Assembly: GCA_030606335.1 (NCBI GenBank)
Contig: JAUWGP010000001.1
Location: forward strand, 30,792-94,791
Source of the DNA: a candidate division WOR-3 bacterium
GTDB lineage: Bacteria; Hydrothermota; UBA3073
Direction of reading: 5' to 3'
Length of the DNA stretch: 64,000 bases
The notes under the pieces are model-generated. The model was not told the DNA's origin. It saw nothing but the letters and a program-made list of their open reading frames with translations, and made no database searches. Made by a program: the position numbers and the translations under genes. The stretch's first letter is position 1; each line of letters opens with the position of its first letter. Below are positions 1-64,000 of the stretch, piece after piece.

Positions 1-2013
1 ACCATCCTTTGGCAGGGTATAACTTATCCTGGTTCCACCCATCGATGGATTTGGTGATATATCAACGGCAAATGCAAGACCATTCTCTGACTCTTCAATT
101 CCCTCAATCCAGATTGTATCCACTTTACATGAATCAACAATCTTGTTATCTGTAGGGTCCGTATCACCAAGAAGACATGCCATTCCATAATAATACAAAA
201 TTGCCTTGAATCCTGAAACAGGATCTGTAAGAACATCAGGGTCAAGATAGAAGGGGTCAAATACAACCTGTTCTGTTGCACCAGGACCAAGCGTTAACTC
301 AACAATATCATAGTAAAATCCATTACGAAGCATAACCGTGTCCTGATCTTCATTTAAAGCAGAATAATAACTTGGACTCTCTATCTCAAACCTTGCCTGG
401 AATGTTGTCGTCTCTGCACCTTTGTTATGATACGTTACACTGGGGCTGTAAGTCTCACCACTATATGATGTTGTATCAGGGTAGTGAGGTGGGTCATCTA
501 TTGACACAACCTCTATATCTCCTGGGACAATCGGAACCTTATGATAGATATAAGGATTATCAGTCCTGGGTCCCTCGTCCTGAACATAACTTCCAAGACC
601 AAGGTCGTGCATATATATTATATGAAGCGTATCATTAACAGCTTTGGCAAGACTGGGATATACCTCCACAAGTGATTCTGTCATAGTAAGGTTAACCGGT
701 GGTCCCCAGGTTGAACCATCATCCATTGACCTTGACGCATATATCTCAGCATCTGCAGGATAAGCAGTTATCAAATCCCAGTGCTCTGGTGGAAACTCCT
801 GCCACACACAGTAAAGATTACCATTCTCATCTTCACCAAGAGATGGCTTGTCAGCAAGATGAGTGTTACCATAGGCATTAAGAGTTCCTACACCTTCAGG
901 ATATTCAGAAGGGGATGAGAATGCAATGAGTGAAACAGCAGCCTTATCAGAAGAATAGTGCCAGATAGTATTACGCAGAAATGGGAAATAATATCCAGGT
1001 CCTGTTCTTGTTCCGAAACTTGCACTGAAAACTATATGGAGATTGTCATCGCTGTCAAACATTCCCCATCCTCCAAAATCAGAGTGCCTGCACATATACC
1101 ACTCGTATGTATTTCCTGAAGGAGATGGTATGGCATCCATTACATCTGTATCCCTTCCCCAGGATTGACCACCATCGCTTGATATAGCAAATACTAGATG
1201 GGAGTTGAAAGTGGGTTCCTGAAAATCATTCGTCCACATCATACACGCCTGGTCACTAACTCCTGAAGTAAATAAGTTCTGTCCACTTCTTGAAGCACCA
1301 TAATATATGAGGTCAGACCAGGTAACTCCTGAGTTTGTTGAATATGCAGAATAGACCTCATCACTATCGCCATGCTGTGCGACAACCGCAATCGAATCAT
1401 TTCCTGTAACTCCGACCCTCGGCCATATCACATTGTCTGGTGATAGCTGAACAAAATTAAATACTCCAAGTCCAGCAAGATAATCCACACCTACAGCAGT
1501 AGTGGGTCCAGTCCCTCTATGTAGGGCAACTACTGCCCGTCCGTCAGAGAGCAGATCGATTGTCGCAAATCCTGAACGGGTTGCCTGGCATGCTGTTCCA
1601 CCATTCATACCCTGACCGAATAACCATCCAAAAGCAGGATCATAGCAGTTGTAATACACCTGTCTATCAGGGAATAAAGGGGAAGTAGAATCCGACCATG
1701 TCCATATTAAATGGACATAACTATTATCAGGGTCAAATGCTATCCTGCTAAGACTTGGACCATTGTACTGCCAGTCATAGGTAGTTGAACCGATGGTATC
1801 TATCTCCCCAACAGCAACCTTGGGAAAACCATAATATATACTGCCAACAACATGGGAATAATTACTTGTTTCATTCGGGACATCCCTGTTATCGACCTGC
1901 ATCACTGCCTTACCTATAGTACTGCTCCTCGGGGTCTCCATTATATTTGCCCCGAAAGCAACTGATGCTATGAGCAAAATGCCCATACAGCATACCATTT
2001 TTCTACCCTTCAT
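1..2013 (-). CDS. Secreted BNR/Asp-box-repeat protein with T9SS type A sorting domain (runs off the window start; absent from ORF track)
   Basis: Manual translation from ATG at 2013 (AGGGGG RBS): signal peptide MKGRKMVCCMGILLIASVAFG; Asp-box-like motifs STNSGVTW, SSDGGQSW, SMDDGSTW; ends GIEESENGLAFAVDISPNPSMGGTRISYTLPKDG, the start of a type A CTD; no stop before position 1. Confidence 0.85.
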   Translation of the reverse strand, partial: MKGRKMVCCMGILLIASVAFGANIMETPRSSTIGKAVMQVDNRDVPNETSNYSHVVGSIYYGFPKVAVGEIDTIGSTTYDWQYNGPSLSRIAFDPDNSYVHLIWTWSDSTSPLFPDRQVYYNCYDPAFGWLFGQGMNGGTACQATRSGFATIDLLSDGRAVVALHRGTGPTTAVGVDYLAGLGVFNFVQLSPDNVIWPRVGVTGNDSIAVVAQHGDSDEVYSAYSTNSGVTWSDLIYYGASRSGQNLFTSGVSDQACMMWTNDFQEPTFNSHLVFAISSDGGQSWGRDTDVMDAIPSPSGNTYEWYMCRHSDFGGWGMFDSDDNLHIVFSASFGTRTGPGYYFPFLRNTIWHYSSDKAAVSLIAFSSPSEYPEGVGTLNAYGNTHLADKPSLGEDENGNLYCVWQEFPPEHWDLITAYPADAEIYASRSMDDGSTWGPPVNLTMTESLVEVYPSLAKAVNDTLHIIYMHDLGLGSYVQDEGPRTDNPYIYHKVPIVPGDIEVVSIDDPPHYPDTTSYSGETYSPSVTYHNKGAETTTFQARFEIESPSYYSALNEDQDTVMLRNGFYYDIVELTLGPGATEQVVFDPFYLDPDVLTDPVSGFKAILYYYGMACLLGDTDPTDNKIVDSCKVDTIWIEGIEESENGLAFAVDISPNPSMGGTRISYTLPKDG

Positions 2014-2306
2014 AAACCCCCCTTTCTATAGAAAATCAAAAATGAAATATCAAAATGCAAAAATGAAAACAAAATTTAGAGACAAAAGACATAAAACAGG
2101 AGACAATTCATTTCAGTTTAGATTAAAGAAGCGGTATTGAATAAATTGTATCCACGCTTTCCTGACGGTAGGAAGGGAAGTCAGTAATTATGATTTAAAT
2201 TTTTCTTGTTCATAGCTGTCTGTTACATATGTGACATTCGTGTTTATAATTTTTGCAATTTTATATGTAATTTTAATATTTACATTTTAATTTTTAATTT
2301 ATCTTG

Positions 2307-3278
2307 TTACATTCCAAACGACAGAGATACACGATGAAGTTCTCCTGCCATATATTTATGGTCCTCATAACAGTAGTCCAACGTCGCCTGTGCCAGACGG
2401 AATCCTGCACCAACTGTAAATCCTCTTGAATTCTTTTCAGTATAGCCAGCCCTTAAGAAATAAGAGTCAAAAAGAGAATATTCCAGTCCGACTCCAAAGG
2501 TGGCAAACTGGTCTGATAGGTGTATTATATCTCCTGAAAGCGTTACCCTTGAACCAGGACTTGAATAAATATCTGCTGCGAACCCTCCCTGAAAAGTCAT
2601 TGGAAGAGGATAAGGCTGCGATATTACAGTTGCCCTCTCTCCCCTGTCTCTATCTTCATTCTCAAGGTCGACAATAAGTGCATCACCTGTGTAGTGCATA
2701 TCTGGTCCGAAGTTTCTCATTACAAATCCAAAACGAATGTTATACACACCTGTGTTGTAAACACCTCCAATATCAAAGGCAAGCCCAAAAGCAGAAACTT
2801 CTGCCAAATTCTGATTTATGCCCTTTACTGTAATACCCAGAGAGAACTTATCTGTCATCATTCTTGCATAAGTGATTCCAAGGACATAGTCATTACAGGA
2901 AAATGTATATCCTGTGCCCTCGGGTTCTTCTGCGGTAGTTTCCTCAATGTCCCCTGAAAGGAATGCTTCTATCCCAATCCCCACAGCTCCACTAGCAACT
3001 GGAAACACCGCGGCAAGATTCTCAAGACTTGTTTCTGCGAAGGCTCTGGTGTGTGTTAAATTTATAGACATGGTTCCTAAATTTGCCACCCCAGCAGGAT
3101 TCCAGTATATGCTCTGGATCCCCTCACCTATCGCTGAATATGCACCACCAAGGGCAACGGGTCTTGCTCCGCCCCCAATCGTCAGAAAGGAAGCACCTGC
3201 TCCACCAAGCTGTACACCAAATAGATACGGCACATTCACAGTCAGTATTAAAACGATTATTATGGATATTTTTTTCAT
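2307..3278 (-). CDS. PorV/PorQ-family outer-membrane beta-barrel
   Basis: Signal peptide; FLTIGGGARPVALGGAY, SIYWNPAG, FDIG, LRAGY motifs; C-terminal HRVSLSFGM. Confidence 0.85.
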   Translation of the reverse strand: MKKISIIIVLILTVNVPYLFGVQLGGAGASFLTIGGGARPVALGGAYSAIGEGIQSIYWNPAGVANLGTMSINLTHTRAFAETSLENLAAVFPVASGAVGIGIEAFLSGDIEETTAEEPEGTGYTFSCNDYVLGITYARMMTDKFSLGITVKGINQNLAEVSAFGLAFDIGGVYNTGVYNIRFGFVMRNFGPDMHYTGDALIVDLENEDRDRGERATVISQPYPLPMTFQGGFAADIYSSPGSRVTLSGDIIHLSDQFATFGVGLEYSLFDSYFLRAGYTEKNSRGFTVGAGFRLAQATLDYCYEDHKYMAGELHRVSLSFGM

Positions 3279-3370
3279 AACCTCCTCCTGGTATAATGTT
3301 CATTATACCTGATTACTCAGATTAAAATATAAATCTCTTTACTTGACAACTTTTATTACCAATCCGTTAG

Positions 3371-3517
3371 CTAACGGATAACTAATAATCCCTCTTGAGT
3401 AAGTGCTAATTTTAATGCATTATGGTATATCTTTTCATTAAACCCAAGTTCTAATTCTCTGTGAACCTTAAAACAGCAAGCTATTATTCGTTCTGTAAGT
3501 GGATCTCTATCCTTCAT
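3371..3517 (-). pseudogene. Internally deleted GxxExxY (PD-(D/E)xK-like) gene remnant
   Basis: Reads MKDRDPLTERIIACCFKVHRELELGFNEKIYHNALKLALTQEGLLV, then an 18-bp palindrome introduces TAG; the family C-terminus GNKSCQVKRFIF follows immediately (to ~3330). Confidence 0.75.
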
Positions 3518-3590
3518 CTGTGAAATCTAATTCTAATCAATGTAATCAGACATCCTGATCTTTATAGGACGTCTCTCAATGTGAGGTAGT

Positions 3591-5357
3591 TTAAAATGGT
3601 TTTGAAAAAACCTTAACAAGGTCATTTACTGTATCTGTTACATAGACTTTATCAGCGTAAACCATAAGATTATGGGGACTCATAAGTTGACTCATCCCAT
3701 CTCCCTGCATCCCCCATCTCGTAACAAACTCTCCAACTTCGTTCACCACCTGTATCCTGTGATTGTCAGTATCTGTTATGTAGAGGTTGTTTTCGCACCA
3801 GAAAATACCCTGAAGCCCCACGAATTGTCCATCCACGTTTCCAGTTTCACCCCACTCATCAACGAAATCGCCATCCTTGGTAAATACCTGAACCCTGCTG
3901 TTCTGAGTATCTGTTATGTAAAGCCTATCGGTATTATCCTGGGTTATGCCAGTTGGCCTTTCAAACTGCCCATCCTCAGAGCCCTTCTCTCCCCATACTG
4001 TGATATGTCCACCAGCCTTAGTAAATTTGTGTATCCTGTTATTTCCAAACTCTGTAACATAGATAAAGTCATCATCTATTACTATACCACAGGGGTACTT
4101 CAGACAGGTATCCTGTGTTCCAACACTACCAAAACTGTCTACCCTTGTTCCGTTATTTTTATCCAGCTTCAATATACGATGACTCGCCCATTCGGTCACA
4201 TAAACATGTCCATCGTCAACACCAACATCCCTTGGTGAACTGAAACTATTCCATTCTGCAACAGGAGCACCTGACATATCAAACTTCCTTACAACACCTT
4301 CACTAAAATAGGCAACATATATATTTATCCCATCTGTGGTAATACCTGTGGGTTGGATTCCCTCACCAAAATTCGCTTCATAAAGGTTAACAATTTTAAC
4401 CTCCCAGGAATTTGACCATACACTCATAGCATCATAACGGTCCTTGGTCCTTACTCTTACCTGGAATGTTCCAGATGTATCAGCATATGAATATGAAGCA
4501 GAATAGAAATTTAGAGTATCCTGACTGAAATCACTTGTATCCCCATTCCCCCAGGCAAATTGAAATGCCTTTTTCTGTTCATCTGGGTCTGTATCATCCT
4601 CATGTCCTTCTGCCTGAAATTCATAAGGCGTCGATGCAAACCCGGAATCAGGTCCTGAGTTAATTGTAGGTTTTAAGGGTGGTCTATTTTGAACATATAT
4701 AGTATCAGATGGTGACCAATCCGATATTCCACCTGACTCATTCCTGGCTCTTGCCTGGATTACATAGTTCCCGGTATCTCCAAGCGTGTATGTTACCTTA
4801 AAAAGTGTATCACTCTGGAAACCCGACCAATCACGAAGATAATCGTTACAAGAAAACTGGCATGATATCCTATCTCCTGTAACACCTGGTTGGGAGACAG
4901 CGGCAAATACATTATATTTGCCAAAATGGAGTGTATCAGGTAGTCCTGGAGAAAAGGTTGAATCCAAAATGGCAGGAATTGATGGCGGAGGCATCTTTGT
5001 AGCAATCGTAACTGTGCGTGTTCCGGACCATTCAGATTCCTTATTGTGTATATCTTTCGCTTTTGCCTTTATTTCATAAGCATTTGGAGTTGTCCATGAA
5101 TGGGAAAAATAGATAGTACTACCTTCAGTTATAAAATCACTCCATCCTGATAGCTCACCATCATCCCAATCAATTTGATAAGAGACATCGTCACCATCGA
5201 GGTCAGTAGTAGAAGTGTAGAATGTATATGTACTGTCTACCCAACCATTATCAACTCCATAAGGGATGGATGGATCTTTAGGAACAGCATTTTGTTTGCA
5301 TCCCATGATTATGAGCAAAGGCATAATAACAAATATCAAAGCGACATATCTTCTCAT
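3591..5357 (-). CDS. Lipoprotein with PKD-like domains and C-terminal NHL-repeat beta-propeller
   Basis: Lipobox IIMG-C; DWDDG/AWGNGD PKD-type motifs; NHL repeats (GQFERPTGI, YITDTQNSRVQVF, YITDTDNHRIQV). Confidence 0.8.
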   Translation of the reverse strand: MRRYVALIFVIMPLLIIMGCKQNAVPKDPSIPYGVDNGWVDSTYTFYTSTTDLDGDDVSYQIDWDDGELSGWSDFITEGSTIYFSHSWTTPNAYEIKAKAKDIHNKESEWSGTRTVTIATKMPPPSIPAILDSTFSPGLPDTLHFGKYNVFAAVSQPGVTGDRISCQFSCNDYLRDWSGFQSDTLFKVTYTLGDTGNYVIQARARNESGGISDWSPSDTIYVQNRPPLKPTINSGPDSGFASTPYEFQAEGHEDDTDPDEQKKAFQFAWGNGDTSDFSQDTLNFYSASYSYADTSGTFQVRVRTKDRYDAMSVWSNSWEVKIVNLYEANFGEGIQPTGITTDGINIYVAYFSEGVVRKFDMSGAPVAEWNSFSSPRDVGVDDGHVYVTEWASHRILKLDKNNGTRVDSFGSVGTQDTCLKYPCGIVIDDDFIYVTEFGNNRIHKFTKAGGHITVWGEKGSEDGQFERPTGITQDNTDRLYITDTQNSRVQVFTKDGDFVDEWGETGNVDGQFVGLQGIFWCENNLYITDTDNHRIQVVNEVGEFVTRWGMQGDGMSQLMSPHNLMVYADKVYVTDTVNDLVKVFSKPF

Positions 5358-5527
5358 CGTACCCCCAGTTAAAAATGTTAAATGAACAGGTTGAAAAGGA
5401 AAATTATCAATTACAAATTACCAATTTCCAATTAGGGATTAAACTCAATGATAAAGATGATTTTCAAATCCATAATACTTTTTACTTTTATATTTGATTT
5501 TTGATATTTGATATTTAATTTATTACC

Positions 5528-8500
5528 TTATCTTACTACAGCAAATTTGCCAACCTTTTCCTTGCCATCAGGTGTAATCACCTGGTATATATAGAGTCCG
5601 CTTGTAACTTCATAACCTCCTTTAGTTTTCAAATCCCATGCGTGAGCACCCTGCTCCTTTTCGTCACCCATAATGTCAGGTCTAAAATAGGTAGCTATTG
5701 TCTCATCATGCTCAATCTCCCTTAAAAGGAGTCCGGCAACATTGAATATTCTTATGGTACATTCAGAAGGTAGTCCCTGAAAATAAATCTTCCTTTCGTA
5801 TTCTGATGGTCCATCCCAGACCGCTGATACATAATATGGATTTGGGACCACACTTATATTATCAAGAGAGTATGAAGTCTTGAGCTTTTTGGATGTGGTA
5901 TGTACTGCAAATTCATCTTCAGTTGTACTTCGTATAAGTAACTTTACAATATAAATATCTCCGGTTTCAGGATATGAGAATGCAGAATCCTTTTGCATTG
6001 CTTCCATAGTTATATATACCCTTGGGTTAGGATCCCACGAAATGATAATCTTTAAAGAGATAGGATTGGGATCCGGATAGATCGAATTAGGATTACCAGT
6101 GTAAAAGAAGTCTGTTGGCTCTCCAGTATTTAAATTCCAGATCTCGAATGGAGCTTTCCTTCCAACAAAATCGTAACTACCAGTATCAGAAAAGATAATA
6201 TGATAATTATAACGAGGTTCTACAGAAAGGTTCGAGACTGGAGTAAATTCAAAATCAAAATCTGAATTCCCCTTAATCCATCCTGTCTCCTCATCATCAA
6301 TTACTCTCTCCCTATCAATTTCTGGTCGCAATACTGTGGCAAGTTGGAATGAGAGACCCTCAATAACCTCGGTTGCCTCAAGATCTATATATGTGCTACT
6401 GTCTACCAATATTATCTCACTGTCTCCATCCATTCTAACCAACTGCCAGAAATCTGCTGAATCTGTTCCAGGGCTGTTGGTTCCAAATCTCAATTTATAC
6501 TGTGCATCTAATACCTCATTCGGATTTGCAATGTATGCCTCAAACCGTATGTCACCGGACCCACCGGTCCTCTCAATATTAGGTTGTGACGGGAATTGAT
6601 AATCCACAGCCTCTTTTCTTGGTATTGCCCAGTATTTCTTACCTGACATACCACTCTCCAGCTCCTCTACTGCCAGATAAGGAATTGGACGGGAATATGA
6701 ATTTACAGAGTAATAGTATCTTACTCCATTAATAAGGTCTTCATCGACATAGTACCTTTTTAAACCACCTTCGTTTCCATGTGTATCACCAATATAGCTC
6801 TTTATAACAAACTGGTCACCATCATTGGGGTCTATATCTGCACCTGGCTGTGAGGGGTCATACTCTCCATCACTTATGGATACATAGAACCCATCCATAT
6901 ATATTACACTTCCAGATATATAACCCGGATTGGTCTCATAAGCATCTGCCTCCATATTCTCCTTTATACAGAAACCACCTCCGCTTTCCTCAGCTAATTC
7001 CCTATAAGGATAAAGTATCATCTCTGTAACGTTGTATACACTAAAATGATTATCACTGTCAAAATCTATTGTATATACAGTAGTTGTAAGCAGTTGGTCA
7101 AAACCATCAATGAATTCAAGAAACTCTATCTGAGCATTAGATACTCCTTTTTGATATTTTACCATAACAGTATCTTTTGTATACGAATCGATAAAGTCAT
7201 AATCTACGAGGATTTCCCAATCTCCAGCAACCCCTGTCAAGCTTTTATAAACCCTGTATCCTTCAAATGTTAATTCTCCACTCATTGGACACACGTAGCT
7301 TTCAGGGGATGTATCCCATGCCAAATATACACTCTCATCAGCAGGTATTATTTCTACGCTTGGTGATGGTGGAGGAGAAAAGCCAAGATACCCATTCTCA
7401 AACTGTGTGAGTGCATATCGTGCTCTATATCTTAACTCATCGAGTGTTTCTCCTACAACTATAGCAACAGTAAAATCAACCTCATCTCCGGGTTCACCAA
7501 AGGGAGCAAGATCAAATGGTCCACTTGAGGCAAGCTGCCTTATATCTTGTGCAACTGACCATGTCATAAATGATGTCCTTGCCATATAATCATGTCTCAT
7601 TGCATCCTGAAGGTCCTCATCTATAGGGTCTCCATACAGCCAGGTTTGAACTCCGGTTAGACCCCTGTCATAAGGGCTCTCGCACATTATCCCTCCAACA
7701 TATCCTGCCTTCGTGGTCCAGCCTGGCTCATAACCATCAGAGTCATATGAATATGTAAGGTTAAGTAACCGGTCGAATCCCATCATATCATCCCATGCTC
7801 CCTGGTCAGTCTCATTAATTCCTGCACCAATATCATTATCCATGAAGTGTGCAACATAAACATCCTTGAGACGATAGGAATTCATATTTTTTATCTTCCA
7901 GTTTATAAAGAAATATGCGTCGTTGTATGGGTAGTTCCAGCAGTATGTTCTTTCCTCTATTCTTATTCCCACCTGGGTGCCTGCATAGGGACCTGCATCC
8001 CTTATCCATATCGTGGTAGCATCCCCGGCTGGTATATAATCACCTGCAACTGCATAGGTATCCTCAAGAGATATTACATCCCCATTTTCTGGGTCTACCC
8101 AAGTTGATGAATCTGGTCTCCTTGCATTTATAAGTGTATCCACGAACGGCCACAATGCCTGGTAGTCCTTAGGCTCACTACCTGGTTGTGCAAATAGAAA
8201 ATCGCCTTCGCCTGTTCCCTTTCTTATGCGCTGAGTTGAAAAACATAAACCCAAATACGAATAGTCATTTCCTCCAATATCCGCAACCTCCGGGATACTC
8301 ATAGCACCCAGGTCAGAGGAATAGGCAGTTTCAATGCTTTTGGGAACCCAGGTAGTATCCCCAGCATCTACTACAGGACATAGTGCATTTACCCAGAGTC
8401 CAGAGGCATAGGTATAAAATTGATTTGAACCAGCAGGATATTCACATGCCAGGCCCCTCAAATCAGGGTACACATCCTGAGACCAGAATGGGAAGCCGCC

Positions 8501-8764
8501 ATCATAGTAATCCCAGTCAGGGGGTCTGACAAATGGACCTCCTCCCTGCAATGTATTGCTTATCATATAGTCAGTTACATTACCCATACCAATCCATGCT
8601 ATCATCCACCAGTCTGCGGGTTTATATGTAATCTCCCCCTTTGTTCCAGCACCAGGGTTATATGGCTCTCTCAATTGCATATTCAACTTACTATCAGGCG
8701 GCAGAGCCAGCAGTATTGTGGGAATAAGTATTACTGCGATAGCCAATAATATTTTCCTATTCAT
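5528..8764 (-). CDS. Large secreted protein with Fn3-like region and atypical T9SS/FlgD-like C-terminal domain
   Basis: Signal peptide; FEGYRVYKS and NGVRYYYSV motifs; C-terminus VVPNPY..KIYF.GLP..CTIRIF..WDL..SGLYIY..GKFAVVR; paralogous to 29144-31951. Confidence 0.75.
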   Translation of the reverse strand: MNRKILLAIAVILIPTILLALPPDSKLNMQLREPYNPGAGTKGEITYKPADWWMIAWIGMGNVTDYMISNTLQGGGPFVRPPDWDYYDGGFPFWSQDVYPDLRGLACEYPAGSNQFYTYASGLWVNALCPVVDAGDTTWVPKSIETAYSSDLGAMSIPEVADIGGNDYSYLGLCFSTQRIRKGTGEGDFLFAQPGSEPKDYQALWPFVDTLINARRPDSSTWVDPENGDVISLEDTYAVAGDYIPAGDATTIWIRDAGPYAGTQVGIRIEERTYCWNYPYNDAYFFINWKIKNMNSYRLKDVYVAHFMDNDIGAGINETDQGAWDDMMGFDRLLNLTYSYDSDGYEPGWTTKAGYVGGIMCESPYDRGLTGVQTWLYGDPIDEDLQDAMRHDYMARTSFMTWSVAQDIRQLASSGPFDLAPFGEPGDEVDFTVAIVVGETLDELRYRARYALTQFENGYLGFSPPPSPSVEIIPADESVYLAWDTSPESYVCPMSGELTFEGYRVYKSLTGVAGDWEILVDYDFIDSYTKDTVMVKYQKGVSNAQIEFLEFIDGFDQLLTTTVYTIDFDSDNHFSVYNVTEMILYPYRELAEESGGGFCIKENMEADAYETNPGYISGSVIYMDGFYVSISDGEYDPSQPGADIDPNDGDQFVIKSYIGDTHGNEGGLKRYYVDEDLINGVRYYYSVNSYSRPIPYLAVEELESGMSGKKYWAIPRKEAVDYQFPSQPNIERTGGSGDIRFEAYIANPNEVLDAQYKLRFGTNSPGTDSADFWQLVRMDGDSEIILVDSSTYIDLEATEVIEGLSFQLATVLRPEIDRERVIDDEETGWIKGNSDFDFEFTPVSNLSVEPRYNYHIIFSDTGSYDFVGRKAPFEIWNLNTGEPTDFFYTGNPNSIYPDPNPISLKIIISWDPNPRVYITMEAMQKDSAFSYPETGDIYIVKLLIRSTTEDEFAVHTTSKKLKTSYSLDNISVVPNPYYVSAVWDGPSEYERKIYFQGLPSECTIRIFNVAGLLLREIEHDETIATYFRPDIMGDEKEQGAHAWDLKTKGGYEVTSGLYIYQVITPDGKEKVGKFAVVR

Positions 8765-8854
8765 ATCTCCTCCTATTCGCCATAAATAAAATTTATTCTT
8801 TATAAAAATTTTATAATGTTCCCAACTCTCTTGCTAACCGACAAGAGTACTCCT

Positions 8855-9000
8855 GTCATTTCAATCGTTAGCTAAACAATCTCATCACTTATTATCAATC
8901 CTTCCCAATATGAGATTGCTTCGACCTGATATTCATCAGTTCTCGCAATGACAGAAAGTAGTGTGTCATTGCGAGCGAACAAAGTGAGCGTGGCAATCCC
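8855..9000. repeat. REP/RPE-like palindromic repeat cluster (GTCATTGCGAG..GCAATC / GATTGC..CTCGCAATGAC)
   Basis: GAGATTGCTTCG..TCTCGCAATGAC followed by GTCATTGCGAGCG..GTGGCAATC; same family at ~15227, ~39906, ~55975, ~57030. Confidence 0.75.
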
Positions 9001-9050
9001 ATTTGTCTATAACTATCACTCCTTAAATGAGATTACCCATCTTAATATAA

Positions 9051-12000
9051 TTAAAATTCAAAACTTATTCCTGCCCTTATTTTTAAAGGTTCACTGTAGT
9101 TTGATGGGTTGTCGCAGTATGTCTTCCAGTTATCATATTCGGCAAGGTATAAGTTGTAGTAATCTTCATAGTTTAACTCATCAGGCTCTCTGTCATCCGC
9201 ATATTTACGCCGTAGATAGGGATCACCCTCAAGCAAAGACTGGTATCTTATTAGGTCCCACTTTGGGGGATTACCATCGTCATCTGGTTTGCCTGTCTCG
9301 GGATGTATATTAACTATGTTCTTTATATCAAACACATTTCTTATGTCAAAGAATATTGTATACCTTACATTTCCAAATTTGAACCCCTTATCTACCCTAA
9401 GGTCAAGATTGGTATAAGACGGTATCCTCTTTGACCCACGCTCAAGAGGTGTCCCTCTCAAGTCTGTGGGTGTATAAGGAGGACCTGTTGCATAGGAAAA
9501 CTGGAAATTGGCATTCAAATCAGAAAAAATGGCAAGCCATCCTGGAATACCTGTAAATCGTTTTGCCATCTCAGAAACAGGTGGAAGATAGAAATTTAAT
9601 GCTGCCTTCACGGAATGAGTTACATCAAACTCAAGCGGGTATGCCCTTTTAGGAAGTGGTATGTCCGTATTCAGATATCTATAATAGAATTCCCTTCCTG
9701 AAGACCCGGTTCCCTTTGCATTCAGATATGAATAGGTTACTGAACCAGAAAGGAGTCCGAATCTCCTGGTTAGGGTTAAATCTACACCAGATATTGTAGC
9801 AAAATCCTCTAATTTATAAATAGTATATGTAGCGAGCTTCTTCCTCCAGAATGTGGACACATTGCGTGTGGACAGTAGGTTTTCAACGTCCTTAAAATAG
9901 GCTGTAATCTCTCCACTCATATCAGGGGTAAAGGCGTGTGCTACACCAACCTCATATGCAATAGTCTTTTCAGGAGGAAGGTCCGGATTACCTAAAAGTG
10001 GAAGACCCGATGTTATATCAGCATCAAGGTTCTGATATATATCCTGAAGTGCTACTGGCTGGAAGAAGTGTCCGTAGTTTGCAAATAACTTGGTTCTATC
10101 TGTGACTGCAAAAGATATACCAAACCTTGGTGAAACTTGATATTTTGCTTTAGCCTTTTCCTGTCCTGCATCGAGCGAATCCAACTTAATATAAAAGTCT
10201 GACTTTGGATCAAAGTAATCAAACCTCACACCAGCGTTTATCGTCAGGTCTTCATACTCAAGTTTATCCTGTACATATACTGTAGAAGTTATAGGCTTTT
10301 GATGATAACTATCAGTATATGGATTGCGATTGATAAACTGCACGTCTGTAAGGGTGAGGTCATGAACCCTTACAAATCCTCCCCCTTTTATCTGATTGTA
10401 TTTATTAATCTGGGATGTAATAGATGCATCGAATGTGTAATGTGAGGTCTTATGTTCATGCCACCATGGTCTGAAGTAATAGCGAAATTGACGAAACTCA
10501 TCCTGGTTGTATCTTATGTAATACAAATTTCCACTCGGCATAAAGTTGGCAAGACTATCCTGGCTGAATGTAGTATCTGAAAGCATTCTTCTTACACCTT
10601 CAAGATATAAATCCAGGTCGAATTCATGATAGTATATATCACTACTGTCTTCTGTCAATCTCCACTCATTCACTTCATAATATCTATTATTCAATGCCTC
10701 AATCGCATGTCCCAACTTCTGCAGACTATCATTCCCGGTCCAGAACCACTCTCCTGACGCAGCATCCCAGTATCCATAATCAGCGATATTCTCATAATAC
10801 CACATCCATGCCCTTTCCTCAGACCACTCTTCATCCCAGACCCTTGTCTCATGGTCAAACCAGCCTGAGTCTACTGCTATAGAGACCCAAGGAAGTCTCT
10901 TCCCTATAGCTCTGAAATCGTTATATTCTCGCCCATCCTGAGAACTTGCCTTGTATTCCGTTTCGAACATACCTATATTGAGAGTGTAAAATGTATTAGG
11001 AGAAAGTGTATGAGTAATCTGGAGATTAATCTGCATATTCTGCTTCTCTCTTTTTGGCTGCTCCCTGAGCCAGTCACCTCTTGAATAGGCATGACTGTAT
11101 AGGTGATATACGGAATAGGAGTAGTTGCTATTCAATACTGCCTTAAGATATGGTGTTGGTTTCCAGGCAAGCTTCGCTGTTCCGCTTATTCTATCTATAT
11201 CATTGTTTGGAAGATATGTATCATTCAAATAGCCTTCACCGGATATAAAATAGGTTACATTTTGGAGTAAAGGAACGGGACCTCCCATTGAGAGGTTTAG
11301 ATCATTGTAACCATAATCATAATCATCAAATAATGCATCTGTTCCATATTCTATATCAACTCCAAATTTTTTGCCGCCTTCTCTTGTCACGATATTCACA
11401 AGACCAGACATCGCCTCACCATACTCCGCGTTAAATCCACCTGATAGTATAAGCATCTCCTGAATAGCCCTGTTTGATATGTTAATGCCCGCCTGCCTTG
11501 TTGCAGGGTCATTTACAGATATACCATCTACATAATATGCAACCTCTCCTGTTCGACCTCCCCTTATGTGTAGACCACCGGACAGATCTGATTCTGTCTC
11601 GACTGCACCAGCCTGGGCAGCAACAATATCCTGAAAATCTGATACAGGCATACGCTGTATGTCCTCAGTCTCAAACCGCTTCATTGAAGATGTAACATCC
11701 CTTTGAACAATGGGTCTCTCAGCAGTAACAACAACTTCTTCACCCTCGATAATCGTTGGTTCGAGCCTGAAATCCATTCTGGTTGTCATATCAGCAGACA
11801 CCTTAACATTTTCCACTATCATAGTCTTATAACCCATCATACTTGCAGAGAGAATGTATGTACCGACCGATACATTTATAATATAATACTCACCATCTAA
11901 ATTGGAAGCAGCCCCCATTGTTGTTCCCACTATTATTACATTAACAAAGGGGAGAGGCTCACCAGTATCCTTGTCAGTGAGTTTTCCTTGAATTTTTCCA

Positions 12001-12065
12001 GTAATCGCCCCAAAACTATACGAGGCAATTACCAAACATATAAATAATAATGCATACCTCCTCAT
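9051..12065 (-). CDS. TonB-dependent receptor with N-terminal carboxypeptidase-regulatory-like domain
   Basis: GKIQGKLTDKDTGEPLP; plug motifs HIRGGR, SGGFNAEYG..MSGLVNIVT; NAGVRFDYF, SPRFG, GNPDLPPEKT; terminal F. Confidence 0.9.
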   Translation of the reverse strand: MRRYALLFICLVIASYSFGAITGKIQGKLTDKDTGEPLPFVNVIIVGTTMGAASNLDGEYYIINVSVGTYILSASMMGYKTMIVENVKVSADMTTRMDFRLEPTIIEGEEVVVTAERPIVQRDVTSSMKRFETEDIQRMPVSDFQDIVAAQAGAVETESDLSGGLHIRGGRTGEVAYYVDGISVNDPATRQAGINISNRAIQEMLILSGGFNAEYGEAMSGLVNIVTREGGKKFGVDIEYGTDALFDDYDYGYNDLNLSMGGPVPLLQNVTYFISGEGYLNDTYLPNNDIDRISGTAKLAWKPTPYLKAVLNSNYSYSVYHLYSHAYSRGDWLREQPKREKQNMQINLQITHTLSPNTFYTLNIGMFETEYKASSQDGREYNDFRAIGKRLPWVSIAVDSGWFDHETRVWDEEWSEERAWMWYYENIADYGYWDAASGEWFWTGNDSLQKLGHAIEALNNRYYEVNEWRLTEDSSDIYYHEFDLDLYLEGVRRMLSDTTFSQDSLANFMPSGNLYYIRYNQDEFRQFRYYFRPWWHEHKTSHYTFDASITSQINKYNQIKGGGFVRVHDLTLTDVQFINRNPYTDSYHQKPITSTVYVQDKLEYEDLTINAGVRFDYFDPKSDFYIKLDSLDAGQEKAKAKYQVSPRFGISFAVTDRTKLFANYGHFFQPVALQDIYQNLDADITSGLPLLGNPDLPPEKTIAYEVGVAHAFTPDMSGEITAYFKDVENLLSTRNVSTFWRKKLATYTIYKLEDFATISGVDLTLTRRFGLLSGSVTYSYLNAKGTGSSGREFYYRYLNTDIPLPKRAYPLEFDVTHSVKAALNFYLPPVSEMAKRFTGIPGWLAIFSDLNANFQFSYATGPPYTPTDLRGTPLERGSKRIPSYTNLDLRVDKGFKFGNVRYTIFFDIRNVFDIKNIVNIHPETGKPDDDGNPPKWDLIRYQSLLEGDPYLRRKYADDREPDELNYEDYYNLYLAEYDNWKTYCDNPSNYSEPLKIRAGISFEF

Positions 12066-12410
12066 AATACCCCCTCATATAATATTAAAATTCAAATATT
12101 AAAAAATATAACCACAGATTAAACAGATAAATCTCTATGGAAAAGAGTAAATAAATTTAATCTGTGCCTATCAGTGAAATCCCTGTTTGCGGCAGGCAGG
12201 TGTGGCGGATCAAGGATTGCAAAGATAGTATTAAATCCATTGGAGTGCATCAGCTTGCTGATGCCACAATAAGTTGAAATAATACTTAAACCCTTTCGCC
12301 GTCTACAAATCCCTACGGTTCTGTATCGACAGGTAGAAAAGATTGTAAATAAAGGTCACTGGTCTCTTGTCTTATGTCTATGGTCTTTCTTTTTTAAATT
12401 TTCTTGTAAA

Positions 12411-12439
12411 AGTATAGCACATTTTTCACTTATTGTCAA
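12411..12439 (-). promoter_or_regulatory. Sigma70-type promoter for TBDR module 1
   Basis: TTGACA-N17-TATACT on minus strand, overlapping the hutI stop. Confidence 0.6.
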
Positions 12440-13643
12440 GTAATTTTTTGAATTTCCCGTCCTTTATTACACATTCTATAAGATTAAATCCAAACCAGTA
12501 TGGAATCTCTTTTTCGTTTTTACAATTACATATAAGTATATCTGCCTTTTTGTCCTCTTCGATACCCCCCCTATCTTCTTCACCAACTGCATATGCTGCG
12601 TTTATCGTCGATGCACAAAGTGCTTCTCCTGGAGTAATCTTGTATAAAAGGCAGGCAAGACCTATCACTAATGGCATTGCAAGAACAGGAGAACTTCCAG
12701 GGTTAAAGTCAGAGGCAATAGCAAAAGGTATACCTTCGTCTATAAACCTTTTTGCTGGTGCTGGCTTACCAGACAGAAACAGGGTTGTGGCTGGTAGTAA
12801 AACAGCTATTGTCCCTGCCTTCTTCATACTATTTATCCCCTTCTCTGAGGGATAAGAGAGATGATCGCATGTCACTGCCTTAATATCACTTGCAATTTCA
12901 CTCCCACCAGAAGAGGCAAGCTCGTCAGCATGTATCCTTGTAAGTAATCCATGCTTTACTCCTTCGAGTAGAATTCTTGTTGATTCATCCTTTGAATATA
13001 CACCCTCTTCACAGAATACATCTATGAACCTTGCAAGTCCCCTTTTCACAACCTCGGGAATCATCTTCTTGATAATAATATCTATATATTCTTCTCTACC
13101 TATTTCTCTGGGAAATTCATGTGCTCCAAGAAATGTAGGGACTATTGTCTGTAACGAGGTTTCTCTAAGTTCATTTATAACCTCGAGCATCTTAATTTCT
13201 GTCTCTTGTGAGAGTCCATAACCTGATTTTATTTCAATCGTAGTAGTACCCCAGGAAAATGCATAGTCTAATCTCTTTTTGGCTAATACAACTAAAGTCT
13301 TTTTATCCGCTTTTCTTGTTGCTTCGACAGTGGAAAGTATTCCTCCTCCTTCGCTTGCAATCTTCTGATATGATGCCCCTCTTAAGCGCTTTTCAAACTC
13401 ATCCTCTCTTGAACCAGCAAACACTAGGTGAGTGTGACAGTCGATAAATCCTGGTATAATTAGTTTTTCACTTGCATCAATGGTCTCTCTTGTACGTCCA
13501 TCACTATCAATTGCTACAATATGTCCATCATCTATTATTATATTTGTATTTTCAAGAACAAGGGGAGAATCCATACAGCTCCCGCTTACAGGTCCATCCT
13601 GAAACGTTACAATCCGTCCACCAATGATTTTAAGGTCATTCAT
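12426..13643 (-). CDS. hutI: Imidazolonepropionase
   Basis: PGFIDCHTHLVFAGSREDEF, GTTTIEIKSGYGL, IHADEL, SDFNPGSS. Confidence 0.95.
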   Translation of the reverse strand: MNDLKIIGGRIVTFQDGPVSGSCMDSPLVLENTNIIIDDGHIVAIDSDGRTRETIDASEKLIIPGFIDCHTHLVFAGSREDEFEKRLRGASYQKIASEGGGILSTVEATRKADKKTLVVLAKKRLDYAFSWGTTTIEIKSGYGLSQETEIKMLEVINELRETSLQTIVPTFLGAHEFPREIGREEYIDIIIKKMIPEVVKRGLARFIDVFCEEGVYSKDESTRILLEGVKHGLLTRIHADELASSGGSEIASDIKAVTCDHLSYPSEKGINSMKKAGTIAVLLPATTLFLSGKPAPAKRFIDEGIPFAIASDFNPGSSPVLAMPLVIGLACLLYKITPGEALCASTINAAYAVGEEDRGGIEEDKKADILICNCKNEKEIPYWFGFNLIECVIKDGKFKKLLDNK

Positions 13644-13649
13644 AATAAT

Positions 13650-14336
13650 TTATCTTATAACAACCTCATCGATATAATTTGAAAGAACAGTTCTTAGTTT
13701 ACTTAATTCAGTCTCTGCATATGTTGGTCTATCCTTGAATACCTCAAGTAGCATCTTTAACTTTCTCGGTCTCTGTAAAACGAATCTTTTTGTTCCCTTG
13801 AGCCACTTGCCCAATCTCTCACCATCCTCGCTTGATATGAAATCCGGGAATACTGTGGACCTGAACTCATACTCTATTTTGCCCTCCATAATAATTCTAA
13901 TGCTTTTCTCTATATCACTAATATTAACGGAGACTCCTGAGGCAATATCATACTTTTCGGGAATTGCCTTTACATCCATTGCTATATAATCTATTAGTTT
14001 CTTTTGCAGCAGTTCCTCTATCATTTGAGGAATACTACCGTTGGTATCCAGCTTTACGCGAAATCCAGATGAGACAACCTTTTCTATAAAATGTGGGAGA
14101 GCGTTATGTAGCGTTGGTTCTCCACCCGTTATACAAACACCGTCAATAAGTCCCCTTCTTTCACTGAGAAATGTAAGAATCTCTTCCTCACTTATAGTCG
14201 GTAGTTTTTCCCAATCAACAACAAGCTCTGGATTATGACAGTACGGACAACGGAAGTTACATCCACCAGTGAAGATAACTGAACATATCCTCTTTGGAAA
14301 GTCTATTATGGATACTCTCTGTAAACCTTTTATCAT
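13650..14336 (-). CDS. nrdG: Anaerobic ribonucleoside-triphosphate reductase activating protein (radical SAM)
   Basis: GCNFRCPYCHN CxxxCxxC, ITGGEPT, KLDTNG, IAMDVK, YEFRST. Confidence 0.85.
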   Translation of the reverse strand: MIKGLQRVSIIDFPKRICSVIFTGGCNFRCPYCHNPELVVDWEKLPTISEEEILTFLSERRGLIDGVCITGGEPTLHNALPHFIEKVVSSGFRVKLDTNGSIPQMIEELLQKKLIDYIAMDVKAIPEKYDIASGVSVNISDIEKSIRIIMEGKIEYEFRSTVFPDFISSEDGERLGKWLKGTKRFVLQRPRKLKMLLEVFKDRPTYAETELSKLRTVLSNYIDEVVIR

Positions 14337-14421
14337 AAGAAGGATTCAGGTTTTAGGTGTCAGTCTTGAGCGTTGTATGGAACTATAAAGTCCATTCAAC
14401 ATTTAACATTTAACATTTTAC

Positions 14422-15087
14422 CTATCTAAGCCTGTACATAAATGTAACTATTCCCTTCTGTGTCTCCTGAGGAAGATGGGTTGGTAGCCTCTCAAATTTC
14501 CATTCTTTCAATGCATCAAGGGTTATATGGCCAAATATATCTCCTCCTTTTTTGATAAGTATAAGCCTCTCTATCTCTCCATCTGGTGAAACCCAAATCT
14601 CGACCTTAACATCTGTTTCAATATTATATCCCTCGGGGTAGGGAGGAACAACCTTATAGACCACCCTTCTTTTCGATAACTCACCCTCAATTATATATGA
14701 TTCTCCTTGAGCAAACATTGGAGAGGGAATTTCCTTTTCTTCCTCCTTCCCAGGCAAGAAGACAGGTGGGAGTTCCTTCATTGGTGGTTTTTGTATAAAC
14801 TCTTCTTCTCCGCTTTCTTTAGCTATCGGGAGTTCAACAAGCTCCTTTTCAGGTCCTTGTTCCTCTGTAACAGGCACTTGATGAACTTTTATTATAGTTT
14901 TTTCAAATTGAGGGGATATTACCTGAGCATGCACCTCAGAAAGTAGTCCGACTTCGATAAATTCGGGTTCTGCAAAGTATATTCCAATATTTATAAAACG
15001 AAGTAGAGTAAGAATGATAATATGAAAGATAAGCGATATTATTAACCCTTTAGTAAGGTTAGACATTCTATTTTTAGGTTGTTCCAT
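14422..15087 (-). CDS. tonB: TonB-family energy transducer
   Basis: N-terminal TM with SLIFH (SxxxH) motif, Glu/Pro-rich linker, C-terminal PPYP..VKVEIWVSPDGEI..ALKEWKF domain. Confidence 0.75.
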   Translation of the reverse strand: MEQPKNRMSNLTKGLIISLIFHIIILTLLRFINIGIYFAEPEFIEVGLLSEVHAQVISPQFEKTIIKVHQVPVTEEQGPEKELVELPIAKESGEEEFIQKPPMKELPPVFLPGKEEEKEIPSPMFAQGESYIIEGELSKRRVVYKVVPPYPEGYNIETDVKVEIWVSPDGEIERLILIKKGGDIFGHITLDALKEWKFERLPTHLPQETQKGIVTFMYRLR

Positions 15088-15226
15088 AAAAATACCTCAC
15101 GAAGTTATGTTGAATAAAATTTGACGACAGACAAAAAACCTGAGACACAAGATTAAAATGAAAATTCATTTATTACTTGTTAAAGAATGTCAAAAACCCT
15201 CATGATAAGAGACTAAATGCCACCTG

Positions 15227-15405
15227 TCATTGCGAATATTAGCGAAACAATTGCATTCCTTAATACTAATCCCTAATATGAGATTGCTTCGTCGTCCGTC
15301 AACTGACGGACTCCTCGCAATGACCAAAAGGAGTATGTCATTGCGAGCGACCAACGGGAGCGTGGCAATCTCATCTTTAATATCCTTATTACCTCGCATT
15401 GAGTT
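15227..15405. repeat. REP/RPE-like palindromic repeat cluster
   Basis: GATTGCTTCGTCGTCCGTCAACTGACGGACTCCTCGCAATGAC and GTCATTGCGAGCGACCAACGGGAGCGTGGCAATCTC, near-identical to units at 39906-40012. Confidence 0.8.
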
Positions 15406-15577
15406 CTGGGCAATAAATACTCTTATCTACATGTCTACCATGCCTACCAGCAGGCAGACGTCAGGTAAACATTTTAAAGTGCATAACTACACAACACACT
15501 GAAGACACAGGACTAAAGATAAAGAGTTATTAAAAACATTTAAAAATTTATATTACAGTCTCATCATATATTCAGAT

Positions 15578-16546
15578 TTAATCCTTCTTGCCTTCCTTAA
15601 CGAACCTTATTAGCTCTTCAACCACCACTTCCAATCCCTCACCCTTTAGTGCTGATATTAGATATGGTCTGGGTGATAGAGGTATTTTCATAAATCTCTG
15701 TCTGTCTTTAAACAGATCCATTTTGTTTATTGCAATAATATAGGGTCTTTCAAGCATAAGCGGATTATAAGCTGATAACTCAGTTGATAGGGTATGAAAA
15801 TCTGAAATAGGGTCTCTTGTCGCATCCAGGATAAAGAGTAACACCTTTGTCCTCTCAATATGTCTCAAAAACTCAAAACCAAGACCCTTTCCTTTGTGTG
15901 CATTTTCAATTATACCTGGTATATCTGCTATTATTACACCTTTTTCTGTTGTTCCAAGAACGGGCGATAGGGTAGTAAATGGATACGATGCTATTTTAGG
16001 CTTTGCATTTGATACACTGGAAAGGAATGTGGATTTACCAGCATTTGGATAACCAACAAGCCCTACATCACCAATCAACTTCAGCTCTAAAATGAGTTCC
16101 TTATCCTCCCCTGGTTCTCCCTGCTCACATTCTCTGGGGGTTTGATTGGTTGGTGAAACAAATTTTGCATTTCCCCTTCCTCCTCTTCCACCTCTTGCTA
16201 CAATAAAACTGTCTCCCCCACATACAAGATCCTTTAAAATCTTGCCATCATGTTGAATTACAGTTCCTGGAGGAACCTTTATATATACATTCTTAGCATT
16301 GGCACCTTTTCTGTTCTTTCCACTTCCATGTCTGCCTTTATCTGCCCTGTAATGTGGCTTATAGTAGAGATGAAGTAGGTTTGAACACTCGGGAGTTGTA
16401 ATACAAATTACATCACCACCCTTACCACCATCACCCCCATCAGGACCTCCCCTCGGAACAAACTTCTCCCTTCTGAAACTCACACACCCATTACCACCTT
16501 TTCCTCCGTATATCCATATCCTGACCCTATCAATAAAATTTTTCAT
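15578..16546 (-). CDS. obgE: GTPase ObgE
   Basis: SFRREKFVPRGGPDGGDGG, GYPNAGKST, YPFTT, DIPG, NKMD. Confidence 0.97.
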   Translation of the reverse strand: MKNFIDRVRIWIYGGKGGNGCVSFRREKFVPRGGPDGGDGGKGGDVICITTPECSNLLHLYYKPHYRADKGRHGSGKNRKGANAKNVYIKVPPGTVIQHDGKILKDLVCGGDSFIVARGGRGGRGNAKFVSPTNQTPRECEQGEPGEDKELILELKLIGDVGLVGYPNAGKSTFLSSVSNAKPKIASYPFTTLSPVLGTTEKGVIIADIPGIIENAHKGKGLGFEFLRHIERTKVLLFILDATRDPISDFHTLSTELSAYNPLMLERPYIIAINKMDLFKDRQRFMKIPLSPRPYLISALKGEGLEVVVEELIRFVKEGKKD

Positions 16547-16580
16547 CTAATTTTAGAGAATGTCCCAAAGTTTTATATTC

Positions 16581-17048
16581 TTATGTCTGAACTATTTTTT
16601 CAATCTTCTTTATTATCTCCGTTGTTGAGTATCCAGGAACAAGTTTTGCTCTCACCACCTCATCAGCAATATCACTACCAACTATCTCGCTATTCTTCCA
16701 ATCCTCGCCTTTCACGAGTACATCAGGTTTTATGGTTTTTATCAGGTTATATGGTGTTTTCTCATCGAAAAGTACAACATAATCTACATATATAATTGAT
16801 TTAAGTATAATTGCCCGTGATTCTTCATCAATTATTGGTCTTCCCTTCCCTTTTATTGCACGCATTGACTTATCGGAGTTAAGCCCGACTATCAGGATAT
16901 CTCCTCTCTCCTTCGACTGTCTGAGTAGTTCTATATGACCTCTATGTATTATGTCGAAGCAACCATTTGTGAAGACAATTCGACTACCATTCCCTCTTTC
17001 TTTTTTACTGATTGAGGATGCCTTTTTCTGTGATATTATCTCTCCCAC
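16581..17048 (-). CDS. rfaE2: D-glycero-beta-D-manno-heptose 1-phosphate adenylyltransferase
   Basis: VFTNGCFDIIHRGH, GLNSDKS, KPDVLVKGEDW, GYSTT. Confidence 0.92.
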   Translation of the reverse strand: MGEIISQKKASSISKKERGNGSRIVFTNGCFDIIHRGHIELLRQSKERGDILIVGLNSDKSMRAIKGKGRPIIDEESRAIILKSIIYVDYVVLFDEKTPYNLIKTIKPDVLVKGEDWKNSEIVGSDIADEVVRAKLVPGYSTTEIIKKIEKIVQT

Positions 17049-17177
17049 GAATGCTTATTTAAGTATAAAGTATAAATAGTACAAACAACAAATGGCATAC
17101 TGTAAGCAGTCCAAAGTCATTGGGTTATTGGTAGTATATAATCTAAAATCTACAATCTGAAATCTGAAATCTATTTC

Positions 17178-18167
17178 TCAGTACCCGAATATCCGTGAAC
17201 GGGTAAATTTATCAATCAATGGGGTTGTTGCATTCATAAGCAGTATGGAATAGGACACACCTTCTGGATATCCCCCCCATAACCTTATTAAAACTGTTAT
17301 AATACCACATCCTATACCAAAAATCCACCGACCCTTTCTCGTCATTGGAGATGTAACATAATCCGTTGCCATGAAGAATGCTCCCAGGAACAGACCGCCA
17401 GAAAGAATATGGAATAGCGGGGTCACAGGTGTTACTCCAAGTAGCCACAGTATACCTGTTAATGAGAACACAGCAAGGAAATATGATAGTGGAATTCTAA
17501 AATCGATAATCCTGAATGATATCAAAATTATACCACCAATTAGGAGTAGTAAACAGGATGTTTCCCCTAAACATCCACCTCTCATACCAAGAAAAAGTGA
17601 ATATATAGTTGATTTTGCATTCAGGAGTTCTGGAAGGCCTAATACACTGGAATAGTCTTTTAAAGCCGTTAATGGAGTTGCATTCGACGTCATTTCAACA
17701 GGTAGACTATAAATTATACCGCTCATTGTACCCAACCTTGGCACAACCCATTTGCCGGTCATAATTGATGGCCAGGATGCCATGAGAAATGCTCTGCCAG
17801 CAAGTGCAGGATTGAAAATATTATATCCGAGCCCCCCAAATACCTGTTTTGCTACTGCAATTGCAAAAAAAGCACCAACAACTGGTACCCAGTATGGAAC
17901 ACAGGAGGGAAGATTGAATGCAAGTAGCAATCCAGTTAGAATAGCACTTCCATCATTTATAGTAATTGGCTTCTTTCTTATAGCCTGGCACAAGGCTTCA
18001 CAGGCAAAGCTTGACACAATCGAGATTAATGTAATAATAAGCGCTCTTATACCAAAAAAGAAAATAGAACCAAAAAATGCCGGCATAAGCGCTGCAATAA
18101 CGATAAACATTATCTTTCTTGTTGTTGTCTCACTACTTATATGGGGATATGAAGAAACCTTTAACAT
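17178..18167 (-). CDS. rnfD: Rnf/Rsx electron transport complex subunit D
   Basis: KQVFGGLGYNIFNPA, SNATPL FMN-threonine motif, GAFFMATDYVTSP, GGYPEG. Confidence 0.95.
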   Translation of the reverse strand: MLKVSSYPHISSETTTRKIMFIVIAALMPAFFGSIFFFGIRALIITLISIVSSFACEALCQAIRKKPITINDGSAILTGLLLAFNLPSCVPYWVPVVGAFFAIAVAKQVFGGLGYNIFNPALAGRAFLMASWPSIMTGKWVVPRLGTMSGIIYSLPVEMTSNATPLTALKDYSSVLGLPELLNAKSTIYSLFLGMRGGCLGETSCLLLLIGGIILISFRIIDFRIPLSYFLAVFSLTGILWLLGVTPVTPLFHILSGGLFLGAFFMATDYVTSPMTRKGRWIFGIGCGIITVLIRLWGGYPEGVSYSILLMNATTPLIDKFTRSRIFGY

Positions 18168-18208
18168 AGTTAAGCTGGTTATTAGTTATCGGTAATCAGT
18201 TATCAGGC

Positions 18209-18589
18209 TTACCGTTGATAACAAAATTGACTTGCTTTGTTAATCATTGAATTCAACATTCGTCCCACAGAAGCATAACGTTCTAACCAATCTTTACTCT
18301 GTGTTTCTGCAATGTAATCGCAATCACGAGCTGTTTCAATCCAATGTTGTGTCTCTTGCTGTTCCCCGTCAGCATCTGTTAATTTACTTACAAAATACTT
18401 CTCATAGCGACGTTTAGCCCAAGCTTCTGCAATTTGAGCACCAACAGAACGTGATGATCGTCTTATTTGATTAGTAAGCGAGAAAATTTCTTCCTTTGGG
18501 AAATTTTTTGAGACTTCTAAAATTTCCAGCGACAATTGACGAGCCAATTTGTAGATTTTTAAATCTCGAAAACTTTTTGCATGTTCCAT
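18209..18589 (-). CDS. Four-helix-bundle protein (23S rRNA IVP / bAvd-like family)
   Basis: SFRDLKIY, FPKEEIFSLTNQIRRSSRSVGAQIAE, EQQETQHW; sits between rnfC and rnfD and is flanked by inverted repeats. Confidence 0.92.
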   Translation of the reverse strand: MEHAKSFRDLKIYKLARQLSLEILEVSKNFPKEEIFSLTNQIRRSSRSVGAQIAEAWAKRRYEKYFVSKLTDADGEQQETQHWIETARDCDYIAETQSKDWLERYASVGRMLNSMINKASQFCYQR

Positions 18590-18637
18590 TTTTCTTTCTA
18601 CCGATTACTGATGACTGATAACCTATTACTAAACAAA

Positions 18638-19930
18638 CTATTTCCTCAATCTCAACTTTGCAAGTTTAATATTATGAACAATGGGTCTTCTCGCTGGGCA
18701 AATATATTCACAGCTCCCACATTCCATACAATCTAGCACTCCCAGTTCCTTTGCATTTGAAAAATCACCACTCTCTATATATGCCAGAATCTTTGTTGGC
18801 ATAAGATTCATCGGACATACATTGATACACCTACCACATTTTATGCAGGCTGTTCTAACAAGAGAATTTGTCTCTTCTTTAAAGACGAGGATACCTGTAG
18901 TTCCCTTAACAACAGGAACATCATCAGTATATTGCGATATACCCATCATTGGTCCACCTGATATAAGTTTATAGGGTATACCAAGATACCCACCCGCCTT
19001 TTCTATCAATTCCTTAAATGGCGTACCAATCCTTACCTTGAAATTAGACGGTCTTTTTACAGCACCTGTAACAGTAACAGCACGTTCAATAAGGGGTTTG
19101 TTATACTTCACTGCCTCATAAACAGCAAGTGCTGTGCCTACATTCTGGACACATACACCTACATCCACGGGTAATCCCCCTGTTGGTACCTCTTCCTCAG
19201 TTATTGCCCATATTAATTGTTTCTCAGCACCTTCAGGATATTTTGTTATTAGTGTAATGATTTCAAAGTCATACCTTCCAACTATCTTTTCCATCTTCCT
19301 TATGGCTTCGGGTTTATTCTCTTCTATAGCAATAATACACCTTTTTACTCCGATTGTCCGTGCTATCAGTCTTCCACCAAGGAGGATGTCCTCAGGTCTT
19401 TCTACCATCAGACGGTAGTCACAGGTAAGATAAGGCTCACACTCTGAGCCATTTAGAATAAGTGTATCATACTGTTTTCCCTTTGGGGGAGACATCTTAA
19501 CATGTGTGGGAAAGGCAGCACCCCCAAGTCCTACTATACCTGCTTCTTTGACAATTTCTATTATATCACCACCCGAGATGGATTCAATATCTCTGTCACT
19601 AACATTTTCCCACTCATCCTTACCATCATTGGTTATAAATACAGATAGTATCTCTCCACCTGATGGATGTGGATGTGTATCTATCTTTTTTACCTCACCA
19701 GATACAGGAGAATGTATATTGGCAGATATGAATCCCGTTATCTCACCTATCTTTGTTCCTATATGTACTTTGCTTCCTTTTTCGACTATGGGTTTTGAGG
19801 GTGAGCCAGTATGCTGGGAAAGAGGAACAATGATCTCATCTGGAGGTTGGATCGCGGTGATCTTTTTATCTTCTGTAATAGATTTGTTTTCTTTGGGATG
19901 GATGCCGCCTGGGAAAGTATACCTTTTCAT
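18638..19930 (-). CDS. rnfC: Rnf/Rsx electron transport complex subunit C
   Basis: GGIHP, GIVGLGGAAFPTHVK, ECEPYLTCD, GGPMMG, two CxxCxxCxxxCP ferredoxin motifs. Confidence 0.96.
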   Translation of the reverse strand: MKRYTFPGGIHPKENKSITEDKKITAIQPPDEIIVPLSQHTGSPSKPIVEKGSKVHIGTKIGEITGFISANIHSPVSGEVKKIDTHPHPSGGEILSVFITNDGKDEWENVSDRDIESISGGDIIEIVKEAGIVGLGGAAFPTHVKMSPPKGKQYDTLILNGSECEPYLTCDYRLMVERPEDILLGGRLIARTIGVKRCIIAIEENKPEAIRKMEKIVGRYDFEIITLITKYPEGAEKQLIWAITEEEVPTGGLPVDVGVCVQNVGTALAVYEAVKYNKPLIERAVTVTGAVKRPSNFKVRIGTPFKELIEKAGGYLGIPYKLISGGPMMGISQYTDDVPVVKGTTGILVFKEETNSLVRTACIKCGRCINVCPMNLMPTKILAYIESGDFSNAKELGVLDCMECGSCEYICPARRPIVHNIKLAKLRLRK

Positions 19931-19938
19931 AGAGTGCG

Positions 19939-19967
19939 ATTATAACATAAAAACCAACCTATGTCAA
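19939..19967 (-). promoter_or_regulatory. Sigma70-type promoter for rnfC
   Basis: TTGACA-N17-TATAAT with TG extension; -10 ends 8 nt before the ATG. Confidence 0.7.
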
Positions 19968-20035
19968 GGAAAAAAATCATCGGATATGAGTCAACAAATA
20001 GGACAAATCAACGGATTAAGTGGATTAAACGGATG

Positions 20036-20335
20036 TTACCCTCCTGATTTCAATTTAAATATAATATCTATTATGTGTTCTCCCCCCATTTTTTTATTTA
20101 ATTTTTTTAATATTTCTGATTTTAGGAAGGAGAGTTGTTGTATCCATACAGGATCATCAACATCAACCCATATTCTCTTACCTCGTACATATCTGGGTTT
20201 GGTATGTTTCCTTATGTCTCTTCCAACAACTCTGTCCCAAACAAATAGTGCCTTCTGACGCTCGATTTTCTTCTTTAATCCAAGGGAAGATAGTACATTT
20301 GGGATAACATCTCTTATTAAAATAGGTCGTGACAT
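20036..20335 (-). CDS. DUF721 / DciA-like protein
   Basis: Likely start MSRPILIRDVI; WDRVVGRDI..HTKP..IWVDVDDPVWIQQL pattern. Confidence 0.8.
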   Translation of the reverse strand: MSRPILIRDVIPNVLSSLGLKKKIERQKALFVWDRVVGRDIRKHTKPRYVRGKRIWVDVDDPVWIQQLSFLKSEILKKLNKKMGGEHIIDIIFKLKSGG

Positions 20336-20345
20336 GGTTTTATCT

Positions 20346-20705
20346 TTAGGACGCAGATGCTCGCAGATTTTCAAGATTTTCTTTATTTCTTTTTCTTTGA
20401 TTATCAAAAGCTTTTCTTTTAATCTCAGGCTCAGGTCCGAAATTAAGTAAAAGACCTACTTCAATATCGGTTGCCCTTAAATAGTTTAATAGTTGCGCTT
20501 CGCTATCCTTAATCAACTTTTTGGTGGCTTTAATTTCTACCAATACTTTATTATCAACCAATATATCAGCACTATATTCTCCTATAATTTCTCTGTCGTC
20601 ATAATACACCTTTATAGGAATTTGTGATATAGCGGGTATTCCTTCTTTTTTAAACTCTATCATTAAGGCATTTTCATATACTTTCTCCAAAAACCCATAA
20701 CCCAA
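20346..20705 (-). CDS. GxxExxY protein (PD-(D/E)xK superfamily); 5' end possibly disrupted
   Basis: GFLEKVYENAL, ADILVDNKVLVEIKA, QLLNYLRAT..GLLLNFG; family-like sequence extends in frame to ~20789 (NAEKQDNDFKYKELTAKII) with no ATG. Confidence 0.85.
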   Translation of the reverse strand: MGYGFLEKVYENALMIEFKKEGIPAISQIPIKVYYDDREIIGEYSADILVDNKVLVEIKATKKLIKDSEAQLLNYLRATDIEVGLLLNFGPEPEIKRKAFDNQRKRNKENLENLRASAS

Positions 20706-20790
20706 CTTGTTATAAACCCTATAAAAAATCTCTATGATTTTTGCAGTTAATTCTTTATACTTAAAGTCATTATCTTGTTTTTCTGCGTTT

Positions 20791-20854
20791 ACCCTGTTAA
20801 ATAGAACTGTTTTATTAACTCTCTAATATTTATAGTAACATTATTTAACAGGGT
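20791..20854. mobile_element. 64-bp MITE-like insertion with 13-bp terminal inverted repeats
   Basis: ACCCTGTTAAATA..TATTTAACAGGGT interrupts the ACGCAGA repeat at the GxxExxY 5' end; related short copy at ~27760-27792. Confidence 0.6.
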
Positions 20855-20898
20855 GAATCTGCGTCCTAATTACATATGTATCTAATTTTTATCGATTA

Positions 20899-22245
20899 TT
20901 ATCTTATTAGAGTCAGCATTCTTCTGGCAATCTCAAAATAAATGCCAAGCGATATAACATCCATTATTGTAGTTAAAAATGGTCCTGACATAAGCGCCGG
21001 GTCAAGCTTCAACTTCTTGAAAAAAAGAGGTAAAAAACCACCAAGTGCTGTGGCTATCGCAACAGAAATAATCATGGTAGAACCAACGATAAACCCCACA
21101 GGAGAACCTCCTCCTGTAATAATTGCCCTTACTGCTGTAAGAAACCCGAGACCTAAGCCTACAAGTGCGCCAGTAAGGAACTCCCTACCAACAACCCTCC
21201 ATATATCCGATATCTTTACATCCCCGATTGCTATACCTCTCACTACGACAGCAGCAGCCTGTGTTCCTGCATTACCCCCTGTGCCCATTAAAACAGGTAT
21301 AAAACTTGCCAGAATAAGCATCAACTGAAGCGTTGATGAATAATACTCTATAACAAAACCTGATACAAATCCTGCGAAAACAAGTATAAGGAGCCAGGTT
21401 GCTCGCCTTTTCGCTGTTCCAAGTATACCTGCCGAGAAGTAACTATTAGGTGGATTCCCTGCAGCACCAAAGTGATACATATCTTCTGTATCCTCCTCCT
21501 CTATTACATCTATCACATCATCAACTGTAATAATTCCCTTTATAACCCCCTTTTTGTCTACTACAGGCATAGTAGTCACATCATATTTCGAAAAAAGGGA
21601 AACTACCTTTTCCTGATTACGGTCAATCTGGGTCTTTAAAATACCACCTTTCATAATTTTTCCTATTTGCTCTTCAGGTTTGTGCATTATAAGGTCTCTC
21701 ATTGTTATGAATCCAATGGGTCGCTCATGTCTATTCAGTACATAGATATCATAGACAAAATCAACGTCCTTCGCTGTCTCACGAATTTCCTTCACTGCAT
21801 CTCCAACAGTCATCCACTTATACACAGCAACATAATCAGTGGTCATAAGTCCGCCAGCAGTATCAGATGGATATGATAAAAGCTCCTTAACATCCTCTGC
21901 CTCCTCTTTCTCCATTATAGAAAGGTAGTATTTCTTGTGTTTTTCGTCCAGTTTTTCAAATAGGTCAGCACGTTCATCAGATGCCATTCGGTTGAGGATA
22001 GCAATCTTCTTCTTCCTGTCTATAACCTCGAGTATCTGGTTTTCTTTTTCCTCATCAAGCTGTTCAAATACGTCTATTGCGAGCTCAAAAGGCAGGAGAT
22101 TGAACACGTATAATATCTCTGGGATAGGAATTTGGTCAAAGATTTCCGCAATATCCTGCGGACTTACCTCAGTAAGAACATCCATTATGTCCTTATCTGC
22201 CCTATCCTCTATTAAATCTCTTATACCAGGAAGTAATATCGGCAT
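20899..22245 (-). CDS. mgtE: Magnesium transporter MgtE
   Basis: YPSDTAGGLMTTDY, CBS pair, GIITVDDVIDV, GGNAGTQ, DPALMSGPFLTTIMD. Confidence 0.96.
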   Translation of the reverse strand: MPILLPGIRDLIEDRADKDIMDVLTEVSPQDIAEIFDQIPIPEILYVFNLLPFELAIDVFEQLDEEKENQILEVIDRKKKIAILNRMASDERADLFEKLDEKHKKYYLSIMEKEEAEDVKELLSYPSDTAGGLMTTDYVAVYKWMTVGDAVKEIRETAKDVDFVYDIYVLNRHERPIGFITMRDLIMHKPEEQIGKIMKGGILKTQIDRNQEKVVSLFSKYDVTTMPVVDKKGVIKGIITVDDVIDVIEEEDTEDMYHFGAAGNPPNSYFSAGILGTAKRRATWLLILVFAGFVSGFVIEYYSSTLQLMLILASFIPVLMGTGGNAGTQAAAVVVRGIAIGDVKISDIWRVVGREFLTGALVGLGLGFLTAVRAIITGGGSPVGFIVGSTMIISVAIATALGGFLPLFFKKLKLDPALMSGPFLTTIMDVISLGIYFEIARRMLTLIR

Positions 22246-22258
22246 AGCTTAAAACAAA

Positions 22259-22282
22259 TGGGGTCTTTTATAAAAGACCCCA
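22259..22282 (-). terminator. Perfect 24-bp palindrome, terminator-like, between tRNA-Asp and mgtE
   Basis: TGGGGTCTTTTATAAAAGACCCCA followed on minus strand by TTTGTTTT. Confidence 0.5.
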
Positions 22283-22424
22283 CTATAGTATCTAAATGTT
22301 ACCTTCAATGTCCTGAGAAAATTCAAGAAAATTAATCCACATGCAATAGACCAACTACAATCTGTTTTAACTCTGGACATCTGAATTTTAACATTATATA
22401 AATTTTAAATCTCGTGTTTAAATG

Positions 22425-22500
22425 CGGGGCCGACCGGACTCGAACCGGCGACCTCTGGCTTGACAGGCCAGCGTTCTTACCAAAACTGAACTACGACCCC
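22425..22500 (-). tRNA. tRNA-Asp(GTC)
   Basis: Cloverleaf GGGGTCG..CGGCCCC acceptor stem, anticodon arm CTGGC-CTGTCAA-GCCAG, T-loop TTCGAGT; full CCA not encoded. Confidence 0.97.
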
Positions 22501-22517
22501 TTATTTTCACTGAACTA

Positions 22518-22546
22518 ATTATAACATAAATATCAATTTTTGTCAA
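22518..22546 (-). promoter_or_regulatory. Sigma70-type promoter for tRNA-Asp
   Basis: TTGACA-N17-TATAAT with TG extension. Confidence 0.75.
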
Positions 22547-22674
22547 GAAAAAATTGATTATAAACAACACATATAACCCTTAATTTTAAAATGGTTCTTT
22601 AACCCCCTACTCAATTCTTTATTAACGTAGAAGAATTACCAATGACAAATAACTAATGACAAATAACTGAGTTG

Positions 22675-22730
22675 GTAGGAGTCCGTCGTTTGACGGACGA
22701 TAATTTGTAGGAGTAACCTCCTGGTTGCGA
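22675..22730 (+). repeat. GTAG-type REP-like units
   Basis: GTAGGAGTCCGTCGTTTGACGGACGATAAT (identical 30-mer at 42601-42630 reverse and 50958-50987) plus a variant GTAGGAGTAACC..GGTTGCGA. Confidence 0.8.
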
Positions 22731-22746
22731 ATTTTTTCTACCCCTG

Positions 22747-22884
22747 GTCAGGCAGGAGTCACGCTTGAGACAATCATAATCATTTCTATTCCAGTGCCAG
22801 AGATAAAAAGTAGCCTGTCCCTTTAATTTCCCCTAAGTGTTATATATTTTTTCTTGACTTTTCCTCCATTTGATGATATAATAT
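22747..22884 (+). repeat. ~140-bp direct repeat, copy 1, containing promoter TTGACT-N17-TATAAT (22854-22882)
   Basis: Aligns by eye with 24367-24505; the 3' ~70 bp are nearly identical. Confidence 0.8.
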
Positions 22885-23159
22885 AACAGACAACAGGTAA
22901 AGTGCATTCATAATGAGAATATGTGATTACTTATAAATCTACTAAAAATGTATAGAATACAGGATATGATACTATATTGTTTACACTAAAGGTAGAAACT
23001 ATGAAATCTCTTAAAACTTTAGGCAAAGTAAGGGGAGAAATCCAATCTACTATAAAATAAGCAGGTGTTTCCCGACTTATAAGTGTGATTTTCGTTTTAA
23101 GTCGGATATTGACGACTTAGTACTTAAATTTGGATTTAAGTCGGAGACTGGAGACTTAA

Positions 23160-24308
23160 ATGAATAAAAAAACTGGAAGGTATGTAAAACAAACGGAAGG
23201 ATACAAGGCATTTATCCCTGCATTACTGCCTCCCAAGCCTTCTGTTAAATTTAGCAGTGAATTGCAAACCTTGCTCTCAAAGGCAGATAGAGCACTTGCA
23301 AGGTTGGACGGGGTGGTTACAGTCTTACCCAATCCAGATCTTTTTATTGCAATGTATGTTAAAAAAGAGGCTCTTTTGAGTTCACAAATAGAGGGAACTC
23401 AGGCATCACTTGAAGGTGTTCTGGAATTTGAGGCTGATTTAACACCAAAGGAAGATATAGATGATATTAAGGAGGTTGTAAATTATATCAAGGCATTAGA
23501 CTATGGAATAAAAAAACTGAAAAAATTTCCAATGTCTCTAAGACTTATTAAAGAAATACACAAGATTTTAATCAAGGGAACAAGGGGAACGCATAAAACC
23601 CCAGGCGAATTTAGAAGAACGCAAAACTGGATTGGACCTCCTGGAGCTTCATTAAATGAAGCTACCTTTGTGCCACCACCGCCTGGTATGGTATTAGAAC
23701 TTATGGGAAATCTGGAGAAATTTATTCACGGTAAAGACAACATTCCACCACTTATCAAAATTGCTCTTATCCATTCCCAATTTGAAACAATACATCCATT
23801 CCTTGATGGTAATGGTAGAATTGGTAGGCTTCTCATAACTTTTTATTTATACTGGAGGAATATACTATCAAAACCTCTCTTGTATCTTAGTTTCTATTTT
23901 AAAAAGAATAGAGCAGAGTATTACGATTTGCTGATGAAGGTGAGAAAAGAAGACGTATGGGAAGAGTGGATAAAATTTTTTTTGAAAGGTATAGGTGAAG
24001 TTTCAGAAGAGGCAACAAATACTGCAAGGAAAATAATCAAATTAAAAGACGACCTGATAACAAAACTTTATGAAAATTCTATATCAAGTATCTATGCTGT
24101 AAAACTAATAGATTTACTCTTTAAAAACCCAGTGATTGATGTAAAAAATATAGTTGAAGAGTTAAATACCCACAGAGATACTGCGAATGAATTGGTTAAA
24201 AGATTTGAAAAGATTGGAATTCTAAAAGAAATAACAGGTAAGCAAAGATATAAAAAATACATATTCAGCGATTATGTAGATATTATAAAAAAAGGAACTG
24301 AACTATGA
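23160..24308 (+). CDS. Fic family protein (Fic_N, Fic core, C-terminal HTH-like region)
   Basis: EALLSSQIEGT, PGEFRRTQNWIG, catalytic HPFLDGNGRIGR. Confidence 0.95.
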   Translation: MNKKTGRYVKQTEGYKAFIPALLPPKPSVKFSSELQTLLSKADRALARLDGVVTVLPNPDLFIAMYVKKEALLSSQIEGTQASLEGVLEFEADLTPKEDIDDIKEVVNYIKALDYGIKKLKKFPMSLRLIKEIHKILIKGTRGTHKTPGEFRRTQNWIGPPGASLNEATFVPPPPGMVLELMGNLEKFIHGKDNIPPLIKIALIHSQFETIHPFLDGNGRIGRLLITFYLYWRNILSKPLLYLSFYFKKNRAEYYDLLMKVRKEDVWEEWIKFFLKGIGEVSEEATNTARKIIKLKDDLITKLYENSISSIYAVKLIDLLFKNPVIDVKNIVEELNTHRDTANELVKRFEKIGILKEITGKQRYKKYIFSDYVDIIKKGTEL

Positions 24309-24366
24309 ACAAAAATAAGCAATACGGTAAACCAGCAAGCAATTGTAACAGCGGAACTTCCCAGTC

Positions 24367-24505
24367 GTCAGGTAGGGGTCCCACCGGTTGTGAGCGTAAT
24401 CGTCTCCACTCCAGTGCCGGGGAGAAAAATATAGCCGGTCCCTCTAATTTCCCCGAAGTGTTATATATTTTTTCTTGACTTTTTCTCCATTTGATGATAT
24501 AATAT
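24367..24505 (+). repeat. ~140-bp direct repeat, copy 2, containing promoter TTGACT-N17-TATAAT (24475-24503)
   Basis: See 22747-22884. Confidence 0.8.
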
Positions 24506-24588
24506 GACATAGGTGGAACATACTTAAATGGATTTATGAGTGAACTCCAGTTTTGATATAATACATTATCTGAAATTCGGCGAAAGAG

Positions 24589-24867
24589 GTGATGAGAATG
24601 ATAACCAAAAGGGATAAAAATATAATCTTACAGTATGCTAAAAAATATAATGTTTCTCATGTCATATTATTTGGCTCCTCAATAAGAGAAGACAAAGATG
24701 CCAATGATATAGACATAGGGGTAAAGGGAATTGACCCTCGGTTATTCTTCAAATTTTATGCTGAGTTATTTAAACATTTATCAAAGCCTGTTGATCTTAT
24801 TGACCTTTCCAAGAAATCATTATTTAATGAGCTTGTAGAAGAAACTGGGGTAAGAATTTATGGATAA
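24589..24867 (+). CDS. Minimal nucleotidyltransferase (MNT/MntA-like antitoxin)
   Basis: LFGSS..NDIDIGV..VDLIDL; overlaps the HEPN gene; start may be ATG 24598. Confidence 0.88.
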   Translation: MMRMITKRDKNIILQYAKKYNVSHVILFGSSIREDKDANDIDIGVKGIDPRLFFKFYAELFKHLSKPVDLIDLSKKSLFNELVEETGVRIYG

Positions 24868-25282
24868 ACTAACCAAGCAAATTCTTGCAGAAAAAGAGAA
24901 TATTGAGACAGCATTGACTAATCTTAAAGATGCCATAGCGAGAAAAGAGAAATCAGTTATTGAATTAGCAGCTATTGGTACATTTCTTCATAATATCTAT
25001 ACTGGTATAGAAAATATTTTGAAACAAATTCTGCATACAAAAGATGTTGAGATCCCTAAGTCTAATACCTGGCATAAAGACTTACTAAACCTTTCAGTAT
25101 CTATGGGTATTATTTCAGAGAAGCTATCTGATAGACTTTATGAGTACCTAACTTTTAGACATTTTTTCGTTCATGCGTATGGATTTACACTTGAGGAGAC
25201 TCACTTAGAAGATTTAACCAATAACATTCCAGAGATTTGGTTACAGTTTCTACAAGAAATAGAGAACTCTCTGAAGGTGTAG
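24860..25282 (+). CDS. HEPN / DUF86-like ribonuclease toxin (HepT-like)
   Basis: LHNIYTGIENIL, WHKDLL, RHFFVHAY (Rx4HxY). Confidence 0.88.
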   Translation: MDKLTKQILAEKENIETALTNLKDAIARKEKSVIELAAIGTFLHNIYTGIENILKQILHTKDVEIPKSNTWHKDLLNLSVSMGIISEKLSDRLYEYLTFRHFFVHAYGFTLEETHLEDLTNNIPEIWLQFLQEIENSLKV

Positions 25283-25414
25283 AAGACTGGTATCAGTTCT
25301 TCATAACTTTTTAAAATGCTAAAAGTCGCAAGGAACACTCTATAATTAACAGAAGGTTATCGGAAGGTTCATTTATTACGTCCTAAAATGATGCAGTGCA
25401 AATGCGGTGCAAAT

Positions 25415-25505
25415 GAAAGTGACAGAATGGTTTTGAATGATCTAACAGATTTAGTTAAGAAAGGAATTTTTACAAAGAAAGGAAAGACAAAGGGTTTTGT
25501 TATGT
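25415..25505 (+). pseudogene. Fragment of a C-terminal HTH domain
   Basis: Reads SDRMVLNDLTDLVKKGIFTKKGKTKG with no intact upstream ORF. Confidence 0.4.
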
Positions 25506-25545
25506 AAAAAAAGGTAGTCACAGGTTAATGTCTGCGACTACCTTT
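25506..25545 (-). terminator. Intrinsic terminator between convergent units
   Basis: AAAGGTAGTCACAG-loop-CTGCGACTACCTTT with U-tract on minus strand. Confidence 0.65.
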
Positions 25546-25606
25546 ACACAATTCTGCATAACTTATGCACCGATGCAATGTCGGAGCGGCTACCAAATCA
25601 AAAGAC

Positions 25607-26434
25607 TTATGGTACAATCCTAACACCACGGGCTCGTGGAGAGTTGTCGAAGACCTGAATCACATGGAATATCATCACTATAGACTTGCGAGGTGCCTCT
25701 CCATGAAAGTAGTCATGAATCATATTTACGTACTTGCATATATCCCGCTCCTCTTCAGAAGCAGTTTCATCATCTGGATGCACAAGCCGACAAATTGCCC
25801 TTACCTCATAACTTGGTATATCCAGAAACACTACTGCAACAGCAGGATTTGCCATGATGTTAAGGAAGGTATGGGTTTGGAAATCCGGGGTACTATATAA
25901 TTCAAGTGATGAAAGTTTTGTTAGTTCGACCATATCTTCAGTCTCATAAAAGCCTATCAGTATGTCAATCTTTTCAGTCATAGGAGCATCCCAGGTCTCC
26001 TCAAGAGTCTTCATTATATCCTTTATCTTCTCTTTCTTTGGCACAAGTCCAGTTCCCTTTACTGCATTATTTATGGAAAATTCTGTGTCTTTTCTCGTGC
26101 CACCGTATGAGGCAACCATACCAGAATGAGGACCAGCAAAACCAGGCATCACCATCTTCTTAATCTCCTCAAGATCCTTCAATCTTGTTGATAGATTCCA
26201 CTCCATAAACCCATCAGGTAGTTTCCTTATCTCGAATTCCTGCCATTTGCCATCAACCTCTGCCTTTATTATACCTTCCTCATACCTTGACATATCTATA
26301 TGTGGTTGTATAAACATATTATCCTTCCAGTAATTTACATCTACACTCTCAACACATTTACTACTTTCTGTACATGAAAGAAATACAACCAATAGAAATA
26401 ATAGCGATAAGAACGGACCTGTATACTTCCTCAT
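25607..26434 (-). CDS. Lipoprotein with possible pyridoxamine-5'-phosphate-oxidase-like (split-barrel) domain
   Basis: Start MRKYTGPFLSLLFLLVVFLS-C with GGGGG RBS; HTFLNIMANPAVAVVF..SYEVRA..VFDNSP resembles the FMN split-barrel family. Confidence 0.6.
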   Translation of the reverse strand: MRKYTGPFLSLLFLLVVFLSCTESSKCVESVDVNYWKDNMFIQPHIDMSRYEEGIIKAEVDGKWQEFEIRKLPDGFMEWNLSTRLKDLEEIKKMVMPGFAGPHSGMVASYGGTRKDTEFSINNAVKGTGLVPKKEKIKDIMKTLEETWDAPMTEKIDILIGFYETEDMVELTKLSSLELYSTPDFQTHTFLNIMANPAVAVVFLDIPSYEVRAICRLVHPDDETASEEERDICKYVNMIHDYFHGEAPRKSIVMIFHVIQVFDNSPRARGVRIVP

Positions 26435-26617
26435 AATAACCCCCATAAGATAAATTAAGAAATTAGATATCAAAATCATAGCCACAGATTACACAGATTT
26501 TTTAACAAGAATTACACGAATAAATTTTATTCGTGATAATTTGTCTAATTCGTAGTATTTGTGTTCTTATTATCTTGTGTAATCAGTGAAATCCGTGGCT
26601 TTTTTGGAATTTCGATA

Positions 26618-27559
26618 TCACTTCAGTACAAGTATCCTTCTGGTTATTTCTCCATAATCCGTTGAAAGATGAAGAAAATATATTCCATTCGCAATATCTG
26701 TCCTTTCCCATACTGTTGAGTAGTTACCTGCATTCATGTTGCCATCGTAAAGTGAAGTGACTTCTTGACCTTGTATATTGTAGACCTTGAGTGTCACATT
26801 CGTTTTTTTAGGAATTGTGTAGTTCACCAATACATTTTCTATTGCCGGAGTTGGGTATGCATTGAGAAGGATGTTGTCTACGACGTATACATCCTCTTCT
26901 ATTCCCATCTCTTCCGTTACTATTATGTCGTCACAGAGCACGGAATCTGTTCCCATGGAAAAACAATAGACACCGAAAAATCCTCTCTCAGAGCCCACAT
27001 CTGTAAATGGACAGTCAGGAAGTTCTATATCATCAAAATACGCCCATATCTGATCACCTATCAATGTTAATTTTAATTTGTGCCAACCACTTACTGTTGG
27101 TACACCTCCTGGTATCTCGTCACCTACCCACGTACGAATCACATTGGGAGTGGCACTCTCATTAAAGGAAAGTCTTATCCTTTGTGTGTTGTCAAAATCG
27201 CATATTAACGCATAGTAATATCTTGTTGTAGTATCCCAGCGGGCAACTAAACCCTGATATGGTCCCATACTTGGTCTTACTGCTGTATATATATCTGCCT
27301 CAATAGAGTAGTCCTTAAGAAGACTTGCGCCGGCTAAGGCAGTTCCTACCATACCTGCATTTGACAGATAACCTACCCATCCATCATTACTTGGATTTCC
27401 GGTGACAGCCTTAACAGTCATATCATTTCCCAGACCCCAGCCATCAAACCAGTCCAGTGTAAGGTTGCCATCTGTGAAGTACTCCTCAAATAATATCTGC
27501 CCGGCGCTTATCGAAACACAAAGCACCAGTGTAATAACGATGCCAATGAACCTATACAT
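26618..27559 (-). CDS. Secreted beta-sandwich (ConA/DUF1080-like) protein with T9SS type A sorting domain
   Basis: Signal peptide; WHKLKLTLIGDQIWAYFDD; CTD GIEE..AYPTP..VTLKVYNIQGQEV..NGIYFLHL..RRILVLK. Confidence 0.85.
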   Translation of the reverse strand: MYRFIGIVITLVLCVSISAGQILFEEYFTDGNLTLDWFDGWGLGNDMTVKAVTGNPSNDGWVGYLSNAGMVGTALAGASLLKDYSIEADIYTAVRPSMGPYQGLVARWDTTTRYYYALICDFDNTQRIRLSFNESATPNVIRTWVGDEIPGGVPTVSGWHKLKLTLIGDQIWAYFDDIELPDCPFTDVGSERGFFGVYCFSMGTDSVLCDDIIVTEEMGIEEDVYVVDNILLNAYPTPAIENVLVNYTIPKKTNVTLKVYNIQGQEVTSLYDGNMNAGNYSTVWERTDIANGIYFLHLSTDYGEITRRILVLK

Positions 27560-27828
27560 ATGCACCCCCTTGATTCAAACAACAAAAAATCAAAAAAACT
27601 TATGATCCTTTATATTCCTCGTTTAACGTTATCGAAACTGGTATCGAGGCTCGAACTTTTGATGCTCGAAGCTCGTCTAACTACGGAACTCATGTTGAAT
27701 GTCTTTTTCCAGTTTCAAGATTCCAGCTTCGAGTTTCGTTACGAGTTTCGCTACCGTTTATCCTGTGAAATTTCCTTCTATTTAACGGGGACAACCCAGT
27801 TTCGTTACCTTTTTTACGAAGTCCGGTT

Positions 27829-28827
27829 TTACCACCCCATTTCCAAACTGAATCTGTGAACACCACCGAGCCGTCCAAAATCTGCAAGGGCATATCCTAC
27901 TTGAAATTTTCCTTCACCAACACATAAACCCGCACCAAAAGATAGTCCTTCTTCATCACCTGAAAATCTATATCCACTTCTCAAAGATATACCCATAAAC
28001 TCATACTCAATCCCGGTTGTTACCCACTCCCTGTTGTCATTTGAATGATTTGCATCAACAAGGAGAGTTAACCTCTGCATATCACTCCTTACAAAGTATG
28101 ATTTCTTACCAATTATATCCATTGCTGAGCCTACCCTGAAGTGTAGAGGAAGATTCCAGGAAGATGTCTCAAGAACAGCAGATACATCAGGGTTTCCACT
28201 GATATCAGGTGCGATGTCTCCTGTGGTCAATAGGTCTCTTCCCTCGAGTCTCATACTACCACCAAAATTGGACATACACATTCCAACACGTATCCCCATT
28301 ATATCAGTCTCAAGCTGACTGCCTATGTCAAAGGCAATCGTAGCAGCCGTTTCATTCCAGGCGCTTTCCTGAACATACTTTATTGTTAGACCCGCACAGA
28401 AACGATCAGTGAGATACCTTGCATAAGAGAGACCCACCGAGGCACAACCATAACTGAATTTAACACCCGTACCCTCAGGTTCCTCTGGTGTGGTTACCTC
28501 CATCTCCCCGGAGTTTAGAAATACTGCAGAGAGACCAATACGACCCCGACCAATCGGCATAACAAATCCAATAAACTCGTGTGAGATGTCAGCAAATAAA
28601 CTTGTATAACTCCCCATAAGTGCGGTATTCTGCACCCGAACTATCCCTGCAGGATTCCAATAAAGAGAGGAAACATCGTTTGCCAGAGCAACGTAACTGC
28701 CAGACATCGCCGTAGCCCTTGTCCCAACTCCTATCTTTAAAAACTGGGCTGCAGATGAACCTACCTTATCAAACCCGTAGGTTGAAACAGTAATGAAGAG
28801 CAATATGGCAATGAATAATTTTCTCAT
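27829..28827 (-). CDS. PorV/PorQ-family outer-membrane beta-barrel
   Basis: FLKIGVGTRATAMSG, SLYWNPAG, FDIG, HRFSLEMGW. Confidence 0.87.
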   Translation of the reverse strand: MRKLFIAILLFITVSTYGFDKVGSSAAQFLKIGVGTRATAMSGSYVALANDVSSLYWNPAGIVRVQNTALMGSYTSLFADISHEFIGFVMPIGRGRIGLSAVFLNSGEMEVTTPEEPEGTGVKFSYGCASVGLSYARYLTDRFCAGLTIKYVQESAWNETAATIAFDIGSQLETDIMGIRVGMCMSNFGGSMRLEGRDLLTTGDIAPDISGNPDVSAVLETSSWNLPLHFRVGSAMDIIGKKSYFVRSDMQRLTLLVDANHSNDNREWVTTGIEYEFMGISLRSGYRFSGDEEGLSFGAGLCVGEGKFQVGYALADFGRLGGVHRFSLEMGW

Positions 28828-29143
28828 ACTAAAGTCTATCCAAATAATGTGTCTACAACACAGAAATCAATGACATAAATTATCACTTATCGGTAATCAG
28901 TAACTTCCAGAGCACATCAGGATACCGGTAAATCAGTAGGTAGGGTATCAGATTATCTGCATATCAGAACCTGATGCTCTGGTCTGCTGATATTCTTCCT
29001 ACTGATATACTGATTGGCTGATACACTTAATCTTTTTGTGCACCTCAAATGCTACCTCCATAATGTTGTAGGACAACTCTTTATGTACAATTCTATTATC
29101 TATTTGTGTAGATTCGTTTATTCGTGTCATTTGTGTTCTAAGT

Positions 29144-31951
29144 CTATTTTATCACCACAAACTTACCTATATACTTCTGACCCTTTGGTGTTTCTACAAC
29201 ATATACATAGAGACCATACGACACCTCAACACCGCTTTCGTTCCGCATATCCCAGAACTCGTATCCAGTTTCTTTACTATTATGGCTTACTGTAGCAACA
29301 ATATCGCCGCTCACAGTATATATTCTTATATTACACTCCTCAGGCAGGTTTGTAAACTGCAATTTCTTCTCATACCAAACCTTTTCCCACTCAGCAGAAA
29401 CTATATATGGATTTGGTACAACCTTGATGCCTTCAATACCTATATCTTCAATCTCAGCTTCCTCTGTACTAAATATATACTTAATTTTGCTCGAGAAAGG
29501 CTTATCTGTAATAATTGTATACTCATCACTATTAGACGGTGGAATTGCATCCTCAGGTCCATTTTGAGTCCTTATATACACAGCAGAGAAATCCACAGTA
29601 TCCTTATCTTCAATATAGTAATAGTAGAAGCCAAGCTCATCAGGGAACCAATCGCCATAACCTTCATTCGGATTCCATCCTGCTCCACCAGGAATGAGGT
29701 CCCAGCCAGCAGGACCAAAATAGAGAGAATCATTTGGAATAAATATATTATCGTAACGGAAATCTACGAAAACTACTTCACTTGCAGGTAGTGGGTTAAG
29801 AGAATCTGTAACTATCTCTACATATATTGGTAGATTTATGCTGTCTTGATTTATACTATCAGGATATGGTCCAAAGAAGCTGTAAATGTCTGCCCAGGTA
29901 CCCAATCCATCTGTATCTATTGTAATTCTAAAGTCATCTGCTCCATGGACGTAACAGGGGTCAACCCTTGGTCCGGGCTCTCTATCCTCAATAAACCAGT
30001 CAAAGGTACTTGTATCTCCAAACACCTTTGTCCAGCCAATAGTCTTGAATCTTGGCCCAACATCCATTAATGTAAGTCTAAATCCATCCACGACAGGAAT
30101 ATTATCCAGAGAGCTGTCTGAGAGATATTGATTATAAAATAGTGTGCAGGGGGGAGATGTGGAGATATCTACAAGATTGAATGTTGTGATATATGTGGTA
30201 TCATCATATGGAACTCTATCATTAAAGGAAATCTCGTATGTATGACCTGTAATAACATTCGGGTCAATCATACTGATAAGAGCAAGACCATCGCATATAC
30301 CAGAGACATGATGGAGTGTATCACCCCCTATTATCTCTCCGGGATTAAATCCCGAAGGAGGTACACCTGGAATGACAGAGACAACATTTGGAGAGCTGGG
30401 TCTGCCCTTTGGTGATTCATAGGATTGCTCCAGCGAGTCAGGATTCTGATTTCCTTGGTCGTATGCCGTAACACAGTACCAGTATTCAACGCCATTTATA
30501 ACATTAGTGTCTATAAAGGTATGGCGTAACCCCGTATCCTCTCCAAGGGACTGCGGAAAGGCAGGGTCTCTTCCCTTTATCCCATCCTTCAGGTCAAATA
30601 TTACTTGAGGAACAAAACCTACTATCCTTCCGTATTCATCAGTTACAGTCTCGCCCCAGGTCATCCCCCCATCAGTACTTTTATATACCTTATAACCCTC
30701 AAAATCTTCTAATCCTGTACGTGGGTCAATACTGCTCTCAGAGGGCTCAGCCTCCCAGTAAAGGGTAACCTTTCTATTTCCAGCAACAGAGTTTACAATA
30801 GGCGATGAAGGTGGTCCTGAACCAAGATAATCTCTCTCAGCCATTAATCTTGCCTCAGATAGATTTGTAAAAAGGTCTGACGAATCAAAACCTGCTGTAA
30901 CTACAATAGCAGAATGGATGGTGTCACCAGGAAGGAAATCAAAGGCTCCTGTAGATATAATGAAGTTCCATGCCCTTAGACTATCATAGGGAATCTCTCC
31001 TATAAGGTCAGTATTATCTATCCTTACATCATCACCATGGAAGTAATAAGATGGCTCTATATCTGGACAAGACGTGTCTGATGATACTACAGGCCACAAC
31101 TGCTCATCGGTGAGCGGCTTATAGGTTCTGTCGAAATAATGAAAATCAGTAACTCCCATATCATAAGGCGTCTTCAGGATACATACACCAATCATCCCCA
31201 TGGTTTCCCAGGGTTCATGAGGAATTCCATCTCCATCCTCGTAGTATATGAAGTCACCCTCACAAAAATATAGATAATCCTTGAAATCATAATCCGGACG
31301 AAATGCGCCATGGTATCCCCAGTACATATTGTGTATCGTGGAATCTGAGGTATTTATTATCTCAAGGTCAAAAAATATAAAGTCCTCTGCATAAGCTCTG
31401 CCAAATGAATATGTAGTCTGCCTGACTAAAATACCCAGGGGACCTTTGGGGTTATATGTATCATTGAATATACAAAAGGCATCCCTTTCTGATACAAACT
31501 CTCCTGGAATCTCCTCTCCTGTCTCAGGGTCCTTTCTAAACCTACCAGGCCAAAACCTTTCTCCAAATTCATCCCTTGGCCAGGTAGTGTCCGCATCACT
31601 TATAGCCATAATGGGCATCCCATCAGGTGTTTCGAGGTCACCCGAAAACAGGTCACCAAGAGAACCATCCTTTGCCTCCCAATCGAAATATGTTCTTGAT
31701 ATGAATGATTCTATTACATTATCCTGTACAGCGGCAAAGGGTCCCAGACCAAAGCAGTACTGCTGCTCAAACACTGCCCAGGATGGCCAGTGCATTGATG
31801 GTGCATAAAAATGGAATTCAGAAAAGAGTCCAAAGTTACTCGTGGTGGTAGAAAGTTCCCCCATATCCAGGATTGCTATAGCCCTGTCTTCTTTACCTGC
31901 ATACAAAGATAGTGCTGCAAGTGTAAGTATAATACTACATACTCTCTTCAT
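29144..31951 (-). CDS. Large secreted protein with Fn3-like region and atypical T9SS/FlgD-like C-terminal domain
   Basis: Likely start MKRVCSII; FEGYKVYKS, NGVEYWYCVTAYD; VVPNPY..KLQFTNLP..WDM..GLYVYVV..GKFVVIK; paralog of 5528-8764. Confidence 0.75.
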   Translation of the reverse strand: MKRVCSIILTLAALSLYAGKEDRAIAILDMGELSTTTSNFGLFSEFHFYAPSMHWPSWAVFEQQYCFGLGPFAAVQDNVIESFISRTYFDWEAKDGSLGDLFSGDLETPDGMPIMAISDADTTWPRDEFGERFWPGRFRKDPETGEEIPGEFVSERDAFCIFNDTYNPKGPLGILVRQTTYSFGRAYAEDFIFFDLEIINTSDSTIHNMYWGYHGAFRPDYDFKDYLYFCEGDFIYYEDGDGIPHEPWETMGMIGVCILKTPYDMGVTDFHYFDRTYKPLTDEQLWPVVSSDTSCPDIEPSYYFHGDDVRIDNTDLIGEIPYDSLRAWNFIISTGAFDFLPGDTIHSAIVVTAGFDSSDLFTNLSEARLMAERDYLGSGPPSSPIVNSVAGNRKVTLYWEAEPSESSIDPRTGLEDFEGYKVYKSTDGGMTWGETVTDEYGRIVGFVPQVIFDLKDGIKGRDPAFPQSLGEDTGLRHTFIDTNVINGVEYWYCVTAYDQGNQNPDSLEQSYESPKGRPSSPNVVSVIPGVPPSGFNPGEIIGGDTLHHVSGICDGLALISMIDPNVITGHTYEISFNDRVPYDDTTYITTFNLVDISTSPPCTLFYNQYLSDSSLDNIPVVDGFRLTLMDVGPRFKTIGWTKVFGDTSTFDWFIEDREPGPRVDPCYVHGADDFRITIDTDGLGTWADIYSFFGPYPDSINQDSINLPIYVEIVTDSLNPLPASEVVFVDFRYDNIFIPNDSLYFGPAGWDLIPGGAGWNPNEGYGDWFPDELGFYYYYIEDKDTVDFSAVYIRTQNGPEDAIPPSNSDEYTIITDKPFSSKIKYIFSTEEAEIEDIGIEGIKVVPNPYIVSAEWEKVWYEKKLQFTNLPEECNIRIYTVSGDIVATVSHNSKETGYEFWDMRNESGVEVSYGLYVYVVETPKGQKYIGKFVVIK

Positions 31952-31958
31952 AATTATC

Positions 31959-34490
31959 TTACCAGAAAAGCTTAAAACCACATCTTACCTCTCTACGTTT
32001 GCCTACATTACGGGGGTCATATACAGCATCAGGTGATGTGCCAAGACCTCCCCAACCTGGATCCCAGGGGTCTCCTGTCCTTGAATACACATAAAGTGGA
32101 TTTAAATGGTCAAGTAAATTTGTACCCTCTATAAACAAACGGGATGATATCCCTTTGAAAATTAGCATCTCCTTTTCAACCCTGAGGTTAACCTCAGATG
32201 TCCACGCCATCCTAGCAGAATTTTGCTCAACGTACAATCCCGGTCCTACATAGGGAGTGTATGGAAGACCACTTGATGCCTCTATAAGCAGATTGAAGCT
32301 TGTGTTTGCCAGCCACCTTATACGATAAGATTCTGGATATTCAATGCTCAAAGAAAAGGCAATATCATGGGTTCTGTCAAAACCAAGATAATACTCAGTC
32401 ATAGCCTCAGGTCGTCCGGTATATGCATTCCAGAATCCCTCCATTGGTGATGAACGGTTACCCCTTGCTACAGAGAATGTATAGTTAAAGGATGTATAAA
32501 TGATATCAACAATTCTTCCCTTAAGAGTCAGATCAATTCCCTTGGAATTCCCATAATCTTCATTATCATAAACAAAATAATCTATACCAGACCAACGAAT
32601 AGACCTTGTGGTCACCATATTTGTCATATCTTTATAGAATGCGGTAATGTAAAAGGCAAAAGACTCGCTAAGTTTTTGCTGCAGTCCAACCTCATAGGCA
32701 ACTGTCTTCTGTGCCTCTATACTGGGGTTTCCTATTATTACATTGTTTATGAGAGAATCGGGGTCAAGATAGTGTAGATTCGTATACTGACAGTAATAAG
32801 ATGGATTCTGAAAGAAGTGTCCATAGGCAAAATGGAGTACAGTCCTATCTGTTACAGGATGTGCAAGCCCAATTCTGGGACTAAACTGCATCTTTTTATC
32901 CACTCTTACAACCTCTGATTCCGGGTCTCTTATATCACTCCACATATCCGTTCTTGGGTCTGCATAATCAAACCTGATACCTGCATTGAGCACCATATAG
33001 TCATACTCCATCTTATCCTGGAGATATGCCGCAGCCTCAACAGGATAGTGCTGAAATTCCTGAAACTGATAGGGACCACCAACAACCATGCGACTCATCT
33101 GGTGCAGGTAAAGGTCACATCTCTTTACCTCAACACCTGCCTTAAATTGATGTCTGTTGTTTAATTGTATTGTCAAACTACTGTTTAAAGAGATACTACC
33201 TGTCTTTGAATCACGATAGAGGGGATAGTCTCCACCACCCTCAGTATAAAACTCAAGATCAGTTGCAATACCCGCCTCATAATCCTCTGGTTCTTTGTCG
33301 TCAACTCTTAACAGATTGTCTCTGCTGAAATTACTAAATCCTAAACTATAAAAAACCCTTTCATTGGGTGCGTATCTTATAGAAATTGCCTCTCTATGCA
33401 TAAATCTTTTTCCCCGGGGATAATGGTCGTATCTATATTTCCACGAATGGCTGTAGTTTTGATAATAATTATCCCCTCCCTGTATTGAAAGAAATATATT
33501 AAAATTTTCTAAACGTGTGGTAATTTTTGCAATAATGTTCCGCTCGAGCGAATATCCAAAAGGAAGATAGCTATTTTCAGCAATATACTTACCAGCTGTG
33601 AAAAGGGTTGTATTACGAAGACCAGGAATACCGCTACTCAAATACCCCTCAAAACTCCCAGGGGCTACAACATCATAATAATCTCTTAAATCCTGCCTTA
33701 TATATTCATATTTGTCCTCTACTTCGTACTCTGCAAAGGCATTCTCTTTTCTGTACTGAAAACCCGCGATGTTTATACTACTATATCCTATATCACCATT
33801 AAATTTTGCCTCCCCGCTCTTCGTAACTATGTTTACAACACCAGACATCGCATCACCGTATTCTGCATTGAAGGTGCCAGATAACAAAACCATCTCTGAT
33901 ATTGAACTGCTTGGCAAAAATGATTTAAAACCCCCAAAGAGTGGGTCCCTCACAGACATACCATCTATCATATATGCAAGCTCTCCTGAACGTCCTCCCC
34001 TTACATGTATCTCCTGTCCTGAACCAAGGGTTACACCAGCTTGTGATGCAAGAATTTCGGAAATAGTGTGGAGTGGTCCTTTCTCTATTTCTTTATCTGT
34101 AATAACTGATATCTTTGAGGTGCGGTCAAACTCAATAAGAGGTCTTTCGCCAATTACGATTACCTCCTTACCAATATCCAGGATTGTGGGATTTAGACTG
34201 AAATTGAGGGGAGTTGTTCTATCACTCACAATGAGTGCTCCTTCTTGAATTACGACCTGGAATCCCATCATTTCTGCCTTTACATCATAATAGCCTGGTG
34301 GAATTCCTAATATAAAGTAATATCCATCTTCATCGGTCACCCCCCCAAGATTGGCATCGATGAGATAAACATTCACAAAGGGAAGAGGTTCTCCTGTCTC
34401 AGTATTCACTACCCTTCCGGCTATCTTTCCGGTAGTGCCTGCAAGAAGTAAGGTTGGTAGAAAAATTATATAACATATTATTTTTCTCAT
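31959..34490 (-). CDS. TonB-dependent receptor with N-terminal carboxypeptidase-regulatory-like domain
   Basis: GTTGKIAGRV..TGEPLP, HVRGGR, SGTFNAEYGDAMSGVVNIVT, NAGIRFDY, FSPRIG; terminal aromatic residue. Confidence 0.9.
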   Translation of the reverse strand: MRKIICYIIFLPTLLLAGTTGKIAGRVVNTETGEPLPFVNVYLIDANLGGVTDEDGYYFILGIPPGYYDVKAEMMGFQVVIQEGALIVSDRTTPLNFSLNPTILDIGKEVIVIGERPLIEFDRTSKISVITDKEIEKGPLHTISEILASQAGVTLGSGQEIHVRGGRSGELAYMIDGMSVRDPLFGGFKSFLPSSSISEMVLLSGTFNAEYGDAMSGVVNIVTKSGEAKFNGDIGYSSINIAGFQYRKENAFAEYEVEDKYEYIRQDLRDYYDVVAPGSFEGYLSSGIPGLRNTTLFTAGKYIAENSYLPFGYSLERNIIAKITTRLENFNIFLSIQGGDNYYQNYSHSWKYRYDHYPRGKRFMHREAISIRYAPNERVFYSLGFSNFSRDNLLRVDDKEPEDYEAGIATDLEFYTEGGGDYPLYRDSKTGSISLNSSLTIQLNNRHQFKAGVEVKRCDLYLHQMSRMVVGGPYQFQEFQHYPVEAAAYLQDKMEYDYMVLNAGIRFDYADPRTDMWSDIRDPESEVVRVDKKMQFSPRIGLAHPVTDRTVLHFAYGHFFQNPSYYCQYTNLHYLDPDSLINNVIIGNPSIEAQKTVAYEVGLQQKLSESFAFYITAFYKDMTNMVTTRSIRWSGIDYFVYDNEDYGNSKGIDLTLKGRIVDIIYTSFNYTFSVARGNRSSPMEGFWNAYTGRPEAMTEYYLGFDRTHDIAFSLSIEYPESYRIRWLANTSFNLLIEASSGLPYTPYVGPGLYVEQNSARMAWTSEVNLRVEKEMLIFKGISSRLFIEGTNLLDHLNPLYVYSRTGDPWDPGWGGLGTSPDAVYDPRNVGKRREVRCGFKLFW

Positions 34491-34497
34491 ACTATAA

Positions 34498-34526
34498 ATA
34501 ATACCATAGAATAACTATTTTGTCAA
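34498..34526 (-). promoter_or_regulatory. Sigma70-type promoter for TBDR module 2 (probably leaderless)
   Basis: TTGACA-N17-TATTAT with TG extension; -10 ends 7 nt before ATG 34490. Confidence 0.6.
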
Positions 34527-34616
34527 GTTTTTTTTGGGAGAATTCTGAAAAAGGATTCAAATATCATCTTTATTACTTATTTACTTTCGCTCTTCGATTA
34601 TTTTTGTATTTTTTAC

Positions 34617-34645
34617 TTGACTTTTCATGATTTTTGTATTATATT
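34617..34645 (+). promoter_or_regulatory. Sigma70-type promoter for accessory island
   Basis: TTGACT-N17-TATATT, divergent from the module 2 promoter. Confidence 0.5.
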
Positions 34646-34897
34646 ATTTATGTATCCAACAATAAACATAAAGGAGAAATTATAGAACTTAATGCTCAAA
34701 ACCTCAATTGATTTAATATATCTCTTATTTCCTGTTCTTGCACAGCATTCATACATCCCCTCTTAGGTGGAACTCAAACTGAATTTAAAAAACTACAAAA
34801 TATCATTATTGCCTGAAATATAAATCTATATTGGCTTTTAAGTGGGTATAGTAATGACCCTCAGGAGAGAGGGTATAGAGAGGGTATTCAAGAAAAG

Positions 34898-35122
34898 TTG
34901 ATGGTAAGAGAGGGTATGGAGGGTTATTTTACGAAAGATAAAATTGAATTATTAAAATTCCTTAAAAAAGAGGGTATAACCTCAATGAAAGAACTCAAGG
35001 AGTTGGTCAATAAAATCAAACCACTTAAAGACGCACTGGCTATTGACGAAATTGCTAAAGCTTATAAAACCCTAATAACCGCTCTCAACAAATTCCACTC
35101 CAACCTAAAACTTGATAAATAA
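34898..35122 (+). CDS. Hypothetical protein, possibly the C-terminal part of a decayed XRE/CI-like regulator
   Basis: In-frame upstream sequence reads *NINLYWLLSG, resembling the end of an XRE HTH. Confidence 0.35.
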   Translation: MMVREGMEGYFTKDKIELLKFLKKEGITSMKELKELVNKIKPLKDALAIDEIAKAYKTLITALNKFHSNLKLDK

Positions 35123-35213
35123 TCGTTTTGAATACATCACATATTATAATATTAATTATTGCTGTATGGGGTGCTTTTTGGTCTACAATTGAGAAAATAA
35201 AAAAGATATAGTT

Positions 35214-36023
35214 ATGGCTAGGACAATAGAGGAAAATATTCAGGTCATTCTTAAAAGCCTTGTTGAACGTTCACGCCATAAAAGTACAGGGGAAGTAAGT
35301 TGGGAGAGACATACATTAGCAAGGAAAACAAGATTGAGCAATTCTGAGATGAGTGATGCTCTCACTTTTTTGAAGGAAGAAGGATTGGTTAAAGTTGTAT
35401 ACTTTTTGGGAGACAATTTCGTAGTAACATTAACACCGAAAGGTAAATTAGAGTTTGAACGTACACAAGAAAAAATAGCGGAACAGGAATTAGATTCATC
35501 AGTAGAGGAAAGGAAGTTTTCTTCAAAGATAATTATTATTGCGCTAATGGTTGTTGGTATTATTGTTCCTATTATTTTCGGGATAGTACAGTGTCAAAAA
35601 AAATCTAAAATGGTGCTATCGATTCAAGGGGATAAAAATATTCAAATAATAGGTAATGGTAACTATGTTGACAATCGTATATACTATATTAAAAATGAGC
35701 ATAAACCAGAATTGGTATATTCATTTTCTGAAATAGAACAATCTGTAGATGGAAAATATATAAAAAAATTAAATATAGAAGTCAGTAGTAATATTCCAGT
35801 ATATAACCCGAAAATTTATCTGAAATTTAATAAAGTTATTCAAAAAGTCGATTTGAATTATTCTGGTGTTCTATTTTACGAAAAAATCTGTGGTGAATCA
35901 AATAGTAATGAATACTCATATACTACAAGGGAGTTTGTTCCAGGTCCAAAAATACAGTTTGTCTTCTCTAATGATACTGAATTTAATATTATAGATTTCA
36001 AAATATGGGTAGAGAAAGAATAA
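35214..36023 (+). CDS. Hypothetical bitopic protein: N-terminal winged-helix-like domain, TM helix, beta-rich C-terminal domain
   Basis: LARKTRLSNSEMSDALTFLKEEGLV..LTPKG; hydrophobic IIIIALMVVGIIVPIIFGIV. Confidence 0.6.
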   Translation: MARTIEENIQVILKSLVERSRHKSTGEVSWERHTLARKTRLSNSEMSDALTFLKEEGLVKVVYFLGDNFVVTLTPKGKLEFERTQEKIAEQELDSSVEERKFSSKIIIIALMVVGIIVPIIFGIVQCQKKSKMVLSIQGDKNIQIIGNGNYVDNRIYYIKNEHKPELVYSFSEIEQSVDGKYIKKLNIEVSSNIPVYNPKIYLKFNKVIQKVDLNYSGVLFYEKICGESNSNEYSYTTREFVPGPKIQFVFSNDTEFNIIDFKIWVEKE

Positions 36024-36106
36024 AGCTCCCATCACTCTCAAGAATATCGTGATATAAAAAATAAAATGAACTATCTTGGAGATCTATTGTCAATTCACAA
36101 TATAAA

Positions 36107-37339
36107 ATGAAAAATGTTCTTTATTGCGGTGATAATCTTGAGGTTTTGAGAAAAGAAATTTCGGAAGAAAGTGTAGATTTAATCTATATCGACCCACCAT
36201 TCTTCTCCCATAAACATTATGAGGTGATTTGGAAAGACGAGGCAGAGATTAGAAGTTTTGAAGACAGATGGGAGGGAGGTATAGAAAATTACATTGCTTG
36301 GATGAGACCAAGAGTTGTAGAAATGCATAAAACCTTAAAACCAACTGGTAGTTTTTATTTACATTGCGATTGGCATGCCAATGCTCATCTAAGAATTATG
36401 TTAGATGAGATATTTGGAGAGAAGAATTTTAGAAATGAAATTATCTGGCATTATGATATAGGAACAGCTCCCAAAAAGGATTTAAAACGAAGGCATGATA
36501 CAATTCTCAGATATTCAAAAACAAAAGATTATATTTACAATGAACAACGAATTCCACCACTTAACCCAGTCAGATATAACATAAAGGAACCAGATGGTAG
36601 AAGATATTTTACTAGAGGAGATTCTGGGAAAAAATGCTATCTAAATGAAGGTGTATCTCCTGATGATGTATGGACATTTATTAGAGAAAAATCTTTAAGA
36701 ACTTTAAATTCAATGGCAAAAGAGCGTCTTGGTTATCCTACTCAAAAACCCGAAACTCTTTTAGATAAAATTATAAATATATCTTCAAATGAAGGAGATG
36801 TCATTTTGGATGCTTTTTGTGGGTGTGGGACTACAATGGCAGTTGCATACAAATTAAGAAGAAAATGGATAGGTATTGATATATCTCCTACAGCCATAAA
36901 ATTAGTAGAAAAAAGATTAAAAGATATAGGTGCCTACAGAAACGAGCATTATAAAACAATTGGATTACCTACTTCTGAAAAAGAATTAAGGGAATTAAAA
37001 CCATTTGAATTTCAGAATTGGGTTTTAGATGAAATAGGAGGAAGGGTAAGTAGAAAGAAAGTAGGAGACATGGGATTAAATGGTCACTTAATAAAAACTC
37101 TATGGCATGAGAAAGCAGGAATCCAAGTAAAACAGTCCGATAGAGTAGGCAGGAATGTTGTTGACAACTTTGAAACAGCTTTAAGAAGAGATAAATACCA
37201 AAAAGGTTATATTGTAGCTTTTAGTTTCACCAAAGGAGCTTATGAGGAAGTAGCCAGAGTAAAGAATAAAGGTGAATTGGAGATCACACTTATAACTATC
37301 AAGGAATTATTAGATAAACGCAAAACTTTACTTACGTGA
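36107..37339 (+). CDS. N6A/N4C DNA methyltransferase (beta class) fused to Mrr-like endonuclease domain
   Basis: LIYIDPPF, YPTQKP, DAFCGCGTT; C-terminal PFEFQNWV..GDMGLNG..IQVKQS. Confidence 0.9.
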   Translation: MKNVLYCGDNLEVLRKEISEESVDLIYIDPPFFSHKHYEVIWKDEAEIRSFEDRWEGGIENYIAWMRPRVVEMHKTLKPTGSFYLHCDWHANAHLRIMLDEIFGEKNFRNEIIWHYDIGTAPKKDLKRRHDTILRYSKTKDYIYNEQRIPPLNPVRYNIKEPDGRRYFTRGDSGKKCYLNEGVSPDDVWTFIREKSLRTLNSMAKERLGYPTQKPETLLDKIINISSNEGDVILDAFCGCGTTMAVAYKLRRKWIGIDISPTAIKLVEKRLKDIGAYRNEHYKTIGLPTSEKELRELKPFEFQNWVLDEIGGRVSRKKVGDMGLNGHLIKTLWHEKAGIQVKQSDRVGRNVVDNFETALRRDKYQKGYIVAFSFTKGAYEEVARVKNKGELEITLITIKELLDKRKTLLT

Positions 37340-37393
37340 CACAAAAACGTTTTATATAGTTATTATTAAAAATATTTTATAACATACAAATTC

Positions 37394-38308
37394 ATGGAAA
37401 AAATTTGCGATAACTTGACAGAGATTGATAAATCAATTGACGAATTACCTTCAGCTGATTCTCTAAATTCGAATAACGACTTCATGTCGAGTTTGGTTAA
37501 GATAAGTAATAGTATTCTGTATTTGCTTAAACTTACAGCCAGTTTGGCACCAGACGAAAAAAGAGCCCAACGTGGGTATATAAGAAATCAAGCAATACTA
37601 GTAGGTTTATTTGTCCGTTTAACAAAACTCTACGAATGTTTGTTAGACAGTATGTGCAAAAATTGGGGAGAGATTGCTCAAATATTTTCACGTCTAATAT
37701 TTGAAACGAGGATAAAACTAGAATATTTAATGCAGTCGGGTCCCTCTTCATATAGAAGTTTTGTTATTTCATCCCTTCTCGCAGAAAAAGAAATACTGGA
37801 AGATATAGAAGCCAAAAAGAAAAAAGGATCGTTATTACCTATCGAAATAAGAATGCTTCGAAGTGTAAAAAATTGTATTCGTGAAGCTCGAATGTCAAAA
37901 AAGGAACTTCTAGCAATAAAAGGACCGAATCTCGACGGAAAAAATTTTAGGCAGATACTAAAAGATCTTGGTCAAGAACAAAATTATATATATGCATTTA
38001 GGACGCCCAGTCATCTCATACATGGGGATTGGGTCGATTTGTTGTTTAACCATTTACAGAAAGAAGGAAGATTTTATCATCCTAAAATAGAGCATAATAC
38101 CGCAGATCCACGGTTAATTGGACCTATTTCAATATCAATTCTCGATTTTCTCTTTAAATATATCAAAAAACTTCGGCTTAATGGTGACCATGTTATTGTA
38201 AATATCGCGAAAAGGCTGCGTGAAAAATTATTTGAAATTGAAGGGGCTCATGAGAGCTTTTTGCAAAAAAACCGTTTCAGTCCACCTAAATCATGTAACT
38301 TGTTATAA
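37394..38308 (+). CDS. DUF5677-like (HEPN-related) protein
   Basis: SRLIFETRIKLEYL and AFRTPSHLIHGDW motifs, all-helical character. Confidence 0.6.
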   Translation: MEKICDNLTEIDKSIDELPSADSLNSNNDFMSSLVKISNSILYLLKLTASLAPDEKRAQRGYIRNQAILVGLFVRLTKLYECLLDSMCKNWGEIAQIFSRLIFETRIKLEYLMQSGPSSYRSFVISSLLAEKEILEDIEAKKKKGSLLPIEIRMLRSVKNCIREARMSKKELLAIKGPNLDGKNFRQILKDLGQEQNYIYAFRTPSHLIHGDWVDLLFNHLQKEGRFYHPKIEHNTADPRLIGPISISILDFLFKYIKKLRLNGDHVIVNIAKRLREKLFEIEGAHESFLQKNRFSPPKSCNLL

Positions 38309-38359
38309 TAACACAACATAAGCTTTATTAAACAATTTTTCTCAATTATCGTAAAAAAC

Positions 38360-38392
38360 AAAGGGACAAAACCTCAAATTCTGTCCCTTTTT
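38360..38392 (+). terminator. Hairpin/terminator after accessory island
   Basis: AAAGGGACA..TGTCCCTTTTT. Confidence 0.45.
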
Positions 38393-38520
38393 CTCAATTA
38401 TCTTTTTTCCCTGCAATCAACTGCAAGCTCTTATCTCTCTTATATCTTCTCCATTTATACCTTCCTTACCTCTTTTCTCAATTATTATAATAACTTATAT
38501 CCTCTTTGGAAGAAATTAGA

Positions 38521-38740
38521 AGACATCCTATAAAGATCAGGATGTTGGATATCAATTACTTTCATATTTAAATGCTTCTAAATTTCATACTGGGTTATTA
38601 GTTATCCGTTAGCTAACGGATTGGTAATAAAAGTTGTCAGGTAAAGAGATTTGTAAATTAATCTGAGTAATTTTTTCCTAACTAAAGGTGTTGTGTAGTT
38701 AATATCTGGGTAATCAGGTATAATGAACATTATACCAGGG
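38521..38740 (+). pseudogene. GxxExxY C-terminal remnant within a dispersed repeat (inverse copy of 3285-3572)
   Basis: YQLLSYLNASKFHTGLLV-[ATCCGTTAGCTAACGGAT]-GNKSCQVKRFVN*; shares GACATCCTATAAAGATCAGGATGT and CAGGTATAATGAACATTATACCAGG flanks. Confidence 0.75.
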
Positions 38741-38767
38741 GATTATATTGATAAACAGCCAAATAGC

Positions 38768-39832
38768 TTAGATTATTTCCATATTCTTTATTTGCTCAAG
38801 CACCTCTGAAACTGGAATGTCAAGGCAGACCTGTCTCTTACATCTCGGTATTCTGTACTTATAACAAGGGCTACAAGGAAGTTTTTTCCTTATTATCCTA
38901 ACATTGCCACTTGGTCTGTTCTTCACAGGGTCTGTGGGACCAAAGATTGCTACAACAGGAACGCCTACAGCAGATGCAATATGCATAAGACCCGTATCAC
39001 CTGTGAAAAAAAGTGAAAATTTGCTAATAAGGTCTATAGATTTGAGTATATCTTTTCCTATATACTTATAAACATCCCTATCTTCAGCTATTTCATCTAT
39101 TAGTTGCCTGTCTTCTTCTCCTCCGACAAGAATTACTGATACACCTGTCAAGGAGTCAATCAATTTACAGTATCTTCTCTTACCCCATGATTTAAAATCA
39201 CCACCTGGATGAATACCCAGTATCTTTCCTTTTATCTCTTTCTCTTGTAGGAATCTTTCTCCAAATCCCTTATGTCTATATAAACTATATTTACTTGATA
39301 CCTTGAGTGAGAATATCCGTTCGACAGTCTGTGAGTCCGCTTCTGTCTCGCTAATTCTCTGTGCAGGCTGGATTATATTGAAGAATATCCCCCTCTTTCC
39401 TCTATCATATCCGATACGATACTTGGTTCCTGATAGATATGAGATAAGGGACGTAAGAAAGGTGGGAGATGAGAAGTTTGTTAAAGTAATATCTGGATGT
39501 TCTCGATATAAACACCGTATTGTATCTAATAATCCAAATGGTAAATTTAATACCGGCATTAACACAACCTTAGTGGGGTATAGCAGCTTTCCAGCATCTG
39601 GATGCATTGCATACACCAATAAACTATTCCTATATTTATCCTGCAGTGTTCCTATTGCGGGAATAGCCATAACTGCATTTCCTATACCTCCCCAAAGTAG
39701 ATAGACAACTTTCCCTATAGAAGACGGAGTATCTTTCAACCCTCTAAAAGGATACAATAAAAACCCGATAATGGAAATTATCAGGCGGATAAAAAGACGG
39801 AATAGTAAAATCAAGATAGTAACTCCATACAT
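38768..39832 (-). CDS. Glycosyltransferase family 9 (LPS heptosyltransferase-like)
   Basis: GIGNAVM, GIHPGG..KSW, GDTGLMHIASAVGVPVVAIFGPT, CSPC. Confidence 0.9.
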   Translation of the reverse strand: MYGVTILILLFRLFIRLIISIIGFLLYPFRGLKDTPSSIGKVVYLLWGGIGNAVMAIPAIGTLQDKYRNSLLVYAMHPDAGKLLYPTKVVLMPVLNLPFGLLDTIRCLYREHPDITLTNFSSPTFLTSLISYLSGTKYRIGYDRGKRGIFFNIIQPAQRISETEADSQTVERIFSLKVSSKYSLYRHKGFGERFLQEKEIKGKILGIHPGGDFKSWGKRRYCKLIDSLTGVSVILVGGEEDRQLIDEIAEDRDVYKYIGKDILKSIDLISKFSLFFTGDTGLMHIASAVGVPVVAIFGPTDPVKNRPSGNVRIIRKKLPCSPCYKYRIPRCKRQVCLDIPVSEVLEQIKNMEII

Positions 39833-39905
39833 TAATTACAGAATGATGAATCAAAACATTACAATTCCGATTACAATCATGACATGGTAATTTTATAATG
39901 TGGTG

Positions 39906-40260
39906 TCATTGCGAGCGACTAACGGGAGCGTGGCAATCTCATTTTTATTCTTTATCCCCTCTGTAATGCGATTGCTTCGTCATCCGTCAACCGACGGACT
40001 CCTCGCAATGACAATTTTTAGTGTTTGTCATTGCGAGTCCTACCCTCTAAACATGAGGCACAAAATAAAAGTATATCCTAATAAAGTACATAGAGGGCAG
40101 GATGAAGCAATCTCATCCCTGGTATCAGTAGGAGGGACTTCCCAGTCCCGATATTATGGAGTGCCTACCAGCGGCGGTAGGCAGGCAATGATCATGCTCA
40201 TCCTGTAGAGGAATACTCTACGGGGTCATTGCATACCCCACCATGACGGGGTACTCCAAA
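39906..40260. repeat. Mosaic of REP/RPE-like palindromes with nested inserts
   Basis: GTCATTGCGAG units, GTAGGAGGGACTTCCCAGTCCCGAT, GCCTACC..GGTAGGC, CCTGTAGAG..CTCTACGGGG. Confidence 0.75.
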
Positions 40261-40273
40261 CCGATATGAGAAC

Positions 40274-42430
40274 TTAAGACTTATCTTTCTCCTTATACCC
40301 ACATTTTGGGCATACAAGAGCTTTTTTCCTCTTCTCCATTACACTACAACCACACTCAGGACAGGTCTTCTGGAAAGGTGGGTTCCATATGGAAAACTTA
40401 CATTTTGGGTAATTTTTACAGCCATAGAATGTTCTACCTCTCTTTGTCTTTCTCTCAATTATTTCGTTCCCACACTCAGGACAATTAATACCGGTTCCAA
40501 GAGGTTTTGTAAACTTACATTCAGGATATCCACTGCAGGCAATAAACCTGCCAAAGCGAGAATCTTTTATTACAAGCTCCTTGCCGCACTCAGGACATTT
40601 CTCTCCTATCTTTTTTTCCTGTTCCTTCTTAAGAGGTCTTGTGTTTTTACATTGCGGATATCCTGAACAAGCGAGGAATCTACCAAACCTTCCAATCTTT
40701 ACAACCATCTGCTTCCCACATTTATCACAAACCTCATCGGTAACCTCTTCAAGAGATTCTCTCGTCTTTACGGTATCAAATTTAGCGATACTTTTAGAAA
40801 ACTTTACATTGAAGTTAGAAAGAAGTTCTGTTTTCCCCATATCCTTTGCTTCTACTCGATCAAGCTGCTCCTCCATACTCTGAGTGAATTTTACATTAAA
40901 TAGTTCCTGGAAATTTTTTATAAGAACGCTGTTTACCATAATACCGAGCTCTGTAGGTATAAGTTTACCCTTATCCTTTATCACATATTCCCTCTGTAAT
41001 AATGTCCATATTATAGGTGCATAGGTTGATGGTCTTCCTATCCCCTTGGTCTCAAGCTCCTTAACCATACTACCCTCAGTGTATCTGGGTTTTGATTTCG
41101 TGAATTCTTGTTGCATATCAGGCTTTTTAACTAAAGATAATTCCTCTCCCTTCTTCAGCTCGGGTATTATCTCACATTCTTTCTCCTTAATTCCTGCTAC
41201 AAGAAGAAAACCTGGAAAATCCAGTATCTCTGAGGTTGCCTCAAATTCATACTGCCCTGACTCTATAATCGCCTTCCTCGTATTGTATCTTGCCGGAGCA
41301 GACTGAGAAGCAAGAAATCTCTTCCATATCATATTGTAGATTTTATATTGATCGCCTGTCAGATAACGTCTGATCTTTGATGGAACCATTTTCAAAGATG
41401 TAGGTCTTATCGCCTCATGTGCTCCCTGTGCACCCTTTTTTTCTTTATATATATTTGGCTTTGTTGGTATATAGGCTTTACCATACATATCTTTTATAAA
41501 TTCCCTTGCTTCTTTAACCTTATCCTTTGCAATTCTCACAGAATCTGTCCTCATATATGTTATCAAACCAACAGCCTTGCCTTCAACTTCTATACCCTCA
41601 AATAACTGCTGTGCTATCTTCATTGTTCTGGATGCACTCATATTAAGATTTGCTGACGCCTCCTGCTGAATGGTGCTCGTAATGTATGGAGGTTTAGGTC
41701 TGAGCAGTTTTATACCACTCTTGAAACTACTCACGATGAAATTATGTCTGGTTATTTCATTTACAACTTTTGTTGCCTCTTGTTTCGTTTTGGGTTTAAC
41801 CTTGACTAATTTAGCATTAAATTCTTCTTTTGTTTCCTTTTTTCTCAGTCTAACTATTATATTCCAATACTCTTGAGGAACAAAATTCCTTATTTCCTCC
41901 TCTCTTTCACAAATAATCCTCAGAGCAACTGACTGCACTCTGCCTGCTGAGAGGGTCCTTTTTTTAAATACCTTCCAGAGAAGGGGTGAGATTTTATAAC
42001 CAACAAGCCTGTCAAGTATTCTCCTTGCTATTTGTGCATCCACCTTCGACATATCTATCTTTCCAGGATTTCTAAGTGCTTCTATCACCTTCTTTTCTGT
42101 AATCTCATAAAAGAGAACCCTTTCCACCTCATTGTCTATAACATTCTGGATATGATATGCGATCGCCTCACCTTCTCTATCAGGGTCAGTAGCAAGTATC
42201 ACCTTTCCACTCTTACCGGATGCCTTTTTGAGTGAATCTATTATTTTCTCTTTCCCTTTTATCGGAACATACTCGGGATAAAAGTTTTTCTTGATATCAA
42301 CACCAAGTTTATTTGCAGGAAGGTCCATTATATGACCCTTGGTTGATATTAACTTATACCTATCTTTGAGGTATCGTTCAATAGTGCGTGCCTTTGTAGG
42401 CGATTCCACTATGATTAAATTTTTTGCCAT
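40274..42430 (-). CDS. topA: DNA topoisomerase I
   Basis: IVESPTK, ATDPDREGE, SAGRVQS, catalytic ITYMRTD, C-terminal Zn ribbons. Confidence 0.97.
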   Translation of the reverse strand: MAKNLIIVESPTKARTIERYLKDRYKLISTKGHIMDLPANKLGVDIKKNFYPEYVPIKGKEKIIDSLKKASGKSGKVILATDPDREGEAIAYHIQNVIDNEVERVLFYEITEKKVIEALRNPGKIDMSKVDAQIARRILDRLVGYKISPLLWKVFKKRTLSAGRVQSVALRIICEREEEIRNFVPQEYWNIIVRLRKKETKEEFNAKLVKVKPKTKQEATKVVNEITRHNFIVSSFKSGIKLLRPKPPYITSTIQQEASANLNMSASRTMKIAQQLFEGIEVEGKAVGLITYMRTDSVRIAKDKVKEAREFIKDMYGKAYIPTKPNIYKEKKGAQGAHEAIRPTSLKMVPSKIRRYLTGDQYKIYNMIWKRFLASQSAPARYNTRKAIIESGQYEFEATSEILDFPGFLLVAGIKEKECEIIPELKKGEELSLVKKPDMQQEFTKSKPRYTEGSMVKELETKGIGRPSTYAPIIWTLLQREYVIKDKGKLIPTELGIMVNSVLIKNFQELFNVKFTQSMEEQLDRVEAKDMGKTELLSNFNVKFSKSIAKFDTVKTRESLEEVTDEVCDKCGKQMVVKIGRFGRFLACSGYPQCKNTRPLKKEQEKKIGEKCPECGKELVIKDSRFGRFIACSGYPECKFTKPLGTGINCPECGNEIIERKTKRGRTFYGCKNYPKCKFSIWNPPFQKTCPECGCSVMEKRKKALVCPKCGYKEKDKS

Positions 42431-42439
42431 ACCTTAACA

Positions 42440-42790
42440 ATTGATGATTTTCGATTGAAGATTGACGATTGCATTCCAATTTATTTTCCTCAATAGTCAA
42501 TATTCAATTATTACTATTTCTCCCTCTTCCCCTCAATTTTACATTGCTAATTGCTAATTTTGCATTGATAATTGACTTCAACTTCCCTCTTCAGTCTTTC
42601 ATTATCGTCCGTCAAACGACGGACTCCTACTTTTAATTTACTATTTTCAATTGTCGATTTACGATTGCATTCCAATATCATTTAACCTAATCAACCAATT
42701 AACTTTTCAACTAATCAACTATTATCTCGTTTCACATTTAACATCTCACATTTAACATCTCACATTTAACATTTAACATCCAACACTAAA
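42440..42790. repeat. Stack of short-period degenerate repeats plus a GTAG-REP
   Basis: GATTGAC/GATTTTC, TTGCTAA, CAACTAAT and TTTAACATCTCACA periodic tracts; REP at 42601-42630. Confidence 0.7.
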
Positions 42791-42797
42791 CATTCTC

Positions 42798-43562
42798 TCA
42801 CCAAACAAGACTCCCTTTACCATAATGTCCTGCGTTTTCTATACAGTTTGATACAAATCTTTTAGCCTTCTCTATTGATGATAAAAGGTTATTGCCTAAT
42901 GCAAGATATGAGACTATTGCCGATGCATAGCAACATCCTGCGCCGTGTACCTGCACATCTAATCTTTCACCAGAGAAGTGTCTTACTCTTTCACCATCAA
43001 ATAGGACATCAACAGCCTTTTTCTCAACAAGGTGTCCGCCCTTTATCAAAACAGGTTTTTTACAGAATCTAAATATTTTCTTCGCTGCCTTTTCAGCATC
43101 CTCAATCCCATCTATCTCTATACCTGATAACAATGAAGCCTCCATCCTATTTGGTGTAGAAATGGTAGCGATGGGAAAAAGACTCTCAAGCATTTCAGAG
43201 ACAGCACCATTCTCAAGGAGAGAGTAACCTGTTCCTGAGACCATAACTGGGTCGACAACGATATAATCTGGTTTATGAAATTTTAATCTCTCCACTACTG
43301 TAAGAATTATAGATTTATCATAGAGTATACCCGTCTTTACTGCCGAGACTTTCAAGTCATCAAACACTGTATCGATCTGTTCTTTTATGAAAGATGTCGG
43401 AATAGGAAGGATATTTCTTATACCCATGGTATTCTGTGCAGTAAGGGCAGTCAGGCAGGATGCACCATAAACACCAATCGATTCAAAAGTCTTTATATCT
43501 CTTTGGACGCCAGCCCCTCCAGAAGAATCGGAACCAGCGATGGTCAAAACCACAGGATGCAT
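42798..43562 (-). CDS. thiD: Hydroxymethylpyrimidine/phosphomethylpyrimidine kinase
   Basis: [35 protein letters not shown]. Confidence 0.95.
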
Positions 43563-43722
43563 AAGTAGATAGTAAGGCGTAAATTGTAATTGGTTATAAA
43601 AGCATATCAGAATACCAGAGAATCAGAAGGCAGATTACCAGAGTATCAGAACCTGATGTACTGATTGACTGATACCCTTCCAACTGATATTCTGATTGGC
43701 TGATATACAAAAGGATAGGTCA

Positions 43723-44634
43723 TTATTCTATACTTACTGTAATATGGTGTGAATTACCGAGGTCGTATTCAAATGGAAGATATGCATAATCGAATGTATA
43801 GTTGCTATAATTAATTCCAAAGCCAAATGAGGCATCTTTTGAATCAAATCCAAATCTTTTACCCATTCTAAGAGTTATATATGAATTTAGTGAATACTCC
43901 ACACCAAAGCTTGATGTAAGAACCTCATCAAGTGCCTTTCTAAAAGAAGCCGAAAACCCGAATTTCTTAATCTCATAACCGCTGCTGAAGTTGAATGTTA
44001 GAGGAAGTCTTATAGGAGTCGAACCATCTATATTATAACTTGGTCGAGGTCCTATATTCGTAGCAACAAAGGAAACATAAAGGTTATTAATAGGAACGTA
44101 ATTAAACCCTAAGTCCACTGCATATCCCTTAAGGCTGTAAACATAACATCTCTCGTAAATATATTTATATGTTCCCCCAAGCCAAACCTCACCCATCTTT
44201 CTTGCATAAGATAAATAAGAGACCAGACTAAAAGGAGAATAGTCTCCATATAAAGCCTGTCTCGAATCTCTTAACTCGATATCGCCTGCTGAGAAATAAA
44301 TAGAACCAACACCAAAGCCATGTTTACCATCACCCCATACTACTCCTGCAAACTCATATCTTGTACCTATAACCTGTGATGTATGAGAGAACGTAGCGCT
44401 AAGACCTGATACCAGTGGAATCTGAGAAGGATTCCAGAAGAGCAAAGTGGCGTCCCTTGATAGAATACCACCTCCAAGTGCAAGGTTTCTGGCACCCACT
44501 TCAAGTTTCAGTAATGGTAAACCTACACCGTCACTCTTCGATTTAAAAAATTCCTTTATGTCATTTATAATACCTGCCTGACTTACACCACAAAAGAGAA
44601 TAACAATAACCGCTAATAATCTTAAATAACGCAT
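43723..44634 (-). CDS. PorV/PorQ-family outer-membrane beta-barrel
   Basis: GARNLALGG, LFWNPS, VDLG, FDYAY..LGNSHHITV. Confidence 0.8.
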   Translation of the reverse strand: MRYLRLLAVIVILFCGVSQAGIINDIKEFFKSKSDGVGLPLLKLEVGARNLALGGGILSRDATLLFWNPSQIPLVSGLSATFSHTSQVIGTRYEFAGVVWGDGKHGFGVGSIYFSAGDIELRDSRQALYGDYSPFSLVSYLSYARKMGEVWLGGTYKYIYERCYVYSLKGYAVDLGFNYVPINNLYVSFVATNIGPRPSYNIDGSTPIRLPLTFNFSSGYEIKKFGFSASFRKALDEVLTSSFGVEYSLNSYITLRMGKRFGFDSKDASFGFGINYSNYTFDYAYLPFEYDLGNSHHITVSIE

Positions 44635-44643
44635 ATATACCCC

Positions 44644-45627
44644 TTAAATAAAATGTTTAATTAACTTCTCAATCACAACATCTGTGGTAATGTTCTCTGC
44701 CTCTGCAGCAAAGTTCAATATGAGTCTATGCCGTAATACTGGTTTTAATACGGAATTAACATCCGACATTGATGGCGTGGTTCTTCCGTCCAGTAGTGCC
44801 TTTGCCTTTGCTCCTAATACAACATATTGAGATGCCCTTGGAGAGGCTCCCCATGTAACCCACTCTTTTATAAACTTTGGTTTTTCCGAATTATTAGAGG
44901 GTCTTGTAAGACCAATTAATTTTACAACATCACTCACCAGACTATTAGATACCGGAACTCTACGAACAAGATTTTGTAGCTCGAGTATCTCATTCCTACC
45001 AATAACTGAATTAATCTCATTCACGTAAGCACTGGTTGTTGTCTCAACAATCCTAACCTCTTCATCTGGTTCTGGATAATCTATCACTACCTCGAACATA
45101 AATCTATCGAGCTGTGCCTCAGGAAGTGGATATGTTCCTTCTTGCTCAATCGGGTTTCTGGTCGCAAGAACAAAGAACGGTTGCTCAAGCTGAAACGTAT
45201 GTCCTCCTGCGGTAACTTTGAACTCCTGCATTGCCTGCAGAAGAGCTGCCTGGGTCTTCGGAGGTGTTCTGTTGATTTCATCAGCCAGGATCATATTAGC
45301 AAATATAGGACCCTTCAAAAATCTGAATTCTCTTTTTCCAGTTTTCCTCTCCTCCTCCAGTATCTCTGTCCCTGTTATATCCGAGGGCATAAGATCTGGA
45401 GTAAATTGTATCCTCTGAAAAGAAAGAGAAAGTGTTCTTGAAAGCGTATTTATTATAAGAGTTTTAGCAAGTCCTGGTACACCAAGAAGGAGTGAATGCC
45501 CTCCTGCAAGAAGTGAGATAAGTATCTGCTCTATCACCTTATCCTGTCCTATGATGACCTTATGCAGCTCTTTCAGGATTTTTTCCTTTGCAGTTCCCAG
45601 TTTCTCTATGCTCTCAACATCACTCAT
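44644..45627 (-). CDS. MoxR-family AAA+ ATPase
   Basis: GVPGLAKT, RIQFTPDLMPSD, DEINR, NPIEQEGTYPLPEAQLDRF. Confidence 0.95.
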   Translation of the reverse strand: MSDVESIEKLGTAKEKILKELHKVIIGQDKVIEQILISLLAGGHSLLLGVPGLAKTLIINTLSRTLSLSFQRIQFTPDLMPSDITGTEILEEERKTGKREFRFLKGPIFANMILADEINRTPPKTQAALLQAMQEFKVTAGGHTFQLEQPFFVLATRNPIEQEGTYPLPEAQLDRFMFEVVIDYPEPDEEVRIVETTTSAYVNEINSVIGRNEILELQNLVRRVPVSNSLVSDVVKLIGLTRPSNNSEKPKFIKEWVTWGASPRASQYVVLGAKAKALLDGRTTPSMSDVNSVLKPVLRHRLILNFAAEAENITTDVVIEKLIKHFI

Positions 45628-45759
45628 CTATCCCCCGTGATATTGTGACAATAATATGTTCTGATTTAAAAAAATATACTTCTCTCTTAAAATCTCTTTC
45701 CTGCCTACCGGCAGGCAGGCAATCCCTGTATAAACAATATCTTTTCTTTTCGAAAAAAC

Positions 45760-45788
45760 ATTATATACCAATTTTCAGGAAATGTCAA
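45760..45788 (-). promoter_or_regulatory. Sigma70-type promoter for moxR operon
   Basis: TTGACA-N17-TATAAT. Confidence 0.65.
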
Positions 45789-45851
45789 GGAAAAAGTATT
45801 AGGGGAAAATCTATTACCTTTCTTTATATCCTTTTTGGTCTCATTTTTTTC

Positions 45852-45880
45852 TTGACTTTTTGTAAATTTTATGTTAAACT
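45852..45880 (+). promoter_or_regulatory. Sigma70-type promoter for rpsG operon
   Basis: TTGACT-N17-TAAACT with TG extension. Confidence 0.55.
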
Positions 45881-46063
45881 AATATGCAAAAAAATCGAAT
45901 ATCATTATAAATTTTAAATGAATAAACATTCACAGATATCCTTTAAAAAATAGGGGTACCTGAGTGGATTGTTATATATTTTAGTAATAAAATCTTCAGA
46001 TAGAGAAATATACATCTTAATCTGAGTAATCAGGTATAATGAATATTATACCAGGAGGTTTTC

Positions 46064-46534
46064 ATGCCAAGAAGAAAGAGACCTGAGAAAAGAAACATAC
46101 CACCCGAATGCAAGTATAATAGTGTTCTAGCACATAAATTTATTAACTGTCTTATGAAGGATGGCAAAAAAAGTATTGCTCAACGTATATTTTATAATAC
46201 ACTTGACATAATTGAGAAGAAAGCAAACAAACCAGGAATCGATATATTCAACCAGGCACTTGAAAACGTCAAACCCATGGTCGAGGTTAAACCAAGAAGG
46301 GTCGGTGGTGCTACATATCAGGTTCCAATGGAGGTTAGAAAGGGAAGACAAATGTCGCTCGCTATAAGATGGATTCTTGATGCTGCAACATCAACTTCTG
46401 GCAAACCCATGCGTGAGAGATTAGCAGATGAACTCATAGCTGCTTCCAAAAGAGAAGGAAATGCAATAAAGAAAAAAGATGACACACATCGTATGGCAGA
46501 AGCAAACCGTGTCTTTGCACAATTTAAGTGGTAA
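46064..46534 (+). CDS. rpsG: 30S ribosomal protein S7
   Basis: MPRR.., GKKS, RRVGGATYQVP, HRMAEANR. Confidence 0.97.
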   Translation: MPRRKRPEKRNIPPECKYNSVLAHKFINCLMKDGKKSIAQRIFYNTLDIIEKKANKPGIDIFNQALENVKPMVEVKPRRVGGATYQVPMEVRKGRQMSLAIRWILDAATSTSGKPMRERLADELIAASKREGNAIKKKDDTHRMAEANRVFAQFKW

Positions 46535-46584
46535 TTTGGAATAAATTAATGCTCTTTTAAATGAAGTATCTCTGGTGATTAAAT

Positions 46585-47253
46585 ATGGTTCCAGTAATTG
46601 AGGCATGTTCATTGTATAAGAGATTTAAAGAGGATTCGGGAGAACTTGAAGTACTAAAAGACGTCTCCCTATCTGTAGAGAAGGGAGAAATCGTTGTAAT
46701 TGTCGGTCCGTCGGGTTCTGGCAAATCAACTCTTTTATACATTCTTGGAGGACTCCTGCGACCATCGAGTGGCAATGTCTTGCTTGAGGGTGGAAGTCTA
46801 TTTAGGTACAAAGAAATAAAACTTGCGACTATCAGGAACAAAAAAATTGGTTTTATATTTCAGTTTCATCACCTTTTACCTGAGTTTACTGTACTTGAGA
46901 ATGTAGCAATGCCTCTTTGGATAGATGGAAAGAACAATATAGAGAAGGCTAAAGAGATTCTTGAATTGACATCAGTTGAGCATAAGAAGAATTACTTACC
47001 CTCAAGACTCTCAGGGGGAGAAAGGCAGCGCGTCGCAGTAGCGAGGGCACTGGCTAATGACCCTTCTGTTGTCCTTGCAGATGAACCCTCTGGTAATCTG
47101 GATCGAGAGTTATCATTGTCTCTTCATAATCTAATTAGGAAGATCGCTTTAGAGACTAAAAGAACATTTGTTATAGTCACCCATAAAGATTCTATGAGGG
47201 CTATTGCAGACCGAGTATTTACATTAACAAACGGTAAGCTTATTAGGCAATGA
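46585..47253 (+). CDS. lolD: ABC transporter ATP-binding protein, LolD-like
   Basis: [42 protein letters not shown]. Confidence 0.8.
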
Positions 47254-47308
47254 AAGGGCAGTACAGACTTATCTACTGTTAGAAACTTTCAAGATAAGGA
47301 AGTAAAAC

Positions 47309-48076
47309 ATGAGGAAACCTCTGATTGCAGGAAACTGGAAGATGAATATGGGAGGGAGTGATTCGAAAGAACTCTCCCGAAGTATCAGAAATGCTCTGGA
47401 CGATTACACTGATATTGATATTTTGTTGTGTCCTCCCTATACTGCTATTACTCATGTTTATGAAATAATAAAAAATACTTCAATAATACTTGGAGCACAA
47501 AACTGTTTTTATGAGTCGAAAGGTGCCTTTACCGGAGAGATATCTCCTCTATTTCTCCTCGATATTGGTTGTAAGTATGTAATATTGGGACATTCTGAAA
47601 GAAGATATTATTTTGAGGAAACAGCGGATTTGATAGGTAAAAAGATGATATGTTCATTAGATTCTGGTCTTAATATTATTCTATGTGTGGGTGAAAAACT
47701 TGAGGAAAGGGAGAATGGAGAGGCATTTGAAATTGTAAAATTACAATTGGAAGGGAGTTTTAGAAACTTACCAGAAGATTATCTTAAAAAAATTACAGTT
47801 GCTTATGAGCCTGTATGGGCTATTGGTACAGGTAAAACCTGTGAGCCGAATATGGCTGAAGAGATGCACCATTTTATAAGAAGTTGGTTCAAGGTAAAAT
47901 TCGGTGATATTATAAGCAATAATCTGAGAATACTTTATGGTGGAAGTATCAAGCCAGAGAACATCTCATCACTTATAGTAAAAGAAGACATTGATGGGGG
48001 GCTCATAGGAGGAGCAAGCTTAAATGTAGATTCTTTCATCCAGATAATTAAAAATACTATTAAAGCAGTACATTAA
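47309..48076 (+). CDS. tpiA: Triosephosphate isomerase
   Basis: AGNWKMN, GHSERR, AYEPVWAIGTG, YGGS, GGASL. Confidence 0.98.
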   Translation: MRKPLIAGNWKMNMGGSDSKELSRSIRNALDDYTDIDILLCPPYTAITHVYEIIKNTSIILGAQNCFYESKGAFTGEISPLFLLDIGCKYVILGHSERRYYFEETADLIGKKMICSLDSGLNIILCVGEKLEERENGEAFEIVKLQLEGSFRNLPEDYLKKITVAYEPVWAIGTGKTCEPNMAEEMHHFIRSWFKVKFGDIISNNLRILYGGSIKPENISSLIVKEDIDGGLIGGASLNVDSFIQIIKNTIKAVH

Positions 48077-48113
48077 TTAATTGATTTAGATTGACTTTAT
48101 TGACGGGGGTTAT

Positions 48114-48449
48114 ATGCGTGCTTTGTTACTTTCTATTCATACTATATGTAGTGTCTTTCTATTAGTTGTAGTACTTCTACAACCATCCAAGAGTGGCGGA
48201 CTCTCGGGTATGTTTGGAGGAGGAGGAACATCATTCTTTGGGGGAAGGGGAGCAGCACCATTCCTCACAAAGATAACTGTTGTTCTTGCCACTATATTCA
48301 TAGTAACATCAGTTATTCTTACATCAATATCGAGTATCACAGCTCCAACTTCTGCAATAGAGAGGGCAATGGAGAGAGGCGAGCTTGGCACCACAGGATG
48401 GCCTATGCCCTCAACTGGCAGTGTAATAATGGACACAATCGAAAAGTAA
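48114..48449 (+). CDS. secG: Preprotein translocase subunit SecG
   Basis: VLLQPSKSGGLSGMFGGG between two TM helices; tpiA-secG synteny. Confidence 0.93.
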   Translation: MRALLLSIHTICSVFLLVVVLLQPSKSGGLSGMFGGGGTSFFGGRGAAPFLTKITVVLATIFIVTSVILTSISSITAPTSAIERAMERGELGTTGWPMPSTGSVIMDTIEK

Positions 48450-48496
48450 ATATTTTACCATTTCTTGTGAAATAGAAAAAATTATTCGGAGGGAGT

Positions 48497-48970
48497 ATGA
48501 ATGCTGTTGTAGAAATAGCTGGATTTCAGTACAGAGTTAGCAAACATAAGATATTTAATGTACCCAAACTCGATGCAAAGGAAGGTGAGGTAATTCGTAT
48601 ATCAACAGTACTTGCGGTCTCTAATGACAATGATGTTAAAGTAGGAAATCCTTTTCTTGATAATGCCTATGTAGACGCAAAGGTTCTCAAGTTTGGCAAA
48701 GACCCAAAAATACTCGTATATAAATACAAAAAAAGGAAAAAGTATAGAAGAATGAAGGGGCATCGTCAGGATTATACCCAAATAGAGATAGTAAATATAG
48801 GAATTAAGGAAAAGGTTGTAGAAAAAAGGAAAGAACCCAAACAAACTAAATCAACCAAAGAAACTAAATCAACCAAACCAACTAAAAAAACTAAATTAAC
48901 CAAATCAACCAAACAAACTAAAGAAACTAAACAAACCAAATCAACCAAACCAACTAAAGAATTACTGTAG
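48497..48970 (+). CDS. rplU: 50S ribosomal protein L21 with K/T-rich repetitive tail
   Basis: AVVEIAGFQYRV, YKKRKKYRRMKGHRQDYT; upstream of rpmA. Confidence 0.95.
   Translation: MNAVVEIAGFQYRVSKHKIFNVPKLDAKEGEVIRISTVLAVSNDNDVKVGNPFLDNAYVDAKVLKFGKDPKILVYKYKKRKKYRRMKGHRQDYTQIEIVNIGIKEKVVEKRKEPKQTKSTKETKSTKPTKKTKLTKSTKQTKETKQTKSTKPTKELL
48836..48960 (+). repeat. 9-bp-period tandem repeat encoding (K-x-T)n
   Basis: About 13 degenerate AAA-NNA-ACY units. Confidence 0.85.
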
Positions 48971-48989
48971 TTTATACTAAGGAGATTTT

Positions 48990-49244
48990 ATGGCACATAA
49001 GAAAGGAATGGGTTCTTCCCGTAATGGTAGAGATTCAAACGCAAAATACCTGGGGGTAAAACACTATGCAGGCGAGATGATTAATGGCGGTACAATCATT
49101 GTAAGACAGCGCGGAACGGTCTTCCATCCCGGATTAAATGTTGGAATCGGTGGAGATGATACACTTTTTGCAAAAACTCAGGGAAGGGTGATGTTCAGGA
49201 GAACAAAAGGTAACAGAAAGATTATTGATGTTCTCCCTGCATAA
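48990..49244 (+). CDS. rpmA: 50S ribosomal protein L27
   Basis: [24 protein letters not shown]. Confidence 0.98.
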
Positions 49245-49286
49245 TTCATTTACACTGTAATAACCCTCCATAACAGGAGGTCTTAT

Positions 49287-49937
49287 ATGCTTATACGGTA
49301 TATGGGACATTCGGCATTTCTTATAAAAAATAAAGAGGACATAAGAATCATAACTGACCCCTATTCACCTACCCAGGGTGTAAACTACAAACCAATTAAA
49401 GAAGAGGCAGAAATTGTTACTATATCACATGAACACTGGGACCACAACGCAGTCGATTATGTTAAAGGTAATCCTTCTGTGATAAAAAAAGTGGATAAAA
49501 GAGAAGTCAGGGGAATAAAGATAAGAGGAGTTCCTACTTTCCATGATGCCAGCGAAGGAAAAGAACGCGGTAAAAATATAATATTCATCTTCGAGATTGA
49601 AGGTATGAGGTTATGTCATCTTGGTGATCTCGGGCATGAACTCAGTAATGAACAGATTTCTCAAATTGGAGATATTGATATCTGTCTTATTCCGGTTGGT
49701 GGAACTTTTACAATAGGACCAGAAGAAGCTAAGAAGGTTTTAAAGGCTATAAACCCTAAAATTGTCATTCCAATGCACTTCAAAACCCCCTCTCTCGATT
49801 TTCCTATCGCTAATGTCGATGATTTCCTTAAAGGGATTGATAATATAGTAAGAGTAAATAGCTCTGATTATGAGATAGAAAAAGATAAGCTACCAACTCA
49901 AAGAGAGATAATAGTATTAAATCCTGCAATGTCATAA
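49287..49937 (+). CDS. MBL-fold metallo-hydrolase
   Basis: GHSAF, DPY, SHEHWDHN, HLGDLGH, PVGG, PMH. Confidence 0.9.
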   Translation: MLIRYMGHSAFLIKNKEDIRIITDPYSPTQGVNYKPIKEEAEIVTISHEHWDHNAVDYVKGNPSVIKKVDKREVRGIKIRGVPTFHDASEGKERGKNIIFIFEIEGMRLCHLGDLGHELSNEQISQIGDIDICLIPVGGTFTIGPEEAKKVLKAINPKIVIPMHFKTPSLDFPIANVDDFLKGIDNIVRVNSSDYEIEKDKLPTQREIIVLNPAMS

Positions 49938-49948
49938 TAATTTTAAAG

Positions 49949-50000
49949 ACCACAGGATTGGTTTCACTGAAATTTTTACGTGAAGATCCTGTGGTTTTTT
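49949..50000 (+). terminator. Intrinsic terminator candidate
   Basis: ACCACAGGAT..ATCCTGTGGT followed by a T-tract. Confidence 0.5.
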
Positions 50001-50004
50001 ATAT

Positions 50005-50817
50005 GTGATTATGAAATATTCCATCTACAATTCTCCCCTTGGAAAGCTATATATTGTAGCCACAAATAATGGCATATGTAGATTGGATTGGGATGTGATA
50101 AGGTTTCAGAAAAATCTACCAGTGAATTCAAATCTGACAAAGGACATATTTCCTGGCTTTGGTCGAAGTCTTGACTTATATTTCAGGGGTTATAGAGAAG
50201 ATTTCGATTATCCTTTAGACCTTATTTATCTATCCCCATTTACAAGGACAGTTTTGAGAGAGATAAAACAAATACCCTATGGCAAAACGAAGAAATACAG
50301 TGCATTATCAGTTCTTATCGGAAGACCTGGCGCACAAAGGGCTGTAGCAAATGCAGCAGGAAGAAATCCCATACCAATCATCATACCATGCCATAGAGTC
50401 ATTGGAAAAGAAAGTCTGGGTGGATATAGTGGTGGTATAGGAACGAAATTATGGTTACTAAATCTTGAGAAGTCTGGAATATTTCATGAAATCGTTTCTA
50501 TTATAACCAGACTAAGACAAGAGTGTCCCTGGGACAGTATACAAACCCATGAATCACTTATACCTTACATAAAAGAGGAATGTGAAGAGGTCATTAGTGC
50601 TATTAAAGAAAAAAAATATCTTAAAGAAGAGCTTGGCGACTTACTTTTACAGGTTTTACTGCAGTCAGAGATAGCTAAAGACTTCAATATACTCGATGTA
50701 TGTGAGGTGCTTGCTAGCAAACTAAAAACTCGCCATCCTCATATATTTGGTAATATGAAGGCAAGTACACCTGAAGAAGTAAGAAAAATATGGGAAGAGG
50801 TAAAGAGGAACAATTAA
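50005..50817 (+). CDS. Methylated-DNA--protein-cysteine methyltransferase fused to a MazG NTP-pyrophosphohydrolase domain
   Basis: IPYG, RAVANA, NPIPIIIPCHRV, GGYSGG then CPWD..QTHESL..EECEEV..EELGDLLLQV..RHPHIF. Confidence 0.9.
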   Translation: MIMKYSIYNSPLGKLYIVATNNGICRLDWDVIRFQKNLPVNSNLTKDIFPGFGRSLDLYFRGYREDFDYPLDLIYLSPFTRTVLREIKQIPYGKTKKYSALSVLIGRPGAQRAVANAAGRNPIPIIIPCHRVIGKESLGGYSGGIGTKLWLLNLEKSGIFHEIVSIITRLRQECPWDSIQTHESLIPYIKEECEEVISAIKEKKYLKEELGDLLLQVLLQSEIAKDFNILDVCEVLASKLKTRHPHIFGNMKASTPEEVRKIWEEVKRNN

Positions 50818-50889
50818 CAATTCAAAATTAGCAATTAGCAAGTTAAAATGACAGAAGGGAAAGAACATAGACTAAGGACTAAGGGGAGG

Positions 50890-51030
50890 GTAGGAGCAAC
50901 GTCCCCGTTGCGATAATTTAATCGGGGTTAGGAAACCCCTCCTACTGAAAAGAGAAGGTAGGAGTCCGTCGTTTGACGGACGATAATAGGTAGGAGCAAT
51001 GTCTCTACCTGTCGGAAGACAGGCATGTTG
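50890..51030. repeat. BIME-like cluster of GTAGGAG REP units
   Basis: Four GTAGGAG/CTCCTAC-initiated hairpins, including one inverted unit. Confidence 0.75.
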
Positions 51031-51068
51031 CGAAGAGAGAAACAGGTGTGTTAAATTTTTATAATAAT

Positions 51069-53132
51069 ATGGATATAAAAAACATAAGAAATATAGGTAT
51101 AATTGCCCATATAGATGCTGGAAAGACCACAACCACTGAGAGGTTTCTCTTTTATTCTCATAAGACACATAGAATGGGTGAGGTTGATGAAGGAACTACA
51201 GTAACTGATTATCTCACAGAAGAAAGAGAGAGAGGTATAACTATAACCTCAGCCTGTGTCAGCACGATCTGGAAAGGTAAGCAAATAAACATCGTAGATA
51301 CACCAGGTCATGTTGACTTCACTGTTGAGGTAGAGCGGTGCTTGCGTGTGCTGGATGGCGCAGTTGTTATATTCAGCGCCGTAGAAGGCGTCGAGTCACA
51401 ATCAGAAACTGTATGGTATCAGGCAAGTAAATATAAAATTCCAAGGATTGTGTATGTAAATAAACTCGATAGAATTGGTGCAGACCCATATGAAGCATGC
51501 AATATGATGTGCGGCAGACTTGGTGCTACCCCCCTTATTATCCAGATACCATATGGAATTGAAGATTCCTTTAAGGGAATCATAGACCTAATCAGGTGGA
51601 AACTATACATATGGAAAGGAGAACCTGACAATGAGTATATCATACAGAATATACCTGACGAGTTAATTGAAAAAGCAAAAAAAGAGAGAGAAAAACTTCT
51701 TGAGATTGTCTCCTTACATGATGATTACATTGCATCACTATTCTTAGATGAAAAAGAACCTTCTATTTCAGAACTTATATCCTCAATAAGAAGGGGAACA
51801 ATTGAAAATTTTTATTACCCAACTTTTTTCGGTGCATCACTAAAGAACATCGGTGTACAGCCTTTGCTGGATGGAATAGTAAATTTCCTACCATCCCCTC
51901 TTGATCTTCCTCCAATAAAAGGTATTTCCCTTGATGGAAAAGAGACTGAGCGAAAACTACTTCCAGATGAACCCTTTTCGGGTCTTATCTTTAAGATAGT
52001 TCAGGATCCATTTGGAAAGTTATTGTATATACGTATATATTCTGGTAAAATAAAAAAAGGTACCGTTGTGCTTGATGCCAACACACAACAGAAACAGAGA
52101 GTTACACGTATATTTAGAATGTATTCGAATAAAAGAAGCGAGGTCAATGAAGCATATGCTGGGGATATATGTACTCTTGTTGGCCCGAAAGAAGTTAAAA
52201 CTGGGCATACACTCTGCGCAAAGGAACAACCCATACTTTTAGAAAGCCCGACATTTGCTCAACCCGTGGTTTCCGTGTCTATAGAACCCAAAACAAAGGC
52301 AGACGAGGGAAAACTGATGTCAGTCTTGAAGATGCTTGTAGAGGAAGACCCGACGTTCACATGCAGATATAATGAAGAGACAGGCGAAACGATAATTTCT
52401 GGTATGGGAGAGTTACATCTCGATGTTCTCACAAATAGGATAACAAAAGAATTTGGTGTGCATGCAAGAGTCAGCAAACCAAGAGTTAGTTACAGGGAAA
52501 CAATTCTTGGAGAGGCAGTTTCAGAAGGAAGGTATATCAAGCAAACAGGGGGAAGAGGACACTATGGTCATGTAAAGCTTGCTGTTTCACCCAGGGAAAG
52601 TGGTAGAGGAATTGAAATAGAATACAACATCAAAGGTGGTGAGTTGCCAAAAGAATTTTTCTTTGCAATTAAAGAGGGAATACTCGAGTCTCTCAACGCA
52701 GGTCTATTCCTTGGTTACCCAGTAGTTGATATCAATGTAAATGTTATAAGTGGTTCATACCATGAGGTTGATTCCTCATCAATTGATTATAAAATAGCCG
52801 CTAGTATTGCGGTTAAGAGAGCAATAGAAAAAGCGGAACCTTGCCTGCTTGAACCAATAATGAATCTCGAGATAATAGTTCCAGGTGAATATCTTGGTGC
52901 AGTTCTTGATGATATTAATGCAAGAGATGGTAAGGTGAACTCGCTTCAAGGAAAGGGTAACCTACAAACAGTAAAAGCAACTTGCCCACTTCGCAATTTG
53001 TTTGGCTACGCAACTGCAATAAGGTCGCTGTCACAGGGTAGAGCAGTCTATATCATAGAATTCGGTCACTATGGTATTGTACCGCAGAACGTTGCTGAAG
53101 AAATGGTAAAAAAAATCAGAGGGTATCTATAA
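51069..53132 (+). CDS. fusA: Elongation factor G (divergent; possibly a second copy)
   Basis: AHIDAGKTTTTER, ERGITI, DTPGHVDF, NKLD, GMGELHL, LLEPIM; likely start ATG 51069. Confidence 0.93.
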   Translation: MDIKNIRNIGIIAHIDAGKTTTTERFLFYSHKTHRMGEVDEGTTVTDYLTEERERGITITSACVSTIWKGKQINIVDTPGHVDFTVEVERCLRVLDGAVVIFSAVEGVESQSETVWYQASKYKIPRIVYVNKLDRIGADPYEACNMMCGRLGATPLIIQIPYGIEDSFKGIIDLIRWKLYIWKGEPDNEYIIQNIPDELIEKAKKEREKLLEIVSLHDDYIASLFLDEKEPSISELISSIRRGTIENFYYPTFFGASLKNIGVQPLLDGIVNFLPSPLDLPPIKGISLDGKETERKLLPDEPFSGLIFKIVQDPFGKLLYIRIYSGKIKKGTVVLDANTQQKQRVTRIFRMYSNKRSEVNEAYAGDICTLVGPKEVKTGHTLCAKEQPILLESPTFAQPVVSVSIEPKTKADEGKLMSVLKMLVEEDPTFTCRYNEETGETIISGMGELHLDVLTNRITKEFGVHARVSKPRVSYRETILGEAVSEGRYIKQTGGRGHYGHVKLAVSPRESGRGIEIEYNIKGGELPKEFFFAIKEGILESLNAGLFLGYPVVDINVNVISGSYHEVDSSSIDYKIAASIAVKRAIEKAEPCLLEPIMNLEIIVPGEYLGAVLDDINARDGKVNSLQGKGNLQTVKATCPLRNLFGYATAIRSLSQGRAVYIIEFGHYGIVPQNVAEEMVKKIRGYL

Positions 53133-53424
53133 TGCTTTTAAATTAACCACAGATGACACAGATAATAAAGATTTTTTGGACATATATCAACTCTAATTTA
53201 TACTGATTGTAATTTCTATTTTCAAATAAGAAAATAATCGCTTATTTACGTGTGCTTATCTTCATTTTCCTGAATGAAATTTCTATATATTGCAAAAAAT
53301 ACCAAGTCTCACTTACATTGAACAGAAAAAAACATATTCTTGTTATTATCAAATTACTTTATGTGGAAAATAAAAAAATACTCTGTCTACTCTGCGTTCT
53401 CTGTGGTTTAGACAAGGGAGAACT

Positions 53425-54996
53425 ATGAAAAATAAACCTATTATCATAGATGGCAGTTCACTAACGATTGAAGATATCATCAAGGTTGCACGGTATAATG
53501 TAAAGGTCTTACTCTCTCCTTCAGCCAGAAATAAATGCAAGGATAGTCTAAAATGGATAGAAAAGAAGGCTCAGGGTGAACATACCATCTACGGAGTCAA
53601 TACAGGATTCGGTTCAAAGGAAAGGGTTAGAGTTGCACCTAATGAACTGCAGAATCTGCAAAAAAATCTCATACTCTCCCACTCCGCTGGTGTCGGTGAA
53701 ATTATGGATAAAGAGACAGTTCGAGCAATGATGCTTCTCAGGGCAAATGCTCTATCAGTAGGTTTCTCCGGAGTCAGACCTCTCTTGATAGATAATATCC
53801 TTACTCTCCTTAATAATAATGTACACCCTATTGTTCCCCAAAAGGGGTCTGTTGGAGCATCCGGTGATCTTGCTCCACTGGCACATCTTGCACTTCTGCT
53901 ACTGGGTGAGGGTAATGCATTTATAGGAGAGAAAAAAACCCCTGCAAAGAAGGCATTAAATCATGCAGGTGTTGTTCCCATATCTCTTGGTCCAAAAGAA
54001 GGGCTTGCACTTATAAATGGAAATCAACTTTCCACAAGCATAGGCATAATAACACTTTTCGACTTCCTCCACCTGTTTAATACTACTCTAACTTCTGCCA
54101 GCCTTGCTCTTGAGGCACTACTTGCACATAAAGACGCATTCAGCCCTGAATACCTCAGAGCAAGACCACATGAAGGTATTATGGAGGTTTCAAAATGCAT
54201 AACAAGTCTTCTTGAAGGTAGTCAACTTATCAATACCGATAAAGAACACATACAGGATGCATATTCACTGCGTTGCATACCGCAGGTTTATGCTACAGTA
54301 CTCTCCTCTTACAATTGGGTAAAAGGTGTGCTCGATGTCGAAATCAATTCAGCCACTGATAACCCACTTATATTTCCAAAATTAAATAGGGTTATCTCAG
54401 GTGGTAACTTCCACGGTGAACCTATCGCTGTAGCAATGGACCTTCTTGGTATAGCCATCTCTAATCTTGGTAATATAACAGAAAGGCAAATAATGAGGCT
54501 CGTATCATCGTTCCTATCAAAAGGTCTCCCTTCCTTCCTGGCAAAGCGGGAGGGATTGGAAAGTGGATATATGATAGCTCAGTATTCAGCAGCCGCACTT
54601 GTATCTGAGAATAAGCTCCTCACACACCCAGCATCCTCCGATTCAATCCCAACTTCAGAAGACCAGGAAGACTATGTAAGCATGGCACCAATTGCAGCAA
54701 GAAAGGCAAGAGAAATATTCAAAAACACAAGGACCATAGTAGCCATCGAGCTCTTGTGTTCGGCAGAGGCAGTTGATATAAGAACAAAGGAAGACTATTC
54801 CCTTCTTGGTAAAGGCACAAGGGTAGTCCAGGAATTAATACGAGAAAAAGTACCACCGCTTAATAGAGACAGAATAATAAGTGATGATATAAAGACAGCT
54901 GAGGAATTGATTGAAAAAGATATAATTTTTAAAGGAATAAAAGATAAAGGAATTACCCTCCCTTTTTTGGGAATGCCTAATATATTTACTCTATAG
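53425..54996 (+). CDS. hutH: Histidine ammonia-lyase
   Basis: YGVNTGFG, GSVGASGDLAPL (MIO), QDAYSLRC, DNP, SGGNFHG. Confidence 0.93.
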   Translation: MKNKPIIIDGSSLTIEDIIKVARYNVKVLLSPSARNKCKDSLKWIEKKAQGEHTIYGVNTGFGSKERVRVAPNELQNLQKNLILSHSAGVGEIMDKETVRAMMLLRANALSVGFSGVRPLLIDNILTLLNNNVHPIVPQKGSVGASGDLAPLAHLALLLLGEGNAFIGEKKTPAKKALNHAGVVPISLGPKEGLALINGNQLSTSIGIITLFDFLHLFNTTLTSASLALEALLAHKDAFSPEYLRARPHEGIMEVSKCITSLLEGSQLINTDKEHIQDAYSLRCIPQVYATVLSSYNWVKGVLDVEINSATDNPLIFPKLNRVISGGNFHGEPIAVAMDLLGIAISNLGNITERQIMRLVSSFLSKGLPSFLAKREGLESGYMIAQYSAAALVSENKLLTHPASSDSIPTSEDQEDYVSMAPIAARKAREIFKNTRTIVAIELLCSAEAVDIRTKEDYSLLGKGTRVVQELIREKVPPLNRDRIISDDIKTAEELIEKDIIFKGIKDKGITLPFLGMPNIFTL

Positions 54997-55021
54997 TCAA
55001 TTCGCATTTTTAAAGAAATCC

Positions 55022-55783
55022 ATGAAACAAATTGATTGTGAACATCTTTACCGTGATGGACGATACTATGACCTCGAAAATGAGGATTTTGTAGATGATA
55101 TCCCCTTCTACCTGCATCAGATTGAGAAATACGGCGAGCCTGTTCTTGAACTGGCTTGTGGGACAGGAAGGATTACCATTCCTATAGCCCAAAAGGGAAT
55201 TCAAATCACAGGACTGGATATATTAGACTCTATGCTCAATCATGCTAAGAGAAAGGCAACAAATAAAGGTGTTAATGTCGAATGGATTAAGGCTGATTGC
55301 AGAGATTTCAGATTAAATAAGAAATTTAATCTTATATTTTCCCCATTCAACTCAATAGCCCATCTTCATGATTTGGAAAGTATTAAAGCCTGTTTTTCCT
55401 GTGTAAAAGAACATTTAATGGATAATGGTAGATTTATCATTGATTTCTTTAATCCCAGTCTAAACATTTTAACGAGAGACCCAACCAAGCGCTATCCTGT
55501 AAAAGAGTATCCTGATCCTGATGGGAAAGGTCAGGTTGTTATTACAGAAAATAATATTTATGATGTTGCCAACCAGATAAACAGGGTTAAATGGTACTAC
55601 AAGATTGGCAGCCAGTCAGAGGAGGTTGTAGAAGATTTGAACATGAGAATTTTCTACCCCCAGGAACTTGATGCACTTCTATATTATAATGGTTTCACTA
55701 TTGAGAATAAATATGGTAATTATGATGAAACTCCTTTTATATCTGCATCGCCAAAACAGCTAATAGTTTGCCATAAACATTAA
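55022..55783 (+). CDS. Class I SAM-dependent methyltransferase
   Basis: VLELACGTGRI, GLD, ADCRDF. Confidence 0.9.
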   Translation: MKQIDCEHLYRDGRYYDLENEDFVDDIPFYLHQIEKYGEPVLELACGTGRITIPIAQKGIQITGLDILDSMLNHAKRKATNKGVNVEWIKADCRDFRLNKKFNLIFSPFNSIAHLHDLESIKACFSCVKEHLMDNGRFIIDFFNPSLNILTRDPTKRYPVKEYPDPDGKGQVVITENNIYDVANQINRVKWYYKIGSQSEEVVEDLNMRIFYPQELDALLYYNGFTIENKYGNYDETPFISASPKQLIVCHKH

Positions 55784-55863
55784 TAGAACGATATCAACAA
55801 ACAACAGGATTATCTAAATAGATATAACAGGAACTATAAAGATTCTTTTAATAAAATCTATTC

Positions 55864-56190
55864 AACAGGGATTGGAAGAGATCTGTATGAGATTCTAAAA
55901 ACAAAGAAATTTTCTTATCACTTAAAATTCTCTTATTTGCCTCAAGCAAATCCCTGTTTAACACAACTTTCCTGTCATTGCTAGTCCATACGGGCTAAGC
56001 AATCTCTTGTTTTTTAACAGGGATTGAAAGAGATTTAAATAAAGAATAATAAAATCATTTATCTCTTTAGATTCTCTTTATTTACCTGCGTAAAGCAGGT
56101 AAATCCCTGTTTAATAAAGTGTATTTGCCATTGCGAATCCGTCGTCCGTCAAGAAGTACGACGGATTGACGGATGAAGCAATCTCATCTA
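55864..56190. repeat. Two AACAGGGATT..AATCCCTGTT inverted-repeat units interleaved with GTCATTGC REP-like units
   Basis: Visible duplicated hairpin-ended units at ~55864-55960 and ~56015-56110. Confidence 0.65.
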
Positions 56191-56203
56191 AAACATTTTT
56201 TCC

Positions 56204-56232
56204 TTGACTTTTCTCCATTTTTTTATTATAAT
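56204..56232 (+). promoter_or_regulatory. Sigma70-type promoter (repeat-borne)
   Basis: TTGACT-N17-TATAAT in the same context as 22854 and 24475. Confidence 0.65.
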
Positions 56233-56573
56233 ATATACTACATAGTCTTAGCGTCTTTGTGTCATCGTGTCGTTGGGTCCCAGTGAAATATGCTTCCCAT
56301 GGAGTAGTTTGACATTTCACCACGGTGTAATAAAGAGAATCATTACACATGGCAAGCCCCGTACGCTAAGGCTGCGGGACAGGCTCTAATGATATAGATA
56401 AACATTTCAGGGGGCAAGCGGGATAAATCTTTGGGTCATATAAATTAAGCTATTAAAAATTTGGAGTGCATCGAATATGTCGATGCGTGTACAGATATAG
56501 ATTTTTATAAGCATAAAAAATGTTAGGCGACAAGGTGATGGTTTATTGAAATACGAAGAAAGTGAGGTAATCT

Positions 56574-56936
56574 ATGGAAGAACCAACTATGCAAGAGCAA
56601 CCCGTACAAGAGCAACCGGTACCAGGGAAACCAACAGAAGTTCCACAAGAAATCTTACGATGGAACTGAGGTGCATTTTTCCTCAACTGGATCTGGGGAA
56701 TAGGCAACAGCACTTACATAGCATTACTGTGTCTTATCCCGTTTGTCAACATCATTATGATATTTGTACTGGGAGCAAAAGGTAGTGAATGGGCATGGCA
56801 GAACAGACACTGGGACAGTGTGGAACACTTTAAAAGAGTTCAGAGAGCCTGGGCCTGGTGGGGATTTGGTCTGTTTCTTTTGGGTATTCTCATTTTTATC
56901 ATAAACACCATAGTAGCTGTATCAACTTTACAGTAA
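56574..56936 (+). pseudogene. Small Trp-rich membrane protein (WNWGAF-type) interrupted by an in-frame TGA
   Basis: MEEPTMQEQPV..RWN*GAFFLNWIWGIGN..GAKGSEWAWQ..FKRVQRAW; TGA at 56667 replaces the expected Trp; GAGG RBS. Confidence 0.8.
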
Positions 56937-57144
56937 TAATCAGCACCACGTCGCCTAACTAATTAATTTATCAATCACTGAGTCTAATATTTCGTGCTGA
57001 AGATAAAACAATCTCATTGTTTTGACCTATCATTGCGAGTACTGATAGTTATCGGAACGAAGCAATCTCATCCTTACTTGTCATTGCAAGCAGTCCGTCG
57101 CACTTCTTGACGGACAAAGCAATCTCATCGGTCCAACTTTTTCC

Positions 57145-57173
57145 TTGACTTTTATCCATTTTTACTATATTAT
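57145..57173 (+). promoter_or_regulatory. Sigma70-type promoter for R-M operon (repeat-borne)
   Basis: TTGACT-N17-TATTAT, preceded by REP-like units at 57030-57128. Confidence 0.55.
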
Positions 57174-57217
57174 AATAGTATAGATTAAAACACAATATTA
57201 TTAAAAAACTAAATATT

Positions 57218-58525
57218 ATGAGTAAGAAAACAACACATAAAATAATCATAGGTGACACGAGATGTATGAAAGAGGTTCAAGATGAATCCGTTCATCTTAT
57301 TATTACCTCTCCCCCATATTGGCAGCTGAAAGATTACGGAAACGGAAAACAAATAGGCTTTAATGACACTTATGAAGAGTATATTAACAATCTTAATTTA
57401 GTTTGGAATGAATGCCATCGAGTTTTACACAAGGGTTGTCGTATGTGTATAAATATAGGTGACCAATTTGCCCGTTCTGTATATTATGGAAGGTATAAAA
57501 TTATTCCAATAAGAACAGAGATAATTAAATTTTGCGAGAATATTGGTTTTGACTATATGGGCGCTATTATCTGGCAGAAAGTAACTACCTGTCATACAAC
57601 TGGTGGTGCTACAGTAATGGGTTCATTTCCTTATCCAAGAAATGGAATCCTTAAATTAGATTACGAATTCATTCTTATTTTCAAAAAACACGGAAAACAT
57701 CCAAGAGTATCAAAAGAGATTAAGGATCAGTCAAGATTATCAAAGGAAGAATGGAATCAATATTTTACCGGGCATTGGAATTTTTCCGGTGAAAAGCAAG
57801 ATAAACATCTGGCGATGTTTCCTGAGGAATTACCAAGACGGCTTATCAGGATGTTTAGTTTTGTTAATGATACGGTACTCGATCCATTTCTTGGAAGTGG
57901 GACAACAACTTTAGCAGCCAAAAACCTGAAGAGAAACTCCATTGGCTATGAAATAAACGAGGACTTTTTACCAGTTATAAACGAGAAATTAGGATTAAAG
58001 AAAAGAACATTTTTTCAAAATGCAAACTTTGAGATAGTTAAACAGGATAAACTAAAGATAAATTTTGAAAAAGAAATTAAAAAATTTTCTTACGTTTTTA
58101 GGGACCCTCTGAAGTTTGATAAAAAAATAGACCCAAAAAAACTAAAGTTCGGTTCAAAAATAGATAATTCTAATTCCGAAAGAGAAAAATATTATACTGT
58201 AGAAAAAATAATCTCTCCAGAAATATTAGTTTTAAACAATGAAATCAAAATAAGGTTGTTGGGAGTAAAAGAGAGACTGGATAAAAATGGAGAAGCTATT
58301 CAATTTTTAAGAGAAAAAACCCGTGGTCAAAAGGTATTCATTAAATTTGATACTGTAAAATATGATGATAAAAACAACCTATTATGTTATCTATATTTAA
58401 GAAATAAAACATTTATAAATGCTCATTTAATAAAAAATAAGTTAGTTGATGTTGACAAAAAATTAGATTATAAAATGAAAAAAAAGTTTACTACCCTATT
58501 TACTCAATCAGAAGAGAATAAATGA
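57218..58525 (+). CDS. N4-cytosine-type DNA methyltransferase with C-terminal SNase/thermonuclease-like domain
   Basis: ITSPPY, HLAMFP, DPFLGSGTT; C-terminal IRLLGV..LLCYLYL..FINAHLIK SNase-like pattern. Confidence 0.9.
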   Translation: MSKKTTHKIIIGDTRCMKEVQDESVHLIITSPPYWQLKDYGNGKQIGFNDTYEEYINNLNLVWNECHRVLHKGCRMCINIGDQFARSVYYGRYKIIPIRTEIIKFCENIGFDYMGAIIWQKVTTCHTTGGATVMGSFPYPRNGILKLDYEFILIFKKHGKHPRVSKEIKDQSRLSKEEWNQYFTGHWNFSGEKQDKHLAMFPEELPRRLIRMFSFVNDTVLDPFLGSGTTTLAAKNLKRNSIGYEINEDFLPVINEKLGLKKRTFFQNANFEIVKQDKLKINFEKEIKKFSYVFRDPLKFDKKIDPKKLKFGSKIDNSNSEREKYYTVEKIISPEILVLNNEIKIRLLGVKERLDKNGEAIQFLREKTRGQKVFIKFDTVKYDDKNNLLCYLYLRNKTFINAHLIKNKLVDVDKKLDYKMKKKFTTLFTQSEENK

Positions 58526-59103
58526 AAATAAAACTCACTAATAACGAGATTAGAAGATATTTAGATATTGAACCTCAAGAGTTTCCTAAATATACAACCC
58601 AACTTCTAAATTTAGCGAATCAAAACGCTCAAGGAACAAGACCTAAAATTGTCGGTCAGATGAGCGAGCTTATCCAGCATTTTACTGGTAAGACCTTGCC
58701 TGAATGGGAAGAGTGGTACCTGAAAGAAAAACCTGATGCTATAAGGAATGCAACCGAAAAAATACTACAAATGTTAAATAATCTAAAGAATGCAATAGAG
58801 AAGATTGATAGTAAGATGGTTGAAGAATGGGTAAGGGATTTGGTAATAGTCAAGACATTTATGGGCTTGAGATTCCAAGAAGCAATTTTAAAGAAGTGTG
58901 CTGAAACGAAAGGTGTTAATTATCGTCTATCTGATTTCACGGAAGAATCAAAGGGTATTGATGGTTATATTGGGAATATTCCTGTTTCAATAAAACCAGA
59001 GACTTATAAAATCAAGGCTGCACTTCGAGAAGATATAGCAGTTAAGATAATATATTATAAGAAGATTAAGAATGGAATTGAGATTGACTTTTCAGAATTA
59101 TAA
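58522..59103 (+). CDS. MjaI-family type II restriction endonuclease
   Basis: FPKYTTQLLNLANQNAQGTRPKIVGQMSELI, ESKGIDGYI..SIKP; overlaps MTase stop. Confidence 0.85.
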   Translation: MKIKLTNNEIRRYLDIEPQEFPKYTTQLLNLANQNAQGTRPKIVGQMSELIQHFTGKTLPEWEEWYLKEKPDAIRNATEKILQMLNNLKNAIEKIDSKMVEEWVRDLVIVKTFMGLRFQEAILKKCAETKGVNYRLSDFTEESKGIDGYIGNIPVSIKPETYKIKAALREDIAVKIIYYKKIKNGIEIDFSEL

Positions 59104-59160
59104 ATCTGTTCTCCTTATACTACAAAGACAGATTACAAATGCTCTCAAAAAAGGAGTAAA

Positions 59161-59352
59161 ATGAATAAAGATTTTAGATGTTATATGGGATGGCGCGAAA
59201 AACCATTAGGGACAGGAGAGGCTGCTATAATTATAATTCCATTAGAAGAAAGCGAGTTGACTAACGAGCAATTAAGCAAATTATTAAAACTATTTAGAGT
59301 TACAACATTTAGTGAAGAAACAATTGATTTCACAATTCAAGAACTAGATTAG
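59161..59352 (+). CDS. Small hypothetical protein
   Basis: AAGGAG RBS and ATG; no recognisable motif. Confidence 0.45.
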   Translation: MNKDFRCYMGWREKPLGTGEAAIIIIPLEESELTNEQLSKLLKLFRVTTFSEETIDFTIQELD

Positions 59353-59617
59353 TGATTAAATAGGATATAAAATAATAGGATAATGTTGATTAACGTTAGT
59401 TCTCAATTAGTCATTATAATTCGAAAAGTTATTGATCGGAAAATAATTCTAATATATTAATACTATTAATATACTGTACACTTTATCCATAAAGACTACA
59501 TAAGTAAGCTAAAAGACAACTTTTCCTATTTTATCACATATAGTAATTAAATACAATAATTATTTCTTCCTTTTTTATAATATAAATATTATATGAAATC
59601 AAACAAGGAGGTTTTAA

Positions 59618-60574
59618 ATGCATAGAGAATTTAGAAAATTATTAGAAAAAGCCACAGGTTCTTCAGAATTTGTTATAGCAGTTAATATAGATATTAGAGG
59701 TTTCTCATCATTTAGTAAAATTGTTGAATCTACTGAAGTAGCAATGTATATCAAAAGAGTCTATATGAAACTTATTGATGAATATTTTTTGAACGCCTCC
59801 TTTTTTAAGCCCACTGGTGATGGACTTCTTATAATGATATCTTATACGGAAGAAAGTTTAAATGAAATTCTAATAAATACTATAGAAACTTGTTTAAAGG
59901 TATTGGTAGATTTCAGTTCTTTTTGTGTCAACGATCCTATGATAAATTTCGATGTTCCAGGAAAGATTGGTATTGGATTATCACGAGGAAGTGTATGCCG
60001 TCTTTGCTCAGAAGATACAATATTGGACTACTCTGGAAAAGTTCTAAATCTTGCCTCTCGACTTATGGATTTAGCTAGACCGAGTGGAATTGTATTTGAT
60101 GATAATTTTGGTATAGATCTTTTTCCAGACGAATTAATAAATTTATTTACAAAGGAAAGTGTGTATTTAAAGGGTATAGCGGAACGGGAGTCAATCGATA
60201 TATACTATACCAAAGATTATACACGTATATCCCTACTAAGTAAGCAACCCATTGAAGAGATAAAATGGAAGACAGTGAAAGATACAAAAACATTGAAGCA
60301 AATTAAAGAGTCTATACGCTACGCTTATGATCTACCTGGTAAACCTCTGAATCCAGACCAAATTAAAGTTAAAATAATTCAACCTAAGGTATTAAAAGGT
60401 AAAAAACGAAAAGAAGTATTAACAATGTTTAATTTCTCCAATTTTGAATATTATTTAGAAGCAGATAAACCGCAAGTAATCATTGAATTTAATGCTTTAG
60501 CAAAGCGATTAGAAATAGATAAAATTAAGGATAACTGGAATATCGATATTGAAATCATATATCCTGAGAGATAA
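59618..60574 (+). CDS. Class III nucleotidyl (adenylate/guanylate) cyclase domain protein with unknown C-terminal domain
   Basis: DIRGFS, KPTGDG, GIGLSRG, DYSGKVLNLASRL; AAGGAGG RBS. Confidence 0.85.
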   Translation: MHREFRKLLEKATGSSEFVIAVNIDIRGFSSFSKIVESTEVAMYIKRVYMKLIDEYFLNASFFKPTGDGLLIMISYTEESLNEILINTIETCLKVLVDFSSFCVNDPMINFDVPGKIGIGLSRGSVCRLCSEDTILDYSGKVLNLASRLMDLARPSGIVFDDNFGIDLFPDELINLFTKESVYLKGIAERESIDIYYTKDYTRISLLSKQPIEEIKWKTVKDTKTLKQIKESIRYAYDLPGKPLNPDQIKVKIIQPKVLKGKKRKEVLTMFNFSNFEYYLEADKPQVIIEFNALAKRLEIDKIKDNWNIDIEIIYPER

Positions 60575-60648
60575 TTTTGACTTTGACAAACACATATTAA
60601 AAACTATAGTCCCTACAAAAATCTAACAAACAACTAAAAAGTATCCAC

Positions 60649-60716
60649 TCATAACACTTTCTGATTTTTAGGTCATACAATCCATATGGATTGTCAAAAT
60701 TAAGATTTTGTTATAT
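60649..60716 (+). other. attC-like imperfect hairpin
   Basis: CATAAC..TCTGATTTT..(ACAATCCATATGGATTGT)..AAAATTAAGA..GTTATAT, ~68 bp. Confidence 0.35.
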
Positions 60717-60886
60717 AACTATATCCTAAGGATTCGTATGGGTAACACAAATTGACTTCGCACAGTAAATTATCTTCATACCTTTTAATTATTATCTGCG
60801 CGCCTGCATTTCATTAATTTCTGCTTTTAACATGAATCCGCAAATATTCAAGCCTATAATACTGCATTGATGGAGGGACAAGTATT

Positions 60887-61876
60887 TTGACAACGCTTGA
60901 GAAACAACTTGAGATTAATAAAGAAAAATTTAAGCTGTTATCACCCAAGGAGTATTCTGAATCAACTAAACGGTGTATAGTTAGGTTGGGCAGTTCATAT
61001 AGGGCTTTGGGACTTTGGAAAGACGCACTACGCATTTTCGATATTGGGTATTCACTCAGTCAAGAGGCAAATAATGAGGAAGGAAAATCTGAATTCCTAA
61101 TTTGGAAATCGAATGTTTATTATCATATGGGTCATTATAGGAGATCAATCGAGTTTGCTGCTAAAGCTATAGGTTTAGGAATTTCCGACTCGACCAGAGT
61201 TAGATACATTTCATATTATCTTGCCAATCCCTATCTCATGTTGGGTGATATTGAAAGATATATTTCCCTACAGGAGAAAGCAATCGAAATCTCTAAAAAA
61301 CTATCCGACAAAATAGACAAAGAGTATATACCATGGCTATTGAGCTATTTAGCACAAGGATACGACATAGTAGGTGATTACGCGAAAGCTAACAAGATTA
61401 TATTAGAACAAGTAGATAAATTCAGAAATTTACATCAGGAATATGGGCTACCCTTAAGCCTGTTAATATTAGGAAAAAACTTGCTTCATCTTAATGAATT
61501 TAAAAAAGCAAAGAAAGCACTGAAAGAATCCTTTGAGTTTTATAAGAAAACCAAACAAGAAGGTTTTGTAGTTGATATTTTAGTAGAATTGAGCAAGCAT
61601 AGTCTTAATATAGATAATTTAGAGGAAGCGAAACTTTATATCAACAGAGCAATTGCTGAAGCAAGAAAAGGTCCTAGAGAAACAGAAGGACTTGCAGACA
61701 AACGACATCTTAACCAAGCACTCATACAGTGTGCAAAAGTTTACTTATATAGCAAGGAGATCGAGAAATCGTTTGCCTTTTACGAAGAGGCTTTAGATCT
61801 AGCAGTAGGGTCAAGTAGAAAATCCATGATTATTGAGCTTTTGAAAATAAAAGAGAATTTGATGAGTGGTGGGTAG
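60887..61876 (+). CDS. Tetratricopeptide-repeat protein
   Basis: Repeated LGxxYxxLGxxxxA / LAxxY helical-pair pattern; GGAGG RBS before TTG. Confidence 0.8.
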   Translation: MTTLEKQLEINKEKFKLLSPKEYSESTKRCIVRLGSSYRALGLWKDALRIFDIGYSLSQEANNEEGKSEFLIWKSNVYYHMGHYRRSIEFAAKAIGLGISDSTRVRYISYYLANPYLMLGDIERYISLQEKAIEISKKLSDKIDKEYIPWLLSYLAQGYDIVGDYAKANKIILEQVDKFRNLHQEYGLPLSLLILGKNLLHLNEFKKAKKALKESFEFYKKTKQEGFVVDILVELSKHSLNIDNLEEAKLYINRAIAEARKGPRETEGLADKRHLNQALIQCAKVYLYSKEIEKSFAFYEEALDLAVGSSRKSMIIELLKIKENLMSGG

Positions 61877-62065
61877 GCAGCTTCATCTGACAGAATTTTT
61901 AAGACACTTTGCTAAAACCCAGCCTTCTATAATTTAAGTATTGGCGCTGATTATGAAGATAACATGCTTAGAAGTTGGGACTTCGTAAACACAAAACATT
62001 ATACGTAACCAGCTTCGTGACGAGAAATATAGGAACTTAATTATCATTCAAGGAGGTGTAAAAAT

Positions 62066-62266
62066 ATGAGCTTTAAAACCTGGGCAGATTCCAAAGTGAA
62101 AAGGTTCAGCTGGATTGATCTGAAGCTTGTACAAATTAGCGCTATTTGTTGTTCTTTAATGATAGCAAAACTTTGGAAACCTTTGCTTCGTTTAGATTGG
62201 TATTGGTATGCTGTAATTGCCGTATTAGCGGGAATAAAACCAGTATATAATGCACTTAGAAAATAG
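62066..62266 (+). CDS. Small membrane protein, two TM helices
   Basis: AGGAGG RBS; hydrophobic segments with WYWY. Confidence 0.7.
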   Translation: MSFKTWADSKVKRFSWIDLKLVQISAICCSLMIAKLWKPLLRLDWYWYAVIAVLAGIKPVYNALRK

Positions 62267-62363
62267 GCATCACTTTGCCAACTACGCTCACTTTGTTCGC
62301 TGCGCATAATATATATTTACCTATCGTCTGCCTCGCCTTGGCGGGGGCAAATAGGGGGTCTCT

Positions 62364-63995
62364 ATGTTCAAAAAGTCCTTTCTTGTTATAAGTATTACCC
62401 TTATCGGGTGCATGTCGTTTCACGCCAAATGTTATGGGAATGAATTAGACGATCCAGTTGAAATTGCTATTATGACTACTGCTGATATTCAGAGCTGTAT
62501 CATACCCTATACAGTCGTTATTGAAGGTGATACCCTAACTGTCGGTGGTCTTGAAAGAATTGCTACAGCCTCAAATCAAATAAGGTCAGAGGTTGATGGT
62601 TCACTACTCCTCTCATCTGGGGACGACTTGATTGGACCTCTGTTTTCACTCCTTAGCGGCGAACCGGAGATTCGAGGTATGAGTATGGCGGGCTATGATG
62701 TCGTTACACCCGGTAATCATGAGTTTGATAGAGGTGTTGAGGTTTACAAAAATGCTATCAGTTTTTCAAATTTCGATATAGTATCAGCAAATCTAATCAT
62801 TGATGACCAGGAACTCGATTCCAGGATTCATCCCTATGTAATAAAAGATGTTGCTGATTTGAAGGTCGGTATATTCGGTATGATGACCCCAGAGTTATTA
62901 AAGGTCTGTAACATACCTGGAGGTGGTGCAGCAGTAAACCAGGACATAGTCAAAGTCGCCAATAATATCGTCAATGAACTTAAAAGAGCTGATTGCGACA
63001 TCATAATCGGTGTTACACACGTTGGAGTAACCTTTGATAGAGAACTTGCACAAGAGGTGGATGATATTGATATAATCGTTGGTGGTCATGACCATGAATA
63101 CATTTATGAAACTGCTAGAAGTACCATAATCGTTCAAGATGGCTCAAGGGCTAAATATCTTGGTGTGCTGAAGTTCACTTACAATAAAGGTGAAATCCAG
63201 AATCCAATATGGCAAAAGGTCTTACTCGATTCAACTGTTGGTTATGACCCTGTAATAAAAGACCTGATGGCACAATACATGAAGATTTATAACGACAGCC
63301 TTGGCATGGTAATTGGTGAATCAACTATCGAAATGGATGCTTGTAGAGGTGTAAACCGCAGCCGTGAAACGAACCTTGGTAATATGATAGCCGATTCATG
63401 GCTTAACTGGTTTACAGATGCTGATGTGGCTTTAGTTAATGCCGGAGCGATTCGTGGTGATCAAATTTATCCTGCTGGTTCGATTACATACCTAACTGTG
63501 AATGAGATACTTCCATTCAGAAACGAGGTTTACATGGTTCAAGTGACCGGTGCTGAACTGAAACAGGTGTTTGAGGTATCCGCATCTGTATTGAGAGTTT
63601 CTGACGACGGATGCCCTGATACATGCAGAGCCTCAGATGGAGGATTTTTACAGATTGGTGGTGCGAGAATAACCATCGATACGACTCAAGCTCCTTTCTG
63701 TGCTGTATATTCAGGTCGGGATGTCTCTGAAGTAATCAATGTAGGTTCAAGAATTGCAAGCATCGAGGTTTATCAAAATGATTCATGGGTTTCCCTTGAC
63801 ACATCCACCACCTATACAATACTAACAAACAGCTGGATGGCAATAGGGGGAGATGGACATTACATTTTCAGAAGTGAAGACATTCAAAAGAAGAATACAA
63901 CCCTTATCACGACCGACCTTTTAACGAGCTATATACAGAGTCATACTCCTGTAGCCCCACAAGTAGAAAGTCGTATAAAGTTCTTAGTCAAGTGA
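62364..63995 (+). CDS. Secreted bifunctional metallophosphatase / 5'-nucleotidase
   Basis: Signal peptide; SGDD, GNHEFD, GGHDH; C-domain ETNLGNMIAD, NAGAIR, ILPFRN, GGDG. Confidence 0.92.
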   Translation: MFKKSFLVISITLIGCMSFHAKCYGNELDDPVEIAIMTTADIQSCIIPYTVVIEGDTLTVGGLERIATASNQIRSEVDGSLLLSSGDDLIGPLFSLLSGEPEIRGMSMAGYDVVTPGNHEFDRGVEVYKNAISFSNFDIVSANLIIDDQELDSRIHPYVIKDVADLKVGIFGMMTPELLKVCNIPGGGAAVNQDIVKVANNIVNELKRADCDIIIGVTHVGVTFDRELAQEVDDIDIIVGGHDHEYIYETARSTIIVQDGSRAKYLGVLKFTYNKGEIQNPIWQKVLLDSTVGYDPVIKDLMAQYMKIYNDSLGMVIGESTIEMDACRGVNRSRETNLGNMIADSWLNWFTDADVALVNAGAIRGDQIYPAGSITYLTVNEILPFRNEVYMVQVTGAELKQVFEVSASVLRVSDDGCPDTCRASDGGFLQIGGARITIDTTQAPFCAVYSGRDVSEVINVGSRIASIEVYQNDSWVSLDTSTTYTILTNSWMAIGGDGHYIFRSEDIQKKNTTLITTDLLTSYIQSHTPVAPQVESRIKFLVK

Positions 63996-64000
63996 ATATA

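Follow-up and report, generated by a model that had tools for sequence, protein, structure and literature searches.

What are the gene-less tracts of short-period repeats that stand at so many operon junctions of this DNA? The window, as we call the whole 64-kb stretch analysed, comes from an uncultured sediment bacterium. The first-pass annotation had flagged 13 tracts in it and read them as footprints of a transposase-free element system with several repeat 'dialects' (types of repeat unit), each tied to a small cargo gene. Here we describe presence/absence alleles, deletion derivatives, a linkage between arm repeats and protein clades, and rules of orientation and position. On these observations we consider it fairly probable that the tracts represent a large, fast-turnover population of selfish DNA elements living in operon gaps, in which gene-bearing cassettes decay to gene-less hairpins.

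Repeat tracts between genes

All 13 tracts lie between genes called in the window by a crude longest-ORF script (at least 80 aa, without a gene finder), and the overlapping open reading frames at 27560-27859, 27690-27893 and 29014-29295 have no Pfam family match. Every tract shows at least one of two features, a short-period array or a hairpin; the facing inverted arms described with them are lacking in 4/13. With TRF (score at least 30), arrays of period 7 (or 8/14) were detected in seven tracts (2030, 5400, 14395, 17142, 27630, 42440 and 50812) and a period-23 array in one (43602), while no array was detected in five (12081, 26480, 28887, 53145 and 55864). Hairpins were assessed by RNA-fold z-score against 100 dinucleotide shuffles. 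Nine tracts fold better than their shuffles (z <= -2), six of them strongly, with z <= -3.5 on at least one strand (26480, 27630, 28887, 42440, 43602 and 55864), and three moderately, with z of -2 to -2.8 (2030, 12081 and 53145). The four tracts with no fold signal (5400, 14395, 17142 and 50812) are single oriented tandem arrays, and the label of inverted cassette cannot be kept for them.

Genome-wide, intergenic arrays of period 7 number 283 compared with 25 in Markov-shuffled sequence, which is an approximately 11-fold excess, and array lengths peak at 4-5 units. The corresponding values are 160 and 30 for period 8, 119 and 9 for period 14, and 35 and 2 for period 21, and there are 146 reverse-complement repeat pairs compared with 50 mirror-repeat controls.

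Cassettes with and without a gene

The reference gene-bearing form is the cassette at 18168-18637 (minus strand), in which a four-helix-bundle gene (18209-18589; PF05635, E 1.1e-31) sits between rnfC and rnfD, enclosed by two heptamer arms of the GGTAATCAG type that face each other in inverted orientation (18178-18206 and 18590-18632). The reported identity of the 15-mer TTATCGGTAATCAGT at 28887 with that at 18186 is confirmed; it occurs exactly twice in the window, against 0.01 expected. Periodic flanks are present at all eight four-helix-bundle loci in the genome, and both arms are inverted at seven, the exception being a remnant on C25 that has a downstream array only. Most GxxExxY (PF13366) genes also stand between inverted periodic arms, of types A-G. 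The filled type-A cassette of the window, at 20349-20899 (minus strand; PF13366, E 1.4e-39), has the arms GGACGCAGATnnnCGCAGAT ... TCTGCGTCC. Of 1891 genes, 23 have flank complementarity of at least 20; the mirror control gives 7 such genes, and pairing each flank with a random partner gives 10. Cargo is co-oriented with its neighbours in 17/19 cases, which is not clearly above the ~70% expected. The same design surrounds three Y1/RAYT-type genes, and GxxExxY proteins have a PD-(D/E)XK nuclease fold, so 'transposase-free' does not hold as a general label. The GGGTCAGG...CCTGACCC pairs comprise three filled with Y1_Tnp genes, 18 gene-less, and one unoccupied pair of 1235 nt; GGGTCAGG arms occur in none of the 13 flagged tracts.

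Gene-less versions of cargo cassettes, as had been proposed, do exist. The tract at 26480-26600 consists of type-B arms alone around a ~100-nt interior, matching the two ends of the filled C48 cassette in register (20/20 nt and 23/26 nt; z -4.3/-7.2). At 55864-56113 there are two tandem type-D elements, AACAGGGATTGRAAGAG ... AATCCCTGTT, with facing pairs around loops of 84 and 85 (z -7.2/-6.0); their arms match those of the C11 cassette, a filled GxxExxY element of type D. Internal-deletion derivatives were found in three places, namely 3302-3585 and 38521-38739 in the window, and G000:C48:14022-14230. The first (minus strand) is a type-C GxxExxY cassette with a 41-residue gene remnant, visible as a PF13366 fragment at 3377-3499; its identity to the filled C56 copy is 91% across one stretch of 190 nt and 96% across another of 102 nt, and C56 positions 289-469 are missing. 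The second (plus strand) is a nearly gene-less type-C cassette that matches C56 positions 101-130 and 423-574, where the C56 gene occupies 176-481. As these three gene-less elements retain pieces of the cargo gene, they must derive from filled forms. In relatives, many PF05635 and PF13366 matches are truncated. Both window derivatives had gone unflagged, and so had further such elements at ~8880-9035 and ~15210-15380.

Type-B-like arms form a facing pair around a 254-nt interior at 53145-53410 (AACCACAGAT ... TCTGTGGTT; z -2.7/-2.0) and an imperfect hairpin at 12081-12206 (ACCACAGATTAAACAGAT ... ATCTGTG; z -2.1/-2.8), which includes a 22-nt match to a type-B cassette arm. Inverted arms of the AAAATSA/TTTGATA dialect enclose a 184-nt loop at 2030-2300 (TRF period 7 at 2032-2075 and 2257-2300; inverted pair C19:32830-32855 / 33040-33065, score 16; z -2.3/-2.4). 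Several elements are dispersed. The gene-less TCGAAAC-dialect hairpin at 27598-27827 (z -5.3/-3.1) has 32 non-self matches, and the 139-nt ATCAGnnn octamer hairpin at 28887-29025, preceded by GGTAATCAGT heptamers, recurs as 21 near-full-length copies (MFE -37 to -44, z -4.3 to -6.5). This family has 30 consensus pairs, 95.7% paired, and compensatory changes at 3 pairs are not above slid controls (0-4). A related ATCAGnnn hairpin at 43602-43708 (z -3.5/-6.4) has 60 non-self matches. The composite tract at 42440-42794 (436 non-self matches; z -4.9 on the plus strand) contains TTGAWGA arrays in inverted orientation, together with a GTAGGAG hairpin of REP-like type and an AACTAATC array; it also has an AACATTT array, which ends 3 nt past the stop of the minus-strand gene 42798-43562. 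At 50809-51029, a single AACAATT array is followed by three REP-like hairpins with GTAGGAG before each. Facing CCACAGA...TCTGTGG pairs number 57.

The proposed tie between dialect and cargo stands for GxxExxY genes within the genome and for two four-helix clades across phyla, and falls for most arrays. In the first clade (homologs 64-84% identical, from many phyla), inverted flanks were found at 48/75 loci, compared with 2/75 in the mirror control. The second clade has its own units, with inverted flanks at 48/73 loci compared with 1/73 in the control. Heptamers of the form GT[AGT]A[TC]C occur at 36/75 loci of the first clade and 0/73 of the second. A dialect shared with the flanks of resident cargo (at least 20 nt at 85%) was found for only 65 of 789 noncoding arrays, which is below the 22% +/- 10% obtained with random gene flanks, so for most arrays in this genome the proposed tie of each dialect to a small cargo gene fails. 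In sister genomes, four-helix-bundle genes do accompany some dialects that are orphan in this one. The commonest dialects, AACATTT and AACTAATC, are almost never hairpin-paired.

Alleles and array orientation at operon junctions

Filled/empty polymorphism was found both between strains and between sister genomes. In the rnf operon, the 442-nt four-helix cassette is replaced by 5 bases (joint 18190->18633) in X2 and X3, metagenome runs of different studies with contigs 98-99% identical to the window. The joint has depth 60 in X2 and depth 19 in X3, with a side value of 255 in both; in the X4 run it is weak (side 30). The comparison with G002, a same-genus sister genome with genes 93-99% identical, involves, like all others here, incomplete MAGs. 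Four of the 13 tracts are replaced or absent in G002. The derivative at 3302-3585, outside the flagged set, is precisely absent (284 nt vs 1 nt). Also absent is 27598-27827 (230 nt vs 6 nt), and the 252 nt at 2055-2306 are replaced by 33 nt. The junction at 43565-43738 is occupied by a different hairpin of 273 nt in the TTTGATA dialect, and 53134-53415 and 50877-51029 by 139 and 191 unrelated nt, respectively. The rnf cassette at 18168-18637 has a 103-nt internal deletion, and the type-A cassette is replaced by 317 nt that contain a fragment of an inverted arm together with other repeats. Conserved in G002 are 5400-5522, 12081-12206, 17140-17173 and 26480-26600. The rnfC|rnfD junction measures 14-41 nt in four distant relatives, and within the family it is occupied by either of two different four-helix cassettes, by heptamers without a gene, or by a type-A hairpin that likewise lacks one. 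Inspection of three precise junctions showed neither a target-site duplication nor a conserved target.

These alleles bear on two other readings. One is that gene-less arrays and hairpins are prior target sites, into which cassettes of matching dialect integrate, for instance by homology or protein-guided recombination, so that empty sites precede filled ones. It would fit the ~2 own-dialect units adjoining rnfD in the empty allele, the repeated occupation of rnfC|rnfD by different cassettes, the shared polarity of single arrays and cassette upstream arms, and the AACATTT array at ~14395-14420, which is uninterrupted in the window and in G002 encloses an additional 374 nt made up of composite arrays with REP-like hairpins. 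We nevertheless think it unlikely, given the cargo-gene pieces in three gene-less elements and the obg/CTP-transferase junction, where a 570-nt four-helix-bundle cassette in G002 corresponds in the window to 68 unrelated nt without an array. The other reading is slippage-prone simple-sequence DNA in AT-rich spacers, with neither mobility nor a link to small genes. Slippage would explain the 7-nt unit CTGGTCT gained after 12358 in X2 and X3, the simple single arrays of 4/13 tracts, and the 92% of arrays without a resident cargo dialect match. It is largely refuted by the precise presence/absence of whole elements, dispersed copies (the 21 hairpins among them), composites with defined ends, facing CCACAGA...TCTGTGG pairs and the flanking of one protein clade by one unit across phyla; with the period-7 excess and its length peak also against it, we regard it as very improbable.

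The strand orientation of single arrays just past stop codons is new here. Relative to transcription, AACATTT-type single arrays are 6 sense and 118 antisense, and AACTAATC-type arrays 4 and 26. The AACATTT-type arrays start at a median of 57 nt past the stop codon, and within 30 nt in 40/118. Pooled sense-strand GC skew is +0.39 for single arrays compared with +0.08 for other intergenic DNA. Array density is 2.36 per kb between co-directional genes and 1.12 per kb between divergent ones. In the window, the AACATTT-type array at 14393-14418 (plus strand; TRF period 7, 3.7 copies; no fold) lies 3 nt past the stop of the minus-strand gene 14422-15087 and reads AAAUGUU on the mRNA strand. Two single heptamer arrays, AATTACC and TTTGATA, stand at 5400-5522 without a hairpin (z +0.7/+1.1), and an AATCTRA array (TRF period 7, 4.9 copies) at 17140-17173 has a dialect common to the right arm of the C37 four-helix-bundle cassette.

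This rule of orientation and position could equally mean a function at the RNA level, as transcript processing sites, 3'-end stabilisers or regulator-binding arrays whose families reflect function rather than mobility. The GC skew and the array density also speak for such a role. There is precedent in the Coxiella intervening sequence (IVS), which has an S23p ORF with GACAGAT heptamers and is cleaved by RNase III (PMC4990558), and in TAACTGA repeats, for which a role as regulator sites has been proposed (PMC4679880). Several observations argue the other way. Among sense-strand mismatches in 178 stems, G:T and A:C number 82 and 83, so there is no G.U excess; fold z is stronger on the sense strand in three hairpins and weaker in three; and the tracts have no Rfam match. 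RNase III domains were found in none of the three genus genomes (G000, G001 and G002) and are present in sister genera. Tracts are also swapped for unrelated sequence beside genes 93-99% identical, unlike conserved regulatory sites. The suggestion of an mRNA-processing system is thus not upheld, and for the tracts as a whole we consider an RNA-level role improbable.

Proposed life cycle and comparison with known systems

We therefore favour selfish DNA elements. Such elements would occupy the gaps from stop codon to ribosome site in operons of the genus. The source form would be a ~450-550-nt cassette with two inverted arms of 7-8-nt units around a small gene. That gene would encode a four-helix-bundle '23S-IVS' protein or a GxxExxY PD-(D/E)XK protein, and in a parallel family its place would be taken by a gene for a Y1/RAYT transposase. 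Gene and arms may travel together between genomes and even phyla, and cassettes would be gained and lost at operon junctions. Internal deletion would give gene-less hairpins, which can outnumber filled copies, as REPINs do RAYTs, and single oriented heptamer arrays may be remnants or landing pads. The substrate is probably not RNA but DNA, as a hairpin or cruciform formed by a single strand, and the encoded protein probably recognises its own repeat unit; we know of no activity for the GxxExxY PD-(D/E)XK or four-helix-bundle cargo. The orientation bias may reflect selection against C-rich, Rho-loading sense RNA within operons. Long-unexplained bacterial heptamer repeats would thereby be tied to a kind of mobile DNA.

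Like MITEs, the gene-less elements are short and multi-copy with terminal inverted repeats, and some derive by internal deletion from an element that bears a gene; unlike MITEs, they show no target-site duplication at the inspected junctions, and the parent has no recognised transposase. In the REPIN-RAYT system, as described, REP doublets form hairpins and are accompanied by REP-associated tyrosine transposases (Bertels and Rainey 2011, PMC3116915). It shares with the present elements a single-copy gene inside its own inverted repeats, many extragenic gene-less hairpin copies, and a repeat type for each gene lineage (PMC3116915). Its true member in this genome is the set of three Y1_Tnp genes in GGGTCAGG...CCTGACCC arms with the 18 gene-less pairs. 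The tract-linked cargo differs in being of four-helix-bundle or GxxExxY PD-(D/E)XK type, with no HUH/Y1 transposase, and the arms are tandem 7-8-nt arrays where a REPIN is one GC-rich palindrome.

The ORF-bearing 23S rRNA IVS of Coxiella and Leptospira (Warrier et al. 2016, PMC4990558) carries S23p/PF05635 in the loop of a stem formed by complementary termini, and in Coxiella, tandem GACAGAT heptamers of strain-variable number lie just upstream of the ORF. This ORF decays, and the authors term the IVS a selfish element. The IVS lies in helix 25 or 45, whereas the present cassettes lie between protein genes of operons; no RNase III, the enzyme that excises it, was detected in the three genomes of the present genus; and gene-less and GxxExxY versions fall outside the IVS description in the available text (PMC4990558). 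The Ssn single-strand nucleases with their NTS/SRM repeats (Chenal et al. 2025, PMC11893778) likewise combine a small nuclease gene with a short repeat in hundreds of intergenic copies, recognised specifically in single-stranded DNA. Ssn is a GIY-YIG enzyme, unlike the PD-(D/E)XK or four-helix-bundle cargo here.

The four-helix-bundle arms of the window include the TAACTGA unit itself. Intergenic heptamer repeats are known from other bacteria too, among them the STRR of cyanobacteria. TAACTGA repeats occur in Beggiatoaceae, Cyanobacteria and Bacteroidetes (MacGregor 2015, PMC4679880), and GGGNATC repeats in Xanthomonas and Nostoc (Rehm et al. 2015, PMC4692102). Like the arrays described here, they are tandem 7-nt units enriched in non-coding DNA, favoured where neighbouring ORFs are aligned and rare where they diverge, with a G-rich sense strand just past stops, a preference for ~4 units and a patchy distribution across phyla. 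The terms S23, 23S and 'four helix' do not occur in the available text of MacGregor 2015 (PMC4679880). As far as the accessible text of these papers goes, the repeats are treated as regulatory or structural, whereas here they form the inverted arms of cassettes with filled and empty alleles.

Periodic repeats in intergenic DNA

All 13 tracts that the first-pass annotation had described as 'empty' inverted-repeat cassettes are intergenic, and TRF reported period-7-type arrays in seven of them, a period-23 array in one and no array in five. Hairpin strength was assessed as an RNA-fold z-score against 100 dinucleotide shuffles on either strand. Strong hairpins (z ≤ −3.5 on at least one strand) are seen for six tracts, at 26480, 27630, 28887, 42440, 43602 and 55864, and moderate ones (z −2 to −2.8) for three, at 2030, 12081 and 53145. 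The inverted-repeat description therefore holds for nine of the 13, but not for the tracts at 5400, 14395, 17142 and 50812, which give no hairpin and are all single tandem arrays. The 15-mer noted as common to 18186 and 28887 does occur at exactly those two sites in the window, against an expectation of 0.01.

The source MAG, in which the window occupies C19:30792–94791, comprises 2.43 Mb in 59 contigs (90% complete, ~37% G+C). Genes were called with a crude longest-ORF script (at least 80 aa; 1932 genes, 84% coding), and because of this all intergenic statistics carry a caveat. Compared with Markov shuffles, intergenic arrays are enriched at period 7 (283 vs 25), period 8 (160 vs 30), period 14 (119 vs 9) and period 21 (35 vs 2), and period-7 arrays are more numerous in noncoding (306) than in coding DNA (130). 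The lengths of noncoding period-7 arrays peak at 4–5 units (146 of 542). Reverse-complement repeat pairs number 146 genome-wide vs 50 mirror-repeat controls. Arrays are found at 326 of the 1033 co-directional junctions of at least 40 nt, with densities of 2.36 per kb at co-directional, 1.8 at convergent and 1.12 at divergent junctions. The feature is real and abundant.

Several gene-less hairpin families are dispersed through the genome. An ATCAGnnn element of 139 nt occurs in 21 near-full copies (MFE −37 to −44, z −4.3 to −6.5); its three compensatory pairs fall within the range of slid controls (0–4), the copies being close relatives. The 27630 element gives 32 non-self hits and is likewise a dispersed hairpin family, and there are 57 facing arm pairs of the type (B) that flanks one group of GxxExxY genes. 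A dispersed palindromic element (TGTCATTGCGAG ... GGCAATCTCAT) has window copies at 8880–9035 and 15210–15380 and many in G002, a genome of the same genus; a 69-aa ORF without a family match (15190–15399) sits within the second copy. In metagenome runs X2 and X3, the TGGTCTN array at 12358 carries an extra 7-nt unit (CTGGTCT), and unit number therefore also changes by slippage.

The window encodes PorV-like proteins, TonB-dependent receptors, an Rnf operon and a T9SS sorting domain, a gene content that points towards an FCB-type organism and rules out the cyanobacterial origin that heptamers might suggest. The best public matches to RnfD are just 56–58% identical. A scan of the window at Rfam gathering thresholds gave tRNA-Asp as the sole match and no rRNA. 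GC skew and gene orientation both flip at ~45600–46060, where cumulative skew has its minimum, with − strand genes and negative skew before and + strand genes and positive skew after; this may be a replication origin, or merely a divergent operon boundary. The ribosomal protein L21 gene (48497–48970) ends in a 9/18/36-nt tandem repeat of ~13 units (48837–48961) that codes for a low-complexity C-terminal tail.

Small cargo genes, their arms and gene-less forms

Profile searches of the genome gave nine PF05635 (four-helix-bundle) matches at eight loci and 13 PF13366 (GxxExxY) matches. Periodic flanks are present at all eight four-helix-bundle loci. Seven of these have a 7- or 8-nt array upstream and its reverse complement downstream, while a remnant on contig C25 has the downstream array only, and the repeat unit varies from copy to copy. 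The window copy (18209–18589; PF05635, E 1.1e-31) lies between rnfC and rnfD and has its own unit, GGTAATCAG. The window also holds a GxxExxY gene with type-A arms (~20415–20789; PF13366). An unbiased scan of 1891 genes found 23 with flank complementarity of at least 20, vs seven in the mirror control and ten with random partners, and cargo genes are prominent in this set of 23.

For the GxxExxY genes, whose arm types were labelled A to G, arm type tracks protein clade: the four type-A copies are 82–89% identical in protein, type C 86% and type D 76%, and copies outside these same-type sets are 30–47% identical. For the four-helix-bundle genes the arms travel with the gene across phyla. Homologs 64–84% identical to the window protein occur in Gemmatimonadota, Nitrospirota, Bacteroidota, Planctomycetota, Chloroflexota and others; 48 of 75 homolog loci of this clade have inverted flanks (mirror control 2/75) and 36 of 75 carry GT[AGT]A[TC]C heptamers. 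A second clade, that of the copy on contig C41, has inverted flanks at 48 of 73 loci (mirror control 1/73) with the GT[AGT]A[TC]C heptamer at 0/73, its units being AGAC-type in close homologs and GGCTTGA in distant ones. That a unit core persists while the proteins have diverged far enough for neutral DNA to lose all resemblance suggests selection on the sequence of the repeat unit.

The claim that each repeat 'dialect' is tied to a small cargo gene is thus upheld for GxxExxY clades within the genome and for two four-helix-bundle clades across phyla, but fails as a general statement, as most arrays are orphans. Only 65 of 789 noncoding arrays match resident four-helix-bundle or GxxExxY flanks (at least 20 nt at 85%), which is below the share matching the flanks of 21 random genes (22% ± 10%, 30 draws). 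The commonest dialects, AACATTT, AACTAATC and TTTGATA, have no resident cargo in the source MAG. In sister genomes, four-helix-bundle genes are found with AACATT (L272, a pseudogene, and L280), with TTTGATA/AAAATCA (L271, L281 and L282) and with TTAGTTGG (L270). The last matches a gene-less hairpin of the source MAG, at C28:93276-93412, whose flanks differ from those of the same-dialect four-helix-bundle cassette on contig C20 of G002, so that the two sites are not syntenic.

Some tracts are gene-less cassette forms, as proposed, and others are dispersed hairpin families. The tract at 26480–26600 carries both ends of a type-B GxxExxY cassette, in register (20/20 and 23/26 nt), and 55864–56110 comprises two type-D arm pairs in tandem. 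Parts of the gene survive in three elements: C48:14022-14230 aligns over 128–142 nt to the 3′ part of type-A cassettes, 3302–3585 is a type-C cassette missing solely its positions 289–469, and 38521–38739 retains type-C positions 101–130 and 423–574. Together these three trace the decay of filled cassettes into gene-less ones, and relatives also have numerous truncated matches to PF05635 and PF13366.

The description of the system as transposase-free does not hold for the genome as a whole. Three Y1_Tnp (RAYT-like) genes have the same design, lying inside GGGTCAGG...CCTGACCC arms that also hold heptamers, and there are 18 gene-less pairs of these arms, plus one 1235-nt pair without listed cargo. 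This set, absent from the window, is a REPIN-RAYT-type system of the known kind.

Filled and empty alleles

Within the genus, G002 has an RnfD 99% identical to that of the window, and its genes align with the window at 93–99% identity, with the alignment breaking at spacers. Of the 13 tracts, four are replaced or absent in G002, one is expanded by 374 nt, six are conserved and two are partly different. The 252 nt at 2055–2306 correspond to 33 nt, and the 230 nt at 27598–27827 to 6 nt; at 43565–43738 G002 carries a hairpin of another dialect, and 53134–53415 is replaced. The type-C remnant at 3302–3585 is precisely absent, the window type-A GxxExxY cassette is replaced, and the rnf four-helix-bundle gene has an internal deletion of 103 nt. 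Conversely, the obg/cytidylyltransferase junction holds a 570-nt four-helix-bundle cassette in G002 and 68 unrelated nt in the window. At L094:8516-9364 of G002 the cytidylyltransferase ORF runs via a heptamer arm into the four-helix-bundle gene as one 282-aa frame, so cassette insertion can yield gene fusions or annotation artefacts.

Contigs from X2 and X3, which come from different studies and are 98–99% identical to the window, join 18190 to 18633 with five letters between, removing the entire 442-nt four-helix-bundle cassette; the same joint is weak in run X4. The rnfC–rnfD gap is 14–41 nt in four distant genomes. Within the family it is occupied in one of four ways: by a four-helix-bundle cassette, by an unrelated one with GCTATCA arms, by heptamers with no gene, or by a type-A hairpin, also without a gene, together with a CGATCAC array. 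Filled and empty alleles therefore exist between strains, against G002 and among relatives, and the lack of polymorphism expected of plain low-complexity DNA is not what we see. No target-site duplication was found at the three junctions inspected (3302/3585, 27598/27827 and 18190/18633).

Other differences from G002 include a 589-nt insertion between amidohydrolase and radical-SAM genes (L094:4404-5006, at window position 13648), absent from the window, whose 200-aa ORF looks IS200/RAYT-like by eye. Defence-type islands also differ (22651–22747, 34873–38317 and 57218–59103); G002 holds 8.1 kb extra at the first, and the methylase/Mrr and DUF5677 region is non-homologous between the two. Fic, MNT-HEPN and MjaI-type restriction-modification genes are also present in the window.

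Orientation, level of action and relation to known systems

Single arrays at co-directional junctions are strongly oriented, with AACATTT-type arrays on the sense strand in six cases and the antisense strand in 118, and AACTAATC arrays in four and 26, respectively. The AACATTT-type arrays start at a median of 57 nt past the upstream stop codon (40 of 118 within 30 nt) and are at a median of 220 nt ahead of the next start codon. Pooled sense-strand GC skew is +0.39 in arrays vs +0.08 in other intergenic DNA; per array (n=532), 301 exceed +0.33, 102 fall below −0.33 and 129 lie between. The resulting mRNA is G-rich and C-poor, the polarity also shown by the upstream arm in four-helix-bundle cassettes. 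The orientation rule is new here for single arrays, and their polarity and position agree with the rule in Rehm et al. 2015 (PMC4692102), where heptamers favour aligned ORFs, are rare between divergent ones and place a G-rich sense strand after stops. The bias could arise by counter-selection of C-rich, Rho-loading sense RNA in operons, and Rho is encoded in the genome; a rival explanation is that the arrays have an RNA-binding function.

The suggestion of an mRNA-processing system was not supported. Among 178 stems at co-directional junctions, mismatches are G·U-compatible on the sense RNA in 82 cases vs 83 on the other strand. Searches for RNase III domains gave no match in any of the three genomes from this genus, which are 90%, 94% and 83% complete: neither PF14622 nor PF00636 was found in the source MAG, nor PF00636 in G002 or G001, while PF00636 is present in G003 and G004, which belong to sister genera. 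On these two grounds, DNA is favoured over RNA as the probable substrate.

For the window GxxExxY protein, a sequence search of PDB returned no match. Among solved structures, the closest homolog of the four-helix-bundle protein in the window is PDB 2rld, deposited with five chains, and Xanthomonas S23p is cited as a homopentameric ring in Warrier et al. (PMC4990558).

The proposed mobility is partly upheld, by the decay forms, by the alternation of filled and empty alleles and by the linkage of dialect to cargo, but its scope was overstated, because most arrays are orphan oriented singles, a transposase-bearing parallel exists and RNA processing is unsupported. A broader idea, which we put forward tentatively and judge rather unlikely, is that four-helix-bundle '23S-IVS' proteins might recognise the sequence of their own 7–8-nt unit, as might GxxExxY nucleases in parallel, with one subunit of a pentameric ring per unit, which would fit the 4–5-unit mode of the arrays. 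Gene and inverted arrays would then constitute a new class of transposase-free mobile cassette, and the intergenic heptamer repeats (STRR, TAACTGA, GGGNATC) across bacterial phyla would be its decay products and landing pads.

For decades, heptamer repeats have been recorded in cyanobacteria, Xanthomonas, Beggiatoaceae and Bacteroidetes, to our knowledge with neither their origin nor their function explained, and we know of no role for the very large families PF05635 and PF13366. STRR were reportedly treated by Mazel in 1990, and small dispersed repeats by Elhai in 2008. Here, in a genus where both filled and empty alleles occur naturally, such repeats are shown to be the arms that enclose small gene cassettes and, three times, to be what remains after cassette decay. 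Both puzzles thereby become testable, by asking whether the protein binds or cuts the repeat that flanks it and whether this mobilises the cassette. In practical terms, these elements break MAG assemblies and produce spurious ORFs and gene fusions, and they replace operon spacers far quicker than the flanking genes diverge.

The literature covered, which did not extend to subscription journals, yielded no description of hairpin-flanked cassettes outside rRNA with GxxExxY or four-helix-bundle genes as their cargo. The closest systems are REPIN-RAYT, ORF-bearing 23S rRNA IVS, intergenic heptamer repeats, Ssn-NTS and MITEs. Ssn-NTS differs in its gene, the GIY-YIG Ssn nuclease, where the cargo here is PF05635 or PF13366. 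MITEs are similar in having inverted repeats at their ends and a parent element with a gene, from which they derive, but the target-site duplication was not seen at the three inspected junctions. As in REPIN-RAYT, gene-less inverted doublets or hairpins are dispersed in extragenic space (146 pairs, 21 ATCAG copies, 57 type-B pairs); however, the arms of the flagged tracts are those of GxxExxY or four-helix-bundle cassettes, Y1 cargo being confined to the GGGTCAGG family, and the tracts fall outside that class because their cargo is not a Y1 transposase. ORF-bearing IVS are similar in having an S23p/PF05635 ORF within complementary termini and heptamers upstream; Warrier et al. describe an S23p ORF, a 28-bp terminal stem, GACAGAT heptamers in variable number and excision by RNase III (PMC4990558). 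IVS sit in helix 25 or 45, whereas the cassettes here separate protein-coding genes (rnfC, rnfD), and the tracts are outside the IVS class because they are not in rRNA. Descriptively, the tracts belong with the intergenic heptamer-repeat families (STRR/TAACTGA/GGGNATC), with which they share 7-nt tandem units enriched in noncoding DNA (283 vs 25), a preference for aligned ORFs and a G-rich sense strand after stops (+0.39; 301 vs 102; median 57 nt).
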